The notes below the pieces were generated by a model. The model had not been told where the DNA came from, did not search any database, and saw nothing but the letters and a program-made list of their open reading frames with translations. 64,000 bases of DNA. Source: Prevotella sp. GTDB lineage: Bacteria > Bacteroidota > Bacteroidia > Bacteroidales > Bacteroidaceae. Below, piece after piece: positions 1 through 64,000 of this stretch. A program made the translations under genes and the position numbers. The stretch is taken from positions 23,504 through 87,503 of the forward strand of contig JBMNUV010000006.1 in assembly GCA_050946455.1 (NCBI GenBank). Reading direction: 5' to 3'. Within the stretch, counting starts at the first letter, position 1. The number at the start of each line of letters is the position of its first letter.

Positions 1-324
1 CTCCTTTGCCCTCACAAAGTTTGCGATTTTCATTCCGGGATAATAAACGTAGAGATGAACGTCTGTATCGGCGGCTGTCAGGGTGAAACGACCTTGGGCG
101 TCGGTGTTGCAATGCACGGGTGAGGCGAAGAACATCACCGTAGCACCTTCCAAGGGCTTTCCCTGAGCATCGGTAACTGTGCCGGTTAACTGATAGCTGT
201 TCACCACAGGAATGTAATAATCGCTCACCTGTCCCTTTACCACGCGCAGACTGTCATCGGCTTGAACGGCTGTGGCTGAGAAAAAGAGACCAGCAAGAAG
301 TAGGTATGACAATGGTTGGTTCAT
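1..324 (-). CDS. N-terminal part of an exported protein with a carboxypeptidase-regulatory-like (CarboxypepD_reg) domain; runs off the left edge
   Basis: Manual translation from ATG at 324: MNQPLSYLLLAGLFFSATAVQADDSLRVVKG...YQLTGTVTDAQGKPLEGATVMFF...TDAQGRFTL. It has a signal peptide plus the G.V.D..G.PL.GA.V motif, and the frame is open to base 1. Absent from the ORF track. Confidence 0.7.
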   Translation of the reverse strand, partial: MNQPLSYLLLAGLFFSATAVQADDSLRVVKGQVSDYYIPVVNSYQLTGTVTDAQGKPLEGATVMFFASPVHCNTDAQGRFTLTAADTDVHLYVYYPGMKIANFVRAKE

Positions 325-369
325 TTTGATTTTAGATTTGATAGTGAGAGGAAAAAGATAGAAAGATGA

Positions 370-1221
370 TTACTTGAGAAGGATTCGACCCATTACTGGA
401 CAGTGGTCGGAGAGCCAGTGGGTATCGGGCTTGTCATCGACCACGCGATAACGGTCAACCGTGAAATCAGGACTTACGAAGATATAGTCCAGCAATTCCC
501 GCTGTGCAATGGGCAAGCGGCCGAAATCGTGGAAACTCCAAGCAGGACCATAGACAATGGGCGAAGCCTCGCGAGTGTTCACCATGCCTGCAGCACGCAG
601 AACGTCGAGAGGTTCCTGCTCCGTGCAGTTGAAGTCGCCTGTGACAATCAACGGAAGTCCCGGAGCCAATTTCTTCATCATGCTCAATACGAGGCGGATT
701 CCTTCAACGCGTGCCAAACGACCGTCGTTGTCAAGATGCGTATTGACATAGGCGAGTTGCTTGCCACTGAGTTGGTCTTTTACGATTACCCATGTAGCCA
801 TACGGGGATAGGAAGCATCCCACGCCTTCTGTCCAAAAGCCTTGGTGTCCTCGCCGAGAGCAAAATCGCCGTGCTTCAACAACGTGAACCTTTTCTTATT
901 ATAAAAGATAGGGCAATGCTCGCCGGCATCCTTGCCGTCGTCGCGTCCCACACCCACCTGTCCGTAATCGGTCATCATGGAGCGAAGGTCGGTCAACTGA
1001 TTGGGACGTACCTCCTGCATGCCGATAAGGTCGGGAGAATAATATCTTAGCATCAGTCCCACGTCTGCCTTTCGGTTGGTCCAAGCATTCACGCCGTCGG
1101 ATGCCACATCAAGGCGGACGTTGAATGTCATCACGTCGATTGCATGAGCGTTGTCGGCTCTCATCGCTATAGGAAGCAACAAGAGCAAGCAAGCAAGAAG
1201 ATGTTTGAGTTTGTACGTCAT
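370..1221 (-). CDS. Endonuclease/exonuclease/phosphatase (EEP) family protein, exported
   Basis: Motifs VMTFNVR, IGMQEV, VNTHLD, VTGDFN, LDYIF, SDHCPV; N-terminal signal peptide. Confidence 0.9.
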   Translation of the reverse strand: MTYKLKHLLACLLLLLPIAMRADNAHAIDVMTFNVRLDVASDGVNAWTNRKADVGLMLRYYSPDLIGMQEVRPNQLTDLRSMMTDYGQVGVGRDDGKDAGEHCPIFYNKKRFTLLKHGDFALGEDTKAFGQKAWDASYPRMATWVIVKDQLSGKQLAYVNTHLDNDGRLARVEGIRLVLSMMKKLAPGLPLIVTGDFNCTEQEPLDVLRAAGMVNTREASPIVYGPAWSFHDFGRLPIAQRELLDYIFVSPDFTVDRYRVVDDKPDTHWLSDHCPVMGRILLK

Positions 1222-1241
1222 AACTGATTTTTGAAAGAAAT

Positions 1242-1277
1242 GGTGGGCTTTCCCTTATGGTGGAGAGAAAGCCCACC
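1242..1277 (-). terminator. Stem-loop between susD and the EEP gene
   Basis: GGTGGGCTTTC...GAAAGCCCACC 11-bp inverted repeat followed by a T-rich tract on the minus strand. Confidence 0.6.
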
Positions 1278-1311
1278 TGCAAGCACAATTTAACCTAAGT
1301 CTGAGAGAGAG

Positions 1312-2763
1312 TTATTCGTCTATGGGGTCATTCTTCAGTTCGGGCACGTCAGAGAGCTGCTGGAAGGGAACAGGATAATAGGTCTTGTCCTCGGTCCATC
1401 CGTTGCTTCCTAATACAGAAGCGGCATTGCCCGTGCGAACGAGGTCATTGTAGCGCTCGCCCCACTCACCAGCCAACTCCATACGGCGTTCGTCGAGAAT
1501 TTCGTCAACCGTAACGTTGGCCAGTTCGGGCATGTTAGCGCGACGGCGAACTTGATTGAAGGGTTCATCACCGTTCTGACCCAATCTCACAGCAGCCTCA
1601 GCGTTCATCAGAAGCACGTCTGCATAGCGGAAGATGCGCACATTGTTGTTGCTGCCGTATTTGGTGCGGCCCTCAGTAAGCTCACTCGTCGGAGTATAAG
1701 CCTTGCCATTGAAGTAATCTTCCGTAGTGCCATCGGTCACTACATCGCCACTCGGAGTCGTAGTACCGCCACCAGCCATGCAAGTTGTAGTAAGGCGCAC
1801 GGTCTCACCGCGAGCCTCTGCCCACTCGTAGAACGACGGATAGAAGCGGATGAAGTTCCAGCCACCAAGGCTACCGGGACCTTGGAACACAAACCACTGG
1901 TCAACGTCGACCATATCGCCGGAGCCTGTGCCGAAGTCGGTGCACTGGCATTCGAAGAGGCTCTCATTGCAGAGCTTGCCGGGAATCTTAAACAGCTCGT
2001 AGAAGTCGTCGTAGAGTTCAAACTTACCGCTGTTGATGATGTCATCGGTGAGCGTTTTCACTTGCTCGTAGTTGCCTTGATTGAGATAAATCTTGGCAGC
2101 CAGCATCTCTGCAGAATAAGCTGTGACGGCTCCCTTGTGAGTCATCTCGTTGGGATTCAGGCGCTGGCAGTTTTCAATGGCATACTGCAAGTCCTCAAGA
2201 GCGTATTTATAGACAGCGTTCACCGTAGAACGGGTCAAGTCGGTCTGGTCGTTGCTACGCAGAATGGTAACTGGACCGAAAGCCTGAACCAAGCGGAAGT
2301 AGGTGTAGGCGCGGAGGAAGCGGACTTCGCCACAATAGCTTCGGTAAGTGGCGAGCTGATCCTCGGTGGTCATATTGGCGGCATACAAATCCAGTGCTTC
2401 GAGAGCCGAATTGGCGACTTTTATGATACCATAATATTGGTTCCACATCTCGTTCAAGCCCCAGAATCCACTCTTATACTTGTAGTTGCCAATATCTACC
2501 AAGTCGCCTTGGTCATCGGTACGTCCCGACCAAATATCGTCGTCGCGGATAATCACCTGCGGCCAAATGACCCAGTGCATAGCACCGGTGCGAATCTTTG
2601 CATAGACACCCGAGACGGGCTGATAGAGGTTGGACATATCGGTATAGTCGATATCTGATACGGGCAGGGAATCCTCCGGGTCCTTGTCCAAGTATTTGCC
2701 GCATGAGGTCAGGGTGAAGGCGGCTGCGGCCAACAGCATTGCTGATAAATATCTAAGTTTCAT
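1312..2763 (-). CDS. susD: RagB/SusD family nutrient-uptake outer-membrane lipoprotein
   Basis: Lipobox LTSC; GEVRFLRAYTYFRLVQAFGPV, FRYADVLLMNAEA and ERRMELAGE.GERYNDLVR motifs; directly downstream of SusC. Confidence 0.93.
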   Translation of the reverse strand: MKLRYLSAMLLAAAAFTLTSCGKYLDKDPEDSLPVSDIDYTDMSNLYQPVSGVYAKIRTGAMHWVIWPQVIIRDDDIWSGRTDDQGDLVDIGNYKYKSGFWGLNEMWNQYYGIIKVANSALEALDLYAANMTTEDQLATYRSYCGEVRFLRAYTYFRLVQAFGPVTILRSNDQTDLTRSTVNAVYKYALEDLQYAIENCQRLNPNEMTHKGAVTAYSAEMLAAKIYLNQGNYEQVKTLTDDIINSGKFELYDDFYELFKIPGKLCNESLFECQCTDFGTGSGDMVDVDQWFVFQGPGSLGGWNFIRFYPSFYEWAEARGETVRLTTTCMAGGGTTTPSGDVVTDGTTEDYFNGKAYTPTSELTEGRTKYGSNNNVRIFRYADVLLMNAEAAVRLGQNGDEPFNQVRRRANMPELANVTVDEILDERRMELAGEWGERYNDLVRTGNAASVLGSNGWTEDKTYYPVPFQQLSDVPELKNDPIDE

Positions 2764-2781
2764 TGTCTTTAGTGTTAAAGG

Positions 2782-5700
2782 TTAGAACTGAATCTGCAGT
2801 CCAAAGGTATAGGTTGCAGTGAGAGGATACACTTCGGTGTCCCATCCCTCAGAATCGCTGATTTCGGGAGTGAATGAGTTAGCCGAGAACCAAGTGCAGG
2901 GACGGTCGGCTGTGAGGCTCAAGCGCAGGCTGGGCATCGTGTAGGAACCCATCTTGATGTTCTTGAAGGTGTAGCCCACCGTGATGTTCTGAATACGGAA
3001 GAAGTCGGCATCCTCCACGAGGTAAGAGTTGACATACTGGTCACCCACATTCCATGTCTTGGTGAGTGCTTTTGCAGAAGGATATTCGTTGGTCGAACCT
3101 TCGCCTGTCCAGTGATGAACATACTGGTCGTGGTCAAAGTTGTAGAGTGAAGAACTATAGCGTAGGGCACGCTTGCGGTTGTAGAGCTGTGCACCCGTCT
3201 GTCCATAAGTAGAAAGACTCACGTCGAGTCCCTTCCACTCCATTCCAAGGTTGATACCGAAAGTGAAATTGGGCAGATAAGCACCGAGAGTTGTCTTATC
3301 GTTATTGTCAATGACGTCATCGCCATTCAAGTCCTTATATTTGAAGTCACCCGGCTCCAAGTCGTTGGCAACGGCAATGGGGTCGTTTGCCACTTCCTCT
3401 TCGTTCTGATAGATTCCTTCAACAATATATCCATAGAAGGAGTTCATCTCGTGTCCTACCCAGTTGACGGTCTTTCCGCCTTGGATGAAGGTAGTTCCAC
3501 TGAGGCTCTTCACCTCATTCCAGAGGAATGACAGGTTGGTGCCGATATGGTATTTCACATCACCAAACTGGTCGTCCCAGTTGATGCTGACATCGATACC
3601 TTGATTGAGAATCTTACCGTAGTTTCCGGCAAGTGTACGGTTCTCAAACGGCAGACGCGGACTGATGACTGCATGTTTGGTCATGCGGTGATAGTAGTCA
3701 ACATCCATGTTCAAACGGTTGCTGAACATTGCCATGTTGAAACCAACGTTGCTCTCCTCGACAACCTCCCAACGGAGATAGCTGAAGTAGATATTGTTCT
3801 GATATCCTGGATAGATGTTGTCACCGAATACGCCTGATGCGGAGTTGCCGGTAGTAACACTTGCGAAACCGTCGCTGGCTGCCACGCGGTCGTTACCGAG
3901 CTTACCCCAGCTGGCACGAATCTTCAAATAGTCGATGACATTCTGATTCTTGAAGAACGGCTCTTGGCTCACAACCCAAGCTGCACCCACTGAGGGGAAG
4001 TAGCCCCAATGCTCCTGATACTTGGAGGAACCATCAGCACGCATGGTAAACATTAAGAGGTACTTATCTGCATAGTTGTAGTTCAAACGACCGAAATAGC
4101 TGATTCCGCGATAGGTATAACCTGCGTCGCCATTGGAATCTGTATCCTCATCACCAAGACCGATGTACTTAGTCTCATCGCCCGTGTCGGGCACATTGGA
4201 GCGTGAGCCCATCAGATAGCGATAGTTTTCCTCGCGCATAGAGAAGCCGAGCATGGCTCCGAAGTTGTGCTTGCCCCAATGGTCGGTATAAGTCAGAGTG
4301 TTATCCCAAATATAATTGTTAAAGGTGGTTGTACTCTTCACCAAGCTTGTGGTGGAGTTCTGCTGCTGTTCCGAAACGTAGTATTTCGGAGTGAACGTGC
4401 GAGCCTCCATAGTTGAATGCTCGTAGTTGATGCTCGAACGGAAATTCAACTTCTCCGGAATAAGCTGGAACTGAGCATAGAAGTTCGTGTTGAACTGCTT
4501 CGTGTCGTTGTCAGAGTCATAATAGTTGGCTGTTGCAACGGGGTTGTAGAAGTTGTTGGTATATCCAACCGATGAAGGTGCGGCATAACTTTCGGGATAT
4601 GCCTCCGTATTGTTCTCGTCATAAACGGGATACAGACCGGGAGCATTATAGGCTTGCTGCCAAGCTGCATTGTTGGCGAGTTGCTGTTGGCTGTTGGTGA
4701 AGATACCGTTGAAGCCCACCTTCAGCCAGTTAGTAGCATCATAATCAAGGGCTGCACGGGTAGTGACGCGGCTGTAGTCATTGTCCACATCCATGATACC
4801 ATCTTGATAAAGGTAGCTGACGCCTACAGAATAGCTGGCTTTCTCACCGCCACCGCTGATACCCACGCTGTGCTTGGTGATGAGGGCATCACGAAGAAGT
4901 TCCTTATACCAGTCGGTATCGGAGCCGTAGGTCCAGTTGTGGAAATCGGCGTCCTCATGACTGCCGCCGTAGCGTTCAATACTGGCAATAGCATAAGGAG
5001 AATAAGAATCGTAGTCGGCTTCCATCAACATGGAGGCATACTCATTGGAGCTTGCCATCTCCAAACGGTTGGTGGCATGCTGCACGCCCACGTAGCCGTC
5101 ATAAGTAATCTGCGCGCTCTGACGGCGTACACCTTTCTTTGTAGTGATAAGCACCACACCGTTGGCGGCACGCACACCGTAGATAGCAGATGCGGAAGCA
5201 TCCTTCAGCACACTCATCTCCTGAATGTCGGATGCATCGAGGAAGTTGATGTTGTCGTAGAACATTCCGTCAACAACATACAAGGGAGTTGCATTGGCGA
5301 AGGAGCCATTACCACGGATTTTCACCGTAGGACCAGAACCCGGAACACCATTGTTGACAACGTTCACACCGGAAACCTTACCCTGAATAGCCGACATGGG
5401 TGATGAGGAAGGAACGTTGGTGAGTTCGTCACCTTTTACCACAACAATGGGCGAAGTCAGGTCTTTTGCCTTGGCTGTACCGTAACCGATAACCACCACT
5501 TCATTGAGTGCCGTTTCCTCGTCCTCCATGTTGAAGGTCATCGACTCTCCGGTCAGCTTTTGAGTAATAGGCTTCATACCTAAATAAGTAATCGTGACCG
5601 TGGCATCGCTGGGCACATTACTAAAAGAGAACTTACCGTCCAAGTCGGTAACGGTCTTTTGGTCGGTACCATCCAACTGCACGGTAGCGCCAATCACGGG

Positions 5701-5802
5701 GTCATGGAGTGGGTCCAAGACGGTTCCTGTGAACGTCTTCGACTGAGCAATCGCTCCCTGCACACACATCCCCAACAATAGAGATAACAACAGTTTTTTC
5801 AT
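2782..5802 (-). CDS. susC: SusC/RagA family TonB-dependent transporter
   Basis: CarboxypepD_reg N-terminus, EVVVIGYGT, PLYVVDG, LKDASASAIYGVRAANGVVLITTKKG, C-terminal GLQIQF. Confidence 0.95.
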   Translation of the reverse strand: MKKLLLSLLLGMCVQGAIAQSKTFTGTVLDPLHDPVIGATVQLDGTDQKTVTDLDGKFSFSNVPSDATVTITYLGMKPITQKLTGESMTFNMEDEETALNEVVVIGYGTAKAKDLTSPIVVVKGDELTNVPSSSPMSAIQGKVSGVNVVNNGVPGSGPTVKIRGNGSFANATPLYVVDGMFYDNINFLDASDIQEMSVLKDASASAIYGVRAANGVVLITTKKGVRRQSAQITYDGYVGVQHATNRLEMASSNEYASMLMEADYDSYSPYAIASIERYGGSHEDADFHNWTYGSDTDWYKELLRDALITKHSVGISGGGEKASYSVGVSYLYQDGIMDVDNDYSRVTTRAALDYDATNWLKVGFNGIFTNSQQQLANNAAWQQAYNAPGLYPVYDENNTEAYPESYAAPSSVGYTNNFYNPVATANYYDSDNDTKQFNTNFYAQFQLIPEKLNFRSSINYEHSTMEARTFTPKYYVSEQQQNSTTSLVKSTTTFNNYIWDNTLTYTDHWGKHNFGAMLGFSMREENYRYLMGSRSNVPDTGDETKYIGLGDEDTDSNGDAGYTYRGISYFGRLNYNYADKYLLMFTMRADGSSKYQEHWGYFPSVGAAWVVSQEPFFKNQNVIDYLKIRASWGKLGNDRVAASDGFASVTTGNSASGVFGDNIYPGYQNNIYFSYLRWEVVEESNVGFNMAMFSNRLNMDVDYYHRMTKHAVISPRLPFENRTLAGNYGKILNQGIDVSINWDDQFGDVKYHIGTNLSFLWNEVKSLSGTTFIQGGKTVNWVGHEMNSFYGYIVEGIYQNEEEVANDPIAVANDLEPGDFKYKDLNGDDVIDNNDKTTLGAYLPNFTFGINLGMEWKGLDVSLSTYGQTGAQLYNRKRALRYSSSLYNFDHDQYVHHWTGEGSTNEYPSAKALTKTWNVGDQYVNSYLVEDADFFRIQNITVGYTFKNIKMGSYTMPSLRLSLTADRPCTWFSANSFTPEISDSEGWDTEVYPLTATYTFGLQIQF

Positions 5803-5862
5803 TGCTTCGTTAGGTTTTAAATTTGTATTCAGATTCTAATTGCTTGTGATTGAAATCTGCTG

Positions 5863-5894
5863 CAAAAGTAACTTTTATTAAGAAAGAGTCCAAA
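5863..5894 (-). promoter_or_regulatory. Bacteroidota sigma-A promoter of susC (-7 TACTTTTG, -33 TTTG)
   Basis: Minus-strand TACTTTTG at 5863-5870 and TTTG at 5891-5894 with a 20-nt spacer match the TTTG-N19-21-TAnnTTTG consensus. Confidence 0.7.
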
Positions 5895-5901
5895 TTTTAA
5901 C

Positions 5902-5950
5902 CTACGACAACACTACGATGTCGTACCGCACGACTACGATTTTACTACGA
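5902..5950. promoter_or_regulatory. Phased CTACGA direct-repeat array, candidate regulator binding site
   Basis: CTACGA starts at 5902, 5913, 5934 and 5945 (spacings 11, 21, 11), immediately upstream of the susC -33 box. Confidence 0.55.
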
Positions 5951-6204
5951 TAAAATTTATAGTAAACTAATAATCAATATGTTACAAATGATAATTTTCT
6001 CAAAATTATCTTGCAGAGAATTAAAAAACGTATGCCACCGAAACTCTTTCGCTCGGTCGTAAAGGTCACTTTTCGTGGTGAAGCATATTCTTTTATATTT
6101 TGAATCATCAACTTTTCAATTGAGCGTAGGACCTGACTTACTGACCAAGAACGGGTGTTTGCAAAATACTTTTATTCTGTTGGACGCAATTTTAATTTTT
6201 TTTG

Positions 6205-6212
6205 TATTTTTG
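6205..6212 (+). promoter_or_regulatory. -7 promoter box (TATTTTTG) of the regulator gene
   Basis: Matches TAnnTTTG about 45 nt before the ATG at 6255. Confidence 0.55.
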
Positions 6213-6254
6213 CAGTAACAAGTATTTCTTGCAAATCAACTACTCATAGAGACA

Positions 6255-9113
6255 ATGCCTATTGCCTACAGCATTATTATATTACTTTTTTCACTTCTTC
6301 CCTCGCTCGTGAGGGCGGAAGGTTTTCAGCCTGTGCTGTCCAACTTCACTTCGCTGCAATACCATGCGGGATTGCAAAACTGGTCCATCACCCAAGATTC
6401 CAACGGACTCATCTACATCGGCAATAACAGTGGAGTGCTCTCTTACGATGGCTACAACTGGAGCCTGACGCGGTTGCCCGGCAACATCATCGCTCGTGCA
6501 CTTTACTGCGACAGCACACGGCTATATGTGGGCGGCTACGAGGAGTTTGGCTACATGGAGCGCAATGAGTTCGGCTCCCTCACCTATCACTCCCTGTGGG
6601 AGAAGGTGAAAGGTTACAAAACCCACAACGACGAAATCTGGAACATCGTGAAGGCACACGACGGCAGAATACTCTTCCAGTCGTTCTGCTCTTGGTTTGA
6701 ATACAACGGGAAGAGCGTCAAGGCACACTACGACCCTCGACGACTGCCTCTCTATTTCTTCTCGGTCCACAACAAGATTTACTGCCAGCTTATTGATGGC
6801 GACTTCTGTCAGCTTGTGGGCGACCGTTATCAGACGGTCATTCCCCGACAGCGACTGAACGACAACATCGTGTCGGTGCTCCCCATTGAGAACGGTTCCA
6901 TGTTGCTCTGTTCAGAAAGCAACGGTATATACATTCTCGGCAAAGAAGGGAAGCTGAGCCACTGGAACACGAAAGCCGACGCGGAACTGAGCCATCTGCT
7001 CATCAACCGCGCTGCCATTTCTGCCGATAGGCAGACGATAGCCATCGGAACAATTCTCGGCGGCGTGATTGCGCTCAACCGTAAGGGCGAGGAGAAATGG
7101 CACTACAATACGACCAATCAACTGGTGAACAATTCCATTTTAGCTCTCTTCTTCGACCACGACAACAATGTATGGGCTGGCAGCGACACGGGACTATCGC
7201 TGATTCTCACCGGCGCTCCCTTCTCGCTACTCACCCATACCACACCCGCGTTAGGAATGGTGTTCGACGTGTATTGCCGTGCCGATGCTCTCTACATCGC
7301 CACCAACCAGCGCACTTTCCTTTTCCAACAGCAGCGACTCACACCCATTTCAGGAACTGAGGAGCAGAACTGGTACGTGACCGATTTCGGCAATCAAATC
7401 ATCGTGGGCAACAACCACGGGGCACGCTACATTGACGGCACCGACTCCAAGCCGCTCTACGCCAAGAGTATGTCGAGCAGCACCTGCATGCGCCGCTATA
7501 CGGTGAATGCCGACGAGGATTATCTGATAGAATCCAGCTATTCAGACCTCGGTGTATACAAGCGCAAGGACGGACAGTGGCAATCCCAAGGCACACTGAA
7601 AGGTTTTCAAGCTCCGGTATTGCAGTTTGAGGTGGACAAGGACGGCGCTATCTGGGCAGCCCACATGAGCAAGGGCATCTACCGCATTGAGCTATCGGGC
7701 GACATGCGGCGCATCGCCTCGCTCCGCTATTATCCCTCACTTTCGGGCATCCGACAGGGTAGCCTCATCCACGTAATGAAAATACGTGGCTCCATCGTCA
7801 TGGCGGAAGGAGATAAGCTCTACCGCATCAACGAGAAGGGCGACATCGTGCCTTACCACGACCTCGACAACCTACTCCACGACGACATCATCTCTGCCAC
7901 GCCCGTTGACAACAAGCATTTTTGGCTGTCAACCCCAAACGGCTACATGCTGATTGAATACAGCAACAACCGCTACCATATCGTCGAGGACATCCCAGCC
8001 GAATTCTTCGGATTGGAATGCAGCGACGTCAGCAACAACGTGAAGGTATTTGGCGGTCGGACCTACTTCTGTCTGAACGGAGGCATAGGATGTGTAGTCA
8101 ATGCTCCCTATGCTTCTAAACACATCAAGTCGAAAGCCAAACTCACGCTGGCAAGTGCCGAATATATCACGTCTGACCGCAAGCACCATGCGCTGCCTGT
8201 TGACGGAAGCAGGGCAAGGGCAAAGGGCGATGTCACCTTCCGCCTCTCCTACCCCAACTTCAACAGCCGCGTCGTTTTCTTCCGGTTCCATCTGAAAGGT
8301 GGCGGACAGAATCTTCATTCCACGACTACAAAACCGGAAATCACCTACAACAGCCTAAACTATGGCAACTATGACCTCAAGGTGGAGGTGACTGACGGAA
8401 ACGGCAAGGTGCTCGACAGCTTGAGCTACCATTTCGACTATCCGCGCCCATTGCTACTCTCCATTCCTGCCATCCTGCTCTATGTGGCTCTCCTCGTGCT
8501 GGTTGTCTATCAACTCACTTCACGCTATCAACAACGGCTGCAAAGAAAACAACAGCATATCATGGAGGAGGAACAGATGCGCCAGAAACTGCTCGTAGCC
8601 GAACAGCAGCGCATTATTGAGCAACAGCAGCAACAACTGCTGAAGCAACAACTCAAGGACAAGGGCAAGGAGATTGCCTCTCTCGCCATGGACGGTATCA
8701 TCAAGAAGCAGAAAGTGAACGATATCAGGCACGAGCTACAAAAACAGAAGAAAATGTCGCCACAGGAAATAGGACGTATGATGAGTATTATTGATGAAAG
8801 CTCTGGCAAAGATGACTTCTGGGACATCTATAAAGAGAACTTCGACCTGATACACAAGAACTTCTTCCGCAACCTGCGCAAACTCTATCCTACGCTGACT
8901 TCCACCGACCTAAAATTCTGCGCGCTCATCCGGCTGAACCTCAATACGAAGGACATCGCCCAATTCACAGGACTCACCGTGAGAGGCGTGGAGGGGGCGC
9001 GCTATCGGCTACGAAAAAAACTCAGCGTCCCCAAGGACAAGAGCCTGACAGAGTTTCTTATCGACTTCTCCGGACAACAGGAAGATGAAAACGAAAATGA
9101 TATAAAACAATGA
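6255..9113 (+). CDS. Membrane-anchored sensor/regulator: periplasmic beta-propeller + triple-tyrosine (YYY) domain, TM helix, coiled coil, C-terminal LuxR-type HTH
   Basis: QNWSITQDSNGLIYIGN propeller repeats, YNSLNYGNYDLKV (YYY-type), TM SIPAILLYVALLVLVVY, C-terminal LTSTDLKFCALIRLNLNTKDIAQFTGLTVRGVEGARYRLRKKL; divergent from susC. Confidence 0.85.
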   Translation: MPIAYSIIILLFSLLPSLVRAEGFQPVLSNFTSLQYHAGLQNWSITQDSNGLIYIGNNSGVLSYDGYNWSLTRLPGNIIARALYCDSTRLYVGGYEEFGYMERNEFGSLTYHSLWEKVKGYKTHNDEIWNIVKAHDGRILFQSFCSWFEYNGKSVKAHYDPRRLPLYFFSVHNKIYCQLIDGDFCQLVGDRYQTVIPRQRLNDNIVSVLPIENGSMLLCSESNGIYILGKEGKLSHWNTKADAELSHLLINRAAISADRQTIAIGTILGGVIALNRKGEEKWHYNTTNQLVNNSILALFFDHDNNVWAGSDTGLSLILTGAPFSLLTHTTPALGMVFDVYCRADALYIATNQRTFLFQQQRLTPISGTEEQNWYVTDFGNQIIVGNNHGARYIDGTDSKPLYAKSMSSSTCMRRYTVNADEDYLIESSYSDLGVYKRKDGQWQSQGTLKGFQAPVLQFEVDKDGAIWAAHMSKGIYRIELSGDMRRIASLRYYPSLSGIRQGSLIHVMKIRGSIVMAEGDKLYRINEKGDIVPYHDLDNLLHDDIISATPVDNKHFWLSTPNGYMLIEYSNNRYHIVEDIPAEFFGLECSDVSNNVKVFGGRTYFCLNGGIGCVVNAPYASKHIKSKAKLTLASAEYITSDRKHHALPVDGSRARAKGDVTFRLSYPNFNSRVVFFRFHLKGGGQNLHSTTTKPEITYNSLNYGNYDLKVEVTDGNGKVLDSLSYHFDYPRPLLLSIPAILLYVALLVLVVYQLTSRYQQRLQRKQQHIMEEEQMRQKLLVAEQQRIIEQQQQQLLKQQLKDKGKEIASLAMDGIIKKQKVNDIRHELQKQKKMSPQEIGRMMSIIDESSGKDDFWDIYKENFDLIHKNFFRNLRKLYPTLTSTDLKFCALIRLNLNTKDIAQFTGLTVRGVEGARYRLRKKLSVPKDKSLTEFLIDFSGQQEDENENDIKQ

Positions 9114-9937
9114 AAAGATTTCTCTATTTCCTTCTATTCTGTTGCGTTGCAGTCATTGGCAACGCCCAAGAACCTGTGAAAGTGCTTGCCATTGGCAACA
9201 GTTTCTCGGAGGACGCGGTTGAACAAAACCTCAGCGAGTTGGCATCGGCAGCCGGCTTCACTTCCATCATCGGCAACCTCTACATTCCCGGTTGCCCATT
9301 GGAGCGCCATTACGACAATGCGGCACGCAACATTGGCGACTACCGCTACTGTAAAATCGGTATCGATCACAAAAAGGTGATGACCGACAAAGTAACGTTA
9401 GAGAGAGCTATTAAAGATGAGAAATGGGATTATATCAGCCTGCAGCAGGTAAGCCACCTCTCGGGACTCTGGAATACTTACCAGCCTTACCTGCACGAGC
9501 TTGTTGCCTATGTTCACCAGTTGGCTCCACAAGCCAAAATCGTATGGCACCAGACGTGGGCATACGCTCAAAATTCCGACCACGGCGGTTTCAAATACTA
9601 TCAAAGTAGTCAGAAACGCATGTACAAACAAATCATGAAGTGCTCACGCCGTGCCGTGAAGGAAGAGGGATTCGACCTCATCGTGCCGAACGGAACTGCC
9701 ATACAGAACGCGCGCACTTCTTTTATCGGTGACAACATGAACCGCGACGGCTATCACCTCAATCTCGTCTATGGCCGCTACACAGCCGCATGCACGTGGT
9801 TCGAGACTATCTTCCACACCAGTGTGGTGGGCAACAGCTACGCACCAAAAGGAATGAGCGACGAGCTGGTTCGCGTTGCCCAACTCGCCGCCCACTATGC
9901 GGTAGAAAAGCCCTACAGAGTTACGAAAATTCGTTAG
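9110..9937 (+). CDS. DUF4886-like SGNH-fold hydrolase, exported
   Basis: VLAIGNSFSED, WDYISLQQVS, WHQTWAY, DGYHL; overlaps the regulator stop (ATGA). Confidence 0.75.
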   Translation: MKRFLYFLLFCCVAVIGNAQEPVKVLAIGNSFSEDAVEQNLSELASAAGFTSIIGNLYIPGCPLERHYDNAARNIGDYRYCKIGIDHKKVMTDKVTLERAIKDEKWDYISLQQVSHLSGLWNTYQPYLHELVAYVHQLAPQAKIVWHQTWAYAQNSDHGGFKYYQSSQKRMYKQIMKCSRRAVKEEGFDLIVPNGTAIQNARTSFIGDNMNRDGYHLNLVYGRYTAACTWFETIFHTSVVGNSYAPKGMSDELVRVAQLAAHYAVEKPYRVTKIR

Positions 9938-9980
9938 TACGGCTGTAGCTTTCCAAATTAAAATAAGAACCGACAGCCCA

Positions 9981-10691
9981 TCATTCGTGCACTAACGTGC
10001 CGATGTTCTCGCCGTCCATCACTTTCTTCAGATTGCCCACCTTATCCATATTAAATACATAGATGGGCAAATGGTTCTCCTTGCACATTGTCGTAGCAGT
10101 GAGGTCCATTACGCGCAGATTGCGGTTGTAGATTTCGTCGAAGGTGATTTCCTCAAACTTCTTTGCATTGGGGTCCTTCTCGGGGTCAGCCGTATAGACA
10201 CCGTCCACACGTGTGCCCTTCAGCATCACGTCAGCCTCAATCTCGATGCCACGCAGTGACGAACCCGTATCGGTAGTGAAATAGGGGTTGCCCGTGCCGG
10301 CGGAGAAGATACAGATGTAGCCAGCCTCAAGAGCCTCAATAGCCTTCCACTTGTTGTAGAACTCGCCGATAGGCTCCATGCGGATAGCCGTCATCACCTT
10401 GGTCTTGACACCGATGGCACCCAAGGCAGAACTCAGTGCCAAAGAGTTAATCACTGTGGCGCACATGCCCATCTGGTCGCCCTTGACACGGTCGAATCCC
10501 TTCTGCGCTCCACTGAGACCGCGGAAGATATTGCCGCCGCCAATGACGATGCCAATCTGCACGCCCATGTCGTGTACTTCCTTAATCTGGCGGGCGTAGT
10601 CGCTCAGCCGTTCCGGGTCAATACCATAGTTCTGCTTTCCCATCAAACTCTCACCCGAGAGTTTGAGCAGTATTCTCTTAAATCTTGCCAT
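9981..10691 (-). CDS. pyrH: UMP kinase
   Basis: RILLKLSGE, GGGNIFRG, GDQMGMCATVIN, GTGNPYFTTD. True start is ATG 10691; the ORF-track extension to 10811 is heptamer-repeat DNA. Confidence 0.96.
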   Translation of the reverse strand: MARFKRILLKLSGESLMGKQNYGIDPERLSDYARQIKEVHDMGVQIGIVIGGGNIFRGLSGAQKGFDRVKGDQMGMCATVINSLALSSALGAIGVKTKVMTAIRMEPIGEFYNKWKAIEALEAGYICIFSAGTGNPYFTTDTGSSLRGIEIEADVMLKGTRVDGVYTADPEKDPNAKKFEEITFDEIYNRNLRVMDLTATTMCKENHLPIYVFNMDKVGNLKKVMDGENIGTLVHE

Positions 10692-10760
10692 ATAATTATA
10701 AAGAATTATTTGTTTTTCTATCTTGGTCGCTGTAATGCAGCGACATACTGAACTCGCGTC

Positions 10761-10820
10761 AATTATGCATTGTGAATTATGCATTAAAATTATGCATTGT
10801 GCATTATGCATTATGCATTA
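10761..10820. repeat. Heptamer array (AATTATG/CATTATG/CATTGTG) overlapping the birA stop
   Basis: aattatgcattgtgaattatgcatt...tatgcattgtgcattatgcattatgcatta, 7-nt period. Confidence 0.85.
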
Positions 10821-11584
10821 AAAGCGATTTCCTTGAATTCATATTCTCTTATCGCTCCTTCGCGGTCACGTAGGATGAGGTGCCCATTATCCTCCACCTC
10901 CACGATTGCCGCCTCAAACACGCCATCCTTGTCGCGGTAGCTATGGAAACCGTGTTGACGATAGAGCGAGTCGTGATAGAGGGCAGCCACGTCAGTGTAG
11001 TCGCCATTCTCAATCAGTGAGTAGCAATATTGGAAAGACTTGATGATTTCCTGCAGAAGTTGCTCACGGTCCACCTCATGGCCTAAAATCTGCAACAGCG
11101 AGACGGGATTGGGCGCATCGCTGTGGAACTCAGCTTGGTTGACGTTGAGTCCGATTCCAAAAATACAGTTGTTGATATGACCTCCCAAAACCGTTGTCTC
11201 AATGAGCGTTCCACTGAGTTTGCGGTCGTTCCAATACACATCGTTGGGCCATTTCAGCGTAATGCCATCCGTATAATTAGCGAGTGCCATCTTCAACGCG
11301 ATACCTCCCATCATGGAGAGCAGGAACTGGCGCTGCAAAGGAACCATCACCGGATGAAGCAGAATGGAAAAAGTGAGGTTCTTGCCCCGCTCACTCTCCC
11401 AAGTGTTGGTTCCCTGTCCGCGTCCGGCAGTCTGATAGTCAGCCACTGCAACAGTCATCTTCTCGCCTTCTCCAGGATGATAGGAACGCAGATAGTTGTT
11501 GGTGCTGTCCACCTCGTCCAAACGGACAATACGAACAGAATTATCCTTTTTCTTTTTTCTAAATAAAGAACTAAGCAAAGCCAT
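10811..11584 (-). CDS. birA: Biotin--[acetyl-CoA-carboxylase] ligase (no N-terminal HTH)
   Basis: VDSTNNYL, QTAGRGQGTNTWES, KWPNDVY, KLSGTLIE, GIGLNVNQ. Confidence 0.93.
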   Translation of the reverse strand: MALLSSLFRKKKKDNSVRIVRLDEVDSTNNYLRSYHPGEGEKMTVAVADYQTAGRGQGTNTWESERGKNLTFSILLHPVMVPLQRQFLLSMMGGIALKMALANYTDGITLKWPNDVYWNDRKLSGTLIETTVLGGHINNCIFGIGLNVNQAEFHSDAPNPVSLLQILGHEVDREQLLQEIIKSFQYCYSLIENGDYTDVAALYHDSLYRQHGFHSYRDKDGVFEAAIVEVEDNGHLILRDREGAIREYEFKEIAFNA

Positions 11585-11663
11585 TTAGTGATTGTTTGTT
11601 TCTATTAGGCAAAAATACCACTTTTATTTGTATTTGCAAAAGGAAAATACTATTTTTGCACGC

Positions 11664-12104
11664 ATGAAAGAAGAAGACAATGAATTCATGCGTATGGCAC
11701 TGCGCGAGGCTGAGGCAGCGATGAATGCCGGTGAAGTGCCAATCGGATGTGTGATTGTGAGCCGGGGTCGCATCATCAGTCGGGGTCACAACCTGACGGA
11801 AATGCTCCACGACGTGACGGCACACGCCGAAATGCAGGCAATCACGTCGGCAGCCGATGCCCTTGGAGGGAAATACCTTCAAGGGTGTACACTCTATGTC
11901 ACGGTGGAGCCTTGCGTGATGTGTGCCGGTGCCATAGGCTGGGCACAGCTCACTCGGCTCGTCTATGGCGCGTCAGATGAGAAGCGCGGCTATACGCAGT
12001 TCGCGCCAAAAGCCCTCCACCCCAAATGCGAGGTGACGAAAGGCGTGCTCGAAGACGAATGCCGCGAGCTCATGCTTAGGTTCTTTAAAGAAAAAAGAGG
12101 ATAA
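11664..12104 (+). CDS. tadA: Nucleoside deaminase, tRNA-adenosine deaminase TadA-like
   Basis: GEVPIGCVIV, TAHAEM, LYVTVEPCVMCAGAI (HxE...PCxxC); start ATG 11664 follows a TATTTTTG box at 11651. Confidence 0.85.
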   Translation: MKEEDNEFMRMALREAEAAMNAGEVPIGCVIVSRGRIISRGHNLTEMLHDVTAHAEMQAITSAADALGGKYLQGCTLYVTVEPCVMCAGAIGWAQLTRLVYGASDEKRGYTQFAPKALHPKCEVTKGVLEDECRELMLRFFKEKRG

Positions 12105-12109
12105 AAGAA

Positions 12110-12151
12110 AGGAGTTGTTGCGGCTCAATATATTTTACCACAACAACTCCT
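12110..12151. terminator. Bidirectional terminator between convergent genes
   Basis: AGGAGTTGTTG...CAACAACTCCT 11-bp stem. Confidence 0.65.
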
Positions 12152-12173
12152 GTCATTCTATAAACTATCTGAA

Positions 12174-13022
12174 CTACTTGACCACAATTACAAGATACTT
12201 GCTTGTGGACCAGAAATTCTGAGGATTAGTGATGCGCAATACATACTGCTTGTTGGCATCGCGCTCCAAAGTGTAGCTGCCGCTTGGATGAATAGTCTTG
12301 ATGGTAGCCGACTTAGAGTAGAGCTTGATTTCACGTGTATTGCGAATATCTATCTTCGTGAAATAATTCTTGTTGAAATTGCCACGCATCACCTTGTTGC
12401 CTTCCAAGATGCGCTGCTCACGCAATTCTTTCTTGGTGCCGAAGACATACCATGCCGTGTTGAGCAGATGGTCCTGAGTGCTGATGGTCTTGCTCTTGTC
12501 TGCGCTCTCAGTCTTAAGATTGCTCACATCCGTGTTGAGGTTGTTAATGGTCTCATCCAACTCAGAAATGTGAATATCCTTTGCATCCAACTCTTCACGC
12601 AACTGCTGCAACTGCTGGTCTTTCTCCTGCAACTGCTTGGTTAGGTTGTTGATGGTGGTCTTGAACTGGTCACCCTTAATAGAACTTGTACGGAGTTGCT
12701 CCTGCAACTTCTTGATAAGTTCACGGTTGTGAGCCATCCGCTCAGAGATAAACTTGATGTTCTCGCGGATTTGCTGTTTTTTGTTAGCACCCTCACCATC
12801 TTTGGCAATGGTGACGCGGTTCTCCGCCTCGTTTATCTGTCGGAAACCCTCCTCAATCTCGTTGAGGGTTCCCATCATATCGTTCAACTCATTGTCCTTC
12901 TGCTCAATGATTTTTGAGAGTGAATCCGTTTGAGCCGAAGTGAGGCCTTGCTGCGCCCCTTTATTGTTGCATGACGCGAAGAAGACAGCAAGCAGACATG
13001 CGAAAAATAATAGCTTTTTCAT
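12174..13022 (-). CDS. Coiled-coil lipoprotein, Cbp1-like (Prevotellaceae conserved)
   Basis: MKKLLFFACLLAVFFASC lipobox; long heptad region; C-terminal AWYVFGTKKEL...FWSTSKYLVIVVK. Start re-set to ATG 13022. Confidence 0.65.
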   Translation of the reverse strand: MKKLLFFACLLAVFFASCNNKGAQQGLTSAQTDSLSKIIEQKDNELNDMMGTLNEIEEGFRQINEAENRVTIAKDGEGANKKQQIRENIKFISERMAHNRELIKKLQEQLRTSSIKGDQFKTTINNLTKQLQEKDQQLQQLREELDAKDIHISELDETINNLNTDVSNLKTESADKSKTISTQDHLLNTAWYVFGTKKELREQRILEGNKVMRGNFNKNYFTKIDIRNTREIKLYSKSATIKTIHPSGSYTLERDANKQYVLRITNPQNFWSTSKYLVIVVK

Positions 13023-13047
13023 CTCAAATGTTTTTTTAAGTAATTTT

Positions 13048-13785
13048 TTAATAGTTTGATGATTCTCCGCTTTCAGACTCTGCGTCTTTGTCGGAGTTGA
13101 TTTTTGTCTTTGTTTTAGGAGCACCCGCTACGACGATGACAATCTCGCCTTTTGGGGGAGTCTCTTCAAAATGAGCAGCCACCTCTTCGAGCGTTCCGCG
13201 AACGTGCTCCTCGTGGACCTTTGAAATCTCACGCGCAACACTCACCTGGCGGTCGGGTCCGAAGACCTCAGCAAATTGGTGAAGCGTCTTCACGAGGCGG
13301 AATGGTGACTCATAGAACACCATGGTTCGCTGTTCGTTGCGCAGTGACTCTAAATGGCTCTGACGGCCTTTCTTCTGCGGAAGGAAACCCTCGAAACAGA
13401 ATCTGTCGCAGGGCAGCCCCGATGATACGATGGCAGGGATACAGGCTGTAGCTCCGGGAAGAGTGATGACCTCGATACCTGCGCGGGATGCTTCACGTGC
13501 TAAGTAGAATCCCGGGTCACTGATGCCGGGTGTACCAGCATCGCTGACAAGCGCAATGTTCTGTCCAGCCTTCAACCGCTCCACAACGCCCGCCGAAGTG
13601 CCATGCTCGTTGAACTTATGATGCGACATCAGATGGTTCTTGATGTCGAAGTGCTTGAGCAGCAATCCAGAGGTACGTGTGTCTTCAGCCAACACCAAAT
13701 CGGCATCTTTGAGCACACGGATGGCACGTAAGGTCATATCCTCCATATTGCCGACTGGAGTCGGCACAATGTACAATGTTCCCAT
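13048..13785 (-). CDS. rsmI: 16S rRNA (cytidine1402-2'-O)-methyltransferase
   Basis: GTLYIVPTPVGNMEDMTLRA, AEDTRTS, VSDAGTPGISDPG, FEGFLP, YESPFR, AREISKVHEE. Confidence 0.95.
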   Translation of the reverse strand: MGTLYIVPTPVGNMEDMTLRAIRVLKDADLVLAEDTRTSGLLLKHFDIKNHLMSHHKFNEHGTSAGVVERLKAGQNIALVSDAGTPGISDPGFYLAREASRAGIEVITLPGATACIPAIVSSGLPCDRFCFEGFLPQKKGRQSHLESLRNEQRTMVFYESPFRLVKTLHQFAEVFGPDRQVSVAREISKVHEEHVRGTLEEVAAHFEETPPKGEIVIVVAGAPKTKTKINSDKDAESESGESSNY

Positions 13786-14116
13786 AATACTTGGCAAATA
13801 TAGCTAATAAATCTTCTTGGACAAAAAATTATTCTAAATCTTTGCATTTTTTAAGTGTAGGGAACCTCTCAATAGCCATTTGTTTTTCTCCAAGCACCTC
13901 CAAACAGTTGTTTGAAAACAGTTATGAGAACCCCAAAGAGAACATTTAATAACTTTTTAGCTTGTTTTTTTATTATTGCTATCTTATAAACAATATGTGA
14001 ACTCCACGAATGAACAGACGCAATTTTGAAGAGAGTGCAGGCATAGGAATGATTGGAAAACATCAAGAAGTAACATCAATAACTGTTTACTTCTGAACGT
14101 GGCAGCGTTTATTTGC

Positions 14117-14206
14117 GTGTGCTGACAAGTGGCAACCAATCGGGTGGCACTTGCCACCACAACGGGTGGCACTTGGCAGCACAACGGGTGGCACCTGTCA
14201 GCACAC
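14117..14206. repeat. ~90-bp element with terminal inverted repeats and internal 22-nt tandem units
   Basis: Ends GTGTGCTGACAAGTG / CACCTGTCAGCACAC (14/15 complementary); internal CGGGTGGCAC(T/C)TG-unit x3 at 22-nt period. Confidence 0.7.
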
Positions 14207-14460
14207 GGCGGTAGCCGTATAGTGATAATACGCCATGCGGATTTTCGAATAATACTATTTGATGAAAAACGTAATTCAAACTGAACCCACTATAGAATAT
14301 AGCCTCTTGTTGCACTTATTTTTGCTATATATAATATTATAATATTATATATGGATACCTTCTTGGGAAACCAAAAGAAAACCTAAAAGAATACTCCGAA
14401 AGGGAGAGTCGTCGCCCATAGAAGCCGTTTTGGGGAAATAGAATTTATCAGATGAAAAGA

Positions 14461-14494
14461 AGCCCCAACCCGTTCGCAGATTCGGGTTGGGGCT
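14461..14494 (-). terminator. Intrinsic terminator after the amylase + small peptide
   Basis: AGCCCCAACCCG...CGGGTTGGGGCT 12-bp stem followed by TCTTTTC on the minus strand. Confidence 0.75.
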
Positions 14495-14538
14495 GTATGA
14501 GTTATATCACTCAAGAGAAATAATTTTAATAAGGAGAA

Positions 14539-14709
14539 TCAATATTCCTCGTCCTCGATGGCAAAATCGATGCCTTTGGCATCAAGCGCAGTAGTACCAT
14601 CATCGATGGTTTCAGCATCTCCTGTATTTTGAGTGATGCTTCCAGCCATTAGATATGCCGCTCCAAGTTTCATTACCTTTATATTAGGCTCAATATATAC
14701 TTTTTTCAT
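14539..14709 (-). CDS. 56-aa small protein with KKxYxxP leader-like N-terminus and acidic C-terminus
   Basis: Manual translation MKKVYIEPNIKVMKLGAAYLMAGSITQNTGDAETIDDGTTALDAKGIDFAIEDEEY*. Its ATG (14709-14707) overlaps the amylase TGA (14708-14706) and it lies upstream of the terminator. Below the ORF-track cutoff. Confidence 0.75.
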   Translation of the reverse strand: MKKVYIEPNIKVMKLGAAYLMAGSITQNTGDAETIDDGTTALDAKGIDFAIEDEEY

Positions 14710-17234
14710 TTGACAATAATTTTATGATGATTCAAAATGTAAACACCTTTAGGAAGTCCTTCTGTTGAGCCATTGCGACTCACCACTACTCCATTAAGGT
14801 TGTAGACGCGGTTATCGTTACCGCCACTCATAGAGACAACTGTTGAGATACCCGTTTCGTTATTTTCAAACACTGACGACTTTGCCTGCACATTTGTCGT
14901 AGTACTGAAGAATGCACGATAGGGAGAAATGGTCACACCTTTCGTTGTTCCAACTTTGACGAAGGTTCCGTCACTACCACGGTAGCCAAAATAAGTTATC
15001 CCATTTCCAGAAACAAGATTTCTCGACTCCAAGTTGCCCGTGAAAGTGAAGTTTCCCTTAGTAATGCTCTTGGCGACGCCGTTGGCAAGAGACTTTTCGC
15101 CAAAGTTCTCAAAACACTTTCCTGTCTCACTTGCGATGAATACGTAGGGATGGTAAGCCTCAACACTGCTTACGTTGTTGAAATGAAGTATTCCGTCAGA
15201 CTCAGAGGTATAGGCATAGACTGTACCTTTGACTGTGCTCAACTCATCTTCATCAAGAGAGAAAGGCAAGCAGATGGTACTATGATAATCTTTAGTAAAC
15301 TGACGCTCAAAGATGTTGTTGGTGGCATCTGTCGTGTCAATGGCAGTGTACTGATAACCCGTAGTGGTATAGCAACCACCATTTACAAAGTCGAGGTCAG
15401 CTGTCTGTGCGCCATTATTGCCTTGATTGAAGATTATCTTGTTGGGCAGAGCCGTCAAATCACCGCTGTACTTCCACTTCCAAATGTTGTTGCCTTCAGC
15501 ATCCTGACCAACAATTGAGCACGATTGTCCAGGCCATGTACCACCGGTATAATTCTCGTTGTCGCTCCACGCCCAAGCATATACCGTTGACCAGGAAGCG
15601 GGAGCCGTGAAGTAGGCATAGATACCATCATCGCTGGTGAGTGTGGTTATAGACGCTGCTGGTGAAACGGAAGTTGCATTCGTTGATCCATCATAAGAGA
15701 AATAAGCATCTGTCGTAATGCCAGTGATGTTAGTCGTCTGAGACCCATTGCCATTGTTGAAAATGCAATTGATACTCTCTGTAGGAGCAGAAATTGTCGT
15801 GTAGTAATAGAGATCCGAACCGATATATTTCTGATTGCTCATCTGAGTTCCTGGCCAAGTTCCATTCAATTTCGTATCACTATCTGCCCAGACATAGAGA
15901 TAGGGAGCGGCATCTGCCTTGACATATATGGTGATGTTCTTTCCAGTAGAGATATAATAAGCATAGTTGGGGTTCTCTGTTGTACCTGTAGATACGGCAG
16001 TGTAGCCATCCGTTGAAACACCCTGTGCGTATCCACTGATAACCATGATATTGTGAGTATCACCTTGAACGACGGTCACATATCCTCCACCTACAGCCTC
16101 TTGACGGATAATTTTGCTCGTGTTGCTGATGCCAGCCTCTTTTCGGGCGGCAATCATTTTCTTCAGTTCTTCCTTATAGGCAACCCAGTGCGGCCAGAAG
16201 ATGCAAGGTGTACCTGGCAGAGCGAGGATGAAAGCGTTGGCAGCAAGAATATTATTTTTGAGCGGGATACTGGCGTCGCGATATGTGTCATGGTTATCCA
16301 CGAATGTAATGGCATATTGACTGTTGCTCACGTCGGCAGCGATACCCTTATCTGAAAGGTCCCAATTTCCGCTTCCAAACGTGCTGTTGATAGCTGTCTT
16401 TAAACCGAAGTCGAATGCCGCAGAACTATAGCCAGTATTCTTTATCCAAGAGGCTACTGCATCTTTTCCGTCCCAATATTCACCAACAGAATAAGTGGGC
16501 TTTGCCGAGGTGTTATAGATTCGAGTGTATTGCGGGTCATAGCCCTTCACCATGTCATAACGGAATCCGGCATAGCCAATCTCATTGAGCAAATAGTCCA
16601 GATAGGTTTCTACATTTTCCTGCACGGTAGCATTGGTATGATCCAAGTCGCGATAGCCATCAAAATTATCACCAGTATCTGAATTGCCACCTGTACCGCC
16701 ATACATGGGAGAAGAGGAATTCGTAAATCCCTCATCACCACTACAAACCTCAGGATAACTATTTGAAGTTGTATCGTAGTTCCAATTGATGGAATAAGTC
16801 TTGCCCGTAGTAGTACCTACTACCGATTCTTGAGGAAAGTCACTCCAACTGTTGAGACCATTTTTGTGGTTGATTACCACATCTGCAATGAAGCCAGTCC
16901 CTTTTTCCTTGAAGGTGGCTATCATGTTGCGAAGTTCCTCTTCGCTACCCCAGCAGGAATTTTGGTCAAGCCAGAAGCATGGGTCATAGCCCATGGAGGT
17001 AGCGGTACTGTTATAATAATAAGTGGATGTTTTGGCAGAATTGGGAATCCAAATCAGGTCAAAATACTGTGACAGCTCATCAGACTGTTCAGTAAGTTTA
17101 GCCCAATTTGTATCTGCATAAGAGTCCCAATAGAAACCTTGTAGCATCACGCCTTTGTAATTGGCAGGCCATCCCTGTGCATGCAGGCTCAACGAGCAAA
17201 TGCATAGCAATACGATAAGAAAAAATTTGTGCAT
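14706..17234 (-). CDS. Secreted GH13 alpha-amylase with two CBM26-like starch-binding modules and T9SS-type C-terminal domain
   Basis: MLQGFYWDS, DVVINH, catalytic GFRYDMVKG / VGEYWD / FVDNHDT; two Y.Y.W...G.WPG...IFN modules; C-terminal TGIS...VYNLNG...LPKGVYI...KIIVK. Confidence 0.9.
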   Translation of the reverse strand: MHKFFLIVLLCICSLSLHAQGWPANYKGVMLQGFYWDSYADTNWAKLTEQSDELSQYFDLIWIPNSAKTSTYYYNSTATSMGYDPCFWLDQNSCWGSEEELRNMIATFKEKGTGFIADVVINHKNGLNSWSDFPQESVVGTTTGKTYSINWNYDTTSNSYPEVCSGDEGFTNSSSPMYGGTGGNSDTGDNFDGYRDLDHTNATVQENVETYLDYLLNEIGYAGFRYDMVKGYDPQYTRIYNTSAKPTYSVGEYWDGKDAVASWIKNTGYSSAAFDFGLKTAINSTFGSGNWDLSDKGIAADVSNSQYAITFVDNHDTYRDASIPLKNNILAANAFILALPGTPCIFWPHWVAYKEELKKMIAARKEAGISNTSKIIRQEAVGGGYVTVVQGDTHNIMVISGYAQGVSTDGYTAVSTGTTENPNYAYYISTGKNITIYVKADAAPYLYVWADSDTKLNGTWPGTQMSNQKYIGSDLYYYTTISAPTESINCIFNNGNGSQTTNITGITTDAYFSYDGSTNATSVSPAASITTLTSDDGIYAYFTAPASWSTVYAWAWSDNENYTGGTWPGQSCSIVGQDAEGNNIWKWKYSGDLTALPNKIIFNQGNNGAQTADLDFVNGGCYTTTGYQYTAIDTTDATNNIFERQFTKDYHSTICLPFSLDEDELSTVKGTVYAYTSESDGILHFNNVSSVEAYHPYVFIASETGKCFENFGEKSLANGVAKSITKGNFTFTGNLESRNLVSGNGITYFGYRGSDGTFVKVGTTKGVTISPYRAFFSTTTNVQAKSSVFENNETGISTVVSMSGGNDNRVYNLNGVVVSRNGSTEGLPKGVYILNHHKIIVK

Positions 17235-17317
17235 AAATTAGCTGTTTGTTATTTATTTAACTTATTATTCAGATAGGTTGAATAAATCGTTATGATTATA
17301 TTTATTTAATGCCGCTG

Positions 17318-17325
17318 CAAAATTA
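17318..17325 (-). promoter_or_regulatory. -7 box (TAATTTTG) of the amylase promoter
   Basis: Matches TAnnTTTG on the minus strand about 85 nt before the ATG. Confidence 0.55.
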
Positions 17326-17381
17326 TCTATTCATCGACTGACAACCAACATTCAGTCATAAAAGAATCGCTCAATCATCGC

Positions 17382-17393
17382 GCAAACGTTTGC
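17382..17393. promoter_or_regulatory. LacI-family-type palindromic operator GCAAACGTTTGC
   Basis: Perfect 12-bp palindrome with central CG, upstream of the amylase promoter. Confidence 0.55.
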
Positions 17394-17452
17394 ATTTTTC
17401 ATGCAGTATTTAACAGCCGTGGAAACCAAAAACAAACGGGAACAAAAAAGAA

Positions 17453-17494
17453 TTGCCGACAACAGCCAGTCTGAAAACCAACTGTTGTCGGCAA
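17453..17494 (-). terminator. Terminator downstream of the C10 peptidase
   Basis: TTGCCGACAACAG...CTGTTGTCGGCAA 13-bp stem followed by TTCTTTTTT on the minus strand. Confidence 0.7.
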
Positions 17495-17669
17495 ATATTG
17501 ATTGATATTAAAGTAGCGACAATAATCTGTTATGCTGATAAAGCCTTTCAGAACTATTGTCTGTCTCCTTAGAGGACAGAAAGAAAACTCTCTCTGGTTC
17601 CCCTTTTCCTCCCTCAGGCTTCTGAAGATGTAACTTCAGTGCCTTGAGGGAGATGGAGATTATAATAGA

Positions 17670-20399
17670 CTACTTCTTCATGAACTTCACAGTGTTGCCA
17701 TTCATGCGTGCCACGTAGATGCCCTGAGCGATTCCGCGACCGTTGACTGTGTTGAAGCCAGCCTTCACATTCACGCGCATCACCTCCATGCCAGCTGCAT
17801 TGTAGATTGAAACTGTACCAGCCTCGGGAGCAAAGATGGTCAGGTTCTCATTAGCTGTAACGCTGAAGCTAACCTTCTCATTCTTCACGCTACCGATACC
17901 TGTAGGAGTAAGGTCACCACCTTCGGTGTCAGCGCCAATGGTGATAGCATAGTTCTTAATCATATCCTCAGGAGCCACATCGAACTCATAAGAAGGACCA
18001 TCGGTCGGTTCTGTGCTGTACTCGTGGTTCGGGTCATTGTCATAGAATCCTCTCACGTAGAATGCCACTGCATCGCTTGGATTATAATACCACTTGCCAT
18101 CGACATCCTTATAAAGAATGTTCAGATAGTAGTAGTAGCGACGGAGCAATGACTCATCCCATGTTACTTTGACGTAACCTTTCAGACCAGCGCTCATGCT
18201 GATGTTGACCAACTTCTCCAAGCCGTTGTCACCAGTATAACCGTTTCTTGTGGAAGCGATGTAAACGTCGATAGCATCCTCATAGCCATTCTCAGAGCTG
18301 AGATAAACGTATGTGGTCAGAGGACCCCACTTCTTGCTAACTGTAGCATACTCCTGTCCCAGATAGTAGCCATACTGATAGAAGGCTGCAGTTGTGAGAG
18401 AAACATCCTGCTCCTCCACGGGATCGGGCTCTTCCTTCTCAGTAATGGTGAGGTTGCCGATGTAGCGGCTGCCAGAGAGGCGCAGATAATCTGTTGTTCC
18501 CTCGTTATTATAGGTTGCCATGAGATAATAGTCACCAGCTGCGAGAGCCTTAAATGCGTCGTTGCCGTGGAATGTGACTGTAACGGTTGAGTTGGCAGCG
18601 ATAGTACCCTCACCAGAAGAAATCACGGTCTCGCTATAGTCGGAACGAGAATAAGCAATCAGTGAGAGGTTGCCTGTGTAGTCGGCATTGCCAGAGTTCT
18701 CCACATTGACAGTGAACTTATAGTCGCTGCCCTGCTCAACAGTTGCGTTGATGGAAGAACCGGTGACAGCAAGCTCATATTTCTCATCAGGCTGCGGTTC
18801 AGGATCATCACCAGAAACAGTCACGCTACCTGCGGAACCCACATACTTATATTCACTACCGTCGTAGTAGTAGATGGCGAGGAGGTAAGTTCCAGCAGTT
18901 GTCTTAGACAAGTCGCAAGTGAAGGAAACCTGAGCCTCACCATTGGCAGCGATATACTGATACGTCTTGCCAACGATTGTTGAATTGGAACTGCCCTCTG
19001 TGTAGATAGCCATGTAGAGATAATCTGACCAAGACTTAGACTCATGCTTGTTACCAACGTTAGCCTTCAGAGTCTCAGTAGAAGTCTGACCTGCGGTCTG
19101 ACCAGTAATTTCAGAAGTGATATAGAGCTTCTCGCCTACATTCTCATCCTCGGGATCTGGGTCGGGCTCCTCGTCACGGTTGGGCTTCAAATAGCGAATC
19201 ATTTCCTGACCTCTGCTGTAGCCACCAGAACCGCCACCGATACCTTCTGTACCAGGCTGGAGCACGTCGAGAAGATGCCATCCGTTGGAGCTTCCGTTCC
19301 AACCCCAGTCAACATGCACATAACCATTGGTTGCATAGCCGTCGAGCACGAAGCAGTGACCGCCACCAGAAGAATAACCAGCATAGATAACGGGACCGTA
19401 AGAATCCATCTCGCCGTGTACATGCTTCAACCAATTTTCAGTAGTATAGTCCTCGCGGCTGATATCGGTCACATTTGAATCATAGCTGAAATTCTCGCGA
19501 AGTGCTCTTGGCACGTCATAGACGTAAGCGCCGGAACCACCAGTAGAAGCGGGACCATAATTCATCTTTACGCAATAGCCAACATCGCGGAGCAGACGTC
19601 CATAGTTGTCAGACTGTGTGTCGTTGAGCTTCACGTTTGTAGCCCTGTCGCGTCCATAGGCATCCACAGCCTCGGGCATCTGGCTCCAGTCGTATTCCTT
19701 GTTCTCGGCAGCACCTTCCTCATCGAAGTTGAGGGAGAGTTTCTGTCCATTCCAATAATAAGAGAAGCTACCAACAGCTTTGTTGGGCCACTCGTGCCAA
19801 CGCAACACGGTGCAGATGGCTGTTGCCACACAGCCGGATACTGTGGGATAAGACCTACCGTTATATACATAGTTGGGGCAATAGCGGTTGAAGGGCCAGT
19901 CCTGACCCAAACTCACAGCGTGAGCACGTTTGGTAGTACGGTCATTCTCGTAAGCCAACAGAGGCTCCTGCTCGATAGTGTAGTTGGCAGAAGCTTGGCG
20001 CACGTGGCGGAATTCGCTTGATTCCACATCGGGCAGGTTCTTGATAGCCCACTGAATCTGATTGCTGTATTCATCATACATCCACTTGATGGAAGGATGG
20101 TTTTCAATGTCCTCTTGGGTCAATTCGCCAGAATCGCTCCAAGCGAGAATAGGCATCACACGGTCGTCACCTGCTACGACAACGTAGCCTTGGTTATCAC
20201 CGCGGTTAAACACATAATACAAGCTCTGCGCCGTTGTTCCCTGTGCGGGAGACTGACGAACATAGGCACACTTCATGGGGAGGTTGCCGCTGTTTCCGAA
20301 CTGGCGAGCCATAGCAAGTGCCTGACTCTGCGTTACAGGATGGGAGAAAGCCATCATTGAAGAAAGCAATGCTCCGGCAATTAACGTAAATCGTCTCAT
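17670..20399 (-). CDS. C10 family (streptopain/interpain-like) cysteine peptidase with I69-type propeptide, Ig-like repeats and T9SS-type C-terminus
   Basis: YYVFNRG...GYVVVAGDDRVMPILAWS propeptide; LGQDWPFNRYCP, catalytic SGCVATA, GGHCFVLDGY, HVDWGWNG; C-terminal IYNAAG...GIYVARMNG.TVKFMKK. Confidence 0.9.
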   Translation of the reverse strand: MRRFTLIAGALLSSMMAFSHPVTQSQALAMARQFGNSGNLPMKCAYVRQSPAQGTTAQSLYYVFNRGDNQGYVVVAGDDRVMPILAWSDSGELTQEDIENHPSIKWMYDEYSNQIQWAIKNLPDVESSEFRHVRQASANYTIEQEPLLAYENDRTTKRAHAVSLGQDWPFNRYCPNYVYNGRSYPTVSGCVATAICTVLRWHEWPNKAVGSFSYYWNGQKLSLNFDEEGAAENKEYDWSQMPEAVDAYGRDRATNVKLNDTQSDNYGRLLRDVGYCVKMNYGPASTGGSGAYVYDVPRALRENFSYDSNVTDISREDYTTENWLKHVHGEMDSYGPVIYAGYSSGGGHCFVLDGYATNGYVHVDWGWNGSSNGWHLLDVLQPGTEGIGGGSGGYSRGQEMIRYLKPNRDEEPDPDPEDENVGEKLYITSEITGQTAGQTSTETLKANVGNKHESKSWSDYLYMAIYTEGSSNSTIVGKTYQYIAANGEAQVSFTCDLSKTTAGTYLLAIYYYDGSEYKYVGSAGSVTVSGDDPEPQPDEKYELAVTGSSINATVEQGSDYKFTVNVENSGNADYTGNLSLIAYSRSDYSETVISSGEGTIAANSTVTVTFHGNDAFKALAAGDYYLMATYNNEGTTDYLRLSGSRYIGNLTITEKEEPDPVEEQDVSLTTAAFYQYGYYLGQEYATVSKKWGPLTTYVYLSSENGYEDAIDVYIASTRNGYTGDNGLEKLVNISMSAGLKGYVKVTWDESLLRRYYYYLNILYKDVDGKWYYNPSDAVAFYVRGFYDNDPNHEYSTEPTDGPSYEFDVAPEDMIKNYAITIGADTEGGDLTPTGIGSVKNEKVSFSVTANENLTIFAPEAGTVSIYNAAGMEVMRVNVKAGFNTVNGRGIAQGIYVARMNGNTVKFMKK

Positions 20400-21050
20400 G
20401 TTAAAGATTTAGGTGAAGCATCCATGTAATAAGTTAAAGGAGCTGATGCCACTTGGATGCGAAAAAGTGACACCGCCCACTCATCAATTTATATAGGGAA
20501 TAAAAGCTCCAGTAAGTGAAGCCTTCAACATACATAACGGCATGAAAATACCCCTTCGCTGACCTTTGGTAGACTTTCCCGTTAAGGAAGGACATGGCGA
20601 AGAGGTTCCGATATATGAATAATCACTGCACCACAGAACAAATGAGTCAAGGGCATGACAATTGTTCCGTGACATAATATTTGCTGGTAGATTTTTCCCC
20701 CGCTGGTCCTTCACGAGTGGCCACAGATGGGGATAATAGTGATATTGTTCCATAAGCATCTTTTTCTGTTCAATCAAAATGAGGCAAATGGATAAACGGC
20801 TTAAATTTATTGATGGTAGATAGTATGTTCCAACCGCACCCAGTCAGACCGTTATCTGAGTTAATCTCAACGTTGCCTCTCTCTTATCTTTTTTGTTTAT
20901 ATTACCTTTCTTTTGTTTCTATTATTAAAAGGATGTACCTTTTCTGCCGCAAAAGTAAAAAAAATCCGAATAACTTCCAAGAAAAGATTGAATTTTTTTC
21001 AAAAATGACTCAATTAAGGCAATAGAAAAAGAAAAGTCATTATAATTTTT

Positions 21051-21118
21051 CCTATGCCCCACTCCCCTTCTATTCTCTTTATTGTCTTGGAATAGAAGGC
21101 TTTAGAGAGGGGCATAGG
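21051..21118 (-). terminator. Branched stem-loop downstream of the second susD
   Basis: CCTATGCCCC...GGGGCATAGG outer stem enclosing CCTTCTATTC...GAATAGAAGG. Confidence 0.55.
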
Positions 21119-21127
21119 AGCGGTTAC

Positions 21128-22756
21128 TCATTCCCCTTTGTTTGAATAGCCAGGATTTTGCTGTAAGTTACTATTCAAACTAATTGCCTTGGAGGGAATG
21201 GGGAATACGGTGGTGAAGCCGTTGTCTTCATCGGTCACCTGAGGACGGATGTCGTAAGCCTGATTGAAAAGACCATAGCGGATGAGGTCCGGACGGCGAC
21301 AACCTTCCCACATCAACTCAAGCAAACGCTCTTCGAGAATATTGGCGAGTGTTGCCTGTCGTGCAGGCATCCCCACTCGTGCCCTTACCTGATTGAGTTC
21401 GGTGGAGCCATCCTCGCCATTGCGCACCTTTGCCTCGGCTTTCATCAAGAGGGCATCGGCATAACGGAAGAGAACTATGTCGTTGTTCTGCAACTGACCG
21501 TCGCTATAGGCTGTGCGGTCAATCTCATATTTCCACATGCGTGCACCGCCCGTCTTCTCATATTCATTTCCAGTGAGGTCCACTGCCACCGCCCACGGAC
21601 GATAGATAAGCGGCTCACCATTATCAAGATACACGATGCTGCCATCCACGCGCAATGTATCAGCAAAGAAGTTGATTGCCCAACGACTGTCAACAGAGTC
21701 TGTGTCGTAGCCATAAGCCTTCACCGTGGAGAGTGTGGCACATGAGCCGTTCTCGGCATCCATTCCGATAGCGCTTCCATGGTTGTAGTGGCGTGAGCGG
21801 AATAGATTCTTGAAAATGTTGGTGTAGAGTTGTTTGTCCATGGGAATCGTGAAGATATTCTCCTCCGATGTCTCGTTTTGAACAGCAAAGTTGCTGGAAT
21901 AATCTGAGGCAAGAGTAAAGCCAAACTGCGTGAGCTTGTCCACGTATGCCTCACACGTTTCCCATGCGTTAAGCTGCTGACCGTCAACGGTGAAATAGAT
22001 GTCGCTGCCCGAAGGCCGTGAGCCGTCGGTCCAGTCGTCGTCGCTATATACTTCGGCATTCAGAGCCAGTCGTGCCAAGAGGAACCAAGCCACAGGACGC
22101 GTGATGCGACCGTAGTAGTTGCCCTGCTGATTGCTGCGCTCGTTGGGCAACAGCGGTGCGACCTCCTGCAACTCATTCACTACAAAACTGAACACCTCGG
22201 AGCGCTGGGCGGGCTTCACATCGGCGAGCGGAGTGGAATATAATGTGTCAATGGGAACTCGGGCAAACATGTCGAGCAGTTCATAATAGAACAGCGCTCG
22301 AACGGCTCTCACTTCTGCTTTATATTGGCTGAGTTGGGTTGACGTGAGCAAGTCCTGATGCTCGTCAATGATAGAGAGCGAGCGGTTGCAAAGCACCACG
22401 ACTTTAAACAAATAGGACCATGTATCATAGAGCGCATCATCGTCAGCCGTCCACTTATGCAAATAGAGGTTCTGCCAGAAGCCACCATCATACCAGTCAC
22501 CACCTCTCGTGGGGATAATGGCTTCATCGGTGGTGAAAGTATTGTAGTCATAGACACCGCGATAGGTTCCCTGCAGTCCCTGACTGTCGCTGTTGCCGCC
22601 GATATAATTGTAGAGCAAGGCAACACTGTTGATATACAGATTCGACGCGGTGCTGTATGCCTCATCCTCGTCAACCTGTCCCTTAGGGTTTTCGTCAAGA
22701 CAGGAAGTGAGTGCCAAAGAGGCGATAAGAAGGAAGATTATCTTGCTTAGTTTCAT
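21128..22756 (-). CDS. susD: RagB/SusD family lipoprotein
   Basis: Lipobox LTSC; DEAIIPTRGGDWYDGG, AEVRAVRALFYYELLDMFARVP, FRYADALLMKAEA, EERLLELMWEG.RR.DLIRYG. Confidence 0.92.
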   Translation of the reverse strand: MKLSKIIFLLIASLALTSCLDENPKGQVDEDEAYSTASNLYINSVALLYNYIGGNSDSQGLQGTYRGVYDYNTFTTDEAIIPTRGGDWYDGGFWQNLYLHKWTADDDALYDTWSYLFKVVVLCNRSLSIIDEHQDLLTSTQLSQYKAEVRAVRALFYYELLDMFARVPIDTLYSTPLADVKPAQRSEVFSFVVNELQEVAPLLPNERSNQQGNYYGRITRPVAWFLLARLALNAEVYSDDDWTDGSRPSGSDIYFTVDGQQLNAWETCEAYVDKLTQFGFTLASDYSSNFAVQNETSEENIFTIPMDKQLYTNIFKNLFRSRHYNHGSAIGMDAENGSCATLSTVKAYGYDTDSVDSRWAINFFADTLRVDGSIVYLDNGEPLIYRPWAVAVDLTGNEYEKTGGARMWKYEIDRTAYSDGQLQNNDIVLFRYADALLMKAEAKVRNGEDGSTELNQVRARVGMPARQATLANILEERLLELMWEGCRRPDLIRYGLFNQAYDIRPQVTDEDNGFTTVFPIPSKAISLNSNLQQNPGYSNKGE

Positions 22757-22813
22757 TTTTATATGGGATTATGTTTTCTGATTATTCTGATTCATCCGCA
22801 TTATCCGTTTCTT

Positions 22814-25542
22814 TCAGAACGAGATACTCAGAGCCAAGCTGTAGCTGCGATAGGCGGGATAAGAGCGTTTGTCGTCGATACCGAGCGTGTTGTTGACCAC
22901 GTAGCTGTTAATCATAGGAGTGATGCCATCGTAGCCTGTGATAGTGGCGAGGTTGTTCACGGAACAGGAGATGCGGAGACCGCTGATATATTTCGAGCGG
23001 ACCGGCACATTCCAACCCACCGTCAGATAGTCGAAGTTGAGATAATCGCCATCTTCCAACCAATAGTCGGTGGCGGTCTGGTCCTTGATGTTCTGTCCCG
23101 GAGCTTTTGCCATGACGTTGTAGTCGGGGAAGCTGGACATATTCATATAGCTGAGTGCCGTTCCGTTGTAGATTTTGTGTCCGAATGCGCCATTCATCTG
23201 CAGTGATATGTCGAAATCCTTGTAACGGAATGAGATATTGGAGCCGAGCGTCACCTTCGGTGTTGCCTGTCCTGCCAAATAGCGGTCGCCGCCGTCCTCG
23301 ATGTTCACTTCTCCATTGCCGTCCAAATCTGCAATGGCATAGCTGTAGCTGCCATCGTCGTTCTGCGTCAGACCCGTGCAGTGGGGCAAATAGAATACAC
23401 CCAAAGGCTGACCCACAATCTGATATACTATCTTGTTGTTGCCTCCATGAAATCCTGCACCGTACAAGCTGCCGATGGCGGTATATTTCGATGCGGTCAT
23501 GTGGGTTCCGTTGTAGTCACCAGAAAGCGAGATGAGTTTGTTATGCTGCCAAGCGAGGTTCACATTGATATTCAGTTCCATGTCGCGCTTCTGAATAGGC
23601 GTGATGCCAATACCCAACTCAAAACCGGAGTTGCTCATCTTGCCGATGTTTGCCAATAGTTTGTTGTATGGATAGGGGGCGTCGGCACATCATATTCATA
23701 GAGCATGTCGCGGGTTTTGGAATAATAGTATTCGGCAGTCAACACAATACGATTGCGCAACAGTCCGAGGTCCATACCAATATTAAAGGTGGAACGCGTC
23801 TCCCATTTCAAGTCGGGGTTGACGTTGCGTGCCATGCCGAGGGTGACAGTGGGCGAGCCATTGTAGCTCACCACGCCAATGGGCTGCATCAAGTTCTTAG
23901 TGTAGTAGGAAGTGACAGCATCGAGATTACCGGTGAGACCATAGCCCGTGCGGAGTTTCAACAGCGTCAGCACTTCCTTGCCTTTCGGCGTGAGCCATTT
24001 GCTAATGTCCTTCATCACGTCCCATGAGAGAGATACCGAAGGGAACACGCCCCAACGGTTGTCTTTGCCCACCATGTTGCTACCGTCATCGCGCATAGTG
24101 AAGGCGAAATTATAGCGGTCGAGGAGCGTATAGTTGAAGCTTGCCATAAAAGAAGCCAATGCCGGGTCCTCGTATTCAGAATCGGTCCCGCCATAAGGAC
24201 GAATGCTTCCGGCTCCAAGGTTATAGTAGCCCACCTCGTTGTCGGTGAATCCTTTCACGAGCGTCCAGAATCCATCGCGCTTGGTCTTTTGGTATTCGCC
24301 CATCAGCGTCACCTCGAAATGATGCACTCCCGCAGTACGCGTGAACGTGAGCATGGCGTTGCCGAGCCAATCATCCGTTTTCATGTTGCCTCTGTATGCC
24401 TGACCCTGTGCCCAAACCCACGTGGGGCAGAACTGGGCGTTCTCGGTGTTGCTGTAGCTATAACTACCGAAGAGAGCCAAATGAAGAGTATTATTTTTGC
24501 GTGCCTCTGGCTGGAAGAGTTTCATCAAGTCGAAGTCGAAACGAAGGTGGGTATTGAAGTTTTGCAGTTTCTCATCGTTGCGCTCATTGATGATGGCACC
24601 GGGCGGATTGATTTGGCTGGCTGTGGTATTCTTCTGCCAACTACCACTTGACGTAGGACCGTAACTGAATGTGGGATTCTGCGTGCAGGCTGAATAGAAC
24701 AACTTTTGCTCGTCAAAGATACCACGGTTCTTCGAAGAGGAACCAAACGCACCGAGGTCCACCTTCAGGAAGTCGTCAAATGCCATCTGGGTGAGGTCAA
24801 ACTTGGCAACAAAGTTCAAATATTCGTTGATTTTAATCACGGTATTATGGTCCATCACACCCACCGATGCACGATAGTTGCTCTTTTCGGTTCCACCGGA
24901 GAAGGCTATGTGGTGATTCTGCACGAATCCCGTGCGCCGTATTTCTTTCTGGAAATCTGTGTCATAGCCGCCATCGTTGTAGTCGACGCCCAATTCTTTA
25001 GCAAGTGCTACGTAGCTGCTGGCGTTGAGCATATCTATATCCTTATATGCCGTCTCAAAGCCGATGTTACCGTCGTAGGAGATGTGGAACTGACCGGCGT
25101 GCCCCTGTTTGGTTTTCACTTCAATTACGCCCGAAGCACCGCGAGAGCCATATTGCGCGGTCTCGGCGGCATTCTTCAAAATAGTGAAACTTTCAATATC
25201 AGCCGGATAGATACTGGAGAGTGTGGCAAGGTCGGAGTTGACACCGTCGATGATGACCAAAGGGTCGTTGCCACCTGTTAGGGAAGTCGTACCGCGCACG
25301 CGTACACTGCTGAGCATTGCCATGCGGTCGGCACCATTAGACGACACGTTGACACCCGCAGCCTGTCCGCTGAGAGCATTAAGTGCATTGTTGACAAGAC
25401 CTTTGTTCATTCGGCTTTCAGTCACCACGTCTGTAGAACCAATGTGTAGAGAATCACTCTCGATATGCATACTTACCTGAGCCTGAGCAGGTAAGAAGGC
25501 ACAAACTGCAAGGACTCCCATTGTCAGTAGTTTTCGTTGCAT
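22814..25542 (-). pseudogene. susC: SusC/RagA transporter split by a single-base frameshift in a G5/C5 run at 23675-23679
   Basis: ORFs 23635..25542 and 22814..23656 are consecutive halves of a SusC (PLVIIDG, LKNAAETAQYGSRGASGVIEV ... LALSISF). Adding one C gives YDVPTPPYPYNKLLANIGKM and a 909-aa protein; the span is 2729 nt (3n-1). Confidence 0.85.
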
Positions 25543-25648
25543 ATGTCAAGGCTTTTAGTAGTTCTTGTGTTAATTGCCAACAAATATATAAAAATAATGT
25601 GTAGATAGCAAGTGAATTGCTGAAAAAAAATTTGTAAGGAGGAAGATT

Positions 25649-25938
25649 GAGTTAGGAGGCGACAATCAGTTAGGAGTTAGGAGATAGGAGTTCTATTAAG
25701 TTAGGAGTTAGAAGATAGGAGATAGGAGTTCTATTAAGTTAGGAGTTAGGAGATAGGAGATAGGAGTTGCTGCGCCGAACACGGAAGCGAATCTAATTAT
25801 GAATTATGAATTATGAATTATGAATTAAAAGATGGGGTTGCTGCGCACCCACTGAACCTACTATACCTACTGAACCTACCAAACTCTCTGTAATAGTTAG
25901 CGAAGCTAATTATGAATTATGAATTATGAATTATGAAT
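25649..25938. repeat. Modular heptamer-array element: (GGAGTTA/GGAGATA)n - GCTGCGC linker - (AATTATG)n - CTACT/GAACCTAC module - (AATTATG)n
   Basis: Direct reading; begins just after the umuC stop; the same modules recur at 40464, 48517 and 51808. Confidence 0.85.
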
Positions 25939-27222
25939 TTATTTCAGCCGAATGATGTCGCGCCAGCGGGTGGTGGGGTTGGGACTCTTGAAGTCGTGCT
26001 TGATAATGTCGGAGAATGTTTTGCTGCCGGGAAACTGCTGGGCTGCAATGATAACCGTCTCGGGACCATTGATTTTGTTGATGCGGTCAACGGCACGGCT
26101 GAGTTGCGAAATCTTCATACGATGTTCCAGACTATCGTCAAACATATTGAGTTGCAAGGGGCGGCGCGGGGTGATGCCCATCACGATGACTCCCGCACGC
26201 TTATAGCGATAGCCCACACGGAAAAGACGGTCCAAACACTTGTCGGCTGCCTTCACAATAACCATGGTTGAGTCGGTGGGCGTGGAAAGCGGAATATCGG
26301 TCATGTTCCAATATTGTGGCAGGTCGTCGCGGAAATGGTTGGTATCAATAAACACACCGACAATCGATGCCAGCGTACCCTGCTTGCGGAGTTTCTCCGC
26401 ACAGTGGGCGGCAAAGTTGGCGATATGGGTGGCGAGCAAGCCACGGTCGGTAATCATTCCATCAAAGGAGCGGCTTACGCACATATTGCGCCGCCACGTC
26501 ACCTGCTCATCTGGCACACAATCCTCGCCATTCAGCTCGCGCCATGTCCGTTCTATCACGATGTTGTGGAATGTCAGTCGCAGCCAAGCGCAACTATGCG
26601 CAGCAAAGTCCCACGCAGTATTCACCTGCATCGCCTCCAAGCGTTTGCCATAGCGACGTCCGATGCCCCATACCTCATCTATGGGAAAGAGCCGCAGAGC
26701 CTTGCGACGCTTCTCCTCACTGTCAATGAGGCATACGTGGTTGTATCCCTTATAGTGTTTGGCAAAGTGGCTTGCCATCTTCGCCAGCGTCTTGGTGGGC
26801 GCAATGCCGATACTCACAGGCATACCCACACTGCGCAGAATACGGTCGTGAAGGTCATGTGCCCAATCGGATAGTTGTTCACGGGTGAAGCCGTCAAGCA
26901 CGCAGAACGCCTCGTCAATGCTATAGCGGAAGTACTTCGGTGCCATCTGACGGATGATGCTCATCACACGACCTGTAATCTCGCCATATAACTCATAGTT
27001 GCTGGAGAATACGGCTATCTTCACACCGGGAAAGAGAGTCGCCAACTGGAAATAGGGCGTACCTGCCTTAATGCCCAAGCGCTTTGCCTCGGCACTTCTT
27101 GCCACGACGCAGCCATCGTTGTTGCTCAACACAACAACGGGCTTGCCTTCGAGGTCGGGGCGGAACACGCGCTCACAACTCACGTAGCAGTTGTCACAAT
27201 CACAGATGGCGTAGTATTTCAT
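25939..27222 (-). CDS. umuC: Y-family DNA polymerase V catalytic subunit (UmuC-like)
   Basis: [61 protein letters not shown]-terminal [11 protein letters not shown]. Confidence 0.9.
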
Positions 27223-27660
27223 TTATCGTTTCCACTTTTTGATGGTCCACACCACAACGCCCCATACCTTGAAGTCATCGAGACTGTCAATGCGGATGGG
27301 CTTATAGTTCTTGTTGGCGGGACGCAATTCGATGTAGCCTTCCTCACGGTGGGTGAGGTCAAGGTATTTGATGGTGAACTCCTCGTTGACAAACGCCACG
27401 ATGATGTCGCCGTTGGCTGGCTCCACCGAACGGTCTATCACCGCAATGTCGCCGTCGTTGATACCGGCATCAATCATCGAATCGCCCGACACCATGCCAT
27501 AGAAGGTCGCTTCGGGATTCTTGATGATGTCGCGGTTGAAGTCTATCGTGTCGTGCATGTAGTCTTCCGCAGGACTCGGGAATCCAGCCTTGATGGAGGG
27601 CGAGAGTTGCAGCGCCAACTGTTTGCTGAACTCGCCTTTTATGATTTTCATCTTTGCCAT
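27223..27660 (-). CDS. umuD: UmuD-like S24 peptidase (Pol V accessory subunit)
   Basis: KAGFPSPA cleavage site, catalytic GDSM and FTIK; its stop abuts the umuC ATG; promoter box TATCTTTG at 27665-27672. Confidence 0.9.
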   Translation of the reverse strand: MAKMKIIKGEFSKQLALQLSPSIKAGFPSPAEDYMHDTIDFNRDIIKNPEATFYGMVSGDSMIDAGINDGDIAVIDRSVEPANGDIIVAFVNEEFTIKYLDLTHREEGYIELRPANKNYKPIRIDSLDDFKVWGVVVWTIKKWKR

Positions 27661-27777
27661 AGTGCAAAGATACATATTTTTTAGAATTAATCTGTAATTT
27701 TCTTCGGCAAATCCCAATCAACGTTTGGAGTATATAGCTAACTTGATAATTCAAAAGAAATGTCTCTCAAAATAATA

Positions 27778-27810
27778 ACGGCAGACTCTCATGTTTTGGG
27801 AGTCTGCCGT
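27778..27810 (-). terminator. Intrinsic terminator
   Basis: ACGGCAGACTC...GAGTCTGCCGT 11-bp stem. Confidence 0.65.
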
Positions 27811-27838
27811 GAAAGAACTAAGTCTTTTATATAGTCAC

Positions 27839-28627
27839 TCATCTGCGTGATGAGCGGGTGCTGCGCTTGTTGTTCTGAGCCAACATTGTCCTATTCTTCG
27901 CGCTACTTTGACTATTGCCAATGGAGAAGCCATTTGATTTGCTCCTGCTTTCTACGCGAACTTGATTAGATTTGCTCTGCAACTGCCGATTCTGACTGCG
28001 CCAACTATTATTAGACTGTACCTTCTGATTCCTATTGTTAGTCGGTGCTGTCCAACTTCTATTCTGATTGTTAGTACGGGTCCTGACAGTCTGGTTGTTC
28101 CAGTTTCGCTTAGCCTGTACCGAGCGTGAGCGCTGAGGAAGCGAGGGCTGCTGGCGGTTGATTTTACGAGAGGGCTGTTTCCAGCTACGACTCTTGTAGT
28201 AGTTCAAGTTGTGACCACCGCGGTAAGTAACATACACGACAGGACGACTTCGGTAGAACTTCCTCGGATTGGTGTAGCGGGTGTAAATGCGCAGGTTGAG
28301 CACATTGTCAATCCATGTCAACGGACGGAAGAAATAGGCGGCTGCCTCATAGAGGCTGTATTGCCAGTCGGCGAGGATAGCGGCAAGACTATTGTTGCGA
28401 ATGCGCCAGTAAGCACCGTATGCATCAGCATAACTGTCAACATGGAGCAGGTAGTCGAGGTTGATTTCGTAGGCTGCCTCATATTGCTCATCGGTGAGGT
28501 TCAACTCGTATGCCATCTTGTCAGCGAGGAAGAGAGCCTCCTCGCGTGCCTCACTGTAACTCATTGCGGAAGCGGATGTGGCTATCGTCATCATCACTAC
28601 CAATATTATAGCTTTATAAGTTTTCAT
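27839..28627 (-). CDS. Conserved exported hypothetical protein with a basic R/N/Q/S-rich disordered tail
   Basis: Signal peptide MKTYKAIILVVMMTIATSASA, then MSYSEAREEALFLADKMAYELNLT.EQYEAAYEINLDY; low-complexity C-terminus. Confidence 0.75.
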   Translation of the reverse strand: MKTYKAIILVVMMTIATSASAMSYSEAREEALFLADKMAYELNLTDEQYEAAYEINLDYLLHVDSYADAYGAYWRIRNNSLAAILADWQYSLYEAAAYFFRPLTWIDNVLNLRIYTRYTNPRKFYRSRPVVYVTYRGGHNLNYYKSRSWKQPSRKINRQQPSLPQRSRSVQAKRNWNNQTVRTRTNNQNRSWTAPTNNRNQKVQSNNSWRSQNRQLQSKSNQVRVESRSKSNGFSIGNSQSSAKNRTMLAQNNKRSTRSSRR

Positions 28628-28828
28628 AATTGTCATCTTTAAAGGGTTCAACTTCTTGTTGATTTCTACTGCAAAGATAGCCATTCCTTTGATGCAGCCC
28701 AAGGTGTTTTTCCTAATTGAATGAGAGGAAACTCCTATAAGTTGGTAGGGGATTACGAACATAAGAAAGAGAAAGAGGACACCAGCCGAAAAATGGCTGA
28801 TACCCTCTTGAGATGTTAGGGTCAGTAG

Positions 28829-30541
28829 TTATTCTGGTATTCTTGCAATTGTCTTGCCCAATTCATAGGCTTGTTGGTAGAAAGGTGTATCAACAATATC
28901 ACCAGAGCGGCTCACGCCATAGGCTCGCACCATACCTCGTTCAGTGGCGTTGTCCAAGCAACTGAGGAAACCACGCATGGCATTGATGGCTCCATCGGTG
29001 ACATGGTTATTGCCATTGCCGCAAACCGTGAGGTAATAAAACTCCTTGCCCGACATCGACTCATCACGGAAGCAATAGAACGTGCGGTCGATGAGTGCCT
29101 TGAGCTTGGCATCAATGGTCCAGAAGTAAACGGGCGAAGCAAGAACAATGACATCTGCCCTACGCATCTTCTCTATAATTTCTCTTGCATCATCATTAGG
29201 AACGGCAGTAGAGTCGAAATCCTCGTTGAGTTGGTCCATGGTGAAGAAATTGATTTTCTTGTCATACAGAAAGACTTTCTCCACCTGCTGTCCCGTCTCT
29301 TGAGCTCCCTTGATAAAAGCATCTGCCATCAAGTCGGTATTGCCTCCACGATTGGGACTGGCAGAGATAACAAGAACTTTGTTGACTGCCTTGCCCGTGG
29401 TGGAATAGTCTGAATAGTTGATGCGGGTGAACTTGGCACGGTCGCGCATCTTCAATTCCGTATTCAGGTCTATCTTCATTCGCATAATCTTAAAATTACC
29501 GGGTTGGCGTTGTCCGTTGTGGAAACGCGGCTCATCATCAATTTTCGAGAAACTGATATAGAGATAGCCGTTGGTCCACTGATAACTGTCGGGCCACGTG
29601 AGCGATGGGTCTGGTGGAACAACCTCCGACATCCTGAGGTCGGGTGCCACCCGCATGATGCGGCGGTTCTCTTGGTCTCCCAAATAGAGGTTGCCACTGG
29701 AATCGAACTCCATTCCGTCGGTTGCAGTGAAATGACCGAGCATTTCCACATGTTTCTCTATTTCCGCATCGGTGAGCGTCATATTGTTGAGGATAGCCGT
29801 GGGAACACGGAACAGACGGTCATCGGTGAGCGCCTTGAAATAGAGCCAGCGCATGTCGGGTGTGATGGCTATACCGTCGGCATTACCGCGATAGGGTTTG
29901 CCATGATTAAGAAGAGGCTTGCCGTGACTGCGAAAGACGTAGTTGGTATCTGCCTTTGTGACGTCAGAACCGAGCAACACCTGACGTGCGTCGCCAGTCT
30001 TGAGGTTGACCACGACGATGCCTCCCTCTCCCGAATTGGTAATATAGCCCATGTCATTATGAGTATCGATTCGGATGTCATTGAGATAGCTGTCGGGACC
30101 CGCCACTGAACTCAGCGGATAGACACGGACGACACGGTTGGTTTTCAAGTCAATGCGGACGAGTTTTTGTCCCTTGTCCTGTCCCTTCAAGTCGGCTCGA
30201 TAACCAGGGTCCACTACCCACATATTATCATTGGCATCAATAACAACGGCTTGGATGGCAACAAAATGTTTCTGCTTGTTGCCGCCCTTGCCGACTGTCC
30301 ATTGGTTCCATTCCTCGTTGGGATAAGGCACCTTCTTGCCGTCGACAATCTCAACCAGTCCATATTTGTAGGGGCCGTCCCACCGGGGATAACTCACAAA
30401 CAGACGACCTGTGCGCGATACGGCTACACCCGTCAACTGATAGATGCTGTCCTCAAAGACGGTCTCCATCTGCTGCGCAGAGGCAGTCAGATGGGCCGTC
30501 AGAGTGAGAAGCAACAAAAAAAACATCTTCTTCATACACAT
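28829..30541 (-). CDS. Fusion: major-royal-jelly/yellow-like beta-propeller + flavodoxin-fold FMN reductase domain, with signal peptide
   Basis: N-part TGVAVSRTGRLFVSYPRW, VVIDANDNMWVVDPG, YLNDIRID, ADGIAITPD, WPDSY; C-part KVLVISASPNRGGNTD, ADVIVLASPVYFWTIDAKLKALIDR; one uninterrupted frame. Confidence 0.82.
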   Translation of the reverse strand: MCMKKMFFLLLLTLTAHLTASAQQMETVFEDSIYQLTGVAVSRTGRLFVSYPRWDGPYKYGLVEIVDGKKVPYPNEEWNQWTVGKGGNKQKHFVAIQAVVIDANDNMWVVDPGYRADLKGQDKGQKLVRIDLKTNRVVRVYPLSSVAGPDSYLNDIRIDTHNDMGYITNSGEGGIVVVNLKTGDARQVLLGSDVTKADTNYVFRSHGKPLLNHGKPYRGNADGIAITPDMRWLYFKALTDDRLFRVPTAILNNMTLTDAEIEKHVEMLGHFTATDGMEFDSSGNLYLGDQENRRIMRVAPDLRMSEVVPPDPSLTWPDSYQWTNGYLYISFSKIDDEPRFHNGQRQPGNFKIMRMKIDLNTELKMRDRAKFTRINYSDYSTTGKAVNKVLVISASPNRGGNTDLMADAFIKGAQETGQQVEKVFLYDKKINFFTMDQLNEDFDSTAVPNDDAREIIEKMRRADVIVLASPVYFWTIDAKLKALIDRTFYCFRDESMSGKEFYYLTVCGNGNNHVTDGAINAMRGFLSCLDNATERGMVRAYGVSRSGDIVDTPFYQQAYELGKTIARIPE

Positions 30542-30616
30542 GAACGATAACTAAGAACAGAAAGCTAACAGATTCTTGCTCCTCTACCCTTCTGTTCTCA
30601 TTCATTATTTATTTAA

Positions 30617-31129
30617 TTAATCTAATGGCATTTTCTCTCGGGCAGCCTTCACCAGTCCGTAGAGCCAGCTCTGATGACCGTCAATCATCGTGTTGGTGCC
30701 AGCCATATCAGCGGCGGGCTTTCCAATCTGACTCTCTTGGGTGAGGATGCGCAGACGGTTTCCGGGCAGTTCCTCCAAGAGCCAAGCATGGACAACATCG
30801 AGTCGGTGGTCGGCGTCACCTTCTGCCCAACCATGCCAACTGATACGGGCGATGCCATTCTTGGGAGCCTGAAACTCGATAATCTCGGCATCAATGGGGA
30901 AACCGAAGGTCTTGAAAAAGAAGGAAGCGCCATAATAAAGCTCATTCTTTCCTTCTTCCTTGTAACGGGCATCCGATGAATTGCTATAGTATTTCTCCCA
31001 AACAGTGGCATGGGTGAGATAAGGCCATACATCGGCAGCCTTGAGGTTCTTTACGATGAGTTCGTTACTTGCGAAGTTGTCTGTGGTGCCGGGAAGATAC
31101 TGCTCCGGCCAATTGATTTCGTTCAACAT
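30617..31129 (-). CDS. SRPBCC/polyketide-cyclase-like ligand-binding protein
   Basis: INWPEQYLPGTTDNFASNE, RISWHGW, VVHAWLLEEL, RILTQESQIG, GHQSWLYGLV. Confidence 0.7.
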   Translation of the reverse strand: MLNEINWPEQYLPGTTDNFASNELIVKNLKAADVWPYLTHATVWEKYYSNSSDARYKEEGKNELYYGASFFFKTFGFPIDAEIIEFQAPKNGIARISWHGWAEGDADHRLDVVHAWLLEELPGNRLRILTQESQIGKPAADMAGTNTMIDGHQSWLYGLVKAAREKMPLD

Positions 31130-31406
31130 AATCGTTTTATTATTTCGTTAATCATTTGTTCTAAATCTGTTGCAAATATACGAACTAAACAAATTCATCC
31201 GGTTACGTTAAACGGCTTTTGGGACTTTCGTCAAAAGGCGATGTTGCTTATCTTTCTCTCCATTCCGCTTGATTATGACAACAACAATTTGTTAAGATGG
31301 GGAAAAGTCAGGCTGGAGAAAATATATCTATCAGATTGGCAAATTCAAAATAATTATTTATATTTGCGGTAACTAATTGAGAGTGTTCATTCAAAAGAAT
31401 TAAACG

Positions 31407-32348
31407 ATGAAGAATTCGTATGGACAATTCAAAATATTAAGCCGTATGGGATTGAGAATTTTAAGATTCATCATGGTATTAATGCTGCCTTTCATAGGAT
31501 TCTCCACTGTCTGGGCGCAATCAGAACAGGGGAAGACTTTAGAGACTTCTGTCAATAAGGAACATTACGAGCTCAACGATGAATTGAAGGTGCCCGTCAC
31601 GCCATTGAGCATGATGGGGACACCTGTCAATACTTTCCCGTCAGTCCAACCGATAAAGACAGCAATAGACTCGGTTGCCTTTTTTAATAACACAAGCGCT
31701 GTGACTAAAGACCTCAACCCCATGCTCCAAGGTTATGCCGCACAGGAAGCTTACTACAATGAGCTCAACGGCATCGGCTTCCATCGACAAGGAATGTATC
31801 AATTTTTTGAAGGCATGTCAGTATATGCCGGCAGCATGATGGACGAACATCCCAACCTGCTCACCACACGCTCAATGAACTTTGGACTATATGGAGAATT
31901 TGGCAACTGGGACTTCACAGCCGCTGTGGAAGTCAACCGTTATATGTCGGCATGGCCTGCAAGCTACTACAACCACGTGACCAACCAATATGGCATTGCC
32001 GGCAGTCTCACTTACCATTTCAACCCTGAATGGAGTGCCACAATTTTTGGAGCTTTCTACAACCGCAATCCTTATTTCAATATGGCATCGTTTCCTTACG
32101 TCAACACAAGCCGATTTGGCGGCTTTCTGCGCTACGACAATGGGAAAGTGGGAATGAAGATGGGCATGGAGCGATATTACGATGCGTTCAGTAAAAGTTG
32201 GCATAATGAACCTATCGTCACTCCCGTATGGCACGTCAGTAAAAAGTTTGATGTGGAACTGCCCTTGGGAGATTTGGTGCGCAGGGGTCTACAAAATATC
32301 TTTGATCATGACAACAGAGGACCGATGATTATACCTAATGGATGGTGA
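31407..32348 (+). CDS. Exported hypothetical protein, probable outer-membrane beta-barrel C-terminal half
   Basis: Signal-like segment ending STVWAQ; alternating aromatic/Gly strands (YGIAGSLTYHFNPEWSATIFGAFY). Exact start uncertain. Confidence 0.6.
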   Translation: MKNSYGQFKILSRMGLRILRFIMVLMLPFIGFSTVWAQSEQGKTLETSVNKEHYELNDELKVPVTPLSMMGTPVNTFPSVQPIKTAIDSVAFFNNTSAVTKDLNPMLQGYAAQEAYYNELNGIGFHRQGMYQFFEGMSVYAGSMMDEHPNLLTTRSMNFGLYGEFGNWDFTAAVEVNRYMSAWPASYYNHVTNQYGIAGSLTYHFNPEWSATIFGAFYNRNPYFNMASFPYVNTSRFGGFLRYDNGKVGMKMGMERYYDAFSKSWHNEPIVTPVWHVSKKFDVELPLGDLVRRGLQNIFDHDNRGPMIIPNGW

Positions 32349-32421
32349 CATTGACAGAGAAAAACAACCGCGTAATACATCTTTATAAATTACGATGCCC
32401 TTTGGCATGTAAATAAAGAAA

Positions 32422-32459
32422 GGGTGCGATAGACAAGCAATAAGTTGTCTGTCGCACCC
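32422..32459. terminator. Bidirectional terminator
   Basis: GGGTGCGATAGACAA...TTGTCTGTCGCACCC between convergent genes. Confidence 0.65.
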
Positions 32460-32545
32460 GTCTTCTTTTCAAGGCACTTCCGTGCAACGCAAGTGACCCG
32501 AAAGCACGGTCTATAAACCCATTGCCGCGCTGTGGCAGTCGGTTC

Positions 32546-33154
32546 TCACTCCTTGATTCCGTAGGTCACGTCATCCTCGTCCCATTTGTCCTTTATCTGA
32601 GCCGGTTCTGCTGGATAGCCGATGCAGATAACATTGAGGGGAATGAAGCGTTCCGAGAGGTGGAGTGCCTTGCGGATGCCGTCCACCTTTTTCTGAATTG
32701 GATAGGAACTGGTCCATACGGCTCCCAATCCCATGGCGTGAGCTGCCAACAAAATGTTCTCGCTCGCGCAGGAACAATCCTGTATCCAGAAGTCACGTCC
32801 GTCACCTTCCAGCATCTTCGTAGTGTCTCCACAGACGATAATGAACAGAGGCGTTTTCCGAATGTTGTCGGCATGGCGCTCGTTCGAGGCGGCATAGCGC
32901 TCGATGTCCTCCTTCTCGGAGAGTACCACGAAATGCCACGGACGACGGTCCATGGACGTAGGAGCCGACATACCTGCCCGCAACAACTTCTCTATCTTTT
33001 CCTGTTCCACGGGGCGCTGCTGGAACTTACGGATACTACTGCGCGTCATGATACTTTTTATCACTACGTCGGCTGTATCAATGCTCTGCGCCTTCACGCC
33101 TCCCACTGCCATCATAACGAGCAGGAGAGTGAGAATGATTCTTGTCTTTTCCAT
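32546..33154 (-). CDS. Nitroreductase family protein with signal peptide
   Basis: TRSSIRKF, APTSMDRRPWHF, QDCSCASENILLAAHAMGLGAVW, IGYP. Confidence 0.9.
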   Translation of the reverse strand: MEKTRIILTLLLVMMAVGGVKAQSIDTADVVIKSIMTRSSIRKFQQRPVEQEKIEKLLRAGMSAPTSMDRRPWHFVVLSEKEDIERYAASNERHADNIRKTPLFIIVCGDTTKMLEGDGRDFWIQDCSCASENILLAAHAMGLGAVWTSSYPIQKKVDGIRKALHLSERFIPLNVICIGYPAEPAQIKDKWDEDDVTYGIKE

Positions 33155-33258
33155 TATTTTCTATTATTGATGAGATGAATAAATTCTATCAATTAGATTA
33201 ACCCAATTCTATCGGAAAAATTGCACTATTCTGCTATTTTTGATTGGATGAAACGTAA

Positions 33259-33294
33259 AGGAGCGGGATGCCGCGAAAGCACTGTCCCGCTCCT
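33259..33294 (-). terminator. Terminator of the TonB receptor/lipoprotein operon
   Basis: AGGAGCGGGA...TCCCGCTCCT stem. Confidence 0.6.
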
Positions 33295-33302
33295 AATGGG
33301 TG

Positions 33303-34556
33303 TCACTTGATGATGCAGATGGACTTGAGCAGGTCGCTCTTTTCGAAGGTCATGAACGGAGTGGCGACTCCCGTCTCAGCGTTGATTTTGTAGATAGTGG
33401 GCGTTACATTGCTTGTAGCGGTGTCGCTTCCATTGTTGAAACTGGTGGCGGCGGCAATAGGCAGATAGTAATAGCCGTCGTAGCCATCGCCCCATCCGAA
33501 AGAAATCGTGGATGGGTCGGGCAGACCCGTGACCCACGTCAAACTCTGGTCGCTCATATCCACCACGGCGAGCTTGCCGGAGGCATCCATGTTACCGTAG
33601 GCTGTTGTGGAGAGATAGAACTCCAACAGAAACTTGTCACCGCTGATGTGGAATGCCTTGCGGAAACGGTAACCGCCCGACTTAGACAGGATGTCGAACT
33701 TATAGTTGGAGTCGAAAGCGGTCTCTCCCTTGTTGATGCGAAGCGCTCCCACCTTCCTGTTGTCCGAGCTATTGCCACTGAACACATAGACATTGCCGTT
33801 GTCGTCTGCACCGCTCATAGCATAACGCACGGAGCGCTGAGCACCAACAGAAGTGCCGATGCGGTTGTCGTAGATGACCTTCGTGATGTTCAGATTGTAA
33901 TCGCAAAAGGCAACGGCAGCGGAATCTCGGTTGGCGTAGGATAGCACCATTGCCACTTGGTTGTCGCCGCGGTCCACGATGTTTGCCACCGATGGATTGG
34001 TCTCGTCAATGGCATACTGGGGCAGCGCCAGCGAGAGGTTATTGCCCGAACCATCGGCACTGACCACCTCGCAGTAGGGATTACTGATTTGGGCGGCGTA
34101 GGAATAGGTGCCGAAGATGCCTGTATTGCCAAAATTAGAAACGAGTATCGGACTGGCAATTTCCTCTAACCGACCGTCAACGACGCGGTAGCTGCGCAGA
34201 CCCGCCTTCATGCTGCCGATACCCTGTGCCGACGCACCACGGGCATAGATGTAGCCCGTAAAGACGCCGGATGCGGGATTATAGCTGGTCTGCGTGAAAC
34301 TGTCGTAACTCTTGGTGCCATTGGCGCTGTCGGCATAGACGCTCTGTCCCGTTTTAGTAGCGTTCAGGTCTGAGAACACCTTCATAACCACACCACCGGT
34401 GAGGTCTGTTGTGGGGTCACCAGAAGTCACGATGAAGCTCACTTTTGAAGGATTCTCTATGTTACTGCCATTGTCGCCGTCGTCGCTGTCGGAGCAGGAT
34501 AAGAGGGCTGTGGAGCATGATAGCGCGAGAAGCGCCATAAGGAAATGTTTGTTCAT
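33303..34556 (-). CDS. DUF4374-like beta-propeller lipoprotein (second paralogue)
   Basis: Lipobox LLSC; shares D..G.VYVFS, GALRI..G...FD..Y, Y.FR+...+.G.KFLLE.Y and WVTGLP with the neighbouring DUF4374 protein. Start ATG 34556. Confidence 0.7.
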   Translation of the reverse strand: MNKHFLMALLALSCSTALLSCSDSDDGDNGSNIENPSKVSFIVTSGDPTTDLTGGVVMKVFSDLNATKTGQSVYADSANGTKSYDSFTQTSYNPASGVFTGYIYARGASAQGIGSMKAGLRSYRVVDGRLEEIASPILVSNFGNTGIFGTYSYAAQISNPYCEVVSADGSGNNLSLALPQYAIDETNPSVANIVDRGDNQVAMVLSYANRDSAAVAFCDYNLNITKVIYDNRIGTSVGAQRSVRYAMSGADDNGNVYVFSGNSSDNRKVGALRINKGETAFDSNYKFDILSKSGGYRFRKAFHISGDKFLLEFYLSTTAYGNMDASGKLAVVDMSDQSLTWVTGLPDPSTISFGWGDGYDGYYYLPIAAATSFNNGSDTATSNVTPTIYKINAETGVATPFMTFEKSDLLKSICIIK

Positions 34557-34608
34557 TGTTGTTCTATGATTTTGTATTATTGAATAATTGGATTTACTGT
34601 AGTTATTG

Positions 34609-34777
34609 AAGTTTCGCAAGTTTGCAACTTGCTCACTTCAAAGGAGTTAGGAGGAGTCAAAGGAGTTATAGGAGTTAAAGACAACAGTGCTGAAGGGTAT
34701 CAGAATCCTTCAATAGTAATGTCTTAACTCCTTTGACTCCTTTTAACTCCTTTGACTCCTCCATAAATGCGAAAGTT
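34609..34777. repeat. ~170-bp hairpin element (MITE-like), copy 1
   Basis: Ends AAGTTTCGCA / TGCGAAAGTT; arms of GGAGT(C/T)AAA and TTT(G/A)ACTCC units around GCTGAAGGGTATCAGAATCCTTC; near-identical copy at 54167-54337. Confidence 0.8.
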
Positions 34778-34850
34778 GAGTGTAGTTATTAATGTGTCTG
34801 CTGTTTGAGACGCACTCATTCGTAGGATTAAGATAGCCTTCACATCCCTA

Positions 34851-36176
34851 TTAATTCAGCTTTCCGATGGTTCTAATTTCATAGACACCCGTCAACGTGA
34901 TGCCTTTCGTCGCCTCACCTGTATCGGGATTCACGAGATAGATGGTAGCATCGGAGCCATACTGCGTGATAGGCAGGTAGATGACACCGTCTGCATAGCA
35001 GGGAACGCCTCCTGTCTCCACGCCGGAAGTGATGAGGTTGCGGGCAGGCAGACCAGTGACCCAAGTGAAGGACTTCTCTCCCATGTCAACAATGGCATAG
35101 CGGTGTCCTGCTGTAATGGTGGTGAGAGCACTGCCTTTCTCATCGTAGATTTCGAGCAGGAACTTGCTACCGTAGAGATACCACACCCGACGGAACTTAT
35201 ATCCGTCAGCGGGAGTCTCCAAATCATAGTAGTAGTCGGGGTCAAAACCCTCGGCTCCCGATTTGATGCGAAGCGCCCCTGCCTTGCGGGTAGTCGCGGT
35301 ATTGAAGGCATTGGAGAACACATAGACGGTGCCGTCATTGGTGCGGAACACTTCCTGAAGCACCTGCGAGCGGTATTGTCCTGCTGCGTAGCTCAATCGG
35401 TCGTCACGATAAATCTTCATCACGTTGAGGTCTTTGTCAAGCCGTGCCACCCAAACGCTGTCGGGATATCTCACCGTTCCGATGCTTGAGCCATCGCCTG
35501 TGCCGGTCTGATGGAAGTCCGACTCCACCATGGCAGAGAGGAAAGTACCGTCACCCATATCCACGATGCTGGAGAAGGTCACTTGCTCGCCATTGCCCGT
35601 CAGGTCTTCCGTCCAAATCGTCTTGGTATGGTCGAGAAGCACTCCTTTGTCGGTGATATTCCAGAAGGTGAACGTAGCACCGTCGTTACGGGTTCCGTCG
35701 GTGGAGACCTGTCCGGCGACGCTCGTCACAAGCTGATTATTGAAGAAGCCATAATTGGAATAACGTGCCTCAATGCGGAACTCTCCCAACTTGCTCAGTG
35801 GAGCATCATCGGATGTCCACCGCATTCCATAACCAATCCCCGCGTACTGCTGCTGATAAACCAGTCCGATGGCATCATGGTTCTGGAATACCCATGTGTA
35901 TTCCTGCTGGGGCAGTTCCAAGATGTTGTCTTTGATGTTTAGGTTACCGTCGGTCAAACTGTTGGTCTGCATGATGTATTCGGTTCCCGAAGCAGCCTTG
36001 ACGGCGATAAAATAGGGACCTTGCCCGTTTTTCACTGTTGTGGAAGTGCTGTCAATTTCGGTCATGTCGTTGTCGGCGGTATCACTGTCAGATGAGCAGG
36101 AAGCCAGTCCGAGGAACGACAGCAGCACCAAGAACACAGCCATAGTGGACTGTAAGTAAAATGTTGTTCGTTTCAT
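34851..36176 (-). CDS. DUF4374 domain lipoprotein (XusB-like)
   Basis: Lipobox LASC; YPDSVWVARLD, DDRLSYAAGQYRSQ, DGTVYVFS, AGALRIKSG..GFDPDYY; directly downstream of a TonB receptor. Confidence 0.8.
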   Translation of the reverse strand: MKRTTFYLQSTMAVFLVLLSFLGLASCSSDSDTADNDMTEIDSTSTTVKNGQGPYFIAVKAASGTEYIMQTNSLTDGNLNIKDNILELPQQEYTWVFQNHDAIGLVYQQQYAGIGYGMRWTSDDAPLSKLGEFRIEARYSNYGFFNNQLVTSVAGQVSTDGTRNDGATFTFWNITDKGVLLDHTKTIWTEDLTGNGEQVTFSSIVDMGDGTFLSAMVESDFHQTGTGDGSSIGTVRYPDSVWVARLDKDLNVMKIYRDDRLSYAAGQYRSQVLQEVFRTNDGTVYVFSNAFNTATTRKAGALRIKSGAEGFDPDYYYDLETPADGYKFRRVWYLYGSKFLLEIYDEKGSALTTITAGHRYAIVDMGEKSFTWVTGLPARNLITSGVETGGVPCYADGVIYLPITQYGSDATIYLVNPDTGEATKGITLTGVYEIRTIGKLN

Positions 36177-36211
36177 ATTGTATTTCGTCTTGATTAAATG
36201 GTTTCATAGAC

Positions 36212-38380
36212 TTATCGCTTGTAGAACACGTATCGGAACTTCAAGCTGAAGCTGCGCCCCGGCTTTTGCAGACTGTAGTTGTCGTAGAGCAGGGCATTTC
36301 CGATGTTGTTTGCCTCAAAAGCGATGTTATAGCGTCCGCCGAAAGTGTAGGTGATGGCGGCATCATGACTGATTTGTTCTGGGATATAAAGTTTTGCTCC
36401 CTCGCCCGACCATGACCTATAGAAACGGTGGACATAATTGAGGTGATAACTAAGGGTCAGTCGGTCCGACTTGGATGCCAAATGCTTGAACAGGAGTTGC
36501 GCATAGGCTCCGCCGAAGGCATAGGGCTGATTGGGCACGCGGTTGCCGTAGGTGACGCTCTTCGCTCCGATGAGGTTCAGCCGTTCGTCGTCGCGAAAGT
36601 TCTGCAGGGCATAGTTGGCATTGATGGAAAAGATGTCCTTATATGCATATCTGATTGCCACGTCGGCACCTAAACCGCGTACCTTACCGTGGTTGTCGCT
36701 CATGGCGCTACCGTTCTGAGCGATGGTGCGGATGATGTAGTCGCGGATGTAGCGGAAGTAAGGGGTCACTTCCACGCCCACCGTGTGCCGCTCGTCCCAG
36801 TTGTGCTGCCAACCCAAGTTGAGGTTGATATTGTCGCTCCTTTCTGGCTTCAACGTCGTGTTACCCTGTTCGTAGTCGCCATCGCCGAATAGCTCCAAGT
36901 CGGTGGGCAGACGCGACGTGCGCTCATAGGAGAGTTTCAGTTGCAGGTCGTTGTTGAACAACAGCCACGTGGCAACGGCTCCCCATCCGAGTGCCTGTCT
37001 GCTGCGTTGCTGTTCCTCATAGACGGCGCGACCCGATGATGCCGTATTCACCGGTCCCCGCACATGAGAGGAAAAATATTTAATGAAAGCCGTGGCATTC
37101 CACGTGGAGACCGGAGCCCACTGATAGGACAGTCCCAACGTATTCTTTCCGTTGACGCGCCGCATGAAAGTGGCTTCAGAACTTTGAACGGAGTTGGCTG
37201 CATTGTTCGTGGTATGGCGCGAATAACGGCTGTAAGTGTCGTTGAGGGCGAAGGTGTGACCCGGCGCAAGATTGTAGGTAAGGTTCACGACGTTGGAGAA
37301 GGTGCGCCCCGTAAACTCGGCAAGGGTGGCGATACCCTCCCCTTGGTAGTCCTTGAGCTTGTATTCTCCCGTCCAAGTGTAGGTGCGGCTTGCGGTATCC
37401 ACGTTGTTCGTCGTGACGAAGTCCATGCGTGCAGACCAACGGAAGTTCAGCCTTGGCAGGAGGTTGCGCTTCTCATACATCACGCTGGGCGAGAGGGTAT
37501 GAGAGGTGCGGTACTTCTTTCCGAACACAATCTTCATGAGGTTGGCGTTCTGGATTTGCGCGTATTCGTGCGAATAGGTGAAGCCAAAAATCAGTTTGTC
37601 CGCCCATGGTTGGTTCACGATTCCCGCCTGCGCGATGACTGCTTCGTTGTGATAGCGGTCGTGGAACCGACGGAACCATCGTTCATCGTTGGAGAGGGCA
37701 TTAGTGGCGAGGTTTGTCCACTGGGTTTTCACCTTGTAGTCGTTGTCCGAATAGTTTTGATAGGCAATGAGGCGCACCGTCCAACCTTTGTCTCCCGTCC
37801 ATCCCAATGATAAATTAGACCGATGGGTATTAAACGAGCCATAGCTGTAGGAGGCATCAATATAGGTATGGGGAGAGTGGTCTGTCACGATATTCACGGC
37901 TCCTCCCAAGGCATCGGAACCGAGACTGACCGGCACTACTCCTTTGTAAACCGCTACGCTGTTGGCGAGGGTGACGGGAATATTGTTCAACGAGAAACTG
38001 GTGGACGATTCATCCATGGGAATACCATCGATGAAAATGCGGAGTTGCTTGCCGGAGAATCCATTGATATGGATGCTGTTGCCGGAGCCAAGTCCGCCGT
38101 CACTTCGCACCTTGACACCCGAAATACGGTTGAGGACATCTGCCAAATTGAGGGTAGTGTTGCGCAGTCGTCGCGTGTCGATAGCGACAGCATTGTAGGC
38201 GGAGCCATTGACACGCTGGATAATGTTTCCGCGCACCACCACTTCTTTCAGCCTATGTGTGCGGTCAAGGCTACTGTGATGTTGTGCAGAGTCGTTGGAT
38301 ACCTGCCCGTGCATGGTGGTGGCTGAGAGCAACAAGGCGACGAGTACCCCATTGAATTTCAAATAATTGCTTCTTATCAT
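36212..38380 (-). CDS. TonB-dependent receptor, iron/siderophore type (XusA-like; not SusC)
   Basis: LADVLNRISGVKVRSDGGLGS, FIDGIPM, VYKGVVPVSLGSDALGGAVNIVT, LKPERSDN, QKPGRSFSLKFRYVF. Confidence 0.88.
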   Translation of the reverse strand: MIRSNYLKFNGVLVALLLSATTMHGQVSNDSAQHHSSLDRTHRLKEVVVRGNIIQRVNGSAYNAVAIDTRRLRNTTLNLADVLNRISGVKVRSDGGLGSGNSIHINGFSGKQLRIFIDGIPMDESSTSFSLNNIPVTLANSVAVYKGVVPVSLGSDALGGAVNIVTDHSPHTYIDASYSYGSFNTHRSNLSLGWTGDKGWTVRLIAYQNYSDNDYKVKTQWTNLATNALSNDERWFRRFHDRYHNEAVIAQAGIVNQPWADKLIFGFTYSHEYAQIQNANLMKIVFGKKYRTSHTLSPSVMYEKRNLLPRLNFRWSARMDFVTTNNVDTASRTYTWTGEYKLKDYQGEGIATLAEFTGRTFSNVVNLTYNLAPGHTFALNDTYSRYSRHTTNNAANSVQSSEATFMRRVNGKNTLGLSYQWAPVSTWNATAFIKYFSSHVRGPVNTASSGRAVYEEQQRSRQALGWGAVATWLLFNNDLQLKLSYERTSRLPTDLELFGDGDYEQGNTTLKPERSDNINLNLGWQHNWDERHTVGVEVTPYFRYIRDYIIRTIAQNGSAMSDNHGKVRGLGADVAIRYAYKDIFSINANYALQNFRDDERLNLIGAKSVTYGNRVPNQPYAFGGAYAQLLFKHLASKSDRLTLSYHLNYVHRFYRSWSGEGAKLYIPEQISHDAAITYTFGGRYNIAFEANNIGNALLYDNYSLQKPGRSFSLKFRYVFYKR

Positions 38381-38578
38381 AAACTATTATTGCCTTTACG
38401 GGTAATAATCGTGGTACCATAAGGAGCTTGTACGTCGGGCACTTAAACTGTCAACCGTTGCCGTGCAATGACTGTTTCTCTCTTATCCGTTTCTTTTCCC
38501 CAATTCCTGCTTCCGGCGTAATTTGTCGGAATTTGAGATGGCATGTGTTTGGTTATTCCATACTTCAGGAATCGGGTG

Positions 38579-38586
38579 CAAAATTA
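38579..38586 (-). promoter_or_regulatory. -7 box (TAATTTTG) for the TonB receptor operon
   Basis: TAnnTTTG match about 200 nt upstream of ATG 38380. Confidence 0.55.
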
Positions 38587-38676
38587 ATCCATTTCCACAA
38601 CGCATGCAATACCTAAAAATAACGAGATTTCCATGCTATTTTGAGGAGCGTCACAGTATATTAGGATAAAGCAACA

Positions 38677-39326
38677 GAACAATATCCGTCGTGTAGTCGC
38701 ATCTCACGGAGGTCCCGTCGCTCCGCGCGGGACGACATCCGACAATACAATTCAAAAGTAATAAAACGTTCAGATAATCATTATTACATATAATATATAG
38801 GGTCAACTTTGGCAGTCGTCCCGCGCGGAGCGACATCCGACAACACAATTCAAAAGTAATAAAACGTTCAGATAATCATTATTACATATAATATATAGGG
38901 TCAACTTTGGTCGTCGTCCCGCGCGGAGCGACGGGACCTCCATGCTTCGCGGGACGACATCCGTCAATAACCAACATCTTACTCCGCTCGTAGTTCTCGC
39001 GCTCCGCGCGGGAACAATATCCATCCCGTAGCCGCAACTCACGGAGGTCTCGCGCTCCGCGCGGGACGACATCCGACAACACAATTCAAAAGTAATAAAA
39101 CGTTCAGATAATCATTATTACATATAATATATAGGGTCAACTTTGGCAGTCGTCCCGCGCGGAGCGACGGGACCTCCATGCTTCGCGGGACGACATCCGT
39201 CAATACAAATAAATACTATTCCAAATTAATAAAGACCACGGGCATCCCTTATTACCTATAATAATATTGGGTCAACTTTGGCAGTCGTCCCGCGCGGAGC
39301 GACGGGACCTCCATGCTTCGCGGGAC
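38677..39326. repeat. REP/REPIN-like array: GC-rich palindromic units alternating with a 78-nt AT-rich spacer
   Basis: 46-nt unit GTCGTCCCGCG...CGCGGGACGAC at 38913 and 39149 (43 nt at 39284); reverse or partial units at about 38708, 38815, 38997 and 39043; near-identical 78-nt spacers at 38737, 38835 and 39071, plus a diverged 89-nt spacer at 39195. Confidence 0.85.
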
Positions 39327-39354
39327 AATTTTCGGCAAATAAAACTTCAACTCT

Positions 39355-39448
39355 GGATTGAGCGACAATTGTCGACATGCATGTCGGCAATTGTCAACGA
39401 GTTTGTCGGCAATTGTCAACGAGTTTGTCGACAATTGTCGCTCAATCC
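39355..39448. repeat. 94-bp element with perfect 23-bp terminal inverted repeats and 22-nt internal units
   Basis: GGATTGAGCGACAATTGTCGACA / TGTCGACAATTGTCGCTCAATCC; internal TGTCGGCAATTGTCAACGAGTT units; same family at 54045-54136 in the opposite orientation. Confidence 0.8.
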
Positions 39449-39705
39449 CAAACAAATAGTTTTTGAGTTGATAATAGCAGTTCCCGAGCCCTTCTTTCCT
39501 ACTGTATTATCTTTAAGATAATACAGATAGGGTGATTCATATTTTAGAGCAAAGTCACAAACATTCATAGCCAAAGAATGATTCAAACAACGAACAAGAC
39601 TATTAATCACAGCATCCAAAGCGAACGATAACCACCTACATAATTTGCCCAATCAGAAAAGTGGGTAAAGACGTTTGGCATAAGTGGCTCAATCGGGAAA
39701 GATGG

Positions 39706-39713
39706 TACCTTTG
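39706..39713 (+). promoter_or_regulatory. -7 box (TACCTTTG) of the PepSY-TM gene
   Basis: TAnnTTTG match 24 nt before ATG 39737. Confidence 0.6.
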
Positions 39714-39736
39714 CACAGAATTAAATAGATTAATCA

Positions 39737-40483
39737 ATGAGAAAGTTTTGTTTACGTATTCATCGTTGGCTCGCCATCCCCTTGGGCTTGTTTATCTCGC
39801 TCATCTGTTTTTCTGGTGCCATCATGGTGTTTCAGGATGAGATTGCCAACTACATTCTTGGAGTTGAATATTCCCACGACGTTCCATTCTTCATGGCGAT
39901 AAGACAGTTACACCGCTTCCTGTTTGATGTCCCTGCTGATTTACGCAGTGGCTATACGGTGGGACGCGTCATCGTACTGCTGTCCGCTATCGGCATGTCG
40001 CTCATCCTTCTTTCGGGCATCGTCATTTGGTGGCCCCGAAACAAGAAGATGCTCCGCAACCGCCTGACCGTTCATTTCAACAAGGGCTGGCGGCGATTGG
40101 TCTATGACTCCCATGTATCACTCGGCATCTATGCTTTTGCTTTCCTGTTGCTCATGTCGCTCACGGGTCCTGTGTTCTCCGCATGGAAACCCTATCGGCA
40201 AGCAGCACTGGTCGTCACCCAAAGACAAGAGAACCCGTTACAAGGAAAAGCTCGGCAAGCTGAAGTTGCCACGCGTGAGAATCCGCATGTGGATTTCAAC
40301 CATCACACAGGCGTCAACCCGACACAGTTTTTCTTCATGAGTTGGCATACCGGACGCTGGGGCGGGCTCCTTACCCGCATTATCTATTGTTTGGCAGCCA
40401 TCATCGGTGGACTGATGCCTTGGAGCGGATATTATATCTGGTGGAAAAAGAGAAAGGCAAAGAAGTTAGGAATTAGGAGATAG
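39737..40483 (+). CDS. PepSY-associated TM-helix inner-membrane protein (XusC-like)
   Basis: RIHRWLAIPLG..I...CFSGA, QLHRFL, SGIVIWWP, YDSHVSLGIY, WHTGRWGG, SGYYIWW; the conserved His residues are typical of PepSY_TM reductase-like proteins. Confidence 0.85.
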   Translation: MRKFCLRIHRWLAIPLGLFISLICFSGAIMVFQDEIANYILGVEYSHDVPFFMAIRQLHRFLFDVPADLRSGYTVGRVIVLLSAIGMSLILLSGIVIWWPRNKKMLRNRLTVHFNKGWRRLVYDSHVSLGIYAFAFLLLMSLTGPVFSAWKPYRQAALVVTQRQENPLQGKARQAEVATRENPHVDFNHHTGVNPTQFFFMSWHTGRWGGLLTRIIYCLAAIIGGLMPWSGYYIWWKKRKAKKLGIRR

Positions 40484-40672
40484 GAGCAATTTGAGTTAGG
40501 AGTTAGTAGATAGGAGTTAGGAGTTCTGCGCCCCCACTATACTTACCGAACCTACTACACCTACCGTACTCCTTCTGATAGTGCGCAGCTAATTATGCAT
40601 TGTGCATTATGCATTATGCATTATAAAAGGCGCGCAGCGAATTATGAATTATGAATTGTGAATTATGAATTA
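40464..40672. repeat. Modular heptamer-array element overlapping the PepSY gene stop
   Basis: (GGAGTTA/GGAGATA)n - CTGCGCC - ACCTACTAC module - GCGCAGC - (CATTATG)n - GCGCGCAGC - (AATTATG)n. Confidence 0.85.
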
Positions 40673-40729
40673 AGCGGAGCGTTTATCAGCATCAAGTTAT
40701 AAAAAAATTGCTAAAAGTAAGCCTATGTG

Positions 40730-40762
40730 TTTGGCTTAAATTAAACATTTTGCGTATTTTTG
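40730..40762 (+). promoter_or_regulatory. Bacteroidota promoter of the tannase gene
   Basis: TTTG (40730) + 21 nt + TATTTTTG (40755). Confidence 0.65.
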
Positions 40763-40790
40763 AGTCACAATTTGAAATAACAAATCAGTA

Positions 40791-42278
40791 ATGAGAAAGA
40801 TACTATTATTAGCCGGTCTGACAATAGCCTTAAGCACGATGGCAAGACCGAAGCAACAGGCAACACTGCAATTCGATGCCAGTAAGGGACAGTCGGAAAC
40901 GCTGGAAATGCCCAATGGCAAGAAAGTGAGCTACACAGCTTACACGGGTCTATATTATGTGACAAACGTGGAGGATTCCACCTATCAGTATCTGAACGTC
41001 TTTGTGCCAAATGGCGCCACGCAGCAGACTCCCATCTTCCTGCGCACCTATGTAGGAGGCTATATGGCATCGGCTGCCGGAATGCCACAAGCCGGTGATG
41101 CGTCGGGACGCGCCTTGGAGGAAGGCTATGTGCTGGTGATTCCCGGTACGCGCGGTCGCAACTCCACTATTAAGAAAGGTAAGAAAACCATCTATACGGG
41201 TCGCGCGCCCAAAGCTATCCTCGACCTCAAGGCTGCCATCCGCTATCTGCGCCATTTCGACGAGCAGATGCCGGGCGATGCCGAACGCATCATTACCGAC
41301 GGAACCAGTGCGGGCGGCGCCATGTCGGCGTTGATGGGAGCCACGGGCAACAATCCTGCCTATGAGCCTTATCTGAAGGCGATGGGAGCAGCCGAAGAGC
41401 GCGACGATGTATTCGCGAGCGTATGCTTCTGTCCCATCACCGACTTGGAACATGCCGATATGGCATACGAATGGCTCTATGGCAATACCAATAGCAGACA
41501 GGCTAACGATGAGGAGCATCGACAAGTAACGAATGAACTATCTGCAATGTTTCCAGAATACATCAACAGCCTACAACTGAAAACTTCTGATGGAACCCTG
41601 CTCACAGGCGATAACTATCTCGACTTCATCAAACAGGAGATTATTCGTGCCGCGCAGATTGCCAAGAATGCCGGTGCCGACATTCCCGACTCGCTCGGCT
41701 TCAAGTTCTCCGAGGAAGCAAGTTTCGGAGCACCGCCCATCAATGGTGGAGTCAACAATTCTAAGTCCACCCAACCGACGACTGGCGGCATGATGATGCA
41801 CCGCGCGAAGCGTCAAGGTGAATACATTGTCGACCTTGATATGCCCACTTATCTGAACTATGTGGCAAATAAGACCGCACTGAAAACCGCTCCCGCCTTC
41901 GATGCCAAGGGCGTGGCAGGTGACGAGGCAACTGGCGAGAACGAGGAGTTTGGAGATGAAAAAGGTTCAAGCGTCAACTTCACCGACTACAGTGCGGCAA
42001 AGAACGGTACTGCGGTAAGCGATGAGGTGAAGCGCTGGCTGCCCCTGATGAATCCCATGTCGCAGATTGGAAAGAGCAACGTCACCGTTGCTCCCCATTG
42101 GTATATCCGCCATGGTGCCATTGACAGGGACACCTCCTTCCCTATCCCGCTCAATCTGGCTCTGAAACTTCAGAACAGCGGTAAGGATGTCAATTATCTC
42201 TTGGCTTGGAACCGTCCCCACAGCGGAGACTATTCGCTTGACGAGCTTTTCAGTTGGATTGCCTCCATTGTGAAATAA
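40791..42278 (+). CDS. Secreted tannase (tannin acyl hydrolase, TanB/TanA-type)
   Basis: Collinear with Lactiplantibacillus TanB motifs: YLNVFVP, DLKAAIRY, nucleophile GTSAGG, CPITDLEHADMAYEW, K.APAFD, EN..FGD, HW.IRHG..DRDTS, PHSGDY; signal peptide present. Confidence 0.88.
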   Translation: MRKILLLAGLTIALSTMARPKQQATLQFDASKGQSETLEMPNGKKVSYTAYTGLYYVTNVEDSTYQYLNVFVPNGATQQTPIFLRTYVGGYMASAAGMPQAGDASGRALEEGYVLVIPGTRGRNSTIKKGKKTIYTGRAPKAILDLKAAIRYLRHFDEQMPGDAERIITDGTSAGGAMSALMGATGNNPAYEPYLKAMGAAEERDDVFASVCFCPITDLEHADMAYEWLYGNTNSRQANDEEHRQVTNELSAMFPEYINSLQLKTSDGTLLTGDNYLDFIKQEIIRAAQIAKNAGADIPDSLGFKFSEEASFGAPPINGGVNNSKSTQPTTGGMMMHRAKRQGEYIVDLDMPTYLNYVANKTALKTAPAFDAKGVAGDEATGENEEFGDEKGSSVNFTDYSAAKNGTAVSDEVKRWLPLMNPMSQIGKSNVTVAPHWYIRHGAIDRDTSFPIPLNLALKLQNSGKDVNYLLAWNRPHSGDYSLDELFSWIASIVK

Positions 42279-42429
42279 CAGATTTCCATTGCGGGAAACT
42301 TATTCGAGGGAAAGAACAAGAACGTTTGAGGAAACCTCGGATTGACGTTTGACGTAAACGGTCGACACACAATGTTCGCTATCTTTGCAACAGATTAAGA
42401 TAATTGAACAGGATGATAGTCGAACAAGA

Positions 42430-42580
42430 ATGGAATACGTATTACTGAACGATAATGCCATGATGCCGCAACATGGCTATGGCATTCATCTCATTTCTCC
42501 CGACGAGTGTGGGCGTTGTTCGAGCGACGCTCTGAAGGTGGCAACAATATCAACTGCCATCGCAACCCGAAACTTGTCAA
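42430..42580 (+). pseudogene. Degraded 5' fragment of an aldo/keto reductase gene
   Basis: MEYVLLNDNAMMPQHGYGIHLISPDECGRCSSDALKV..ISTA resembles the AKR N-terminus (MEY..LNNG..MP.LGYG....PDEC...V.DAL..GYR.IDTA); similarity then collapses. A TATCTTTG box lies at 42380. Confidence 0.55.
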
Positions 42581-42671
42581 ACGGTTCATGTCACGATGAA
42601 GAAAGTGACATCAACCTCTATTCGCCCCGGGTGCACTTCCATCCGGGGCTGCTATATCTAAATTGAAGAAG

Positions 42672-43961
42672 ATGATGAAAAGAATCCTAACTTTATTGAT
42701 AATTTTTAGTTGGGTTTGTCTCGGCTCATGGGCAAGTCCCAACGGCACACTGATGGCTGGGGCGGCACAGGGAGACATCACGCCCCCTGGCTCGCTCTTT
42801 CCCTTCCAAGCCCAGCATGAGTCGCATCCCTACACAGGCATCCACGACAGTCTTTTCGTGCGGGCTTTGGTGATGGAAGCCGATGGTCAGCGTGCCGTAC
42901 TAATGGAGTTGGACGAAGTAGCGATTCCCGAAGCCGACTCTCTGCGACAGTTGGTAGCACGTGCGGCAAATACTACAGCCAATCATGTGATGATGACCGT
43001 CAGCCACACGCATTCCACACTCCATCCCAGCCGAAGTGATGCCAGACTTCAATCTGACATCGACAAGATTATCTCCAACAGCGTAAAGGCAGTCCGTGAG
43101 GCTGCATCACATTTGGAACCCGTGTCGGTTGCCTTTGCCCGTACCAAGGCATACGTCAATGTGAATAATGGCGAGGTGGTGCAGAGCAAGGGGCAGTATT
43201 ACGATGATGCATTCTCCGATAAGACACTCGACGTAGTACGATTCCTGCGCCGCGACAGTTCAGTGCTTGCCCTGATAGTCAACTACGCAACACACGCCGA
43301 AGTGATGTTCCGCAGTGTGACGCGCGACAATGGATATGAAATCACAGGCGACTTGCCGGGACGCGTGGCACAGTTGCTCGAGAGTCAGTATCCAGGCAGT
43401 GTGGTACTCACCACTCCAAGTGCGGAGGCTGACCAACAACCGCTTTTCACTTCCCGACAGCGCACCGAGACGCAAGGCACTGTGGACCAAGGTATTGGCG
43501 GTTGGAACGTGATTGACGTTCAAGCGCGCCGCATCACCGATGCTGTAAATGTGGCTGTCGGGAAGATGGGCGCGGGCGATGCGAAGGTTCAACTACAGAT
43601 TGACAATACTGAAGCAGTGGTTCCCGGAGCTCACCGTCACCGTATGCGCCATTCGGGCAGAATGGTGGACGAGGATGCTCCCGATGTGCACATTCCCCTC
43701 ATGCAAATTCGTTTGGGCGACATTACCTTCCGGGGCGTTGGTGCCGACATTGCCTCAGAGATGGGCGTGACATTCAGGGATGCTTCCCCTGCTAAACACA
43801 CGATGCTCATCAGTTGCATCAATAATTCCGCAGGCTATGTGCTTTCTGACGAAACCTACCGTCACTACACCCACGGCGTAATGGCTTCACGGATAAAACC
43901 GGGATATGCCCAACAGGCAATCAGCAGTGCTTTTCAGGAGATAGACAAATCCAATCAATAA
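42672..43961 (+). CDS. Neutral/alkaline ceramidase N-terminal-domain-like hydrolase, exported
   Basis: AGAAQGDITPP, GIHDSLFVRALV, SHTHS, NYATHA, GDLPG; signal peptide. Confidence 0.72.
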   Translation: MMKRILTLLIIFSWVCLGSWASPNGTLMAGAAQGDITPPGSLFPFQAQHESHPYTGIHDSLFVRALVMEADGQRAVLMELDEVAIPEADSLRQLVARAANTTANHVMMTVSHTHSTLHPSRSDARLQSDIDKIISNSVKAVREAASHLEPVSVAFARTKAYVNVNNGEVVQSKGQYYDDAFSDKTLDVVRFLRRDSSVLALIVNYATHAEVMFRSVTRDNGYEITGDLPGRVAQLLESQYPGSVVLTTPSAEADQQPLFTSRQRTETQGTVDQGIGGWNVIDVQARRITDAVNVAVGKMGAGDAKVQLQIDNTEAVVPGAHRHRMRHSGRMVDEDAPDVHIPLMQIRLGDITFRGVGADIASEMGVTFRDASPAKHTMLISCINNSAGYVLSDETYRHYTHGVMASRIKPGYAQQAISSAFQEIDKSNQ

Positions 43962-43966
43962 AGACA

Positions 43967-45292
43967 ATGAAACAATTCCATATCTTGAAACTAATCTTAG
44001 GATGTTGTATGCTTTGCCATACTCAAGTGGGTATGGCTCAGAAATACAAGACACAATATCTGAGTATCGGCAGACAGTCGGCTGTTCTTTATCAACCGGA
44101 ACAGCCTTCGGAGAAGTCTTCCATTGGCATAGTGGTGATGCACTCCAATGAGGACTATTTAGGTTTTCTTGCCAACTCCGAGCTTTCCCAACGTGGCTAT
44201 ACGGTTTTGGCAACCCTTCCTGCCGAAGGTGATATGATGGACGCGAAGTTGCTCAGCGTTAAGGCATGTGTGGACTATCTGCGGTCAATGCCTAACATCA
44301 AGAAAGTGTTGTTGCTCGGTCACTCTGGCGGTGCCACGGTAATGACGGCATACCAACTCATTGCCGAAAAAGGCACGGGCGTGTTAAAGGACAAACTATT
44401 CAACGCCTACTCCCGCGACCTCAGTCATTTGTCGAAGGTTGATGGTATTATCCTCCTCGATGCCAATTATGGCAACAGCGTAATGCGCCTGCTGAGTCTC
44501 GACCCCAACATCAAGGGACGCGGACAAGGCAACGGCAATCCGCACCGCCTCTCACTCACAGATACTTCCAAGGGCTATGCGGAGAATGGAGCTACCCACT
44601 ACACGAACGAATTCCGTCGGCAGTACCTTTCGGCACAGCGCCAACGTCTCAATGACTTGATGTCAGAAGCCCAAACACGTCTCGACAGTATCCAGTCAGG
44701 ACACGGACAGTTCAGCGACGACGAGCCTTTCGTGGTGGCTGGAGCCAACCAAATGCGGTTCTACAACCGAGTGTTCCCGCAGGACCTTCATCTTTTAGCC
44801 CACACGAAGGGCACATACACATTGCTTCATGGCGATGGGACAGTTACGAAAGAGGTGGTGCATTCTGTCAGGGCTCCCCAGCAAGGCGAAGTCAAGACAA
44901 CGAGTCTCGACGCTGCCATGAACACTACCGTAAAGGGCTTCCTCAGTGCATGTGCCATCAAAGTGAATCCCGACTTCGACATCACTGCAACGGGGATTGA
45001 GGGCATTGACTGGACTTCCAACATCAACAATCCTATTGGCAATTCCACGGGCATCACTGTACCTATTCTAATGATGGGCATGACGGGCAGTTGGGAATAT
45101 TTAGCTTCGGAGATGATTTACAACGCTTGTCCTTCCACGGACAAGAGCATTGCCTTTGTCGAGGGGGCTTCCCACATGTTTGAGCCGGACAAGGCGGCAG
45201 AGGAATATAATCACAAAGACTATGGCGACACGGTAAAGGCGCTCTTCGACTATGTTGACCAGTGGCTGAGCAAGGAAGGACGATTCATGTAG
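43967..45292 (+). CDS. Exported alpha/beta-fold hydrolase
   Basis: Nucleophile elbow LLGHSGG, C-terminal EGASHMF; signal peptide. Confidence 0.78.
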   Translation: MKQFHILKLILGCCMLCHTQVGMAQKYKTQYLSIGRQSAVLYQPEQPSEKSSIGIVVMHSNEDYLGFLANSELSQRGYTVLATLPAEGDMMDAKLLSVKACVDYLRSMPNIKKVLLLGHSGGATVMTAYQLIAEKGTGVLKDKLFNAYSRDLSHLSKVDGIILLDANYGNSVMRLLSLDPNIKGRGQGNGNPHRLSLTDTSKGYAENGATHYTNEFRRQYLSAQRQRLNDLMSEAQTRLDSIQSGHGQFSDDEPFVVAGANQMRFYNRVFPQDLHLLAHTKGTYTLLHGDGTVTKEVVHSVRAPQQGEVKTTSLDAAMNTTVKGFLSACAIKVNPDFDITATGIEGIDWTSNINNPIGNSTGITVPILMMGMTGSWEYLASEMIYNACPSTDKSIAFVEGASHMFEPDKAAEEYNHKDYGDTVKALFDYVDQWLSKEGRFM

Positions 45293-45318
45293 AAGATAAT
45301 ATTCAAAACATAAATATA

Positions 45319-45954
45319 ATGATGATGAGACGAAGAAAATTAATCATTTTAGCAATGACAGCATTATTCCTGATGGGCGGCACCTCTTGTGGTCGCTCCT
45401 CCAATGGTCAGAGTACAGAACAGTTGGGAGACTCAACTGAGCAAGCAGTTTACAACACCATACTTACGAGAAGCAGCATCCGAAAGTATGAAAACAAAGC
45501 AGTGGAGAAAGAGAAAATAGAGAAACTTCTCCGCGCTGGCATGGCGGCTCCATCGGCTGTGGACAGACGTCCTTGGCATTTGGTCGTCGTCACAGACAAG
45601 TCAAAGTTGGAAGCCATTGCACAAGTTACTCCCAATGCACGTAGCGCAAAGGATGCTCCGCTTGCCATCGTGGTTTGCGGTGACATGACAAAAGCGTTAG
45701 AAGGCGAAGGTCGCGACTTCTGGATACAGGACTGCTCGGCAATGAGCGAAAACATCCTGCTCGAAGCCCATGCCTTAGGACTTGGCGCAGTATGGACTGG
45801 CACCTATCCCTCACAGGAGCGGTGTGAAGCCGTGCGCAAGGTGTTAGGTTTGTCACAAGACCTGATTCCCTTGAACACCATCGTCATCGGCTATCCTCAA
45901 GAAGAAGGACAACCCAAAGACAAATGGAATCCCGACGATGTGACCTATATGTGA
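45319..45954 (+). CDS. Nitroreductase family lipoprotein (paralogue of 32546-33154)
   Basis: Lipobox GTSC; TRSSIRKY, APSAVDRRPWHL, RDFWIQDCS, LGLGAVW, KDKW. Confidence 0.9.
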   Translation: MMMRRRKLIILAMTALFLMGGTSCGRSSNGQSTEQLGDSTEQAVYNTILTRSSIRKYENKAVEKEKIEKLLRAGMAAPSAVDRRPWHLVVVTDKSKLEAIAQVTPNARSAKDAPLAIVVCGDMTKALEGEGRDFWIQDCSAMSENILLEAHALGLGAVWTGTYPSQERCEAVRKVLGLSQDLIPLNTIVIGYPQEEGQPKDKWNPDDVTYM

Positions 45955-46042
45955 TATTCTCTCGATATGCGATATATTTTGGTTAGTATTCTCAGAACTT
46001 AATTCCACAGACTTACCGTCTGGTTTCTGAAGAGAGATTCTG

Positions 46043-46104
46043 CATCTCCCCTTAGGCGCCTCGCGCAGGAATATCGGCATCCTGCGCCGCGCCTTTGGGA
46101 GATG
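46043..46104. terminator. Long hairpin between convergent genes
   Basis: CATCTCCC..AGGCGC..GCGCAGGA / TCCTGCGC.GCGCCT..GGGAGATG nested stems. Confidence 0.5.
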
Positions 46105-46235
46105 TTCTGTTATTGTTATCGTGCATAGCTACAACTTATAGATATGAAAGAAGTTGCAGCTATGATTTGATAGTTCAGTTTTCTATTTCACAAGAACCTT
46201 CCCCTACCGTTCTTAACTTCCATTACTTTATTTCC

Positions 46236-47897
46236 CTACGCTTCAATAGCCCTTATCCGCTCGTCAAACTGTTTGGCGCCGCCCTTCTCTCCAAAGATTT
46301 TTTGCAGTAGATGGGCACGCAGATTGCTAATCACTTGCGGCGTGGTCAAAAGCAGCACGGCAATCTCTGATGGGATAAAACGCAAACGGATAAGCTCGCA
46401 TACAGCCTGCTCGCGCTGCGTGAGTCCATTGCGGGCATTGATTGTTGGGAGAAAATGAGGCAGTCGCTCATCAAAGAGAACATTGAGCTGTTGCCAATAG
46501 GAATCATCTACGCGCTGTCCTTTCGCTGCAAGGGAATGGAAACGGAACACGAGTTCAGAATTGAGTAGTTCTTGGTCGTCCTTCCAACCTTTGGGACTGA
46601 CGGCGTCCTCTTGATATTCTGCAATGCGCCGTTGCAATTCTTCCACCTCTTGCTCTTTGGCAGCCAATAGTGTACGCTGGGCGTCACCACGGCTTCGCAA
46701 CTGGTCAAGTTCTTCGTTGACATCGCGATAATGTTGCAAGTCGGCATTATAGCGGCTGTTGAGTTGTTCCAGTTCTTTCTTCAAACGTTTATTGCGATGC
46801 TTCTGCCAATAGATAAACACGAGGAACACCACCACAAGCACAGCCACACCCACGGCAATCCTGCCGATGAGACTCCGTGTCTGACTCTGCCGCCATTCTC
46901 GGTCAATATCGTTTTGTGCCATGGTGAGCTGGACGGGATTGAGCGACTGGCGCCACTCGTATTGTCTAACGAGTTCTTTAAAATAGAAATTGGCACGTTG
47001 GTTATTCTTTGCCCTATTGAAATACTCCACCAATTGCTTCAAGGCGTGCACGCGAGTCTCAAACTCGTCTGCCTCTATTGCCTGAAAATAATAGGAAACC
47101 GCACCTTCGAAGTTACCTCTGCTCCACTCCACGTCGCCAATTATCCGTGCCGCACGATAAACCAGTCCCGTCTCAGCCACCTTCTTGGCATAGCTCATTG
47201 ACTTGGCGGTGTCGCCACGCTGATAATAGTATTCTGCCAATGCGCTGAGCGCCTGAGCCTTCATATCACGTGATGAGATAAGGGGAATGCTGCGCTGAAT
47301 GTAGAGGTAGTAACGGGCAGTGTCGCCCATTCGCCCATAGGCGCGTCCCAACTGCATCATCGTTTCGGCATAGCGTTCCTGCCCACCGATTTTCTGAGCT
47401 ACTTGGAGCGCCGATTTCCAATGTTCTATCGATAGTTCGTTGCATCCCCACTCGCCATTGGCTTGTCCCAATGCCACGTGTACCTTATATAATAGGTATA
47501 GGTCATCTTGTTCTGTGGCAAGTCTTTCCGCCTGTTTCAAGAGTTTCATTCCTTTCATAGCTCCCACATGTCCTTTGCCCTGCAGATACACGGCTTGGGC
47601 ATAGTGCTTTCTGTCGCCGTGTCGCTCAAAGTAGTCAGCGCTTGCCACGATGGCGGAATCGCTGACGGTATTGAGATTCTCCTTGTCAAGTGCTTCCTGA
47701 TAGAGCAGCGTATAAAGCGCACTATCAGCGGCAGTGAACAACAAACCGGTTGCGTCGAGCGAGTCGAGCACTACAAAGGCACGATAGGGTTGCGACTCAA
47801 CGTAGCGCTCCACTTCCAACAAAGATGGAGAAGCCTGCGGAGTTCTTTGACATCCGCAGACAATAATAAGAGAGAGTATGAATAGGAATTTCTTCAT
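46236..47897 (-). CDS. TPR-repeat lipoprotein-like sensor with TM helix and C-terminal LuxR-type HTH
   Basis: IIVCGC N-terminus, helical TPR-like repeats, TM GRIAVGVAVLVVVFLVFIYW, LTQREQAVCELIRLRFIPSEIAVLL. Confidence 0.7.
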   Translation of the reverse strand: MKKFLFILSLIIVCGCQRTPQASPSLLEVERYVESQPYRAFVVLDSLDATGLLFTAADSALYTLLYQEALDKENLNTVSDSAIVASADYFERHGDRKHYAQAVYLQGKGHVGAMKGMKLLKQAERLATEQDDLYLLYKVHVALGQANGEWGCNELSIEHWKSALQVAQKIGGQERYAETMMQLGRAYGRMGDTARYYLYIQRSIPLISSRDMKAQALSALAEYYYQRGDTAKSMSYAKKVAETGLVYRAARIIGDVEWSRGNFEGAVSYYFQAIEADEFETRVHALKQLVEYFNRAKNNQRANFYFKELVRQYEWRQSLNPVQLTMAQNDIDREWRQSQTRSLIGRIAVGVAVLVVVFLVFIYWQKHRNKRLKKELEQLNSRYNADLQHYRDVNEELDQLRSRGDAQRTLLAAKEQEVEELQRRIAEYQEDAVSPKGWKDDQELLNSELVFRFHSLAAKGQRVDDSYWQQLNVLFDERLPHFLPTINARNGLTQREQAVCELIRLRFIPSEIAVLLLTTPQVISNLRAHLLQKIFGEKGGAKQFDERIRAIEA

Positions 47898-47992
47898 ATA
47901 AAGTTATCATTCACAAAGGTTTCTCCAAAGTGGCTACGTGCGTTACGCTACGAGCCGCTTTGGATTGCCAATTCAACGGCGAGATACCGCCA

Positions 47993-48403
47993 TTATTTCA
48001 CTCTGAATTCAATGGGGAGCACGAAGGAGGTGTCCACATTCTTACCATGACTCTTGCCGGGAATCCACTTAGGCATTTGCTTCACCACCCGCACGGCTTC
48101 TGCATCAAGAAGAGGATGAACCGACTTGAAAGGTGCCACATCGGTGACAGAGCCATCCTTTCGCACGATGAACTGTACATACACTTTCCCTTGGATACCT
48201 TTCTTCTTGGCTTCCTTGGGGTATTGGAGATGTTCATACAAAAACGACATCATGCCATCCTGTCCCCCTTTAAACTGCGGAAGCACTTCAGGGTTGTCAT
48301 AGACAGAATCGTTTGTGGCGGTGGTTGTGAGGGTTGAGGCATTTGCCTGTCCAAAGACCAACATCGCCAGAGAAATAATGAGGAATAATACTTTTTTATT
48401 CAT
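47993..48403 (-). CDS. TonB C-terminal domain protein (energy transducer TonB family)
   Basis: PQFKGG, LQYPKEA, IQGKVYVQFIV..DGSV, LDAEAVRVVK.MPKW.PG, LPIEF. Confidence 0.85.
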   Translation of the reverse strand: MNKKVLFLIISLAMLVFGQANASTLTTTATNDSVYDNPEVLPQFKGGQDGMMSFLYEHLQYPKEAKKKGIQGKVYVQFIVRKDGSVTDVAPFKSVHPLLDAEAVRVVKQMPKWIPGKSHGKNVDTSFVLPIEFRVK

Positions 48404-48516
48404 AGTTGTTTCGTTTTAAATAATTTGTAATGGTCGACCGACGATGCAAAAGTAAGCAAAAAGCCAACAGACAACAAACTTTTCATTACACAAAGTTTCA
48501 CAAGGCAAAAAAAGTT

Positions 48517-48672
48517 GAGTTAGGAATTAGGAGATAGGAGTTATTTCGAGTTAGGAGTTAGGAAATAGGAGATAGGAGTTGCTGCGCCCCTAATTATGCA
48601 TTATGCATTGTGCATTATGCATTATAAAAGCGCGCAGCCAATTATGCATTATGCATTGTGCATTATGCATTA
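48517..48672. repeat. Modular heptamer-array element
   Basis: (GGAGTTA/GGAGATA)n-GCTGCGCCCC-(CATTATG)n-GCGCGCAGCC-(CATTATG)n. Confidence 0.85.
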
Positions 48673-48859
48673 CAACGCCTTCAAGGTAAAATAAATTAAA
48701 CAATTGAGTAACTTTTTGCGAATTTATTTGTTGAAAACAATATTTTTATTAATTTTGCAATCACAACCCCTAAAGAGCGACGTTTTTGCGAAACGTCGGA
48801 ATTACAAACTGCCTTGTAAACCTCAAACTTAAACAGACACTAAAAAAAACAAATAAGCA

Positions 48860-50275
48860 ATGGTAGAGACTATTCAAAGGAAATTGAGCGACTCCGCAGC
48901 ATGGCGGTGGACAGCTCTCGTGCTATTGGCTACGGCCATGTTTTTTGGTTACATCTTCGTTGACATCCTTTCACCGCTGAAAGACCTTCTTCAAATTCAG
49001 CGCGGATGGGACTCCAACGCTTTCGGTCATTATGCCGGTTCTGAGCCCTTCCTCAACGTGTTCGTGTTCTTCCTCATCTTCGCAGGTATCATCCTCGACA
49101 AGATGGGCGTGCGCTTCACGGCTATCCTCTCAGGTACGGTGATGGTGATTGGTGCCAGCATCAACTGGTTTGCCGTGACTGACTCCTTCGAAACCAGTAG
49201 TTTAAAGACTTTCATGGACGGTATTCTCAACCTTCCCCCCGCGTGGTGGAATATCACACCGTGGTATGAGGGAATGCCCGCCTCAGCCAAGTTGGCAGCC
49301 ATCGGTTTCATGATTTTCGGTTGCGGTACTGAAATGGCAGGTATTACCGTGAGCCGCGGTATCGTGAAATGGTTCACAGGTCACGAAATGGCATTGGCAA
49401 TGGGTGTGGAGATGGCTATCGCCCGTGTGGGTGTGGCTGTGGTGATGATTGGCGCTCCTGTCGTTGCCCACATTACTCCCGTCAGCGTTTCCCGTCCTGT
49501 TGCATTCTCGTTGGCTCTGCTCTGCATCGGATTGATGTGCTTCATCACCTACGGTTTCATGGATAAGAAACTCGAAGCACAAGGTGCAACCGAACAGAAA
49601 GACGACCCCTTCAAGGTAAAGGATATCGGCAAGATTCTGTCGCTGAAGATGTTCTGGATTGTAGCTTTGCTTTGCGTGCTCTACTATTCCGCTATCTTCC
49701 CCTTCCAGAAGTACGCTATCAACATGCTGCAGTGCGACCTCGGCTTCACTGCTGAGCAAGCCGGACTGGTATTCTTCGTATTCCCATTGGGAGCTGCAGC
49801 CATCACCCCGTTCCTTGGCAACTATCTCGACCATAAGGGTAAGGGTGCATCCATGATGATTCTCGGTGCCATCCTGATGATTGTCTGCCACCTGACGTTC
49901 GCCTTCATTGTGCCCGCCACCCAGTCGGTCATCATCACCTATCTTGCCATCATCCTCTTGGGTATCTCCTTCTCACTGGTTCCCGCAGCCATGTGGCCTT
50001 CAGTTCCGAAACTCATCGACAACAAACTCCTCGGAAGTGCCTACGCTCTGATATTCTGGATTCAGAACATCGGTCTCTATGCCTTCCCAATGATTATCGG
50101 TAGTGTGCTGACGGCTTGCAACCCTGGTGTCACAGACCCGACCAAGCTCGACTACACCGTGCCCATGTGCCTCTTCGCAAGCCTCGGCGCTGTAGCTTTC
50201 ATCCTCGGCATCTATCTGAAGATACTCGACAAGAAGGGTGGCTACGGACTGGAAGAACCGAACATCAAATCATAA
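48860..50275 (+). CDS. MFS transporter
   Basis: About 12 hydrophobic segments; GIILDKMGVR, SLVPAAMWPSVPK. Confidence 0.9.
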   Translation: MVETIQRKLSDSAAWRWTALVLLATAMFFGYIFVDILSPLKDLLQIQRGWDSNAFGHYAGSEPFLNVFVFFLIFAGIILDKMGVRFTAILSGTVMVIGASINWFAVTDSFETSSLKTFMDGILNLPPAWWNITPWYEGMPASAKLAAIGFMIFGCGTEMAGITVSRGIVKWFTGHEMALAMGVEMAIARVGVAVVMIGAPVVAHITPVSVSRPVAFSLALLCIGLMCFITYGFMDKKLEAQGATEQKDDPFKVKDIGKILSLKMFWIVALLCVLYYSAIFPFQKYAINMLQCDLGFTAEQAGLVFFVFPLGAAAITPFLGNYLDHKGKGASMMILGAILMIVCHLTFAFIVPATQSVIITYLAIILLGISFSLVPAAMWPSVPKLIDNKLLGSAYALIFWIQNIGLYAFPMIIGSVLTACNPGVTDPTKLDYTVPMCLFASLGAVAFILGIYLKILDKKGGYGLEEPNIKS

Positions 50276-50304
50276 TGCATAATGCACAATGCATAATGCA
50301 TAAT
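50271..50304. repeat. Heptamer array (CATAATG)n starting at the MFS stop
   Basis: cataatgcataatgcacaatgcataatgcataatt. Confidence 0.8.
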
Positions 50305-50446
50305 TACTGCAGGATGCTTGAAGCATAATAAAGATGCAGACAATTCTTATTGCCTTCACAATTAATATTCAATAATTCAAGGAGGCCACGCGTTCCATGA
50401 TGAATGGGTGCGGGGTCTCCTTTTGCTATTTATAAATTCTCTATCA

Positions 50447-51817
50447 ATGACAGCAAAGACAAAACGGTGGACGGTGCTGCTTGCCGTCTCACTGGTCATG
50501 ATGATGGGCTATGTGTTCTGGGATATCGTGTCGCCTGTCTCTACCCAACTCAAGGCACCGCTCTCAGAAGGAGGAATGGCATGGACTGCGGCTGAATACG
50601 GATTCTACGCGGGCAGCTACAGCATCTTCAACATCTTTTTCCTCATGCTGTTCTTCGGCGGCATCATCCTCGACCGCTGCGGCATCCGCATCACGGGACT
50701 TCTCGCCACAGGTTCCATGCTCTTAGGCGCTGCTGTCAACGCGTGGGCTATCACCCACATCAGTCCCACAACGATGGTCGACATGCCTTTCACTCTTTTC
50801 GGCATCATACCCGAGCAGTTGAAGACTCAAGTGTTGGTCGCCGCCTTGGGATTTGGTTTTTTCGGAATGGGCTGCGACATCACGGGTATCACCGTCTCGA
50901 AGATTGTCACCAAATGGTTCAAAGGTAAGGAACTTGCCTCCGCCATGGGCGTGCAGGTAGCATTGGCGCGGTTGGGCACAGCCTCAGCATTGAGCCTCAG
51001 TCCACTGCTTGCCCAGACATGGGGACTCCCCTCGCCCATCATCGCCGGCACGCTGTTGCTGTTAGTGGGATTCGTTATCTTCGTGGGCTATTGTTTTGCA
51101 GACAAACACTTTGACGAGCACGAGCCGGAAGTGTTTGAGGAGAAGGCAACCAACGACGAGCCTTTCCGTTGGCACGACTTCACGGCTTTGCTGCGCAATC
51201 CCAGTTTCTGGCTTATCGCTTTGCTCTGCGTGAGCTATTACAGCAGCATCCGACCGTTTATGAAATTCGCCACCGACCTCTTGGTAAACAAATACCACGC
51301 CGACGCGCTCACCGCGGGTTGGCTCGTGAGCATCATTCCCTACGGAAGCATTGTGCTCACTCCCCTATTCGGCATGCTCTACGACCGTATCGGACGTGGC
51401 GTCTCACTGATGCTCATTGGCTCAGCCATGCTCACAGCCGTACACGTTTGCTTCGCACTGCCGATTGCATGGAGCGGGACCGCCGCCATTGTACTGATGG
51501 TGATATTGGGAATCGCGTTCTCGTTAGTACCAAGCGCGTTGTGGCCTTCTGTGCCGAAGATAGTTCCTCTGAAACAACTCGGCACAGCCTACAGCATCAT
51601 CTATTATATACAGAATATCGGACTGATGCTCGTGCCCATGATTGTGGGCGGTGTGCTGAAAGACGATACGACTGCCGGTGTGCCCGTCTTCACACGCACC
51701 ATGTGGATATTCGCCGCCTTCGGATTGGCTGCAGTTGTGTTCGCCATCGTCATGCTCATCGCTGAACGCAAGAACCACTATGGTCTGGAGGAAGCAAACA
51801 TAAATCCTAATGCATAA
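50447..51817 (+). CDS. MFS transporter (tandem paralogue)
   Basis: GIILDRCGIR, GCDITGITVSKIVTKWF, SLVPSALWPSVPK; collinear with the upstream MFS. Start ATG 50447. Confidence 0.9.
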   Translation: MTAKTKRWTVLLAVSLVMMMGYVFWDIVSPVSTQLKAPLSEGGMAWTAAEYGFYAGSYSIFNIFFLMLFFGGIILDRCGIRITGLLATGSMLLGAAVNAWAITHISPTTMVDMPFTLFGIIPEQLKTQVLVAALGFGFFGMGCDITGITVSKIVTKWFKGKELASAMGVQVALARLGTASALSLSPLLAQTWGLPSPIIAGTLLLLVGFVIFVGYCFADKHFDEHEPEVFEEKATNDEPFRWHDFTALLRNPSFWLIALLCVSYYSSIRPFMKFATDLLVNKYHADALTAGWLVSIIPYGSIVLTPLFGMLYDRIGRGVSLMLIGSAMLTAVHVCFALPIAWSGTAAIVLMVILGIAFSLVPSALWPSVPKIVPLKQLGTAYSIIYYIQNIGLMLVPMIVGGVLKDDTTAGVPVFTRTMWIFAAFGLAAVVFAIVMLIAERKNHYGLEEANINPNA

Positions 51818-51975
51818 TGCACAATGAATAATTCATAATGCACAATGCATAATTAAACTATCGTATGTTTGGTGAAGTCAGAATGAGTTAGGAGATAGGA
51901 GTTGTGTCGCCGAACACGAGGGCGAAGCCAACTATGCATTATGCATTATGCATTATGCATTGTGCATTATGCATT
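51808..51975. repeat. Two inverted heptamer arrays around a GGAGATAGGAGTT-GCCGAACACG module, between convergent genes
   Basis: (TAATGCA)n...GAGTTAGGAGATAGGAGTTGTGTCGCCGAACACG...(CATTATG)n; the GCCGAACACG module also occurs near 25774. Confidence 0.8.
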
Positions 51976-51982
51976 ATTAGTG

Positions 51983-52693
51983 CTATAGCTTCAGTTTCTC
52001 CACCGTCATTCCATTCACACAACGGTTGAGGTCCACCCGTGTGGGAATACCGTTTATCATCCCGCGCTCGGTGAACTGCCAAATATTCACTTTTCCCTTT
52101 CCACGAATCCGTGGGCAACCTTTGCTATACTTAGCCAAGAAAAGATAATAGCGGTTGAAAGTCGGGGCTAAGCATTCATTATAATATTTGTATTGGGAAT
52201 AGATAACCGGCGACTTACCGTAGTAGTCGGTCATGAGTTGGATGATTTTCTTCAGATTGCGACGCACTTCCTTCTGACTCCAATGGCGCATCGCCTCTCG
52301 CTCCACGTCAATGACGGGGCGCAAGTCCTGCTGACTTTTTTTCGCCACGCGCTTGAAAGCATCAAACTGAGCCTGAACCGATGAGGAAGAGGAGAAATAG
52401 AGATAGGCACCACAGAGAATGCCATGCCTGCGCGCATGGGTGTTGTTATATTTGTAGCGGTCGTCAACAATGGTAGCTCCCTGCGTGGCCTTGATATACA
52501 CAAACCTCACATCGCCGCTCCGTGCCACGCGCTTCCAGTCGATTCGTCCTTGATAATGAGACACGTCGATGCCCTGAAACCAAGAAGAGGGTTTCTTTTG
52601 TTTCTTCTTGGTTTTTGCCATGCCCACGAGCGAGCCTCCCAAAAGAGCCACGACGAGGCAACAGACAACTATGAGGATAGGGTTACGCTTCAT
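51983..52693 (-). CDS. GH25 muramidase (lysozyme), exported
   Basis: GIDVSHYQG.IDW, FVYIKATQG, GAYLYF, PVIDVE, WQFT..G.I.GI...VDLN. Confidence 0.9.
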   Translation of the reverse strand: MKRNPILIVVCCLVVALLGGSLVGMAKTKKKQKKPSSWFQGIDVSHYQGRIDWKRVARSGDVRFVYIKATQGATIVDDRYKYNNTHARRHGILCGAYLYFSSSSSVQAQFDAFKRVAKKSQQDLRPVIDVEREAMRHWSQKEVRRNLKKIIQLMTDYYGKSPVIYSQYKYYNECLAPTFNRYYLFLAKYSKGCPRIRGKGKVNIWQFTERGMINGIPTRVDLNRCVNGMTVEKLKL

Positions 52694-53808
52694 TCTTCAG
52701 CAATTACTTTCATTTCTAACTTATTAGCACGCTGCTGCATGGCGGGCGAGAGTTTTCCCTTGAGATACAGTTCAAAAAGTACCGAAGCCATCGGCGCAGC
52801 CAAATCGGCTCCGAAGCCACCGTGCTCTACATATACAGCGATGGCAATCTTGGGATTGTCCATCGGGGCAAAACCAATAAACACTGAATGGTCCTCGCCG
52901 GGGTTCTCCACCGTACCCGTCTTGCCGCAAACCGTGAAAAAATGCGAGTTAGCAGCCGTGCACGTTCCGCGCAACACTGCCTGTCGCATACCTTTTATCA
53001 CGGGTCCATAGGCATCGGGAACGACCTTGGTCCAGTGCCGCTCATGATATGCCGAAGATACTTCGCGGTGGATATGGGGCGTATAGAACCACCCCCGATT
53101 GGCAATCGTTACAGCTAAATTGGCAAGTTGGACGGGCGTAGTGGTGATGTCGCCCTGTCCCATGCCCACCCACATGATGGTACGGGCATTCCAGCCGTTC
53201 GGATAGCGGCGGGACAGATAGCCCTCATTGGGCAACAAACCGCCCTTCTCGCCGAAAATGTCAATCCCCAAGGGACCGCCCAATCCCATGCTCTGCATGT
53301 AGTCGTGCCATTCGCTGATTGCCTCATTTTTGTCTTCAAAGAGAAAACGGTCGTTGAGCATTGCCATGAACTGAGAGAGAAACCATGTATTGCACGACAC
53401 GGCGAGTGCCGATACCAGTCTCAACGGAGTGGGATGACGGTGACATCCCACGCGGATGTTACCGTCACGGAAACTGCCATAGCAAGCCACTTTGGTATTC
53501 TCGTCAATCAGCCCCATGGAGAGGAGCGTCAAGGCGTTGGCTGTCTTGATAGTAGAACCAGGGGCGTAGGCTGTGGCGATAGCCAAGTCGTTGTTCTCCC
53601 CTTCTGGCGAATTAGTAACCAAGCAGAGGATTTTTCCCGTTGAAGGTTCTATAGCGACAATACTGCCAGTCTTGTTTTCAAGCAGGCGATGACCCATCTT
53701 CTGCAAAAGCGAAATGACCGTTAGGTCATCGCCTTCAGGAAGTTGTGCCCTTGCTGTGTTGATGCCCGCCAACAACAAAACGAGCAGTGATATTATCTTT
53801 CTCATCAT
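52690..53808 (-). CDS. Transpeptidase-only penicillin-binding protein (MrdA paralogue lacking the anchor/pedestal domain)
   Basis: Signal peptide then GSIVAIEPSTG; catalytic STIK, SCN, KTGT; collinear with residues ~240-600 of MrdA in this window. Confidence 0.85.
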   Translation of the reverse strand: MMRKIISLLVLLLAGINTARAQLPEGDDLTVISLLQKMGHRLLENKTGSIVAIEPSTGKILCLVTNSPEGENNDLAIATAYAPGSTIKTANALTLLSMGLIDENTKVACYGSFRDGNIRVGCHRHPTPLRLVSALAVSCNTWFLSQFMAMLNDRFLFEDKNEAISEWHDYMQSMGLGGPLGIDIFGEKGGLLPNEGYLSRRYPNGWNARTIMWVGMGQGDITTTPVQLANLAVTIANRGWFYTPHIHREVSSAYHERHWTKVVPDAYGPVIKGMRQAVLRGTCTAANSHFFTVCGKTGTVENPGEDHSVFIGFAPMDNPKIAIAVYVEHGGFGADLAAPMASVLFELYLKGKLSPAMQQRANKLEMKVIAEE

Positions 53809-54044
53809 CTATTTTCCACTAACAAATTGAATCTGTCCGCGTGCAAAGATACAACATTCTTTCGAAGTGGACAAACGAAAGCGATTTCAAACGTATAAAG
53901 TTGCTTTGTTGAATGCAACCGACAAGAGAAGTATGAATGAATAAGTAGAGAAAGAAAGAACTTCCATCACGAGATTTCGATGGAGTCGTAGGTTATCCTC
54001 AGTATAAAATCCGCACGAATCCACATCAGAATCTGTCTACTCTC

Positions 54045-54136
54045 GATTGTGCGACAATTGCCGACAAACTCGTTGACAATTGCCGACAAACTCGTTGACA
54101 ATTGCCGACAAACTCATTAACAATTGTCGCTCAATC
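54045..54136. repeat. 92-bp TIR element with 22-nt internal units (same family as 39355-39448)
   Basis: GATTGTGCGACAATTG / CAATTGTCGCTCAATC ends; GACAATTGCCGACAAACTCGTT x3-4. Confidence 0.8.
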
Positions 54137-54166
54137 AAGACAAGGCTGTCACTTTATTATATACTG

Positions 54167-54337
54167 AACTTTCGCAAGTTTGCAACTTGCTTATTTCTAA
54201 GGAGTTAAAAGGAGTCAAAGGAGTCAAAAGGAGTCAAAGACAATAGTGCTGAAGGGTATCAGAATCCTTCTATAGTAATGTCTTTAACTCCTTTGACTCC
54301 TTTTAACTCCTTTGACTCCTCCATAAATGCGAAAGTT
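54167..54337. repeat. ~170-bp hairpin element (MITE-like), copy 2
   Basis: AACTTTCGCA...TGCGAAAGTT ends; same core and right arm as 34609-34777. Confidence 0.8.
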
Positions 54338-54546
54338 GAGTAAAGTACAAACGATACTCAACAGAAAATCAGCACAATGTAGGTGATTCTTTGATGATTT
54401 TTTACTAAATTTGCAGCTATGAAAGGAGGACGATAATAATAAAGTAAGCATTTTGACTTATACTGCGCAAAGATGTAATAGCTCAAGAAAACAGCTAATT
54501 TTCTTTTTTTTCATCAAAGAAGTAGTAATGTTTCATTTGAATTTAC

Positions 54547-54554
54547 TAACTTTG
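54547..54554 (+). promoter_or_regulatory. -7 box (TAACTTTG) upstream of the purH-like gene
   Basis: TAnnTTTG match about 100 nt before ATG 54657. Confidence 0.55.
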
Positions 54555-54656
54555 CACCAAACTTGTAGGCAAGCCTGACACAAAGGCGTGAAACAACCGC
54601 CAAGGGCTTCCTTTATATAATATTGAAGCGATTAATTTTAGCACCAACATATATAT

Positions 54657-55250
54657 ATGGCTGAAACGAAAAAAATGAAGACCGCGCTCATCTCGGTCTA
54701 TCATAAAGATGGATTGGAGGATATACTTTCCAAACTCACTGAACAGGGTGTGAAGTTGCTAAGTACAGGAGGCACACAGAAATTTATTGAATCTCTGGGC
54801 TATGACTGCGAAAAAGTGGAAGACATCACAACCTACCCCTCTATATTAGGTGGGCGCGTAAAAACCCTGCATCCGAAGATATTCGGAGGAATTTTGGCTC
54901 GCCGCGACAACGAAGGCGACCTTGAACAGATGAAAAAATATGATATCCCGGCTATTGACTTGGTTATCGTAGACCTCTATCCTTTCGAGCAGACCGTGGC
55001 AAGCGGTGCCAGCGACGAAGAGATTATTGAAAAGATTGATATTGGCGGTATCTCGCTTATCCGCGCCGGAGCCAAAAACTTCAAGGACGTGGTGATTGTA
55101 CCCAGCAAGAGAGAATATCCCGTGCTTTTGGAAATCCTCAACAAGAAAGGCGCACAAACCGATATTGAGGACCGTAAACTGTTGGCTGAACGCGCTTTCG
55201 GTGTGAGTAGCCACTACGATACTGCCATCCATAACTGGTTTGCCAAATAA
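54657..55250 (+). CDS. purH: IMP cyclohydrolase (N-terminal PurH domain only)
   Basis: ALISVYHKDGL, STGGT, GGRVKTLHPKIFGGILARR, IDIGGISLIRAGAKNF; ends at YDTAI with no AICAR transformylase half. Confidence 0.85.
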   Translation: MAETKKMKTALISVYHKDGLEDILSKLTEQGVKLLSTGGTQKFIESLGYDCEKVEDITTYPSILGGRVKTLHPKIFGGILARRDNEGDLEQMKKYDIPAIDLVIVDLYPFEQTVASGASDEEIIEKIDIGGISLIRAGAKNFKDVVIVPSKREYPVLLEILNKKGAQTDIEDRKLLAERAFGVSSHYDTAIHNWFAK

Positions 55251-55360
55251 ACAGAATCCTTATTGGCTCCAATTCAAAGTAATAAATCAACAATTAGTGT
55301 TTTTCAGTCGGAAGAACATCCTTTCTTAGGTATCTTTCCGGATTATTTCAAAAAATCAAA

Positions 55361-56383
55361 ATGGGATTATTTTCTTTCATTCAAGAAATAGCAATGGACC
55401 TTGGCACAGCCAACACCATCATTATCAGCGATGACAAGATAGTCGTTGACGAGCCTTCGGTTGTGGCTCTCGACCGCCGTACCGACAAGATGATTGCCGT
55501 GGGCGAGAAAGCCAAGATGATGTATGAGAAAACGCACGACAACATCAAGACCATCCGTCCGCTGCGCGACGGAGTCATCGCCGACTTCACTGCGTGCGAG
55601 CAGATGATGCGCGGACTTATCAAGATGGTGCACACGGGAAGCCGCTTCTTCTCCCCGTCACTGCGTATGGTCATCGGTGTGCCGTCGGGCTCTACCGAGG
55701 TGGAACTGCGTGCTGTGCGCGACTCTGCCGAGCATGCCGACGGACGCGATGTCTATCTCATCTTTGAGCCTATGGCTGCGGCAATCGGCATTGGTATTGA
55801 CGTGGAGGCTCCCGAAGGCAATATGATTGTCGACATCGGCGGTGGCTCTACTGAGATAGCAGTCATCTCGCTGGGTGGTATCGTGAGCAACAACTCCATC
55901 CGAATTGCCGGTGACGACTTGACTGCCGATATACAAGAATACATGAGCCGCCAGCACAACGTGAAGGTTTCGGAGCGTATGGCTGAGCGCATCAAGATTC
56001 ATGTTGGCTCCGCCCTCACCGACCTTGGCGACGAGGCTCCAGAGGACTACGTGGTACACGGTCCTAACCGTATCACCGCCCTGCCCATGGAAGTGCCCGT
56101 ATGCTATCAGGAGATTGCCCATTGTCTCGACAAGACGGTGGCTAAAATTGAAAACGCAGTGCTCTCAGCGTTGGAGAACACGCCGCCTGAGCTATATGCC
56201 GACATCGTGAAGAACGGCATCTACCTCACCGGTGGTGGCGCTCTGCTCCGTGGACTGGACAAGCGCCTACATGATAAAATCAATATTCCGTTCCATATTG
56301 CCGAAGACCCGCTCCACAGTGTGGCAAAGGGTGCTGGCGTGGCACTGAAAAACGTAGACCGCTTCTCCTTCCTGATGAGATAG
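55361..56383 (+). CDS. mreB: Rod shape-determining protein MreB
   Basis: DLGTANT, EPSVVA, RPLRDGVIADF, VDIGGGSTE, LTGGGALLRG. Confidence 0.97.
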   Translation: MGLFSFIQEIAMDLGTANTIIISDDKIVVDEPSVVALDRRTDKMIAVGEKAKMMYEKTHDNIKTIRPLRDGVIADFTACEQMMRGLIKMVHTGSRFFSPSLRMVIGVPSGSTEVELRAVRDSAEHADGRDVYLIFEPMAAAIGIGIDVEAPEGNMIVDIGGGSTEIAVISLGGIVSNNSIRIAGDDLTADIQEYMSRQHNVKVSERMAERIKIHVGSALTDLGDEAPEDYVVHGPNRITALPMEVPVCYQEIAHCLDKTVAKIENAVLSALENTPPELYADIVKNGIYLTGGGALLRGLDKRLHDKINIPFHIAEDPLHSVAKGAGVALKNVDRFSFLMR

Positions 56384-56397
56384 AGTGACCGTGTTAT

Positions 56398-57267
56398 ATG
56401 AGAAATCTCTTAGAATTTCTTGCCAAATATAACCACTGGTTTCTTTTCGTCTTTCTGGAGGTTGTCAGCTTTGTCCTGCTGTTCCAATACAACAGTTATC
56501 AGGGCAGCGTATGGTTCTCTTCAGCCAATGCAGTGGCGGGAAAAGTCTACGATTGGGATGCCAAAGTGGAAACTTTCTTCTCGCTCACCAAGGTGAACGA
56601 GCAACTCAATCAGCGCAACCTCTTTTTGGAGCAACAAGTGAGACTGCTACAGGACTCAATAGCCGCGCTCAGTGGTGACAGCACCGCCACTAAAGGCGGT
56701 CAGTTAGCACAACTGCAAGACTATAAGCTCATTCCCGCCAAGGTGGTTCACAACACGCTTGACCAAGCCGACAACTTCATCACCATCGACAAGGGTTACA
56801 CCGACGGTGTGCGCAAGGACATGGGTGTGGCATGCGGCATGGGTGTTGTGGGCATCGTGTATATGGTAGCCAGCCACTATTCGGTGGTCATCCCCGTTCT
56901 TAACACTCAATCGAGTATCAGTTGTATGATTCAAGACCGGGGCTATTTCGGCTATCTGCGCTGGTATGGCAACGACCCGTCGTGGGCTTTGCTTGAAGAT
57001 ATTCCGCGCCATGCGCATTTCCGACTCTACGAGAACGTGGTGACAAGTGGTTATTCATCTGTCTTCCCACCCGGAATCTTGGTGGGAAAGATTCAGCATG
57101 TATATAACTCACCCGACGGTCTCGCCTATCGGCTGATGGTGAGGCTGTCAACCGACTTTGGCAAGTTGCGCGATGTATGCGTCATTGACAACTCAGCTAT
57201 CAGTGAGCGCATCGAGATTTTACGCGCATCACAGGATTCACTCAAACTTCAACAGAACAATCAATAA
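56398..57267 (+). CDS. mreC: Rod shape-determining protein MreC
   Basis: N-terminal TM, coiled coil, ITIDKG..DGV, VVTSGYS.VFPPGI.VG. Confidence 0.93.
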   Translation: MRNLLEFLAKYNHWFLFVFLEVVSFVLLFQYNSYQGSVWFSSANAVAGKVYDWDAKVETFFSLTKVNEQLNQRNLFLEQQVRLLQDSIAALSGDSTATKGGQLAQLQDYKLIPAKVVHNTLDQADNFITIDKGYTDGVRKDMGVACGMGVVGIVYMVASHYSVVIPVLNTQSSISCMIQDRGYFGYLRWYGNDPSWALLEDIPRHAHFRLYENVVTSGYSSVFPPGILVGKIQHVYNSPDGLAYRLMVRLSTDFGKLRDVCVIDNSAISERIEILRASQDSLKLQQNNQ

Positions 57268-57279
57268 TAAAGGTATCGC

Positions 57280-57780
57280 ATGAACATAGATTTGCTCAAA
57301 GGCTTCGCTCTTTTTGTAATTCTGCTGCTGGTGCAAGTGGTCTTTCTCAACCACATCCACCTATTCGGCTTCGCTACACCTTTATTATATATGTATATGG
57401 CGATTATCTTTCGCCGCAATTATCCGCGTTGGGGCATTCTCCTATGGTCTTTCGCCATGGGACTTGCCGTGGATATCTTCTCCAACACGCCTGGAATGGC
57501 GGCTGCGTCGATGACATTGCTCGGTTTTATACAGCCCTACATCCTGTTACCCTTCACCAACCGCGACACACCCGAGGACTTTGAGCCGTCGCTGCGCCAG
57601 ATGGGACCAAGCAAGTTTCTGTTGTACGCTACCATCTGCGTATTCATCTATTGCCTCGTGTTCTTCACCATCGAAGATTTCAGCTTTTTCAATCCCCTGT
57701 ATTGGATAAGCAGCATCATCGGCAGTTCCCTGCTGACGCTCATCTTCGTCTTGGTGATTGAGAATTTCAGGAGCAAATAG
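57280..57780 (+). CDS. mreD: Rod shape-determining protein MreD
   Basis: Hydrophobic 166 aa between mreC and mrdA; GLAVDIFSNTPG. Confidence 0.88.
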   Translation: MNIDLLKGFALFVILLLVQVVFLNHIHLFGFATPLLYMYMAIIFRRNYPRWGILLWSFAMGLAVDIFSNTPGMAAASMTLLGFIQPYILLPFTNRDTPEDFEPSLRQMGPSKFLLYATICVFIYCLVFFTIEDFSFFNPLYWISSIIGSSLLTLIFVLVIENFRSK

Positions 57781-57784
57781 GCCT

Positions 57785-59635
57785 ATGAAAGATTTCAACT
57801 TGGAAAACCGGAGCCTCATTATTGGCGGTATCGCGGTCACAATCGTGTTCGTGTATATCGTCAGGCTCTTTGCGCTCCAGCTTGCCAGTGATGACTATAA
57901 GAAGAACGCCGACTCCAACGCCTTCCTCAAGAAGATAGAATTCCCCTCGCGAGGCACCATCTCCGACCGCAACGGTGAGCTGATGGTCTATAATCAACCC
58001 AGCTATGACATTATGGTAGTGATGAACGAGGAGAAAGGGCGCCTTGATACGACGGAGTTCTGCAACGCCATCGGCATTACCAAGGAATATTTCATCCATC
58101 GGATGGAAGAAATCAAAGACCGCAACAAGAACCCCGGCTACTCACGTTTTACTCAGCAGCTTTTCATGAGTCAGATGTCGGACCGCGAGTACAGCGTGTT
58201 TCGCGAGAAGATGTTCCGCTTTCCGGGATTCTACGTCCAAAAGCGCAGCATCCGCCAGTACCAATATCCGTATGCGGCACACGTTTTGGGTGATGTGGGT
58301 GAGGTGTCGGAGGCGGACATCGAAAAAGACAACTATTATCAGCCTGGCGACTATATCGGAAAACTCGGTGTTGAAAAATCCTATGAGAAAGACCTGCGTG
58401 GCGAGAAAGGAGTGCAGATTCTCCTTCGAGACGCGCACGGAAGAATTCAGGGACGATATCAGAACGGCAAATACGACCGAAAGCCTGTGCCGGGGCGTGA
58501 CCTTACGTTGGGCATCGACCTCAAATTGCAGGCACTCGGCGAGCGCATGATGGAGGGCAAGATTGGTGCCATCGTCGCCATTGAGCCATCCACGGGAGAA
58601 GTGCTCTGCATGGTTTCGTCGCCCAGCTACGACCCACGGATGATGGTGGGACGCCAACGCGGACGCAACCACCGCATCTTGTCCCACGATGGGTGGAAGC
58701 CTCTGCTCAACCGTGCCATCATGGGACAGTATCCGCCAGGCTCTACGTTCAAGACTACGCAGGCGCTGACCTATCTCTCCGAAGGAATCATCACGCCACA
58801 CACCATGTTCCCCTGCCACCACGGATTCTACTACCGCGGACTCCATGTGGGCTGTCACGGACACGCGTCGCCCTTGGCGTTGACCGAGGCGATTTCAACT
58901 TCGTGCAACGGTTACTTCTGCTGGGGACTCTATTATATGATGTCCAACAGACGCAAATACAAGAATGTGCAGCAAGCCATGAACACATGGCGCGACTACA
59001 TGGTGAGCATGGGCTTCGGCTATAAATTGGGAATCGACCTGCCGGGCGAGAAACGTGGACTCATCCCGAATGCAGAGTTCTACGACAATGCCTACAACGG
59101 CTCTTGGAACGGTCTGACCGTCATCTCCATTGCCATCGGACAGGGAGAGGTCAACCTCACGCCACTCCAGATAGCCAACCTCGGCGCTACCATCGCCAAC
59201 CGTGGCTACTATTATGTGCCTCACGTGGTAAAGGCTGTTAGCGGCCGCAGTCTCGATTCCACCTACACAAGGCGCCACTACACACGTGCCGAGCCTTGGG
59301 CTTACCGCTGGGTAGTAGATGGTATGCGCTCATCAGCCCTCAAGGGAACCTGCAAGGCACTGCGCAACCTACCGTTCGAAGCATGTGGAAAGACGGGTAC
59401 TGCCCAGAACCGTGGTCACGACCACTCTGTATTCATGGGTTTCGCCCCGATGAATGAGCCTAAAATCGCCATCGCCGTGTATGTGGAGAACGGTGGATTT
59501 GGAGCCGACTTCGCAGTGCCTATCGCCAAGGTGCTCTTTGAGCAATACATCACGGGGCACCTCTCCAAGTCAGCAGAATCAGATGCCGCCGCTTTGCAGC
59601 ACCGCAGAATCGGCTACGGAGATAGCAGCAGGTAA
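57785..59635 (+). CDS. mrdA: Penicillin-binding protein 2
   Basis: TM anchor, PSRG.I.DRNG, GKLGVEKSYE, YPPGSTFK, SCN, KTGT. Start ATG 57785. Confidence 0.94.
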   Translation: MKDFNLENRSLIIGGIAVTIVFVYIVRLFALQLASDDYKKNADSNAFLKKIEFPSRGTISDRNGELMVYNQPSYDIMVVMNEEKGRLDTTEFCNAIGITKEYFIHRMEEIKDRNKNPGYSRFTQQLFMSQMSDREYSVFREKMFRFPGFYVQKRSIRQYQYPYAAHVLGDVGEVSEADIEKDNYYQPGDYIGKLGVEKSYEKDLRGEKGVQILLRDAHGRIQGRYQNGKYDRKPVPGRDLTLGIDLKLQALGERMMEGKIGAIVAIEPSTGEVLCMVSSPSYDPRMMVGRQRGRNHRILSHDGWKPLLNRAIMGQYPPGSTFKTTQALTYLSEGIITPHTMFPCHHGFYYRGLHVGCHGHASPLALTEAISTSCNGYFCWGLYYMMSNRRKYKNVQQAMNTWRDYMVSMGFGYKLGIDLPGEKRGLIPNAEFYDNAYNGSWNGLTVISIAIGQGEVNLTPLQIANLGATIANRGYYYVPHVVKAVSGRSLDSTYTRRHYTRAEPWAYRWVVDGMRSSALKGTCKALRNLPFEACGKTGTAQNRGHDHSVFMGFAPMNEPKIAIAVYVENGGFGADFAVPIAKVLFEQYITGHLSKSAESDAAALQHRRIGYGDSSR

Positions 59636-59638
59636 CAA

Positions 59639-59700
59639 TAATGCACAATGCACAATTCATAATGCATAATTCACAATGCATAATGCATAATTGGCTGCGC
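59639..59700. repeat. Heptamer array (TAATGCA/CAATGCA)n ending in GGCTGCGC
   Basis: Directly after the mrdA stop. Confidence 0.8.
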
Positions 59701-59735
59701 TTTCCCATTTGGCAGCTCTCTGCATCAAGGGCAGA

Positions 59736-59877
59736 GAAGGAACATTTTCTCTTAGGCTGCTCCTGCACCACAGAGTTAGGTATGTTGCTGTATCACAGCA
59801 ACCGCGACGAAGGAACATTTTCTATTAGTGCTGTAAAAGCGCCATAGCGTTCGGTATGTTGCTGTATCACAGCAACC
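59736..59877. repeat. Diverged ~73-nt tandem duplication containing the hairpin GTTGCTGT-ATC-ACAGCAAC
   Basis: GAAGGAACATTTTCT at 59736 and 59809; GGTATGTTGCTGTATCACAGCAACC at 59779 and 59853. Confidence 0.75.
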
Positions 59878-59915
59878 ACTAGTGAAGAAAAATATATTTG
59901 CATCAAAAGAGTAAT

Positions 59916-61382
59916 ATGGCTAACGACAGACAAAGCAACAGCGTTTTAGGTTCACTTGACTGGTGGACCATCGCTATCTATCTCATGCTGCTCATCTTTG
60001 GATGGATTAGCGTGTGCGGTGCCAGCTATACTTATGGCGACACCGACATCTTCAGTCTGTCCTCTCGCTCAGGAATGCAAATTGTTTGGATTGGCACTTC
60101 CATCGTGTTGGGCTTCGTTATTCTGATGACCGATGACCGCGTGTTCGACACCTTCGCCTACGTAATCTATGCGGTGCTGCTCCTCCTGCTGTTCATCACC
60201 ATCTTCAATCCCCATGAAATCAAAGGCTCGCGCTCATGGCTTGTCTTGGGTCCTTTGCGACTACAGCCAGCCGAGTTTGCCAAGTTTGCCACTGCACTTG
60301 CTGTGGCGAAGTTCATGAGCACCTACGGCTTTGATATTCACAACAAGAAGCACTTCTTTATGGCTGCCGGAATCGTACTGCTGCCCATGGTCTTCATCAT
60401 TGCCCAGCACGAGACAGGCTCCGCCTTGGTTTACTTGTCTTTCTTCCTCATGTTCTACCGCGAGGGAATGCCCGGCAGCATTCTCTTCACAGCTGTTGCG
60501 ATGGTCATCTATTTCGTGGTGGGAATCAAGTATGAGCAGGTGATGCTATGGGACGGCTACACGTCAGTAGGCAAATTTGTTGTCCTGCTTTTGGTGCAGA
60601 TTTTCACTTCGGCAATGGTTTATGTCTATTGCGGTGACAAGAAGCGCACGTGGGTGATGTTGCTCTCTACCGTTGGAATCACTGCCATCGTGTTGCTTTT
60701 CTCTGTATATGTCATTCCCTTCGATATCACTCTCATTCAGCTTATCGTGAGTATCATTCTCATCCTATATCTGCTCTATGAGACGCTCTACTCACGGTTT
60801 GTCGGATATTTCTATATTGCCCTTTTCGCGATTGGCTCCATCGCCTTCTTCTATAGCGCCGACTACGTGCTCAACAACGTGTTGGAGCCTCATCAACGGG
60901 TGCGTATCAACGTGCTGTTGGGACTAGACGAAGACCTTGCAGGTGCCGGCTACAATGTTCACCAGAGTGAGATAGCCATCGGCTCGGGTGGCTTACGGGG
61001 CAAAGGCTTCCTCAACGGCACACAGACCAAATTGAAGTTCGTACCGGAGCAGGACACTGATTTCATTTTCTGCACGGTCGGTGAGGAGGAAGGATTCTTG
61101 GGTTCTGCCGGAGTTCTATTGCTCTTTCTCGCGTTGATACTCCGACTTATCAAGTTGGCGGAGCGACAACCGTTCCGCTTTGGTAGGGTTTATGGCTATT
61201 GCGTGCTGAGCATTTTCCTATTCCACGTCTTCATCAATGTGGGAATGGTGCTTGGGCTGACGCCGGTCATCGGCATTCCCCTACCCTTCTTCAGTTATGG
61301 AGGCTCCTCCCTATGGGGCTTCACGATTTTGCTCTTCATCTTTCTCCGCATTGATGCCGGCAGGAATCTGGTGAGGGAATGA
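59916..61382 (+). CDS. rodA: Rod shape-determining protein RodA (SEDS)
   Basis: GSRSWL, LQPAEFAK, GYNVHQSEIAIGSGG, PEQDTDFIF, GIPLPFFSYGGSS. Confidence 0.94.
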   Translation: MANDRQSNSVLGSLDWWTIAIYLMLLIFGWISVCGASYTYGDTDIFSLSSRSGMQIVWIGTSIVLGFVILMTDDRVFDTFAYVIYAVLLLLLFITIFNPHEIKGSRSWLVLGPLRLQPAEFAKFATALAVAKFMSTYGFDIHNKKHFFMAAGIVLLPMVFIIAQHETGSALVYLSFFLMFYREGMPGSILFTAVAMVIYFVVGIKYEQVMLWDGYTSVGKFVVLLLVQIFTSAMVYVYCGDKKRTWVMLLSTVGITAIVLLFSVYVIPFDITLIQLIVSIILILYLLYETLYSRFVGYFYIALFAIGSIAFFYSADYVLNNVLEPHQRVRINVLLGLDEDLAGAGYNVHQSEIAIGSGGLRGKGFLNGTQTKLKFVPEQDTDFIFCTVGEEEGFLGSAGVLLLFLALILRLIKLAERQPFRFGRVYGYCVLSIFLFHVFINVGMVLGLTPVIGIPLPFFSYGGSSLWGFTILLFIFLRIDAGRNLVRE

Positions 61383-61466
61383 ACTGCCTATTCGTAGTCG
61401 TTGTGAAATTCTTGGCTTAATAATAAAGTACAACTGGCATCTCTTTCTTGGGAGATGTCAGTTGAA

Positions 61467-63149
61467 TTAGTATTCCTTTACTTTCAAATCCTTGCGGTAT
61501 TTTGTGAGCAAGGATTTCAATTCCTTTGTCACTTTTTCGGTACCCGACTGACCATAGATATTGTTCACTTCGTCGGGGTCGGTTTGCAAATCATACAACT
61601 CCCAACTGTCTATATCGGGGTCACTGTCCTTCGTATAATCCAGACGGCGGAGCAGTTGCAGGATGCGATACTCAGCAGTCTTTGGGTCGGTCTGATATTG
61701 ATTCGTCTCAGCCCGGTGCCCACCCTTTCCATAGAAATGGATGAGCTTATAACGCTCGGTGCGAACTCCGTCATGGCGCCGTACCTGATGGAAAGCAGGA
61801 TAATCATAATAATGATAGTAAATGCTGGTGCGCCAGTCCTTGGGCGTAGTTCCGTTCCAAACCTCTGTCAGACTGCGGCCCGACATCTCTGAGGTCTTCT
61901 TACCGCCAGCAAGAGAGAGGAACGTAGGCGCATAGTCGATATTTTGCACCATTGCCTCACAGCGCTGTCCGGGCTTGATGTGCCCCTTCCATGCCATGAG
62001 AAGCGGTGTGCGCAGACTCTGCTCATACATGAAGCGCTTGTCAAACCAGTTGTGCTCACCCAAATAGAAGCCTTGGTCACTAGTGTAGATGACCACCGTG
62101 TTGCTGTCCAATCCATTTTCCTTCAGATAGTCCAACAATTCGCCTACGTTGTCGTCCACGCTGCGCACGCAAGCCAGATAGTCTCGGAGGTATGCCTGAT
62201 ACTTCCATTCCGACAGGGCACGACCCGACAGGTGGCGACTGAGGAACTCCTCACCGCGTGGAATGTAGTAGCGGTTCCACGCGGCATGCTGCTCAGGGGT
62301 CATCCGCTCCACACCGCTACGGTAGCACATCCATGAGAATTCTCGATTGTAGGCATCCTTGAACGAGTCTTTCAGTTGCTCTATCTTCAAGTCCTGAATA
62401 AGTTCCATGTCCTTGGAAATACTCATCCTCTGTGTGCGGGCTGCCGAACTGCGCGTAGCATAATCGTCCCAAAAGGTCTTGGGCAACGGGAAATTGACGT
62501 TGTCGTAGAGACCGAGGTATTTAAGATTGGGCATCTGGTTGCGATGGGGTGCCTTGAAATGAACCATGAGGAAGAAAGGCTTCGACTTATCGCGGTGGTC
62601 GAGGAAATCCTTGGCGTGACTAGCCACAAGGTCGGTACAGTAGCCCTGCTCCACTACATATTTTCCACCGGTGTCCGTGCCTTTGAACTCAGGATTGTAG
62701 TATTGACCTTGCCCATTGTAGATGTGATAATAATCAAAACCTTTCGGATTGCAGGGGATATGCCACTTGCCGATGACGGCTGTCTGATAGCCGCATTGCT
62801 GTAGAAGCTCTGACACGAAGGTCTTCATGGTGTCGATGCCCTCATTGAGCTGTTCCTGCCCATTCTGATGGCTATAGAGTCCCGTGATGGTGCAGGCGCG
62901 GCTGGGCGTGGAGAGAGAGTTCTCCACGAAGGCACGGTCAAACACGACTCCCGCATTGGCGATGCGGTCGATATTGGGCGTAGGAGCCAGTTTGGAAATC
63001 TCGCTGCCGTAGGCGCTGATTGCCTGATAGGCATGGTCATCGCTCATGATGTAGATGATGTTGGGGCGCGTTGCCTTCTGGTTCTGGGCAGAGGTCTGAT
63101 AGATAGGCAGCAGGGAGAGGACTCCCGCCGCAAAGATTGTATTGTCCAT
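61467..63149 (-). CDS. Ser-type sulfatase (S1 family)
   Basis: PNIIYIMSDDH, STPSRACTITG (SxPxR), GKWH, YTSDQG, NIDYAPT, ELYDL..DP.E. Confidence 0.9.
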   Translation of the reverse strand: MDNTIFAAGVLSLLPIYQTSAQNQKATRPNIIYIMSDDHAYQAISAYGSEISKLAPTPNIDRIANAGVVFDRAFVENSLSTPSRACTITGLYSHQNGQEQLNEGIDTMKTFVSELLQQCGYQTAVIGKWHIPCNPKGFDYYHIYNGQGQYYNPEFKGTDTGGKYVVEQGYCTDLVASHAKDFLDHRDKSKPFFLMVHFKAPHRNQMPNLKYLGLYDNVNFPLPKTFWDDYATRSSAARTQRMSISKDMELIQDLKIEQLKDSFKDAYNREFSWMCYRSGVERMTPEQHAAWNRYYIPRGEEFLSRHLSGRALSEWKYQAYLRDYLACVRSVDDNVGELLDYLKENGLDSNTVVIYTSDQGFYLGEHNWFDKRFMYEQSLRTPLLMAWKGHIKPGQRCEAMVQNIDYAPTFLSLAGGKKTSEMSGRSLTEVWNGTTPKDWRTSIYYHYYDYPAFHQVRRHDGVRTERYKLIHFYGKGGHRAETNQYQTDPKTAEYRILQLLRRLDYTKDSDPDIDSWELYDLQTDPDEVNNIYGQSGTEKVTKELKSLLTKYRKDLKVKEY

Positions 63150-63158
63150 GATGTGCTG

Positions 63159-64000
63159 TTATTTGTATTCCTTTTCGGGCAGCAGACAGGGTTGTACCGT
63201 CTCCGTCACGCCGCCCTTCTCGTTTACGCTGACAATGAGAGGCTTGGCATCGGCTGCGTTGCGGGCCACGAGCACACGGTAGGTTCCTGGCTCCACCTGC
63301 CAACAACTGCCTGCGTTGCTGAACGATGCCAGTTCGCTGTAGGGAATCGTGAGTGAGATATTCTCACTCTCACGAGGCTTCAACTCACGTGTTTTGGCAT
63401 ACGCCTTCAACTCACGGGCAGGCTTGTTCATGTCCTTTCCCGGTGCGCTCACATACACCTGAACCACTTCCTTGCCGCTGTACGTTCCGTTGTTGGTCAC
63501 CTGCACGTTCACGATGATGTCGCCCTGGGCATTGACCGTTACGGAGGGCTTGCCGTATTTGAAAGTGGTATAGCTCAGTCCGTAACCAAAGGGGAAACTG
63601 ACAGGTACATTACGGGTAGTATAGTAGCGATAGCCCACATACACACTGTCATTGTAAGTGATGTAGTCGAAGTTCTTTGTCTTTCCACTCTCCACGTTTT
63701 CGCCCTCAGTAAATCCGCTGAGGGTAGCCATCAGGTCGGCATCCGTATAGTCGTCGGGGCACACGAAGTCGTTACGAGAGGGCACGTCGTTGTAGCTCCG
63801 GGGCCACGTCATGGGCAGACGGCCCGATGGAGAGACCTTGCCTGTGAGGATGTCGGCGACGGCATTGCCGCCCTCCTGTCCGGGCAGCCATGCGGTGAGC
63901 ACTGCATCGGGACCGTCAATCCAAGAGTCGGTCTCAATGGGACCACACACATTGAGGATTGCCACGACCTTCTTGCCCTTGGAATGAAAAGCCTTGCAAA
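63159..64000 (-). CDS. C-terminal part of a GH3 beta-glucosidase (GH3_C + Fn3-like); runs off the right edge
   Basis: AWLPGQEGG.A.ADIL.G...PSGRLP.TW, VGYRYY, FPFGYGLSYTTF, GKEVVQVY, ELKAY.KT; frame open to the window end. Confidence 0.92.
   Translation of the reverse strand, partial: CKAFHSKGKKVVAILNVCGPIETDSWIDGPDAVLTAWLPGQEGGNAVADILTGKVSPSGRLPMTWPRSYNDVPSRNDFVCPDDYTDADLMATLSGFTEGENVESGKTKNFDYITYNDSVYVGYRYYTTRNVPVSFPFGYGLSYTTFKYGKPSVTVNAQGDIIVNVQVTNNGTYSGKEVVQVYVSAPGKDMNKPARELKAYAKTRELKPRESENISLTIPYSELASFSNAGSCWQVEPGTYRVLVARNAADAKPLIVSVNEKGGVTETVQPCLLPEKEYK

Follow-up and report, generated by a model that had tools for sequence, protein, structure and literature searches.

Dispersed heptad-array modules at gene ends in a Prevotella genome: probable gene-less derivatives of four-helix-bundle cassettes

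The window analyzed here, a stretch of 64,000 nucleotides of Prevotella sp. DNA, carries arrays of 7-nt units at seven intergenic sites, which raises the question of what kind of element they represent. An earlier note had taken them for one dispersed element and had pointed to heptamer arrays flanking four-helix-bundle (TIGR02436-type) genes in Bacteroidota. Based on Tandem Repeats Finder and direct reading, all seven sites were recovered (Table 1), and the GC linkers and CTAC-rich module of the long copies were present in the order described for them. Two kinds of module were distinguished, A ([A/C]ATT[A/G]TG) and B (GGAG[T/A]TA).

Table 1. Array features in the window (window coordinates) and arrays around TIGR02436 genes elsewhere in the genome (contig coordinates).
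Feature	Coordinates	Strand	Composition or context
Hairpin and two A+ modules	10726..10820 (array 10761-10820)	+	GC hairpin GTCGCTGTAATGCAGCGAC..., then A+ of 26 and 33 nt
Long composite	25649..25939	+	3x B+, GCTGCGCC...GCGAA hairpin, A+ 25795-25827, GCTGCGC, CTAC module 25847-25882, GCGAAGC, A+ 25908-25939
Gene-less F foldback	34640..34762		arms GGAGT[C/T]A, period 9-10, ~47-nt loop
Long composite	40462..40672	+	B+, B+, CTGCGCC, CTAC module 40532-40567, GCGCAGC, A+ 40591-40623, GCGCAGC linker, A+ 40640-40672
Composite	48517..48672	+	B+ B+, GCTGCGC stem around A+ 48592-48624, GCGCAGC, A+ 48640-48672
Solo A module	50271..50305	-	A- in the sense of gene 48860-50275
Gene-less foldback	51808..51977		A- array; loop of short B+ and GTGTCGCC...GGCGAAGC hairpin; A+ array
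Gene-less F foldback	54198..54322		second in the window
Long A array and linker half	59638..59700 (array 59638-59692)	-	54-nt A-, then GGCTGCGC linker half
A-/A+ arms	C19:3417-3740		around TIGR02436 gene
B+/B- arms	C5:120794-121120		around TIGR02436 gene, here a pseudogene
F+/F- arms (9-10-nt period)	C24:47917-48228		around TIGR02436 gene
Degenerate array pair	C17		around TIGR02436 gene

A scan of the whole 3.65-Mb genome revealed 463 A and B modules in 215 loci, and these two unit families account for nearly all of the approximately 380 period-7 arrays. Modules have a fixed length of near 33 nt, equivalent to five cores: 183 of 281 A modules are exactly 33 nt long, and a 31-34-nt peak holds 190/372, with a sharp drop above 34 and a few long arrays of 54-89 nt. 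Identical master 33-mers occur in 33, 20 and 17 copies, their internal variant patterns recurring. The modules are ordered as B(0-3), a GCTGCGCC/GGCG(A/C)AGC hairpin and (A + linker)n, with B always before A, and the hairpin loop of a composite may carry an A module or a CTAC module of 9-nt period. The linkers GCTGCGC(C), GCG(C/A)AGC and CCGAACACG are conserved between modules, and the spacers from A to A, mostly 13-18 nt, each correspond to a conserved linker. These motifs are strongly associated with arrays. Of the 239 occurrences of GCTGCGCC, 121 have a module no more than 100 nt away, a zone that covers about 3% of the genome, while for two control octamers the counts were 0/71 and 0/69; the full hairpin (14/14) and the CTAC module (45/52) are likewise found near modules. 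The fixed length, the identical master copies and the conserved linkers together indicate a dispersed element rather than independent microsatellites, as the earlier note had argued. A CRISPR-like reading, which would call for unique spacers of similar length between fixed repeats, was rejected because the spacers here are themselves conserved linkers. The GC hairpin was also considered as an intrinsic terminator and discarded, since visual inspection showed no U tract after it in either orientation. A tRNA scan of the window found nothing.

A stop codon is abutted or overlapped at six of the seven sites, the exception being the composite at 48517, which lies between divergent genes. The first B+ module of the 40462 composite contains the stop of gene 39737-40483, the long A- array at 59638 begins 3 nt past the stop of gene 57785-59635, in whose sense it reads, and the A end of the 25649 composite overlaps the stop of minus-strand gene 25939-27222. 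The second A+ module at 10726..10820 ends over the stop of a minus-strand gene, 10811-11584, which therefore reads A- after its stop. At the foldback the stop of gene 50447-51817 lies inside the A- array, and minus-strand gene 51983-52693 has its stop facing the A+ array. Genome-wide, 40 of 103 elements lie within 5 nt of a stop codon, compared with 3.9 expected (p about 7e-30). Thus neither of the outcomes named beforehand as contrary evidence, linkers dissociated from arrays or array positions random relative to gene ends, was seen. Of the gene 3' ends facing a module, about one quarter have their stop codon overlapped by the element, which hence supplies it, sometimes together with the last codons. 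Gene 48860-50275 takes its last codon and TAA stop from the A array; many of its orthologues end in ...PNIK with the stop directly after.

Solo modules placed after a stop are strongly polar in the sense of the gene (B+ 24:2, A- 42:2). The polarity was repeated in nine other species, where A- was favored 22:7 after stops and A+ 19:4 before starts, although the gene calls are crude ORF calls and distances to start codons are therefore unreliable. In 80 metagenome loci all five modules conformed, a number too small to carry weight. The exceptions to the rule were not explained by cassette arms, as their neighbours are ordinary host genes. The polarity may reflect the direction of insertion; it may instead reflect selection, since the C-rich and G-free B- would serve as a Rho loading site and A+ is rich in AUG and free of stops.

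Five TIGR02436 genes were identified in the genome, none of them in the window, in agreement with the earlier note. Four of the five are bracketed by inverted arrays, which bears out the proposed association for this genome. For A, B and F the dispersed repeat unit is the same as the inverted arms of a TIGR02436 gene in this genome. A congener carries an intact B-armed gene, with arms of 33 and 32 nt, whose two co-oriented host neighbours we read as nusA and infB. The position and polarity of the dispersed modules match the orientation of such gene-bearing cassettes between host genes. Among the 80 proteins most closely related to the A-armed one, which come from many phyla and share 51-66% identity with it, about 65 have period-7 arrays on both sides. 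With a stricter array detection 42 of these 80 could be scored on both sides, and in 40 of the 42, representing 19 different heptads, the two arms are reverse complements of each other with at most one mismatch; about 12 would be expected with shuffled partners. Arm length in the cross-phylum relatives has the same 31-34-nt peak (55/100) as the dispersed modules. Of the family genomes, 25 carry the A 25-mer and 21 of these have an A-type protein, compared with 56 of the 275 that lack it, a figure that is partly trivial because the arms travel with the gene and in which the compared genomes are also related.

We consider it probable that the seven sites are copies of a genome-wide, non-coding and non-autonomous modular family built from the ~33-nt arms of TIGR02436/S23p (23S-rRNA-IVS-type) cassettes, and we read the family as cassette derivatives hugely amplified in this genome. 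A complete cassette consists of a left arm, a small four-helix-bundle gene and an inverted right arm, set between co-oriented host genes directly past the upstream stop codon. The seven sites would be its gene-less forms: solo arms, one empty foldback and chimeras of B-left and A-right arms joined through a GC hairpin. The ORF-bearing 23S intervening sequences of Coxiella, Leptospira and Xanthomonas (S23p) share the TIGR02436 protein family with these elements and likewise have terminal inverted repeats that form a long stem with the gene in its loop. In Coxiella the 5' arm holds tandem heptamers and the stem is cut by RNase III (PMC4990558); by analogy, paired arms here may form RNase III-type stems. 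The elements described here differ from those sequences in lying between protein-coding genes and not in rRNA, and in being present in hundreds of copies, nearly all gene-less and most of them direct chimeras.

Several observations weigh against the cassette reading. Most copies are direct B-to-A composites and not inverted pairs, and B modules are abundant although the B-type gene is a pseudogene. Moreover, the decay of cassettes cannot by itself account for 215 loci against four to five genes, and some copying process must be assumed; gene-less copies might be propagated in trans, or through copying and recombination. The suggestion of the earlier note that the arrays could be empty or non-autonomous derivatives therefore needs qualification: the sites are indeed gene-less, but only 51808-51977 is a true empty foldback, the other six being solo arms or direct B-to-A composites, and the direction from cassette to module is presumed. 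The foldback has a predicted RNA stem of -70.4 kcal/mol (z -7.2); two direct composites fold no more stably on the + strand than shuffled sequences do (z -1.8 and 0.0). Two gene-less F foldbacks, both inverted pairs and both absent from the original list of sites, were found in the window, and that at 34640 has the same arms and 3' tail as those bracketing the four-helix-bundle gene on C24. Genome-wide the F family numbers 16 gene-less foldbacks against one gene-bearing copy. A MITE would combine terminal inverted repeats with a target-site duplication. The foldback forms have inverted ends; no target-site duplication was evident at the one site whose orthologues define an empty state, and no transposition intermediate was seen.

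A different explanation, which we regard as rather unlikely, is that the modules are host-serving elements of 3'-UTRs and operon junctions, comparable to REP/BIME or BOX, which act in the transcript of the upstream gene and whose sequences the cassettes merely borrow or share. Their role might lie in protecting the transcript from 3' exonucleases, in insulating translation, in avoiding or modulating Rho, or in providing a site for a host RNA-binding protein. The tight placement against stop codons and the strong sense polarity are in its favor, as are the stops that direct reading of the units gives in all three frames of B+, B- and A-. The heptamers of Xanthomonas and Nostoc, too, are sense-strand repeats located within 50 bp of a stop, and most of them are transcribed (PMC4692102). 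The constant order and variable number of modules recall the mosaic composites of BIME and BOX, from which the present elements differ in being tandem heptads and not GC-rich palindromes. A host function fits poorly with the rapid turnover. In the nearest relative, represented by the best metagenome contig (94% protein identity), two of three shared sites carry other repeat families, including a different repeat at 48517, and in other species yet other arrays follow the stop of the orthologues of gene 48860-50275. The A 25-mer occurred in only 2 of 16 congeners sampled, and when 4.8 kb of the window was searched against congeners, DNA identity was at most about 76%; these relatives show the turnover and are too distant for exact insertion boundaries. 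Some copies lie in divergent promoter regions (48517), and an Rfam scan of the window at the gathering threshold gave no matches. Host service also leaves unexplained the co-varying arms around four-helix-bundle genes.

The closest described kind, the STRR/LSSR/GGGAATC/TAACTGA class of dispersed heptanucleotide tandem repeats, comprises the GGGAATC and TAACTGA heptamer families together with the STRR of cyanobacteria. GGGAATC and GGGGA(C/T)T have been published for Xanthomonas and Nostoc (PMC4692102), and TAACTGA for Beggiatoaceae, cyanobacteria and some Bacteroidetes (PMC4679880). These families share with ours intergenic 7-nt units at hundreds of loci, a patchy phylogeny, a preference for about four full units, a position near or over stop codons on the sense strand and frequent inverted pairs. 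The units described here are AT-rich or of GGAG type, and GC hairpin linkers join them in a fixed grammar; the link to a four-helix-bundle gene was not made in PMC4692102 or PMC4679880. Structural repeats of non-B DNA or G-quadruplex type, as proposed for GGGAATC, would make the preference for about four units a structural requirement. The position rules and unit numbers agree with that proposal (PMC4692102), B modules have regularly spaced GG doublets, and the C-type A modules are quasi-palindromic (ATGCAT) and self-fold. We nevertheless judge it improbable. The A units have no G run, so that a G-quadruplex cannot apply to them, and yet their lengths are the most sharply quantised; the G runs of B are no more than GG doublets, short of the G tracts of a G-quadruplex; and in other phyla arms made of 19 different heptads keep the same 31-34-nt length.

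The modules might also be cargo of the REP/RAYT (Y1 transposase) system of the genome, moved with REP palindromes. A Y1_Tnp-type gene on C17 has GC-rich REP palindromes on both sides, the REP core occurs 512 times, including seven copies at window positions 38719-39290, and REP-like sequence precedes a few A modules. Only 4 of 511 REP cores, however, have an A or B module within 100 nt, fewer than the ~3% background would give, which largely refutes this system as the driver and makes the idea very improbable; the RAYT-like gene is flanked by REPs and not by heptad arrays, and the modules do not form palindromic hairpins headed by GTAG. The true REP/RAYT system is thus separate from the heptad modules, although the arrangement is alike in that one or a few genes are flanked by an inverted repeat otherwise dispersed in hundreds near gene 3' ends; the protein associated with the modules is a 120-aa helical bundle with no known transposase fold. 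A reverse transcriptase was rejected, as one partial RVT_1 match on a tiny contig had no link to arrays. Independent microsatellites arising by replication slippage in place at AT-rich gene ends, for which a few long arrays and the 7-nt period, cited in PMC4679880 as the commonest long simple-repeat class in bacteria, could be adduced, are refuted by the length distribution and shared linkers, besides the identical variant patterns in dozens of copies and the same A 25-mer in eight genera, and are scarcely credible.

The four-helix-bundle protein may itself be the reader of the arms. We know of no catalytic or sequence-specific nucleic-acid-binding activity in the four-helix-bundle family. TRAP-type ring proteins bind evenly spaced RNA repeats, and a similar correspondence of one repeat to each subunit of a toroidal homo-oligomer, five cores to a pentamer, may be hypothesized here, as an analogy only, since the fold is unrelated and no membership is claimed. 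The homologues of the protein in PDB 2RLD (E 1e-36) and 2GSC have five chains each, and a Xanthomonas homologue was reported as a homopentameric toroid (PMC4990558). On single-stranded RNA or DNA, each subunit would then read one heptad core of an arm. More tentatively still, and with doubt outweighing confidence, 23S-IVS/Avd four-helix-bundle proteins could in general be sequence-specific readers of heptad arrays, a pentamer per ~33-nt module and one "word" per paralogue, in a REP/RAYT-like partnership of one gene with hundreds of gene-less sites that generates the heptamer repeats after stops in Bacteroidota, cyanobacteria, Xanthomonas and sulfur bacteria.

To our knowledge, the dispersed heptamer repeats of cyanobacteria, Xanthomonas and sulfur bacteria have no agreed origin or function. 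The present genome is an extreme and unusually clean case, with 215 loci and three array families, each with a matching four-helix-bundle cassette. Its repeats are fixed-length modules with a grammar and not slippage products, and the preference for four to five units, being found also in AT-rich units, is not a G-quadruplex requirement. In annotation, it should be considered that modules can supply the stops and last codons of genes. The unexplained heptamer repeats of bacteria gain a testable protein partner, and a descriptive puzzle becomes a set of bench questions on the stoichiometry of protein-module binding, RNase III cleavage, Rho and translation.

The modular heptad repeats are a real, abundant and structured family. 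Heptamer arrays were present at all seven window sites at which the earlier note had read them from sequence alone. Two unit families were defined, A ([A/C]ATT[A/G]TG) and B (GGAG[T/A]TA), "+" denoting the strand with this reading. The source genome is a 3.65 Mb draft (47.6% GC) in which the window lies on contig C6. A 7-nt periodicity scan revealed about 380 period-7 arrays, almost every one of them A or B, and a pattern-based census of the whole genome found 463 modules in 215 loci, the modules amounting to 14.9 kb and the loci spanning 24.6 kb. Exactly 33 nt was the length of 183 of the 281 A modules, i.e. four heptads and a last partial unit ending ATTA, giving five cores; B modules peaked at 32-34 nt. 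By an independent self-similarity measure 190 of 372 arrays measured 31-34 nt, with a steep fall above. Three master A 33-mers were found in 33, 20 and 17 identical copies, with variant positions in a fixed pattern. Oriented loci carry B (zero to three modules) first and A (zero to five) second, the opposite order occurring essentially never.

At the B-A junction GCTGCGCC ... GGCG(A/C)AGC[C/T] form a stem of 8 bp. The loop consists of a short sequence of GAACACGAG type in about 30 of 89 cases (the 26-nt linker); it can also be a CTAC-rich 9-nt-period array, an A module or a variant of 47 nt. A-A joints mostly comprise a 13-18-nt linker with the 3' end GGCGCAGC[C/T]. The linkers had been expected to accompany arrays genome-wide, and this was found: a module was no more than 100 nt away from 51% of GCTGCGCC occurrences, from 14 of 14 full hairpins and from 87% of CTAC arrays, compared with about 3% of the genome so placed and 0% for two control octamers. 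The linker motifs are thus tied to the arrays and not independent of them. The length distribution, together with linkers common to the copies, excludes an origin of the modules by slippage.

Most arrays were also said to start at or near stop codons, and this was confirmed. Using crude ORF-based gene calls, in which stop positions are reliable and start positions unreliable, 103 loci were considered that lie between genes of the same orientation and have 60 nt or more of free space. In 40 of them the upstream stop was at most 5 nt away where 3.9 were expected (p ~7e-30), and only six had the next start within 5 nt. Among gene 3' ends facing an element, 35% were no more than 5 nt away and 25% overlapped it. 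In the commonest layout at A- ends (21 cases) the gene stop is the array's first TAA, lesser peaks having the stop one and two heptads deeper in the array. At the 50271 site the array adds one codon and a TAA; many orthologues read ...PNIK and stop at once. Five window genes have a stop, and some also their last residues, supplied by the repeat. Solo modules within 30 nt past a stop are, in the sense of the abutting gene, B+ (24:2) or A- (42:2), and those ahead of starts A+ (14:3). The A polarity recurs in 59 loci of nine other species (A- 22:7 past stops, A+ 19:4 ahead of starts), and the genes at polarity exceptions are ordinary ones. Composites of the form B+...A+ obey the polarity rule either way round, which fits their near-equal strand use (71 vs 63).

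Five TIGR02436 matches (four-helix-bundle genes) were identified in the genome, none of them inside the window, as the earlier note had claimed. Its statement that heptamer arrays flank such genes is true here, inverted arrays lying on both sides of four of the five; each such cassette consists of a left arm, the gene and an inverted right arm. From ORF reading, the neighbours of the C17 gene look like fumarate reductase/succinate dehydrogenase flavoprotein and iron-sulfur subunits, normally one operon. An orthologue of the C5 gene (67% identity) is intact in a congener, where it has B arms of 33 and 32 nt and its neighbours are two co-oriented host genes, read as nusA and infB. The F family comprises 92 arms genome-wide, 16 gene-less foldbacks with a loop constant at about 47 nt, and one gene-bearing copy. 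The A-type counterpart of an empty F foldback is found at 51808-51977 (dG -70.4 kcal/mol, z -7.2).

Cassettes and other repeat features of the source genome (window coordinates unless a contig is given)
Feature	Position	Arms or units	Gene
C19 cassette		A- / A+	intact
C5 cassette		B+ / B-, GCTGCGCC past left arm	pseudogene, internal TAA
C24 cassette		F (GGAGT[C/T]A, period 9-10)	intact
C17 cassette (L001)	C17:18949-19269	degenerate arm pair	four-helix-bundle gene, intact
Gene-less foldbacks	34640-34762; 54198-54322	F	
Repeat-supplied stops	40462-40483; 50271-50275; 51808-51817; 10811-10820; 25939		five window genes
Palindrome-flanked gene	C17:29600-30900	GC-rich palindromes (GTAGTTCTCGCGCTCCGCGCGGGAACA type), both sides	Y1_Tnp-type
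Cluster of seven REP cores	38719-39290	CGCTCCGCGCGG	between divergent genes
Tandem 22-nt units	39363-39440; 54052-54126	GACAATTGTC-type palindrome	
Tandem 22-nt units	14141-14205	GGTGGCACTTGCCA	
Tandem duplicate, 74-nt unit	59736-59877	GTTGCTGTATCACAGCAAC hairpin in each copy	

Over 580 relatives of the C19 protein were found in one-genome-per-species contigs, the best 80 of which, with 51-66% identity, belong to Bacteroidota, Clostridia, Selenomonadaceae, Planctomycetota, Myxococcota, Fibrobacter, Elusimicrobia and others. In about 65 of these 80 a period-7 array precedes the gene and the complementary array follows it. The arms usually touch the four-helix-bundle gene and the adjoining host genes alike, and the host neighbours are co-oriented with it by 53:15 upstream and 59:4 downstream. 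Under stricter array detection 42 of the best 80 were scorable on both sides, and in 40 of them, with 19 different heptads, the right unit was the reverse complement of the left (at most one mismatch); about 12 matches were expected from shuffled partners, so that a change in one arm is accompanied by a change in the other. In these relatives the arms are most often 31-34 nt long, as in this genome. In three Firmicutes (L029, L039 and L051; two Clostridia/Acutalibacteraceae and one Selenomonadaceae) the cassette lies just upstream of a gene whose beginning resembles the ATP synthase beta subunit, which suggests recurrent use of one operon junction. The 25-nt core of the A module, with 137 copies here, has 1-13 copies in 25 of 300 other family genomes, across eight genera including the source genome's own (2 of 16 sampled congeners); the reversed 25-nt control had no occurrences. 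A C19-type protein is encoded by 21 of the 25 genomes with this core and 56 of the 275 without it, a comparison of related genomes that is partly trivial since the arms travel with the gene.

The modules are modular copy-and-paste units which land at stops with sense polarity and share identity with the cassette arms. In the nearest available relative, in which the protein of the 48860-50275 gene is 94% identical, the 48517 site carries a different palindromic 22-nt array (CGTGACANTTGTCACG), similar to the tandem 22-nt units of the window, the 50271 site a 9-nt-period array past the stop, and the 51808 site an A- module of another subtype. More distant congeners have other inverted arrays right past the 50271-site stop, one with the GGCTGCGCC motif. 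Different array families therefore reuse the same landing spots. No target duplication was seen, including at one site where orthologues define the empty state, and the sole reverse transcriptase match in the genome was a fragment. A host function of the REP, BIME or BOX kind is possible and compatible with the module polarity, but agrees poorly with the turnover and the arm co-variation. The Y1_Tnp gene of C17 and its palindromes are a classical REP/RAYT system, with 512 REP cores in the genome; as driver of the modules it was rejected, only 4 of 511 cores lying near an A or B module and the two systems being spatially separate. A G-quadruplex explanation, as put forward for Xanthomonas repeats, is inapplicable to A.

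Other repeats share this landscape. The 22-nt palindromic arrays look like sites of a dimeric DNA-binding protein, and the duplicated 74-nt unit (84% identity) immediately follows the A array at 59638. Families with a 9-10-nt period (CTCCGAGNN, AGTCAGACG/GACCAGTCC and GCTATAGNN, for example) often lie 3' of B modules genome-wide, as in solo B 3' flanks, and also occur in post-stop positions of relatives (e.g. L106:4520-4680).

The copy-and-paste modules may be read by a pentamer of the four-helix-bundle protein. Five chains are present in the PDB entry of each of two homologues, 2RLD (E 1e-36) and 2GSC, and a Xanthomonas homologue was reported as a "homopentameric toroid" (PMC4990558); together with five cores per module this suggests one core per subunit. 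Alternatively, the needs of a stem may fix the module length, 33 bp being about three RNA duplex turns. By likeness to the Coxiella IVS, which has heptamers in its 5' arm (PMC4990558) as the cassettes do here, the paired arms are putative RNase III substrates. Read directly, C-type A+ contains AUGs and zero stops in any frame, and A- has stops in every frame within 21 nt. C-rich, G-free RNA has the character of a Rho loading site; B- RNA would be of this kind, and the polarity may thus be selective.

Dispersed heptamer families were described previously, as TAACTGA repeats (PMC4679880) and, in a second paper, as GGGAATC and GGGGA(C/T)T repeats with a preference for four units, stop-proximal on the sense strand, in inverted pairs and transcribed (PMC4692102). 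The modules here resemble the latter in unit preference, sense-strand placement near stops and inverted pairing. A term search of both papers gave no mention of four-helix-bundle genes, and in the literature found, that gene family is mentioned only in passing or in connection with DGR and IVS. Because genome-wide about one quarter of module-facing gene 3' ends obtain their stop from the repeat, the annotation of C-termini and the alignment of orthologues are affected. The value of the family is as a clean model in which heptamer repeats of the dispersed kind are joined to a candidate partner protein.

Follow-up and report, generated by a model that had tools for sequence, protein, structure and literature searches.

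The window analysed in this work, a stretch of 64,000 nucleotides from a gut or rumen Prevotellaceae bacterium, contains what are on balance probably two autonomous, separately inherited gene modules lying back to back (Table 1). On the minus strand, module A (32546-38586) represents a variant Xus xenosiderophore system, in which a promoter and a conserved, structured leader are followed by genes for a XusA-like receptor, for two DUF4374 surface lipoproteins of the XusB fold and for the nitroreductase NTR1. Module B occupies 39737-45954 on the plus strand; this exported plant-phenolic ester module comprises a short PepSY_TM protein, a tannase that is secreted, a pair made up of a ceramidase-like protein and an alpha/beta hydrolase, and NTR2, a lipoprotein nitroreductase, so that an exported nitroreductase is present in each module. 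A first-pass annotation had proposed a single tannin-linked iron-scavenging system at this locus. The genes that it named, among them the lipoprotein nitroreductase, the ceramidase-like protein and the alpha/beta hydrolase, were all found intact and in place, while NTR1, located just past its left border, had been overlooked; as a whole its interpretation is supported in part, the linkage of these genes being recurrent but confined to one clade, and its premise concerning PepSY being at fault. Features were assigned using Pfam and NCBIfam profiles, PDB comparison, AlphaFold models, a repeat search and synteny across loci.

Table 1 Features of the two modules and their surroundings, in window coordinates
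Feature	Position	Strand	Basis
Exported MRJP/yellow propeller fused to FMN_red flavodoxin-like domain	28829..30541	-	Pfam
NTR1, exported nitroreductase-family flavoprotein, type I signal peptide	32546..33154	-	PF00881, E 1.5e-26
DUF4374_b, second, more diverged XusB-like surface lipoprotein	33303..34556	-	PF14298, 92 bits, C-terminal half only
DUF4374_a, XusB-like surface lipoprotein	34851..36176	-	PF14298, 201 bits
XusA-like TonB-dependent receptor (non-SusC)	36212..38380	-	Plug + barrel, no CarboxypepD_reg
Promoter box and conserved structured 5' leader of variant xusA operon	38381..38586	-	Invariant blocks across loci
REP/MITE-like repeat array between divergent modules	38677..39326	.	Repeat families D1, D2, D6; inverted pairs I2-I5
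Four GACAATTGTC-type palindromes, making a 44-nt inverted repeat	39355..39448	.	Repeats D7, I1
Short PepSY_TM protein, 248 aa, four TM helices	39737..40483	+	PF03929, 155 bits
Low-complexity repeat spacer (AGGAGTTAGGAG, ATTATGCATT, GAATTATGAATT), PepSY-tannase gap	40484..40720	.	Repeat family D5
Secreted subtype-B tannase (galloyl-ester hydrolase), predicted	40791..42278	+	NF041556 tannase_B, 427 bits (cut-off 300 bits); signal peptide
Exported neutral-ceramidase-like hydrolase	42672..43961	+	Homologues carry PF04734
Exported alpha/beta hydrolase (GHSGG), large insert domain	43967..45292	+	AF2 pLDDT 89.4
NTR2, lipoprotein nitroreductase, NTR1 paralogue (52% identity)	45319..45954	+	PF00881; lipobox GTSC
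SusR-like TPR regulator (TPR + DUF6377/SusR_C), convergent with NTR2	46236..47897	-	Pfam

The XusABC xenosiderophore system of Bacteroides thetaiotaomicron was reportedly described by Zhu and colleagues in 2020. The module A receptor had rightly been annotated as non-SusC, and its sole strong relative of solved structure is B. thetaiotaomicron XusA (9gbc_A, E 1e-154), a MxcH-type model giving 402 bits, under the cut-off of that model. The two lipoproteins were likewise confirmed as DUF4374-type, both matching PF14298 and both carrying lipoboxes (LASC/LLSC) followed by acidic SSDSD/SDSDD runs. The AF2 model of DUF4374_a is a beta-propeller (pLDDT 88.6) for which XusB proteins fill the top 20 places of a PDB comparison, TM being 0.69-0.72 to BvXusB and BfXusB; with respect to BtXusB, it retains R167 and S254, has an alanine in place of R255, and lacks the hook tip of nine residues. 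DUF4374_b (LLSC, then SDSDD) gives an E of 6e-15 against BtXusB and retains the L2 Arg167, its hook region being unalignable. DUF4374_b begins with the ATG at 34556 rather than with the TTG at 34619.

NTR1 is the fourth gene of the operon, directly 3' of DUF4374_b. Its orthologues (55-62% identity) are found 3' of the second DUF4374 gene in seven other loci, and the layout of receptor, DUF4374, DUF4374 and NTR1, without PepSY, is seen in all variant loci with a visible 3' end (8/8). Canonical Xus loci of the family possess one DUF4374 gene and a long PepSY gene in 19 of 20 cases, and an NTR gene was found in 0/20; NTR1 holds the operon slot that the PepSY reductase XusC has in such loci. An exported FMN_bind protein of 136 aa, with a DGVTGAT(F/Y)SS flavinylation motif, is encoded next after NTR1 in genomes G250 and G192. 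Upstream of the receptor gene, the promoter box TAATTTTG (complement of 38579-38586) precedes a leader whose blocks, AACGGATAAG.GAGAAACAGTCATTGC and CTCCTTATGGTACCAC, do not vary across nine loci of several genera; the host genome contains them once. The blocks were not found in the 20 canonical Xus loci, the leader was not found upstream of PepSY, tannase or NTR2, and no Rfam match was obtained for it. Module A is a distinct, conserved unit.

When compared with B. thetaiotaomicron XusABC (BT2065-BT2063; structures 9GBC and 9GCZ; PMC13142918), module A is alike in that a XusA homologue is followed on one strand by XusB/DUF4374-propeller lipoproteins and in that its last gene encodes a likely periplasmic reductive step. 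It differs in having two diverged lipoproteins rather than one, in missing the hook tip that contacts ferric enterobactin, in employing an exported nitroreductase and not the PepSY protein XusC as third component and, relative to canonical Xus loci, in possessing its own leader; moreover, the nearby short PepSY gene is divergent here and in relatives accompanies the tannase. To equate receptor, DUF4374 and PepSY with the XusABC composition is misleading here: synteny places the PepSY gene in the tannase module, and the third component of the operon itself is a nitroreductase.

Judged by synteny, the PepSY gene belongs to module B. In L147 and L150, PepSY precedes the tannase with a gap of 66 bp and no Xus genes; in L050 it is followed by NTR2 at 4 bp, in L084 by the tannase, and in L050, L084 and L126 the short PepSY gene adjoins tannase or NTR2 without any receptor. 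Its promoter box, TACCTTTG, is conserved with L150. The annotated PepSY-TM gene is present but encodes just 248 aa without periplasmic PepSY domains, and the protein weakly matches FoxB (7ABW) at the TM1 LHR and TM4 H-G-R motifs. It is single-copy and the sole candidate for a transmembrane electron conduit in the host genome, in which an ApbE gene is present and no NapH-like gene was found. With regard to the caveat that a repeat and a separate promoter set the tannase apart from PepSY, a promoter-like TATTTTTG was found at 40754-40761, and ≈230 nt of the repeat are an insertion particular to the host lineage, the equivalent region measuring ≈40 nt in L147 and L150.

The tannase scores above the NCBIfam equivalog cut-off and is predicted to be a true subtype-B enzyme: when aligned to 6YQ4 and 4J0G it retains GTSAGG, HGAIDRDTS, PHSGDY, KTAPAFD and ENEEFGD, which include the catalytic Ser/Asp/His and the gallate-binding Lys/Glu/Asp motifs, as had been claimed. 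In these respects it is like the TanB enzymes of L. plantarum (4J0C) and F. nucleatum (6YQ4), from which it differs in being exported, in a Gram-negative bacterium, and in belonging to a clade that adjoins, or is fused to, an exported nitroreductase and a membrane electron conduit, an association for which no description was found in a literature search. The ceramidase-like protein itself has no Pfam match, PF04734 being found in nearly all of its homologues; its gene and that of the alpha/beta hydrolase form a conserved pair which recurs beside SusR-like regulators in other Prevotella contigs (the regulator class adjoins such pairs in four loci). PDB matches of the hydrolase are generic, the best including PA2218, YcjY and cinnamoyl, chlorogenic and feruloyl esterases (TM 0.36-0.43), and the tannase locus of P. 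veroralis contains a homologue. The closest relatives show the gene order AraC, PepSY, tannase, ceramidase-like, hydrolase and NTR2; these relatives (77-83% nucleotide identity) also carry the MRJP-FMN_red gene directly 3' of the module and no Xus genes within 10 kb. The MRJP-FMN_red gene of the window is 80-83% identical in nucleotides to that beside the hydrolase and NTR2 genes in L147, L149 and L150. NapH-like, NTR2, tannase and MATE genes lie 4-61 bp apart in P. veroralis and H. shahii, and most tannases reside in AraC/AKR/FMN_red detoxification islands. Module B is a distinct unit.

NTR1-type genes occur solely in Xus operons (7/7) and NTR2-type genes with tannases: of the 80 closest tannase loci, 11 have an NTR2-type gene beside the tannase, and in-frame tannase-NTR fusions are present in two loci and in at least 20 protein clusters. 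The NTR family as such has members in 57 of the 301 family genomes and in many contexts, including fusions to GSHPx/AhpC domains. Members are often paired with NapH-like, FMN_bind or PepSY electron conduits; in 20 random contexts of the family, seven adjoin NapH-like FMN_bind+Fer4_5 genes and four an exported Flavin_Reduct gene. These nitroreductases look like a reductase module. We know of no nitroreductase-family enzyme that reduces ferric chelates in the periplasm. It is established that NapH-like and PepSY-like proteins act as modular conduits which pass electrons to extracytosolic reductases (Meheust et al. 2021, PMC8238504). The present loci resemble those systems in that the conduit gene (PepSY_TM here, FMN_bind+Fer4_5 NapH-like in relatives) adjoins an exported redox enzyme, and in the small exported FMN_bind protein with its flavinylation motif and the ApbE gene in the genome. 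They differ in that the partner is a nitroreductase-family flavoprotein, a pairing with 0 occurrences in that paper, and is tied here to a siderophore-type receptor or a tannase.

The neighbourhood of tannase homologues, whose survey had been proposed, gave a mixed picture. Linkage is not confined to this genome, the same variant Xus genes being located within 10 kb in four further species among the 80 closest tannase loci (Hallella mizrahii, Ihuprevotella massiliensis, Prevotella sp. UBA2725 and P. veroralis, the last with its receptor reduced to a 154-aa stub), and a fifth additional genome, G302, has a 152-aa tannase stub beside a variant Xus operon. Five linked species compare with fewer than one expected under independence (P 1e-8 to 2e-2, depending on the assumptions made). 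However, all five belong to one tannase clade of 18 members, with 0/60 outside it, and linkage events may therefore be few. The arrangements differ, being divergent, convergent or on the same strand, and persistence through such variation suggests selection for linkage. Conversely, no Xus genes accompany the tannase module in the three nearest metagenomic relatives; among 301 family genomes, 12 carry a tannase, 62 a DUF4374 gene and this one alone both, and variant Xus loci are present in tannase-free genomes such as G250 and G192. Considering this single co-occurrence and the decay of either module beside an intact partner, the two are independent. No regulatory element common to both modules and no Fur-like box upstream of the tannase was found.

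The proposed integrated pathway, in which the tannase would free Fe-galloyl complexes (or cleave ester-linked chelators) for Xus-like uptake and PepSY/NTR-dependent release, draws on the adjacency well above chance and the paralogous exported nitroreductases common to both modules, with the only PepSY_TM of the genome between them. It also draws on I. massiliensis, where receptor, two DUF4374 genes, NTR1 and tannase lie on one strand with the tannase directly 3' of NTR1, and on UBA2725, where an esterase-MBL gene follows NTR1 and NTR2-tannase is convergent with the operon. There is precedent in P. distasonis, whose Xus operon includes a periplasmic esterase, BDI_3403, proposed to free iron by ligand hydrolysis (PMC13142918); both cases link an esterase gene to a Xus-type locus, but BDI_3403 sits in a canonical operon with PepSY, whereas the esterases here (tannase or, in relatives, esterase-MBL) lie beside a variant operon, are often absent and have their own promoter-like boxes. 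In concept, A. muciniphila, which uses polyphenols as xenosiderophores (PMC12552655), and P. aeruginosa, whose TonB-dependent transporters PiuA/PirA transport plant catechols (PMC9426570), are alike in bringing dietary catechol/galloyl iron carriers to siderophore-type transporters; those examples are without tannase, DUF4374 lipoproteins or exported nitroreductase. As the linkage is confined to one clade, each module is found or decayed alone and no regulatory element is shared, iron-tannin coupling is a plausible hypothesis. An integrated pathway is rather unlikely, given also that 11 tannase genomes lack DUF4374 and that the tannase module of relatives is flanked by AraC genes.

Alternatively, module A could import free phenolics (gallate or catechols set free by esterases) for nutrition or detoxification, with NTR1 reducing quinones and no involvement of iron. 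A distant DUF4374/TBDT pair of Echinicola matters for lysine/tyrosine nitrogen use and not iron (bioRxiv 10.1101/2023.03.17.533168), the enterobactin-binding hook tip is missing from DUF4374_a, esterases flank three variant loci, and the leader of the operon could sense a small molecule. Yet receptor and lipoprotein fold lead to XusA and XusB only, all characterised members bind ferric siderophores (PMC13142918), Arg167 is conserved and no cytoplasmic gallate/catechol catabolic genes were found nearby, which makes this option improbable. Little probability is also given to an accident of rearrangement at a hot spot, with the nitroreductases serving general periplasmic oxidative/quinone defence and no substrate link. 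The region is indeed rich in REP/MITE-like repeats and heavily rearranged relative to close relatives (AraC and Flavin_Reduct genes are now on contig C1 and MRJP-FMN_red is displaced), and the NTR family is widespread; against this stand the strict NTR1-Xus versus NTR2-tannase split, the in-frame tannase-NTR fusions and the XusC position of NTR1 in every variant locus.

The reading of two autonomous units that share redox chemistry, which seems to us somewhat likelier to hold than to fail, would be as follows. In module A, the receptor and lipoproteins would import an iron chelate, probably not enterobactin since the hook tip is missing, and NTR1 would act in the periplasm to release the iron by reduction. 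The module B tannase would cleave galloyl esters, NTR2 would reduce the resulting phenolics in their oxidised (quinone) or Fe(III)-bound form, and the single PepSY_TM protein between the modules would feed both nitroreductases in this genome. As counterpoints, a non-covalent FMN protein would have to be loaded after Sec export, and the fusions with peroxidase domains point to oxidative-stress defence and not to either proposed substrate. The side-by-side position of the two modules would reflect related catechol/galloyl redox chemistry, and co-location in a few related species hints at a shared role with iron bound to plant phenolics; use of Fe-gallate may follow from this adjacency, as a facultative and not an obligate coupling.

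The genes that the first-pass annotation had listed for positions 33303-45954 were all recovered by an ORF map and profile searches, with those of the receptor operon and of the tannase lying on opposite strands. The proposed non-SusC TonB receptor is a 722-aa minus-strand product made up of a Plug and a barrel, devoid of a SusC-type N-terminal/CarboxypepD_reg domain, and its only strong solved relative is XusA of B. thetaiotaomicron (9gbc_A, E 1e-154, residues 40-718 against 107-793). The two DUF4374-type lipoproteins match PF14298 at 201 and 92 bits, and in both an acidic, export-like stretch comes right after the lipobox (LASC and LLSC, respectively). An AlphaFold model of the first of these, DUF4374_a (pLDDT 88.6), is a beta-propeller whose best 20 PDB matches are all XusB (TM 0.69-0.72). 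The operon shares with XusABC both a homologous receptor and the seven-bladed DUF4374/XusB propeller fold, the lipoprotein being present in two copies instead of one. A further gene, missing from the first-pass annotation and located directly 3' of the second DUF4374 gene just beyond the left border of that interval, encodes an exported nitroreductase (NTR1) that is 52% identical to NTR2, the nitroreductase of the tannase module.

Nine variant loci (G312, G375, G302, G250, G192, H. mizrahii, I. massiliensis, Prevotella sp. UBA2725 and the window) were assembled from same-genus and same-family genomes and from loci recovered via the tannase. The receptors of the other variant loci are 57-64% identical to that of the window; two DUF4374 genes are present in every locus, an NTR1-type gene comes next in all eight loci with a visible 3' end, and a PepSY gene inside the operon is found in none of the nine. 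Among 20 canonical Xus loci sampled in the family, the receptor is 38-41% identical to the window's, DUF4374 is single, a long PepSY gene is next on the same strand in 19, and no nitroreductase, tannase or esterase-MBL gene occurs in any. In other genomes, each of the seven Xus-linked nitroreductases resembles NTR1 (55-62% identity) more than NTR2 (46-50%). The earlier equation of receptor, DUF4374 lipoprotein and PepSY protein with the XusABC composition is misleading here: the operon is a variant of the Xus system, and in 8/8 variant loci a nitroreductase gene takes the place in which XusC would be expected. In two of the variant genomes (G250 and G192) the gene directly after NTR1 encodes an exported FMN_bind protein of just 136 aa that bears the flavinylation motif DGVTGAT(F/Y)SS and has a 43%-identical copy elsewhere in the window's own genome.

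Alignment of DUF4374_a to BtXusB revealed the absence of nine residues, N120-E128, which form the enterobactin-contacting tip of the hook, along with, among the L2/L3 residues that bind ferric enterobactin, retention of R167 and S254 and replacement of R255 by alanine; R167 is also kept in DUF4374_b. The structure that the DUF4374_a model fits best is BfXusB, which lacks the hook (rmsd 3.6-4.0). Under the hook rule put forward in PMC13142918, the missing tip would argue, as far as sequence can indicate, against an enterobactin-type binding mode in DUF4374_a. Separately, BtXusB (PDB 9GBC chain B) was found to be circularly permuted with respect to DUF4374_a and the Pfam model, residues 164-438 of DUF4374_a corresponding to chain residues 40-346 and residues 46-154 to 347-458, consistent with the published remark that the hook lies in blade 2 of BtXusB and in blade 4 of its homologues.

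The tannase assignment was upheld by the subtype-B equivalog NF041556 (427 bits, cut-off 300), with residues 26-490 covering profile positions 1-462 of 463, and by a signal peptide. The catalytic and galloyl-binding motifs attributed to it (GTSAGG, IDRDTS, PHSGDY, KTAPAFD and ENEEFGD) align with those of 6YQ4 (F. nucleatum) and 4J0G (L. plantarum), and the protein is a predicted galloyl-ester hydrolase. The idea that the tannase might act on enterobactin-type trilactones was set aside: in these the catechol is amide-linked and the ester joins serine to serine, unlike a galloyl ester. The remaining plus-strand products also agree with their first descriptions: a ceramidase-like hydrolase whose homologues carry the neutral-ceramidase domain PF04734, an alpha/beta hydrolase with a GHSGG motif, the lipoprotein nitroreductase NTR2, and a 248-aa PepSY-TM protein (PF03929, 155 bits). 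The alpha/beta hydrolase was modelled with confidence but finds only generic matches in the PDB, and a substrate call from the fold was dropped because phenolic-acid esterases, lipases and a fungal siderophore hydrolase all score alike at TM about 0.4.

In the PepSY protein the motifs IHRW and WHTGRWGG align with LHRY and IHGGR of FoxB, the His motifs of TM1 and TM4 being conserved, and the periplasmic PepSY domains between the helices are absent, the match being confined to profile positions 108-295 and TM1; the protein is shorter than FoxB (382 aa) and canonical XusC (about 450 aa). The closest relatives of the module are three metagenomic contigs (L147, L149 and L150; 77-83% nucleotide identity). 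Two of them, L147 and L150, show the order AraC, PepSY (249 aa), tannase, AraC/ExsA_N, Flavin_Reduct, ceramidase-like and hydrolase; L149 begins at AraC/ExsA_N, has no PepSY or tannase gene on the contig, and carries, besides the downstream genes of the other two, an aldo-keto reductase and NTR2. A convergent MRJP-FMN_red gene is next in all three, none of which has a receptor or DUF4374 gene within 10 kb. A short PepSY gene in the company of tannase or NTR2 and free of any receptor was also seen in L050 (PepSY then NTR2, 4-bp gap), L084 (PepSY then tannase) and L126 (by tannase or NTR2). Judged from this gene order, the PepSY gene of the window goes with the tannase. Its identity with XusC was rejected on its length, its divergent orientation 1.35 kb away and its synteny with the tannase in relatives. 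The repeat reported between PepSY and tannase is present, and is an insertion: about 230 nt of the 307-bp spacer is low-complexity repeat, the gap being 66 bp in L147 and L150.

The window's genome is rearranged relative to these contigs, with the AraC/Flavin_Reduct pair on another contig (C1). The exported MRJP/yellow propeller-FMN_red fusion, also found in L104, travels with the tannase module, being adjacent and convergent in close relatives, and in the window's genome is displaced to the far (left) side of the Xus operon. The ceramidase-like and alpha/beta hydrolase genes form a widely conserved two-gene unit (also L151-L154) whose homologue lists share many contigs, and which in other Prevotella stands beside SusR-like TPR regulators and a 715-764-aa unknown protein, independent of tannase; a SusR-like TPR regulator of the same class is encoded in the window.

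Upstream of every variant xusA receptor gene, a TAnnTTTG promoter box is followed by a conserved 5' leader of about 120-190 nt, the coordinates of which are listed in the table together with those of the other features. The leader blocks AACGGATAAG(N)GAGAAACAGTCATTGC and CTCCTTATGGTACCAC are near-invariant across genera and able to pair. The window's own genome has a single copy of the block pair, which canonical Xus loci lack and which does not recur in front of PepSY, tannase or NTR2. No Rfam family matches the receptor leader, the two microRNA matches obtained being spurious and located on REP-like hairpins. Since the outer helix is invariant and double changes are confined to three inner pairs, covariation does no more than suggest an RNA structure. 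The leader is a candidate new cis-regulatory RNA.

Coordinates of genes, leaders, repeats and related features (window positions unless a compared locus, L, or a contig of the window's genome, C, is named)
Feature	Location	Strand	Remark
MRJP/yellow propeller-FMN_red fusion	28829-30541		exported
NTR1	32546-33154	-	exported nitroreductase
DUF4374_b	33303-34556	-	lipoprotein
DUF4374_a	34851-36176	-	lipoprotein
XusA-like receptor	36212-38380	-	
Leader, window	38381-38586	-	between TAnnTTTG box and receptor start codon
REP/MITE-like array	38677-39326		32-nt GC-rich hairpin arms, both orientations, around 78-nt AT-rich spacers
Palindrome array	39355-39448		four GACAATTGTC palindromes forming 44-nt inverted repeat
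PepSY_TM	39737-40483	+	
Tannase	40791-42278	+	
Ceramidase-like hydrolase	42672-43961	+	pair with next gene, 42672-45292
Alpha/beta hydrolase	43967-45292	+	
NTR2	45319-45954	+	lipoprotein nitroreductase
SusR-like TPR regulator	46236-47897		
Leader, relatives	L041 9240-9376; L044 9432-9593; L074 4952-5113; L077 3801-3984; L078 686-872; L110 15906-16025; L127 12571-12741; L128 2251-2430		
FMN_bind gene after NTR1, G250 and G192	L127 6498-6908; L128 8146-8463	-; +	
FMN_bind gene, window's genome	C2:35591-35983		
ApbE gene, window's genome	C1:18693-19520		
Tannase remnant, G302	L044 7676-8134	-	152 aa
Tannase-nitroreductase fusions	L055 10001-12094; L057 448-2544		in frame
Element of about 180 nt	L149 5373-5560 and 6895-7081		also on C50, C62, C76

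Promoter boxes were identified by visual comparison with the consensus TAnnTTTG, the sigma-70 consensus being uninformative for Bacteroidota. The caveat that the tannase has its own promoter box was well founded, as PepSY and tannase each possess one, conserved in L150; a promoter/terminator scan found no terminator between the two genes. Fur-type boxes (7-1-7 consensus) are absent upstream of the tannase, and matches were confined to the REP/MITE-like array, at 38772, 38870 and 39106, and to one site inside NTR1, the total of nine against 3.2 in shuffles being barely above chance (2/100 shuffles as high). The Fur-like AGATAATCATTATTA boxes fall in the repeated spacers of this array, which, like the palindrome array, lies in the 1.35 kb that separate the receptor gene from the divergent PepSY gene. 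No cis-element shared by the two modules was found. An intergenic element of about 180 nt, with copies 84-91% identical, flanks genes of the tannase module in L149 and recurs on three contigs of the window's genome; it is likely a MITE and may contribute to rearrangements in that genome.

Linkage between tannase and Xus genes was surveyed among the 80 closest tannase homologues in species-representative genomes, with flank homology called by tblastn using window-derived queries; many of the compared loci come from metagenome-assembled genomes. The linkage that the first-pass annotation proposed to look for is recurrent, variant Xus genes lying within 10 kb in 4/80 tannase loci (fewer than one expected under independence). 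Other results point against an obligate link, tannase and DUF4374 occurring together in only 1/301 genomes of the family. In H. mizrahii the tannase is divergent from the variant Xus operon, with esterase-MBL genes between them. In I. massiliensis the same strand carries receptor, DUF4374, DUF4374, NTR1 and, after 357 bp, the tannase. Prevotella sp. UBA2725 has an NTR2-tannase pair that converges on a series of receptor, DUF4374, DUF4374, NTR1 and esterase-MBL genes. P. veroralis retains the leader and a 154-aa receptor stub, followed by a hydrolase homologous to that of the window, Flavin_Reduct, NapH-like, NTR2 and tannase. The five linked tannases, including the window's, all fall in one clade of 18 (SH-aLRT 97), against 0/60 outside it (Fisher P = 4e-4), and because of this shared clade the linked cases are not independent.

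Within the family sample of 301 genomes, tannase was present in 12, DUF4374 in 62 and both in the window's genome alone, so that genome-level enrichment is lacking (1 observed against 2.5 expected). Xus parts stand beside none of the 12 other tannase loci (11 other genomes) of this sample, the window's nearest relatives have no tannase-Xus adjacency, and tannase is missing from two genomes with variant Xus, G250 and G192; the linkage surfaced only among the closest tannase homologues. The association is facultative and either long-lived or repeatedly re-formed, each module being able to decay beside the other. In G302, a genome close to H. mizrahii, a tannase remnant consisting of a signal peptide joined in frame to the last 126 residues (KSAPAFD onward) lies next to a variant Xus operon that is itself intact and to a PDDEXK_3 gene with long inverted repeats on either side; its full-length counterpart is found in H. 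mizrahii (L074).

Neighbour clustering of the same 80 loci placed variant Xus genes as a fourth notable tannase context, in addition to MFS genes (11 loci) and esterase-MBL genes (15), an adjacent NTR2-type nitroreductase (11), and AraC-regulated islands with aldo-keto reductases, FMN_red, cupin/CMD and other TonB receptors (about 15). At two loci tannase and nitroreductase are fused in frame behind a signal peptide through a short linker. In a large protein collection, such subtype-B fusions (667-717 aa) account for at least 20 clusters (90% identity; P0241-P0259, P0264) drawn from many samples. Nitroreductases of this family also occur joined to Flavin_Reduct, in very many clusters, and to peroxidase domains of the GSHPx/AhpC type, in about 10. 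P. veroralis and H. shahii share an operon of NapH-like (FMN_bind + Fer4_5), NTR2, tannase and MATE genes with gaps of 4-61 bp. In 20 family nitroreductase contexts chosen without regard to tannase, a NapH-like or FMN_bind gene adjoins in seven and an exported Flavin_Reduct gene in four.

According to PMC8238504, NapH-like and PepSY-like proteins can stand in for one another in conducting electrons across the membrane to extracytosolic reductases; nitroreductases are not mentioned there. The gene content of such a system, with predicted flavinylation, is present here, since PepSY lies beside NTR1 and NTR2 in the window and ApbE and one small FMN_bind gene are encoded in the genome. Considering that this genome holds a single PepSY_TM gene and no NapH-like gene, the PepSY protein encoded between the two modules would be the one evident supplier of electrons to NTR1 and NTR2 alike.

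The best-supported reading, which we hold to be somewhat better than evenly probable, is that the two modules are autonomous and that an exported nitroreductase is central to each. In the receptor module NTR1 would most likely carry out the reductive release for which canonical systems use XusC, and in the tannase module NTR2 would most likely reduce the products of galloyl-ester hydrolysis, quinones or ferric complexes. The single tannin-linked iron-scavenging system originally proposed, in which tannase, Xus-like uptake and PepSY act together, is chemically reasonable, has conceptual precedents (PMC12552655, PMC9426570 and the P. distasonis Xus esterase in PMC13142918) and is supported by the excess of tannase-Xus adjacency and by the paralogy of NTR1 and NTR2; the modules, however, are distributed independently, decay independently and appear to be regulated independently, with AraC regulators flanking PepSY/tannase in relatives, and we consider this integrated pathway unlikely.

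A wider proposal, quite unlikely as a whole, would see in exported nitroreductase-fold flavoproteins, fed by PepSY-type or NapH-like conduits, a hitherto unrecognised class of periplasmic enzymes that reduce ferric-catecholate or ferric-galloyl complexes (or their quinones). In Prevotellaceae NTR1 would have replaced XusC in a two-lipoprotein Xus variant and NTR2, sometimes fused, would work with a secreted tannase, the two modules together making iron-sequestering tannins usable as an iron source.

Tannins deprive gut and rumen microbes of iron, and how tannin-tolerant Bacteroidota cope with this is largely unknown. Our literature search found no link of tannase with siderophore uptake, and neither a Xus variant with NTR nor fusions of tannase and nitroreductase were found described. 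Should the link hold, polyphenol hydrolysis would be tied to the way in which dominant Prevotellaceae of rumen, gut and mouth acquire iron, and the recent concept of polyphenols as xenosiderophores would gain a defined gene set. Independently of the link, two units emerge: a Xus variant in which an exported nitroreductase replaces the PepSY reductase under a conserved, unannotated leader RNA, and a module of tannase, nitroreductase and electron conduit that includes natural fusion proteins. Both offer a first plausible role for a widespread family of exported nitroreductases, present in 57/301 genomes of the family.
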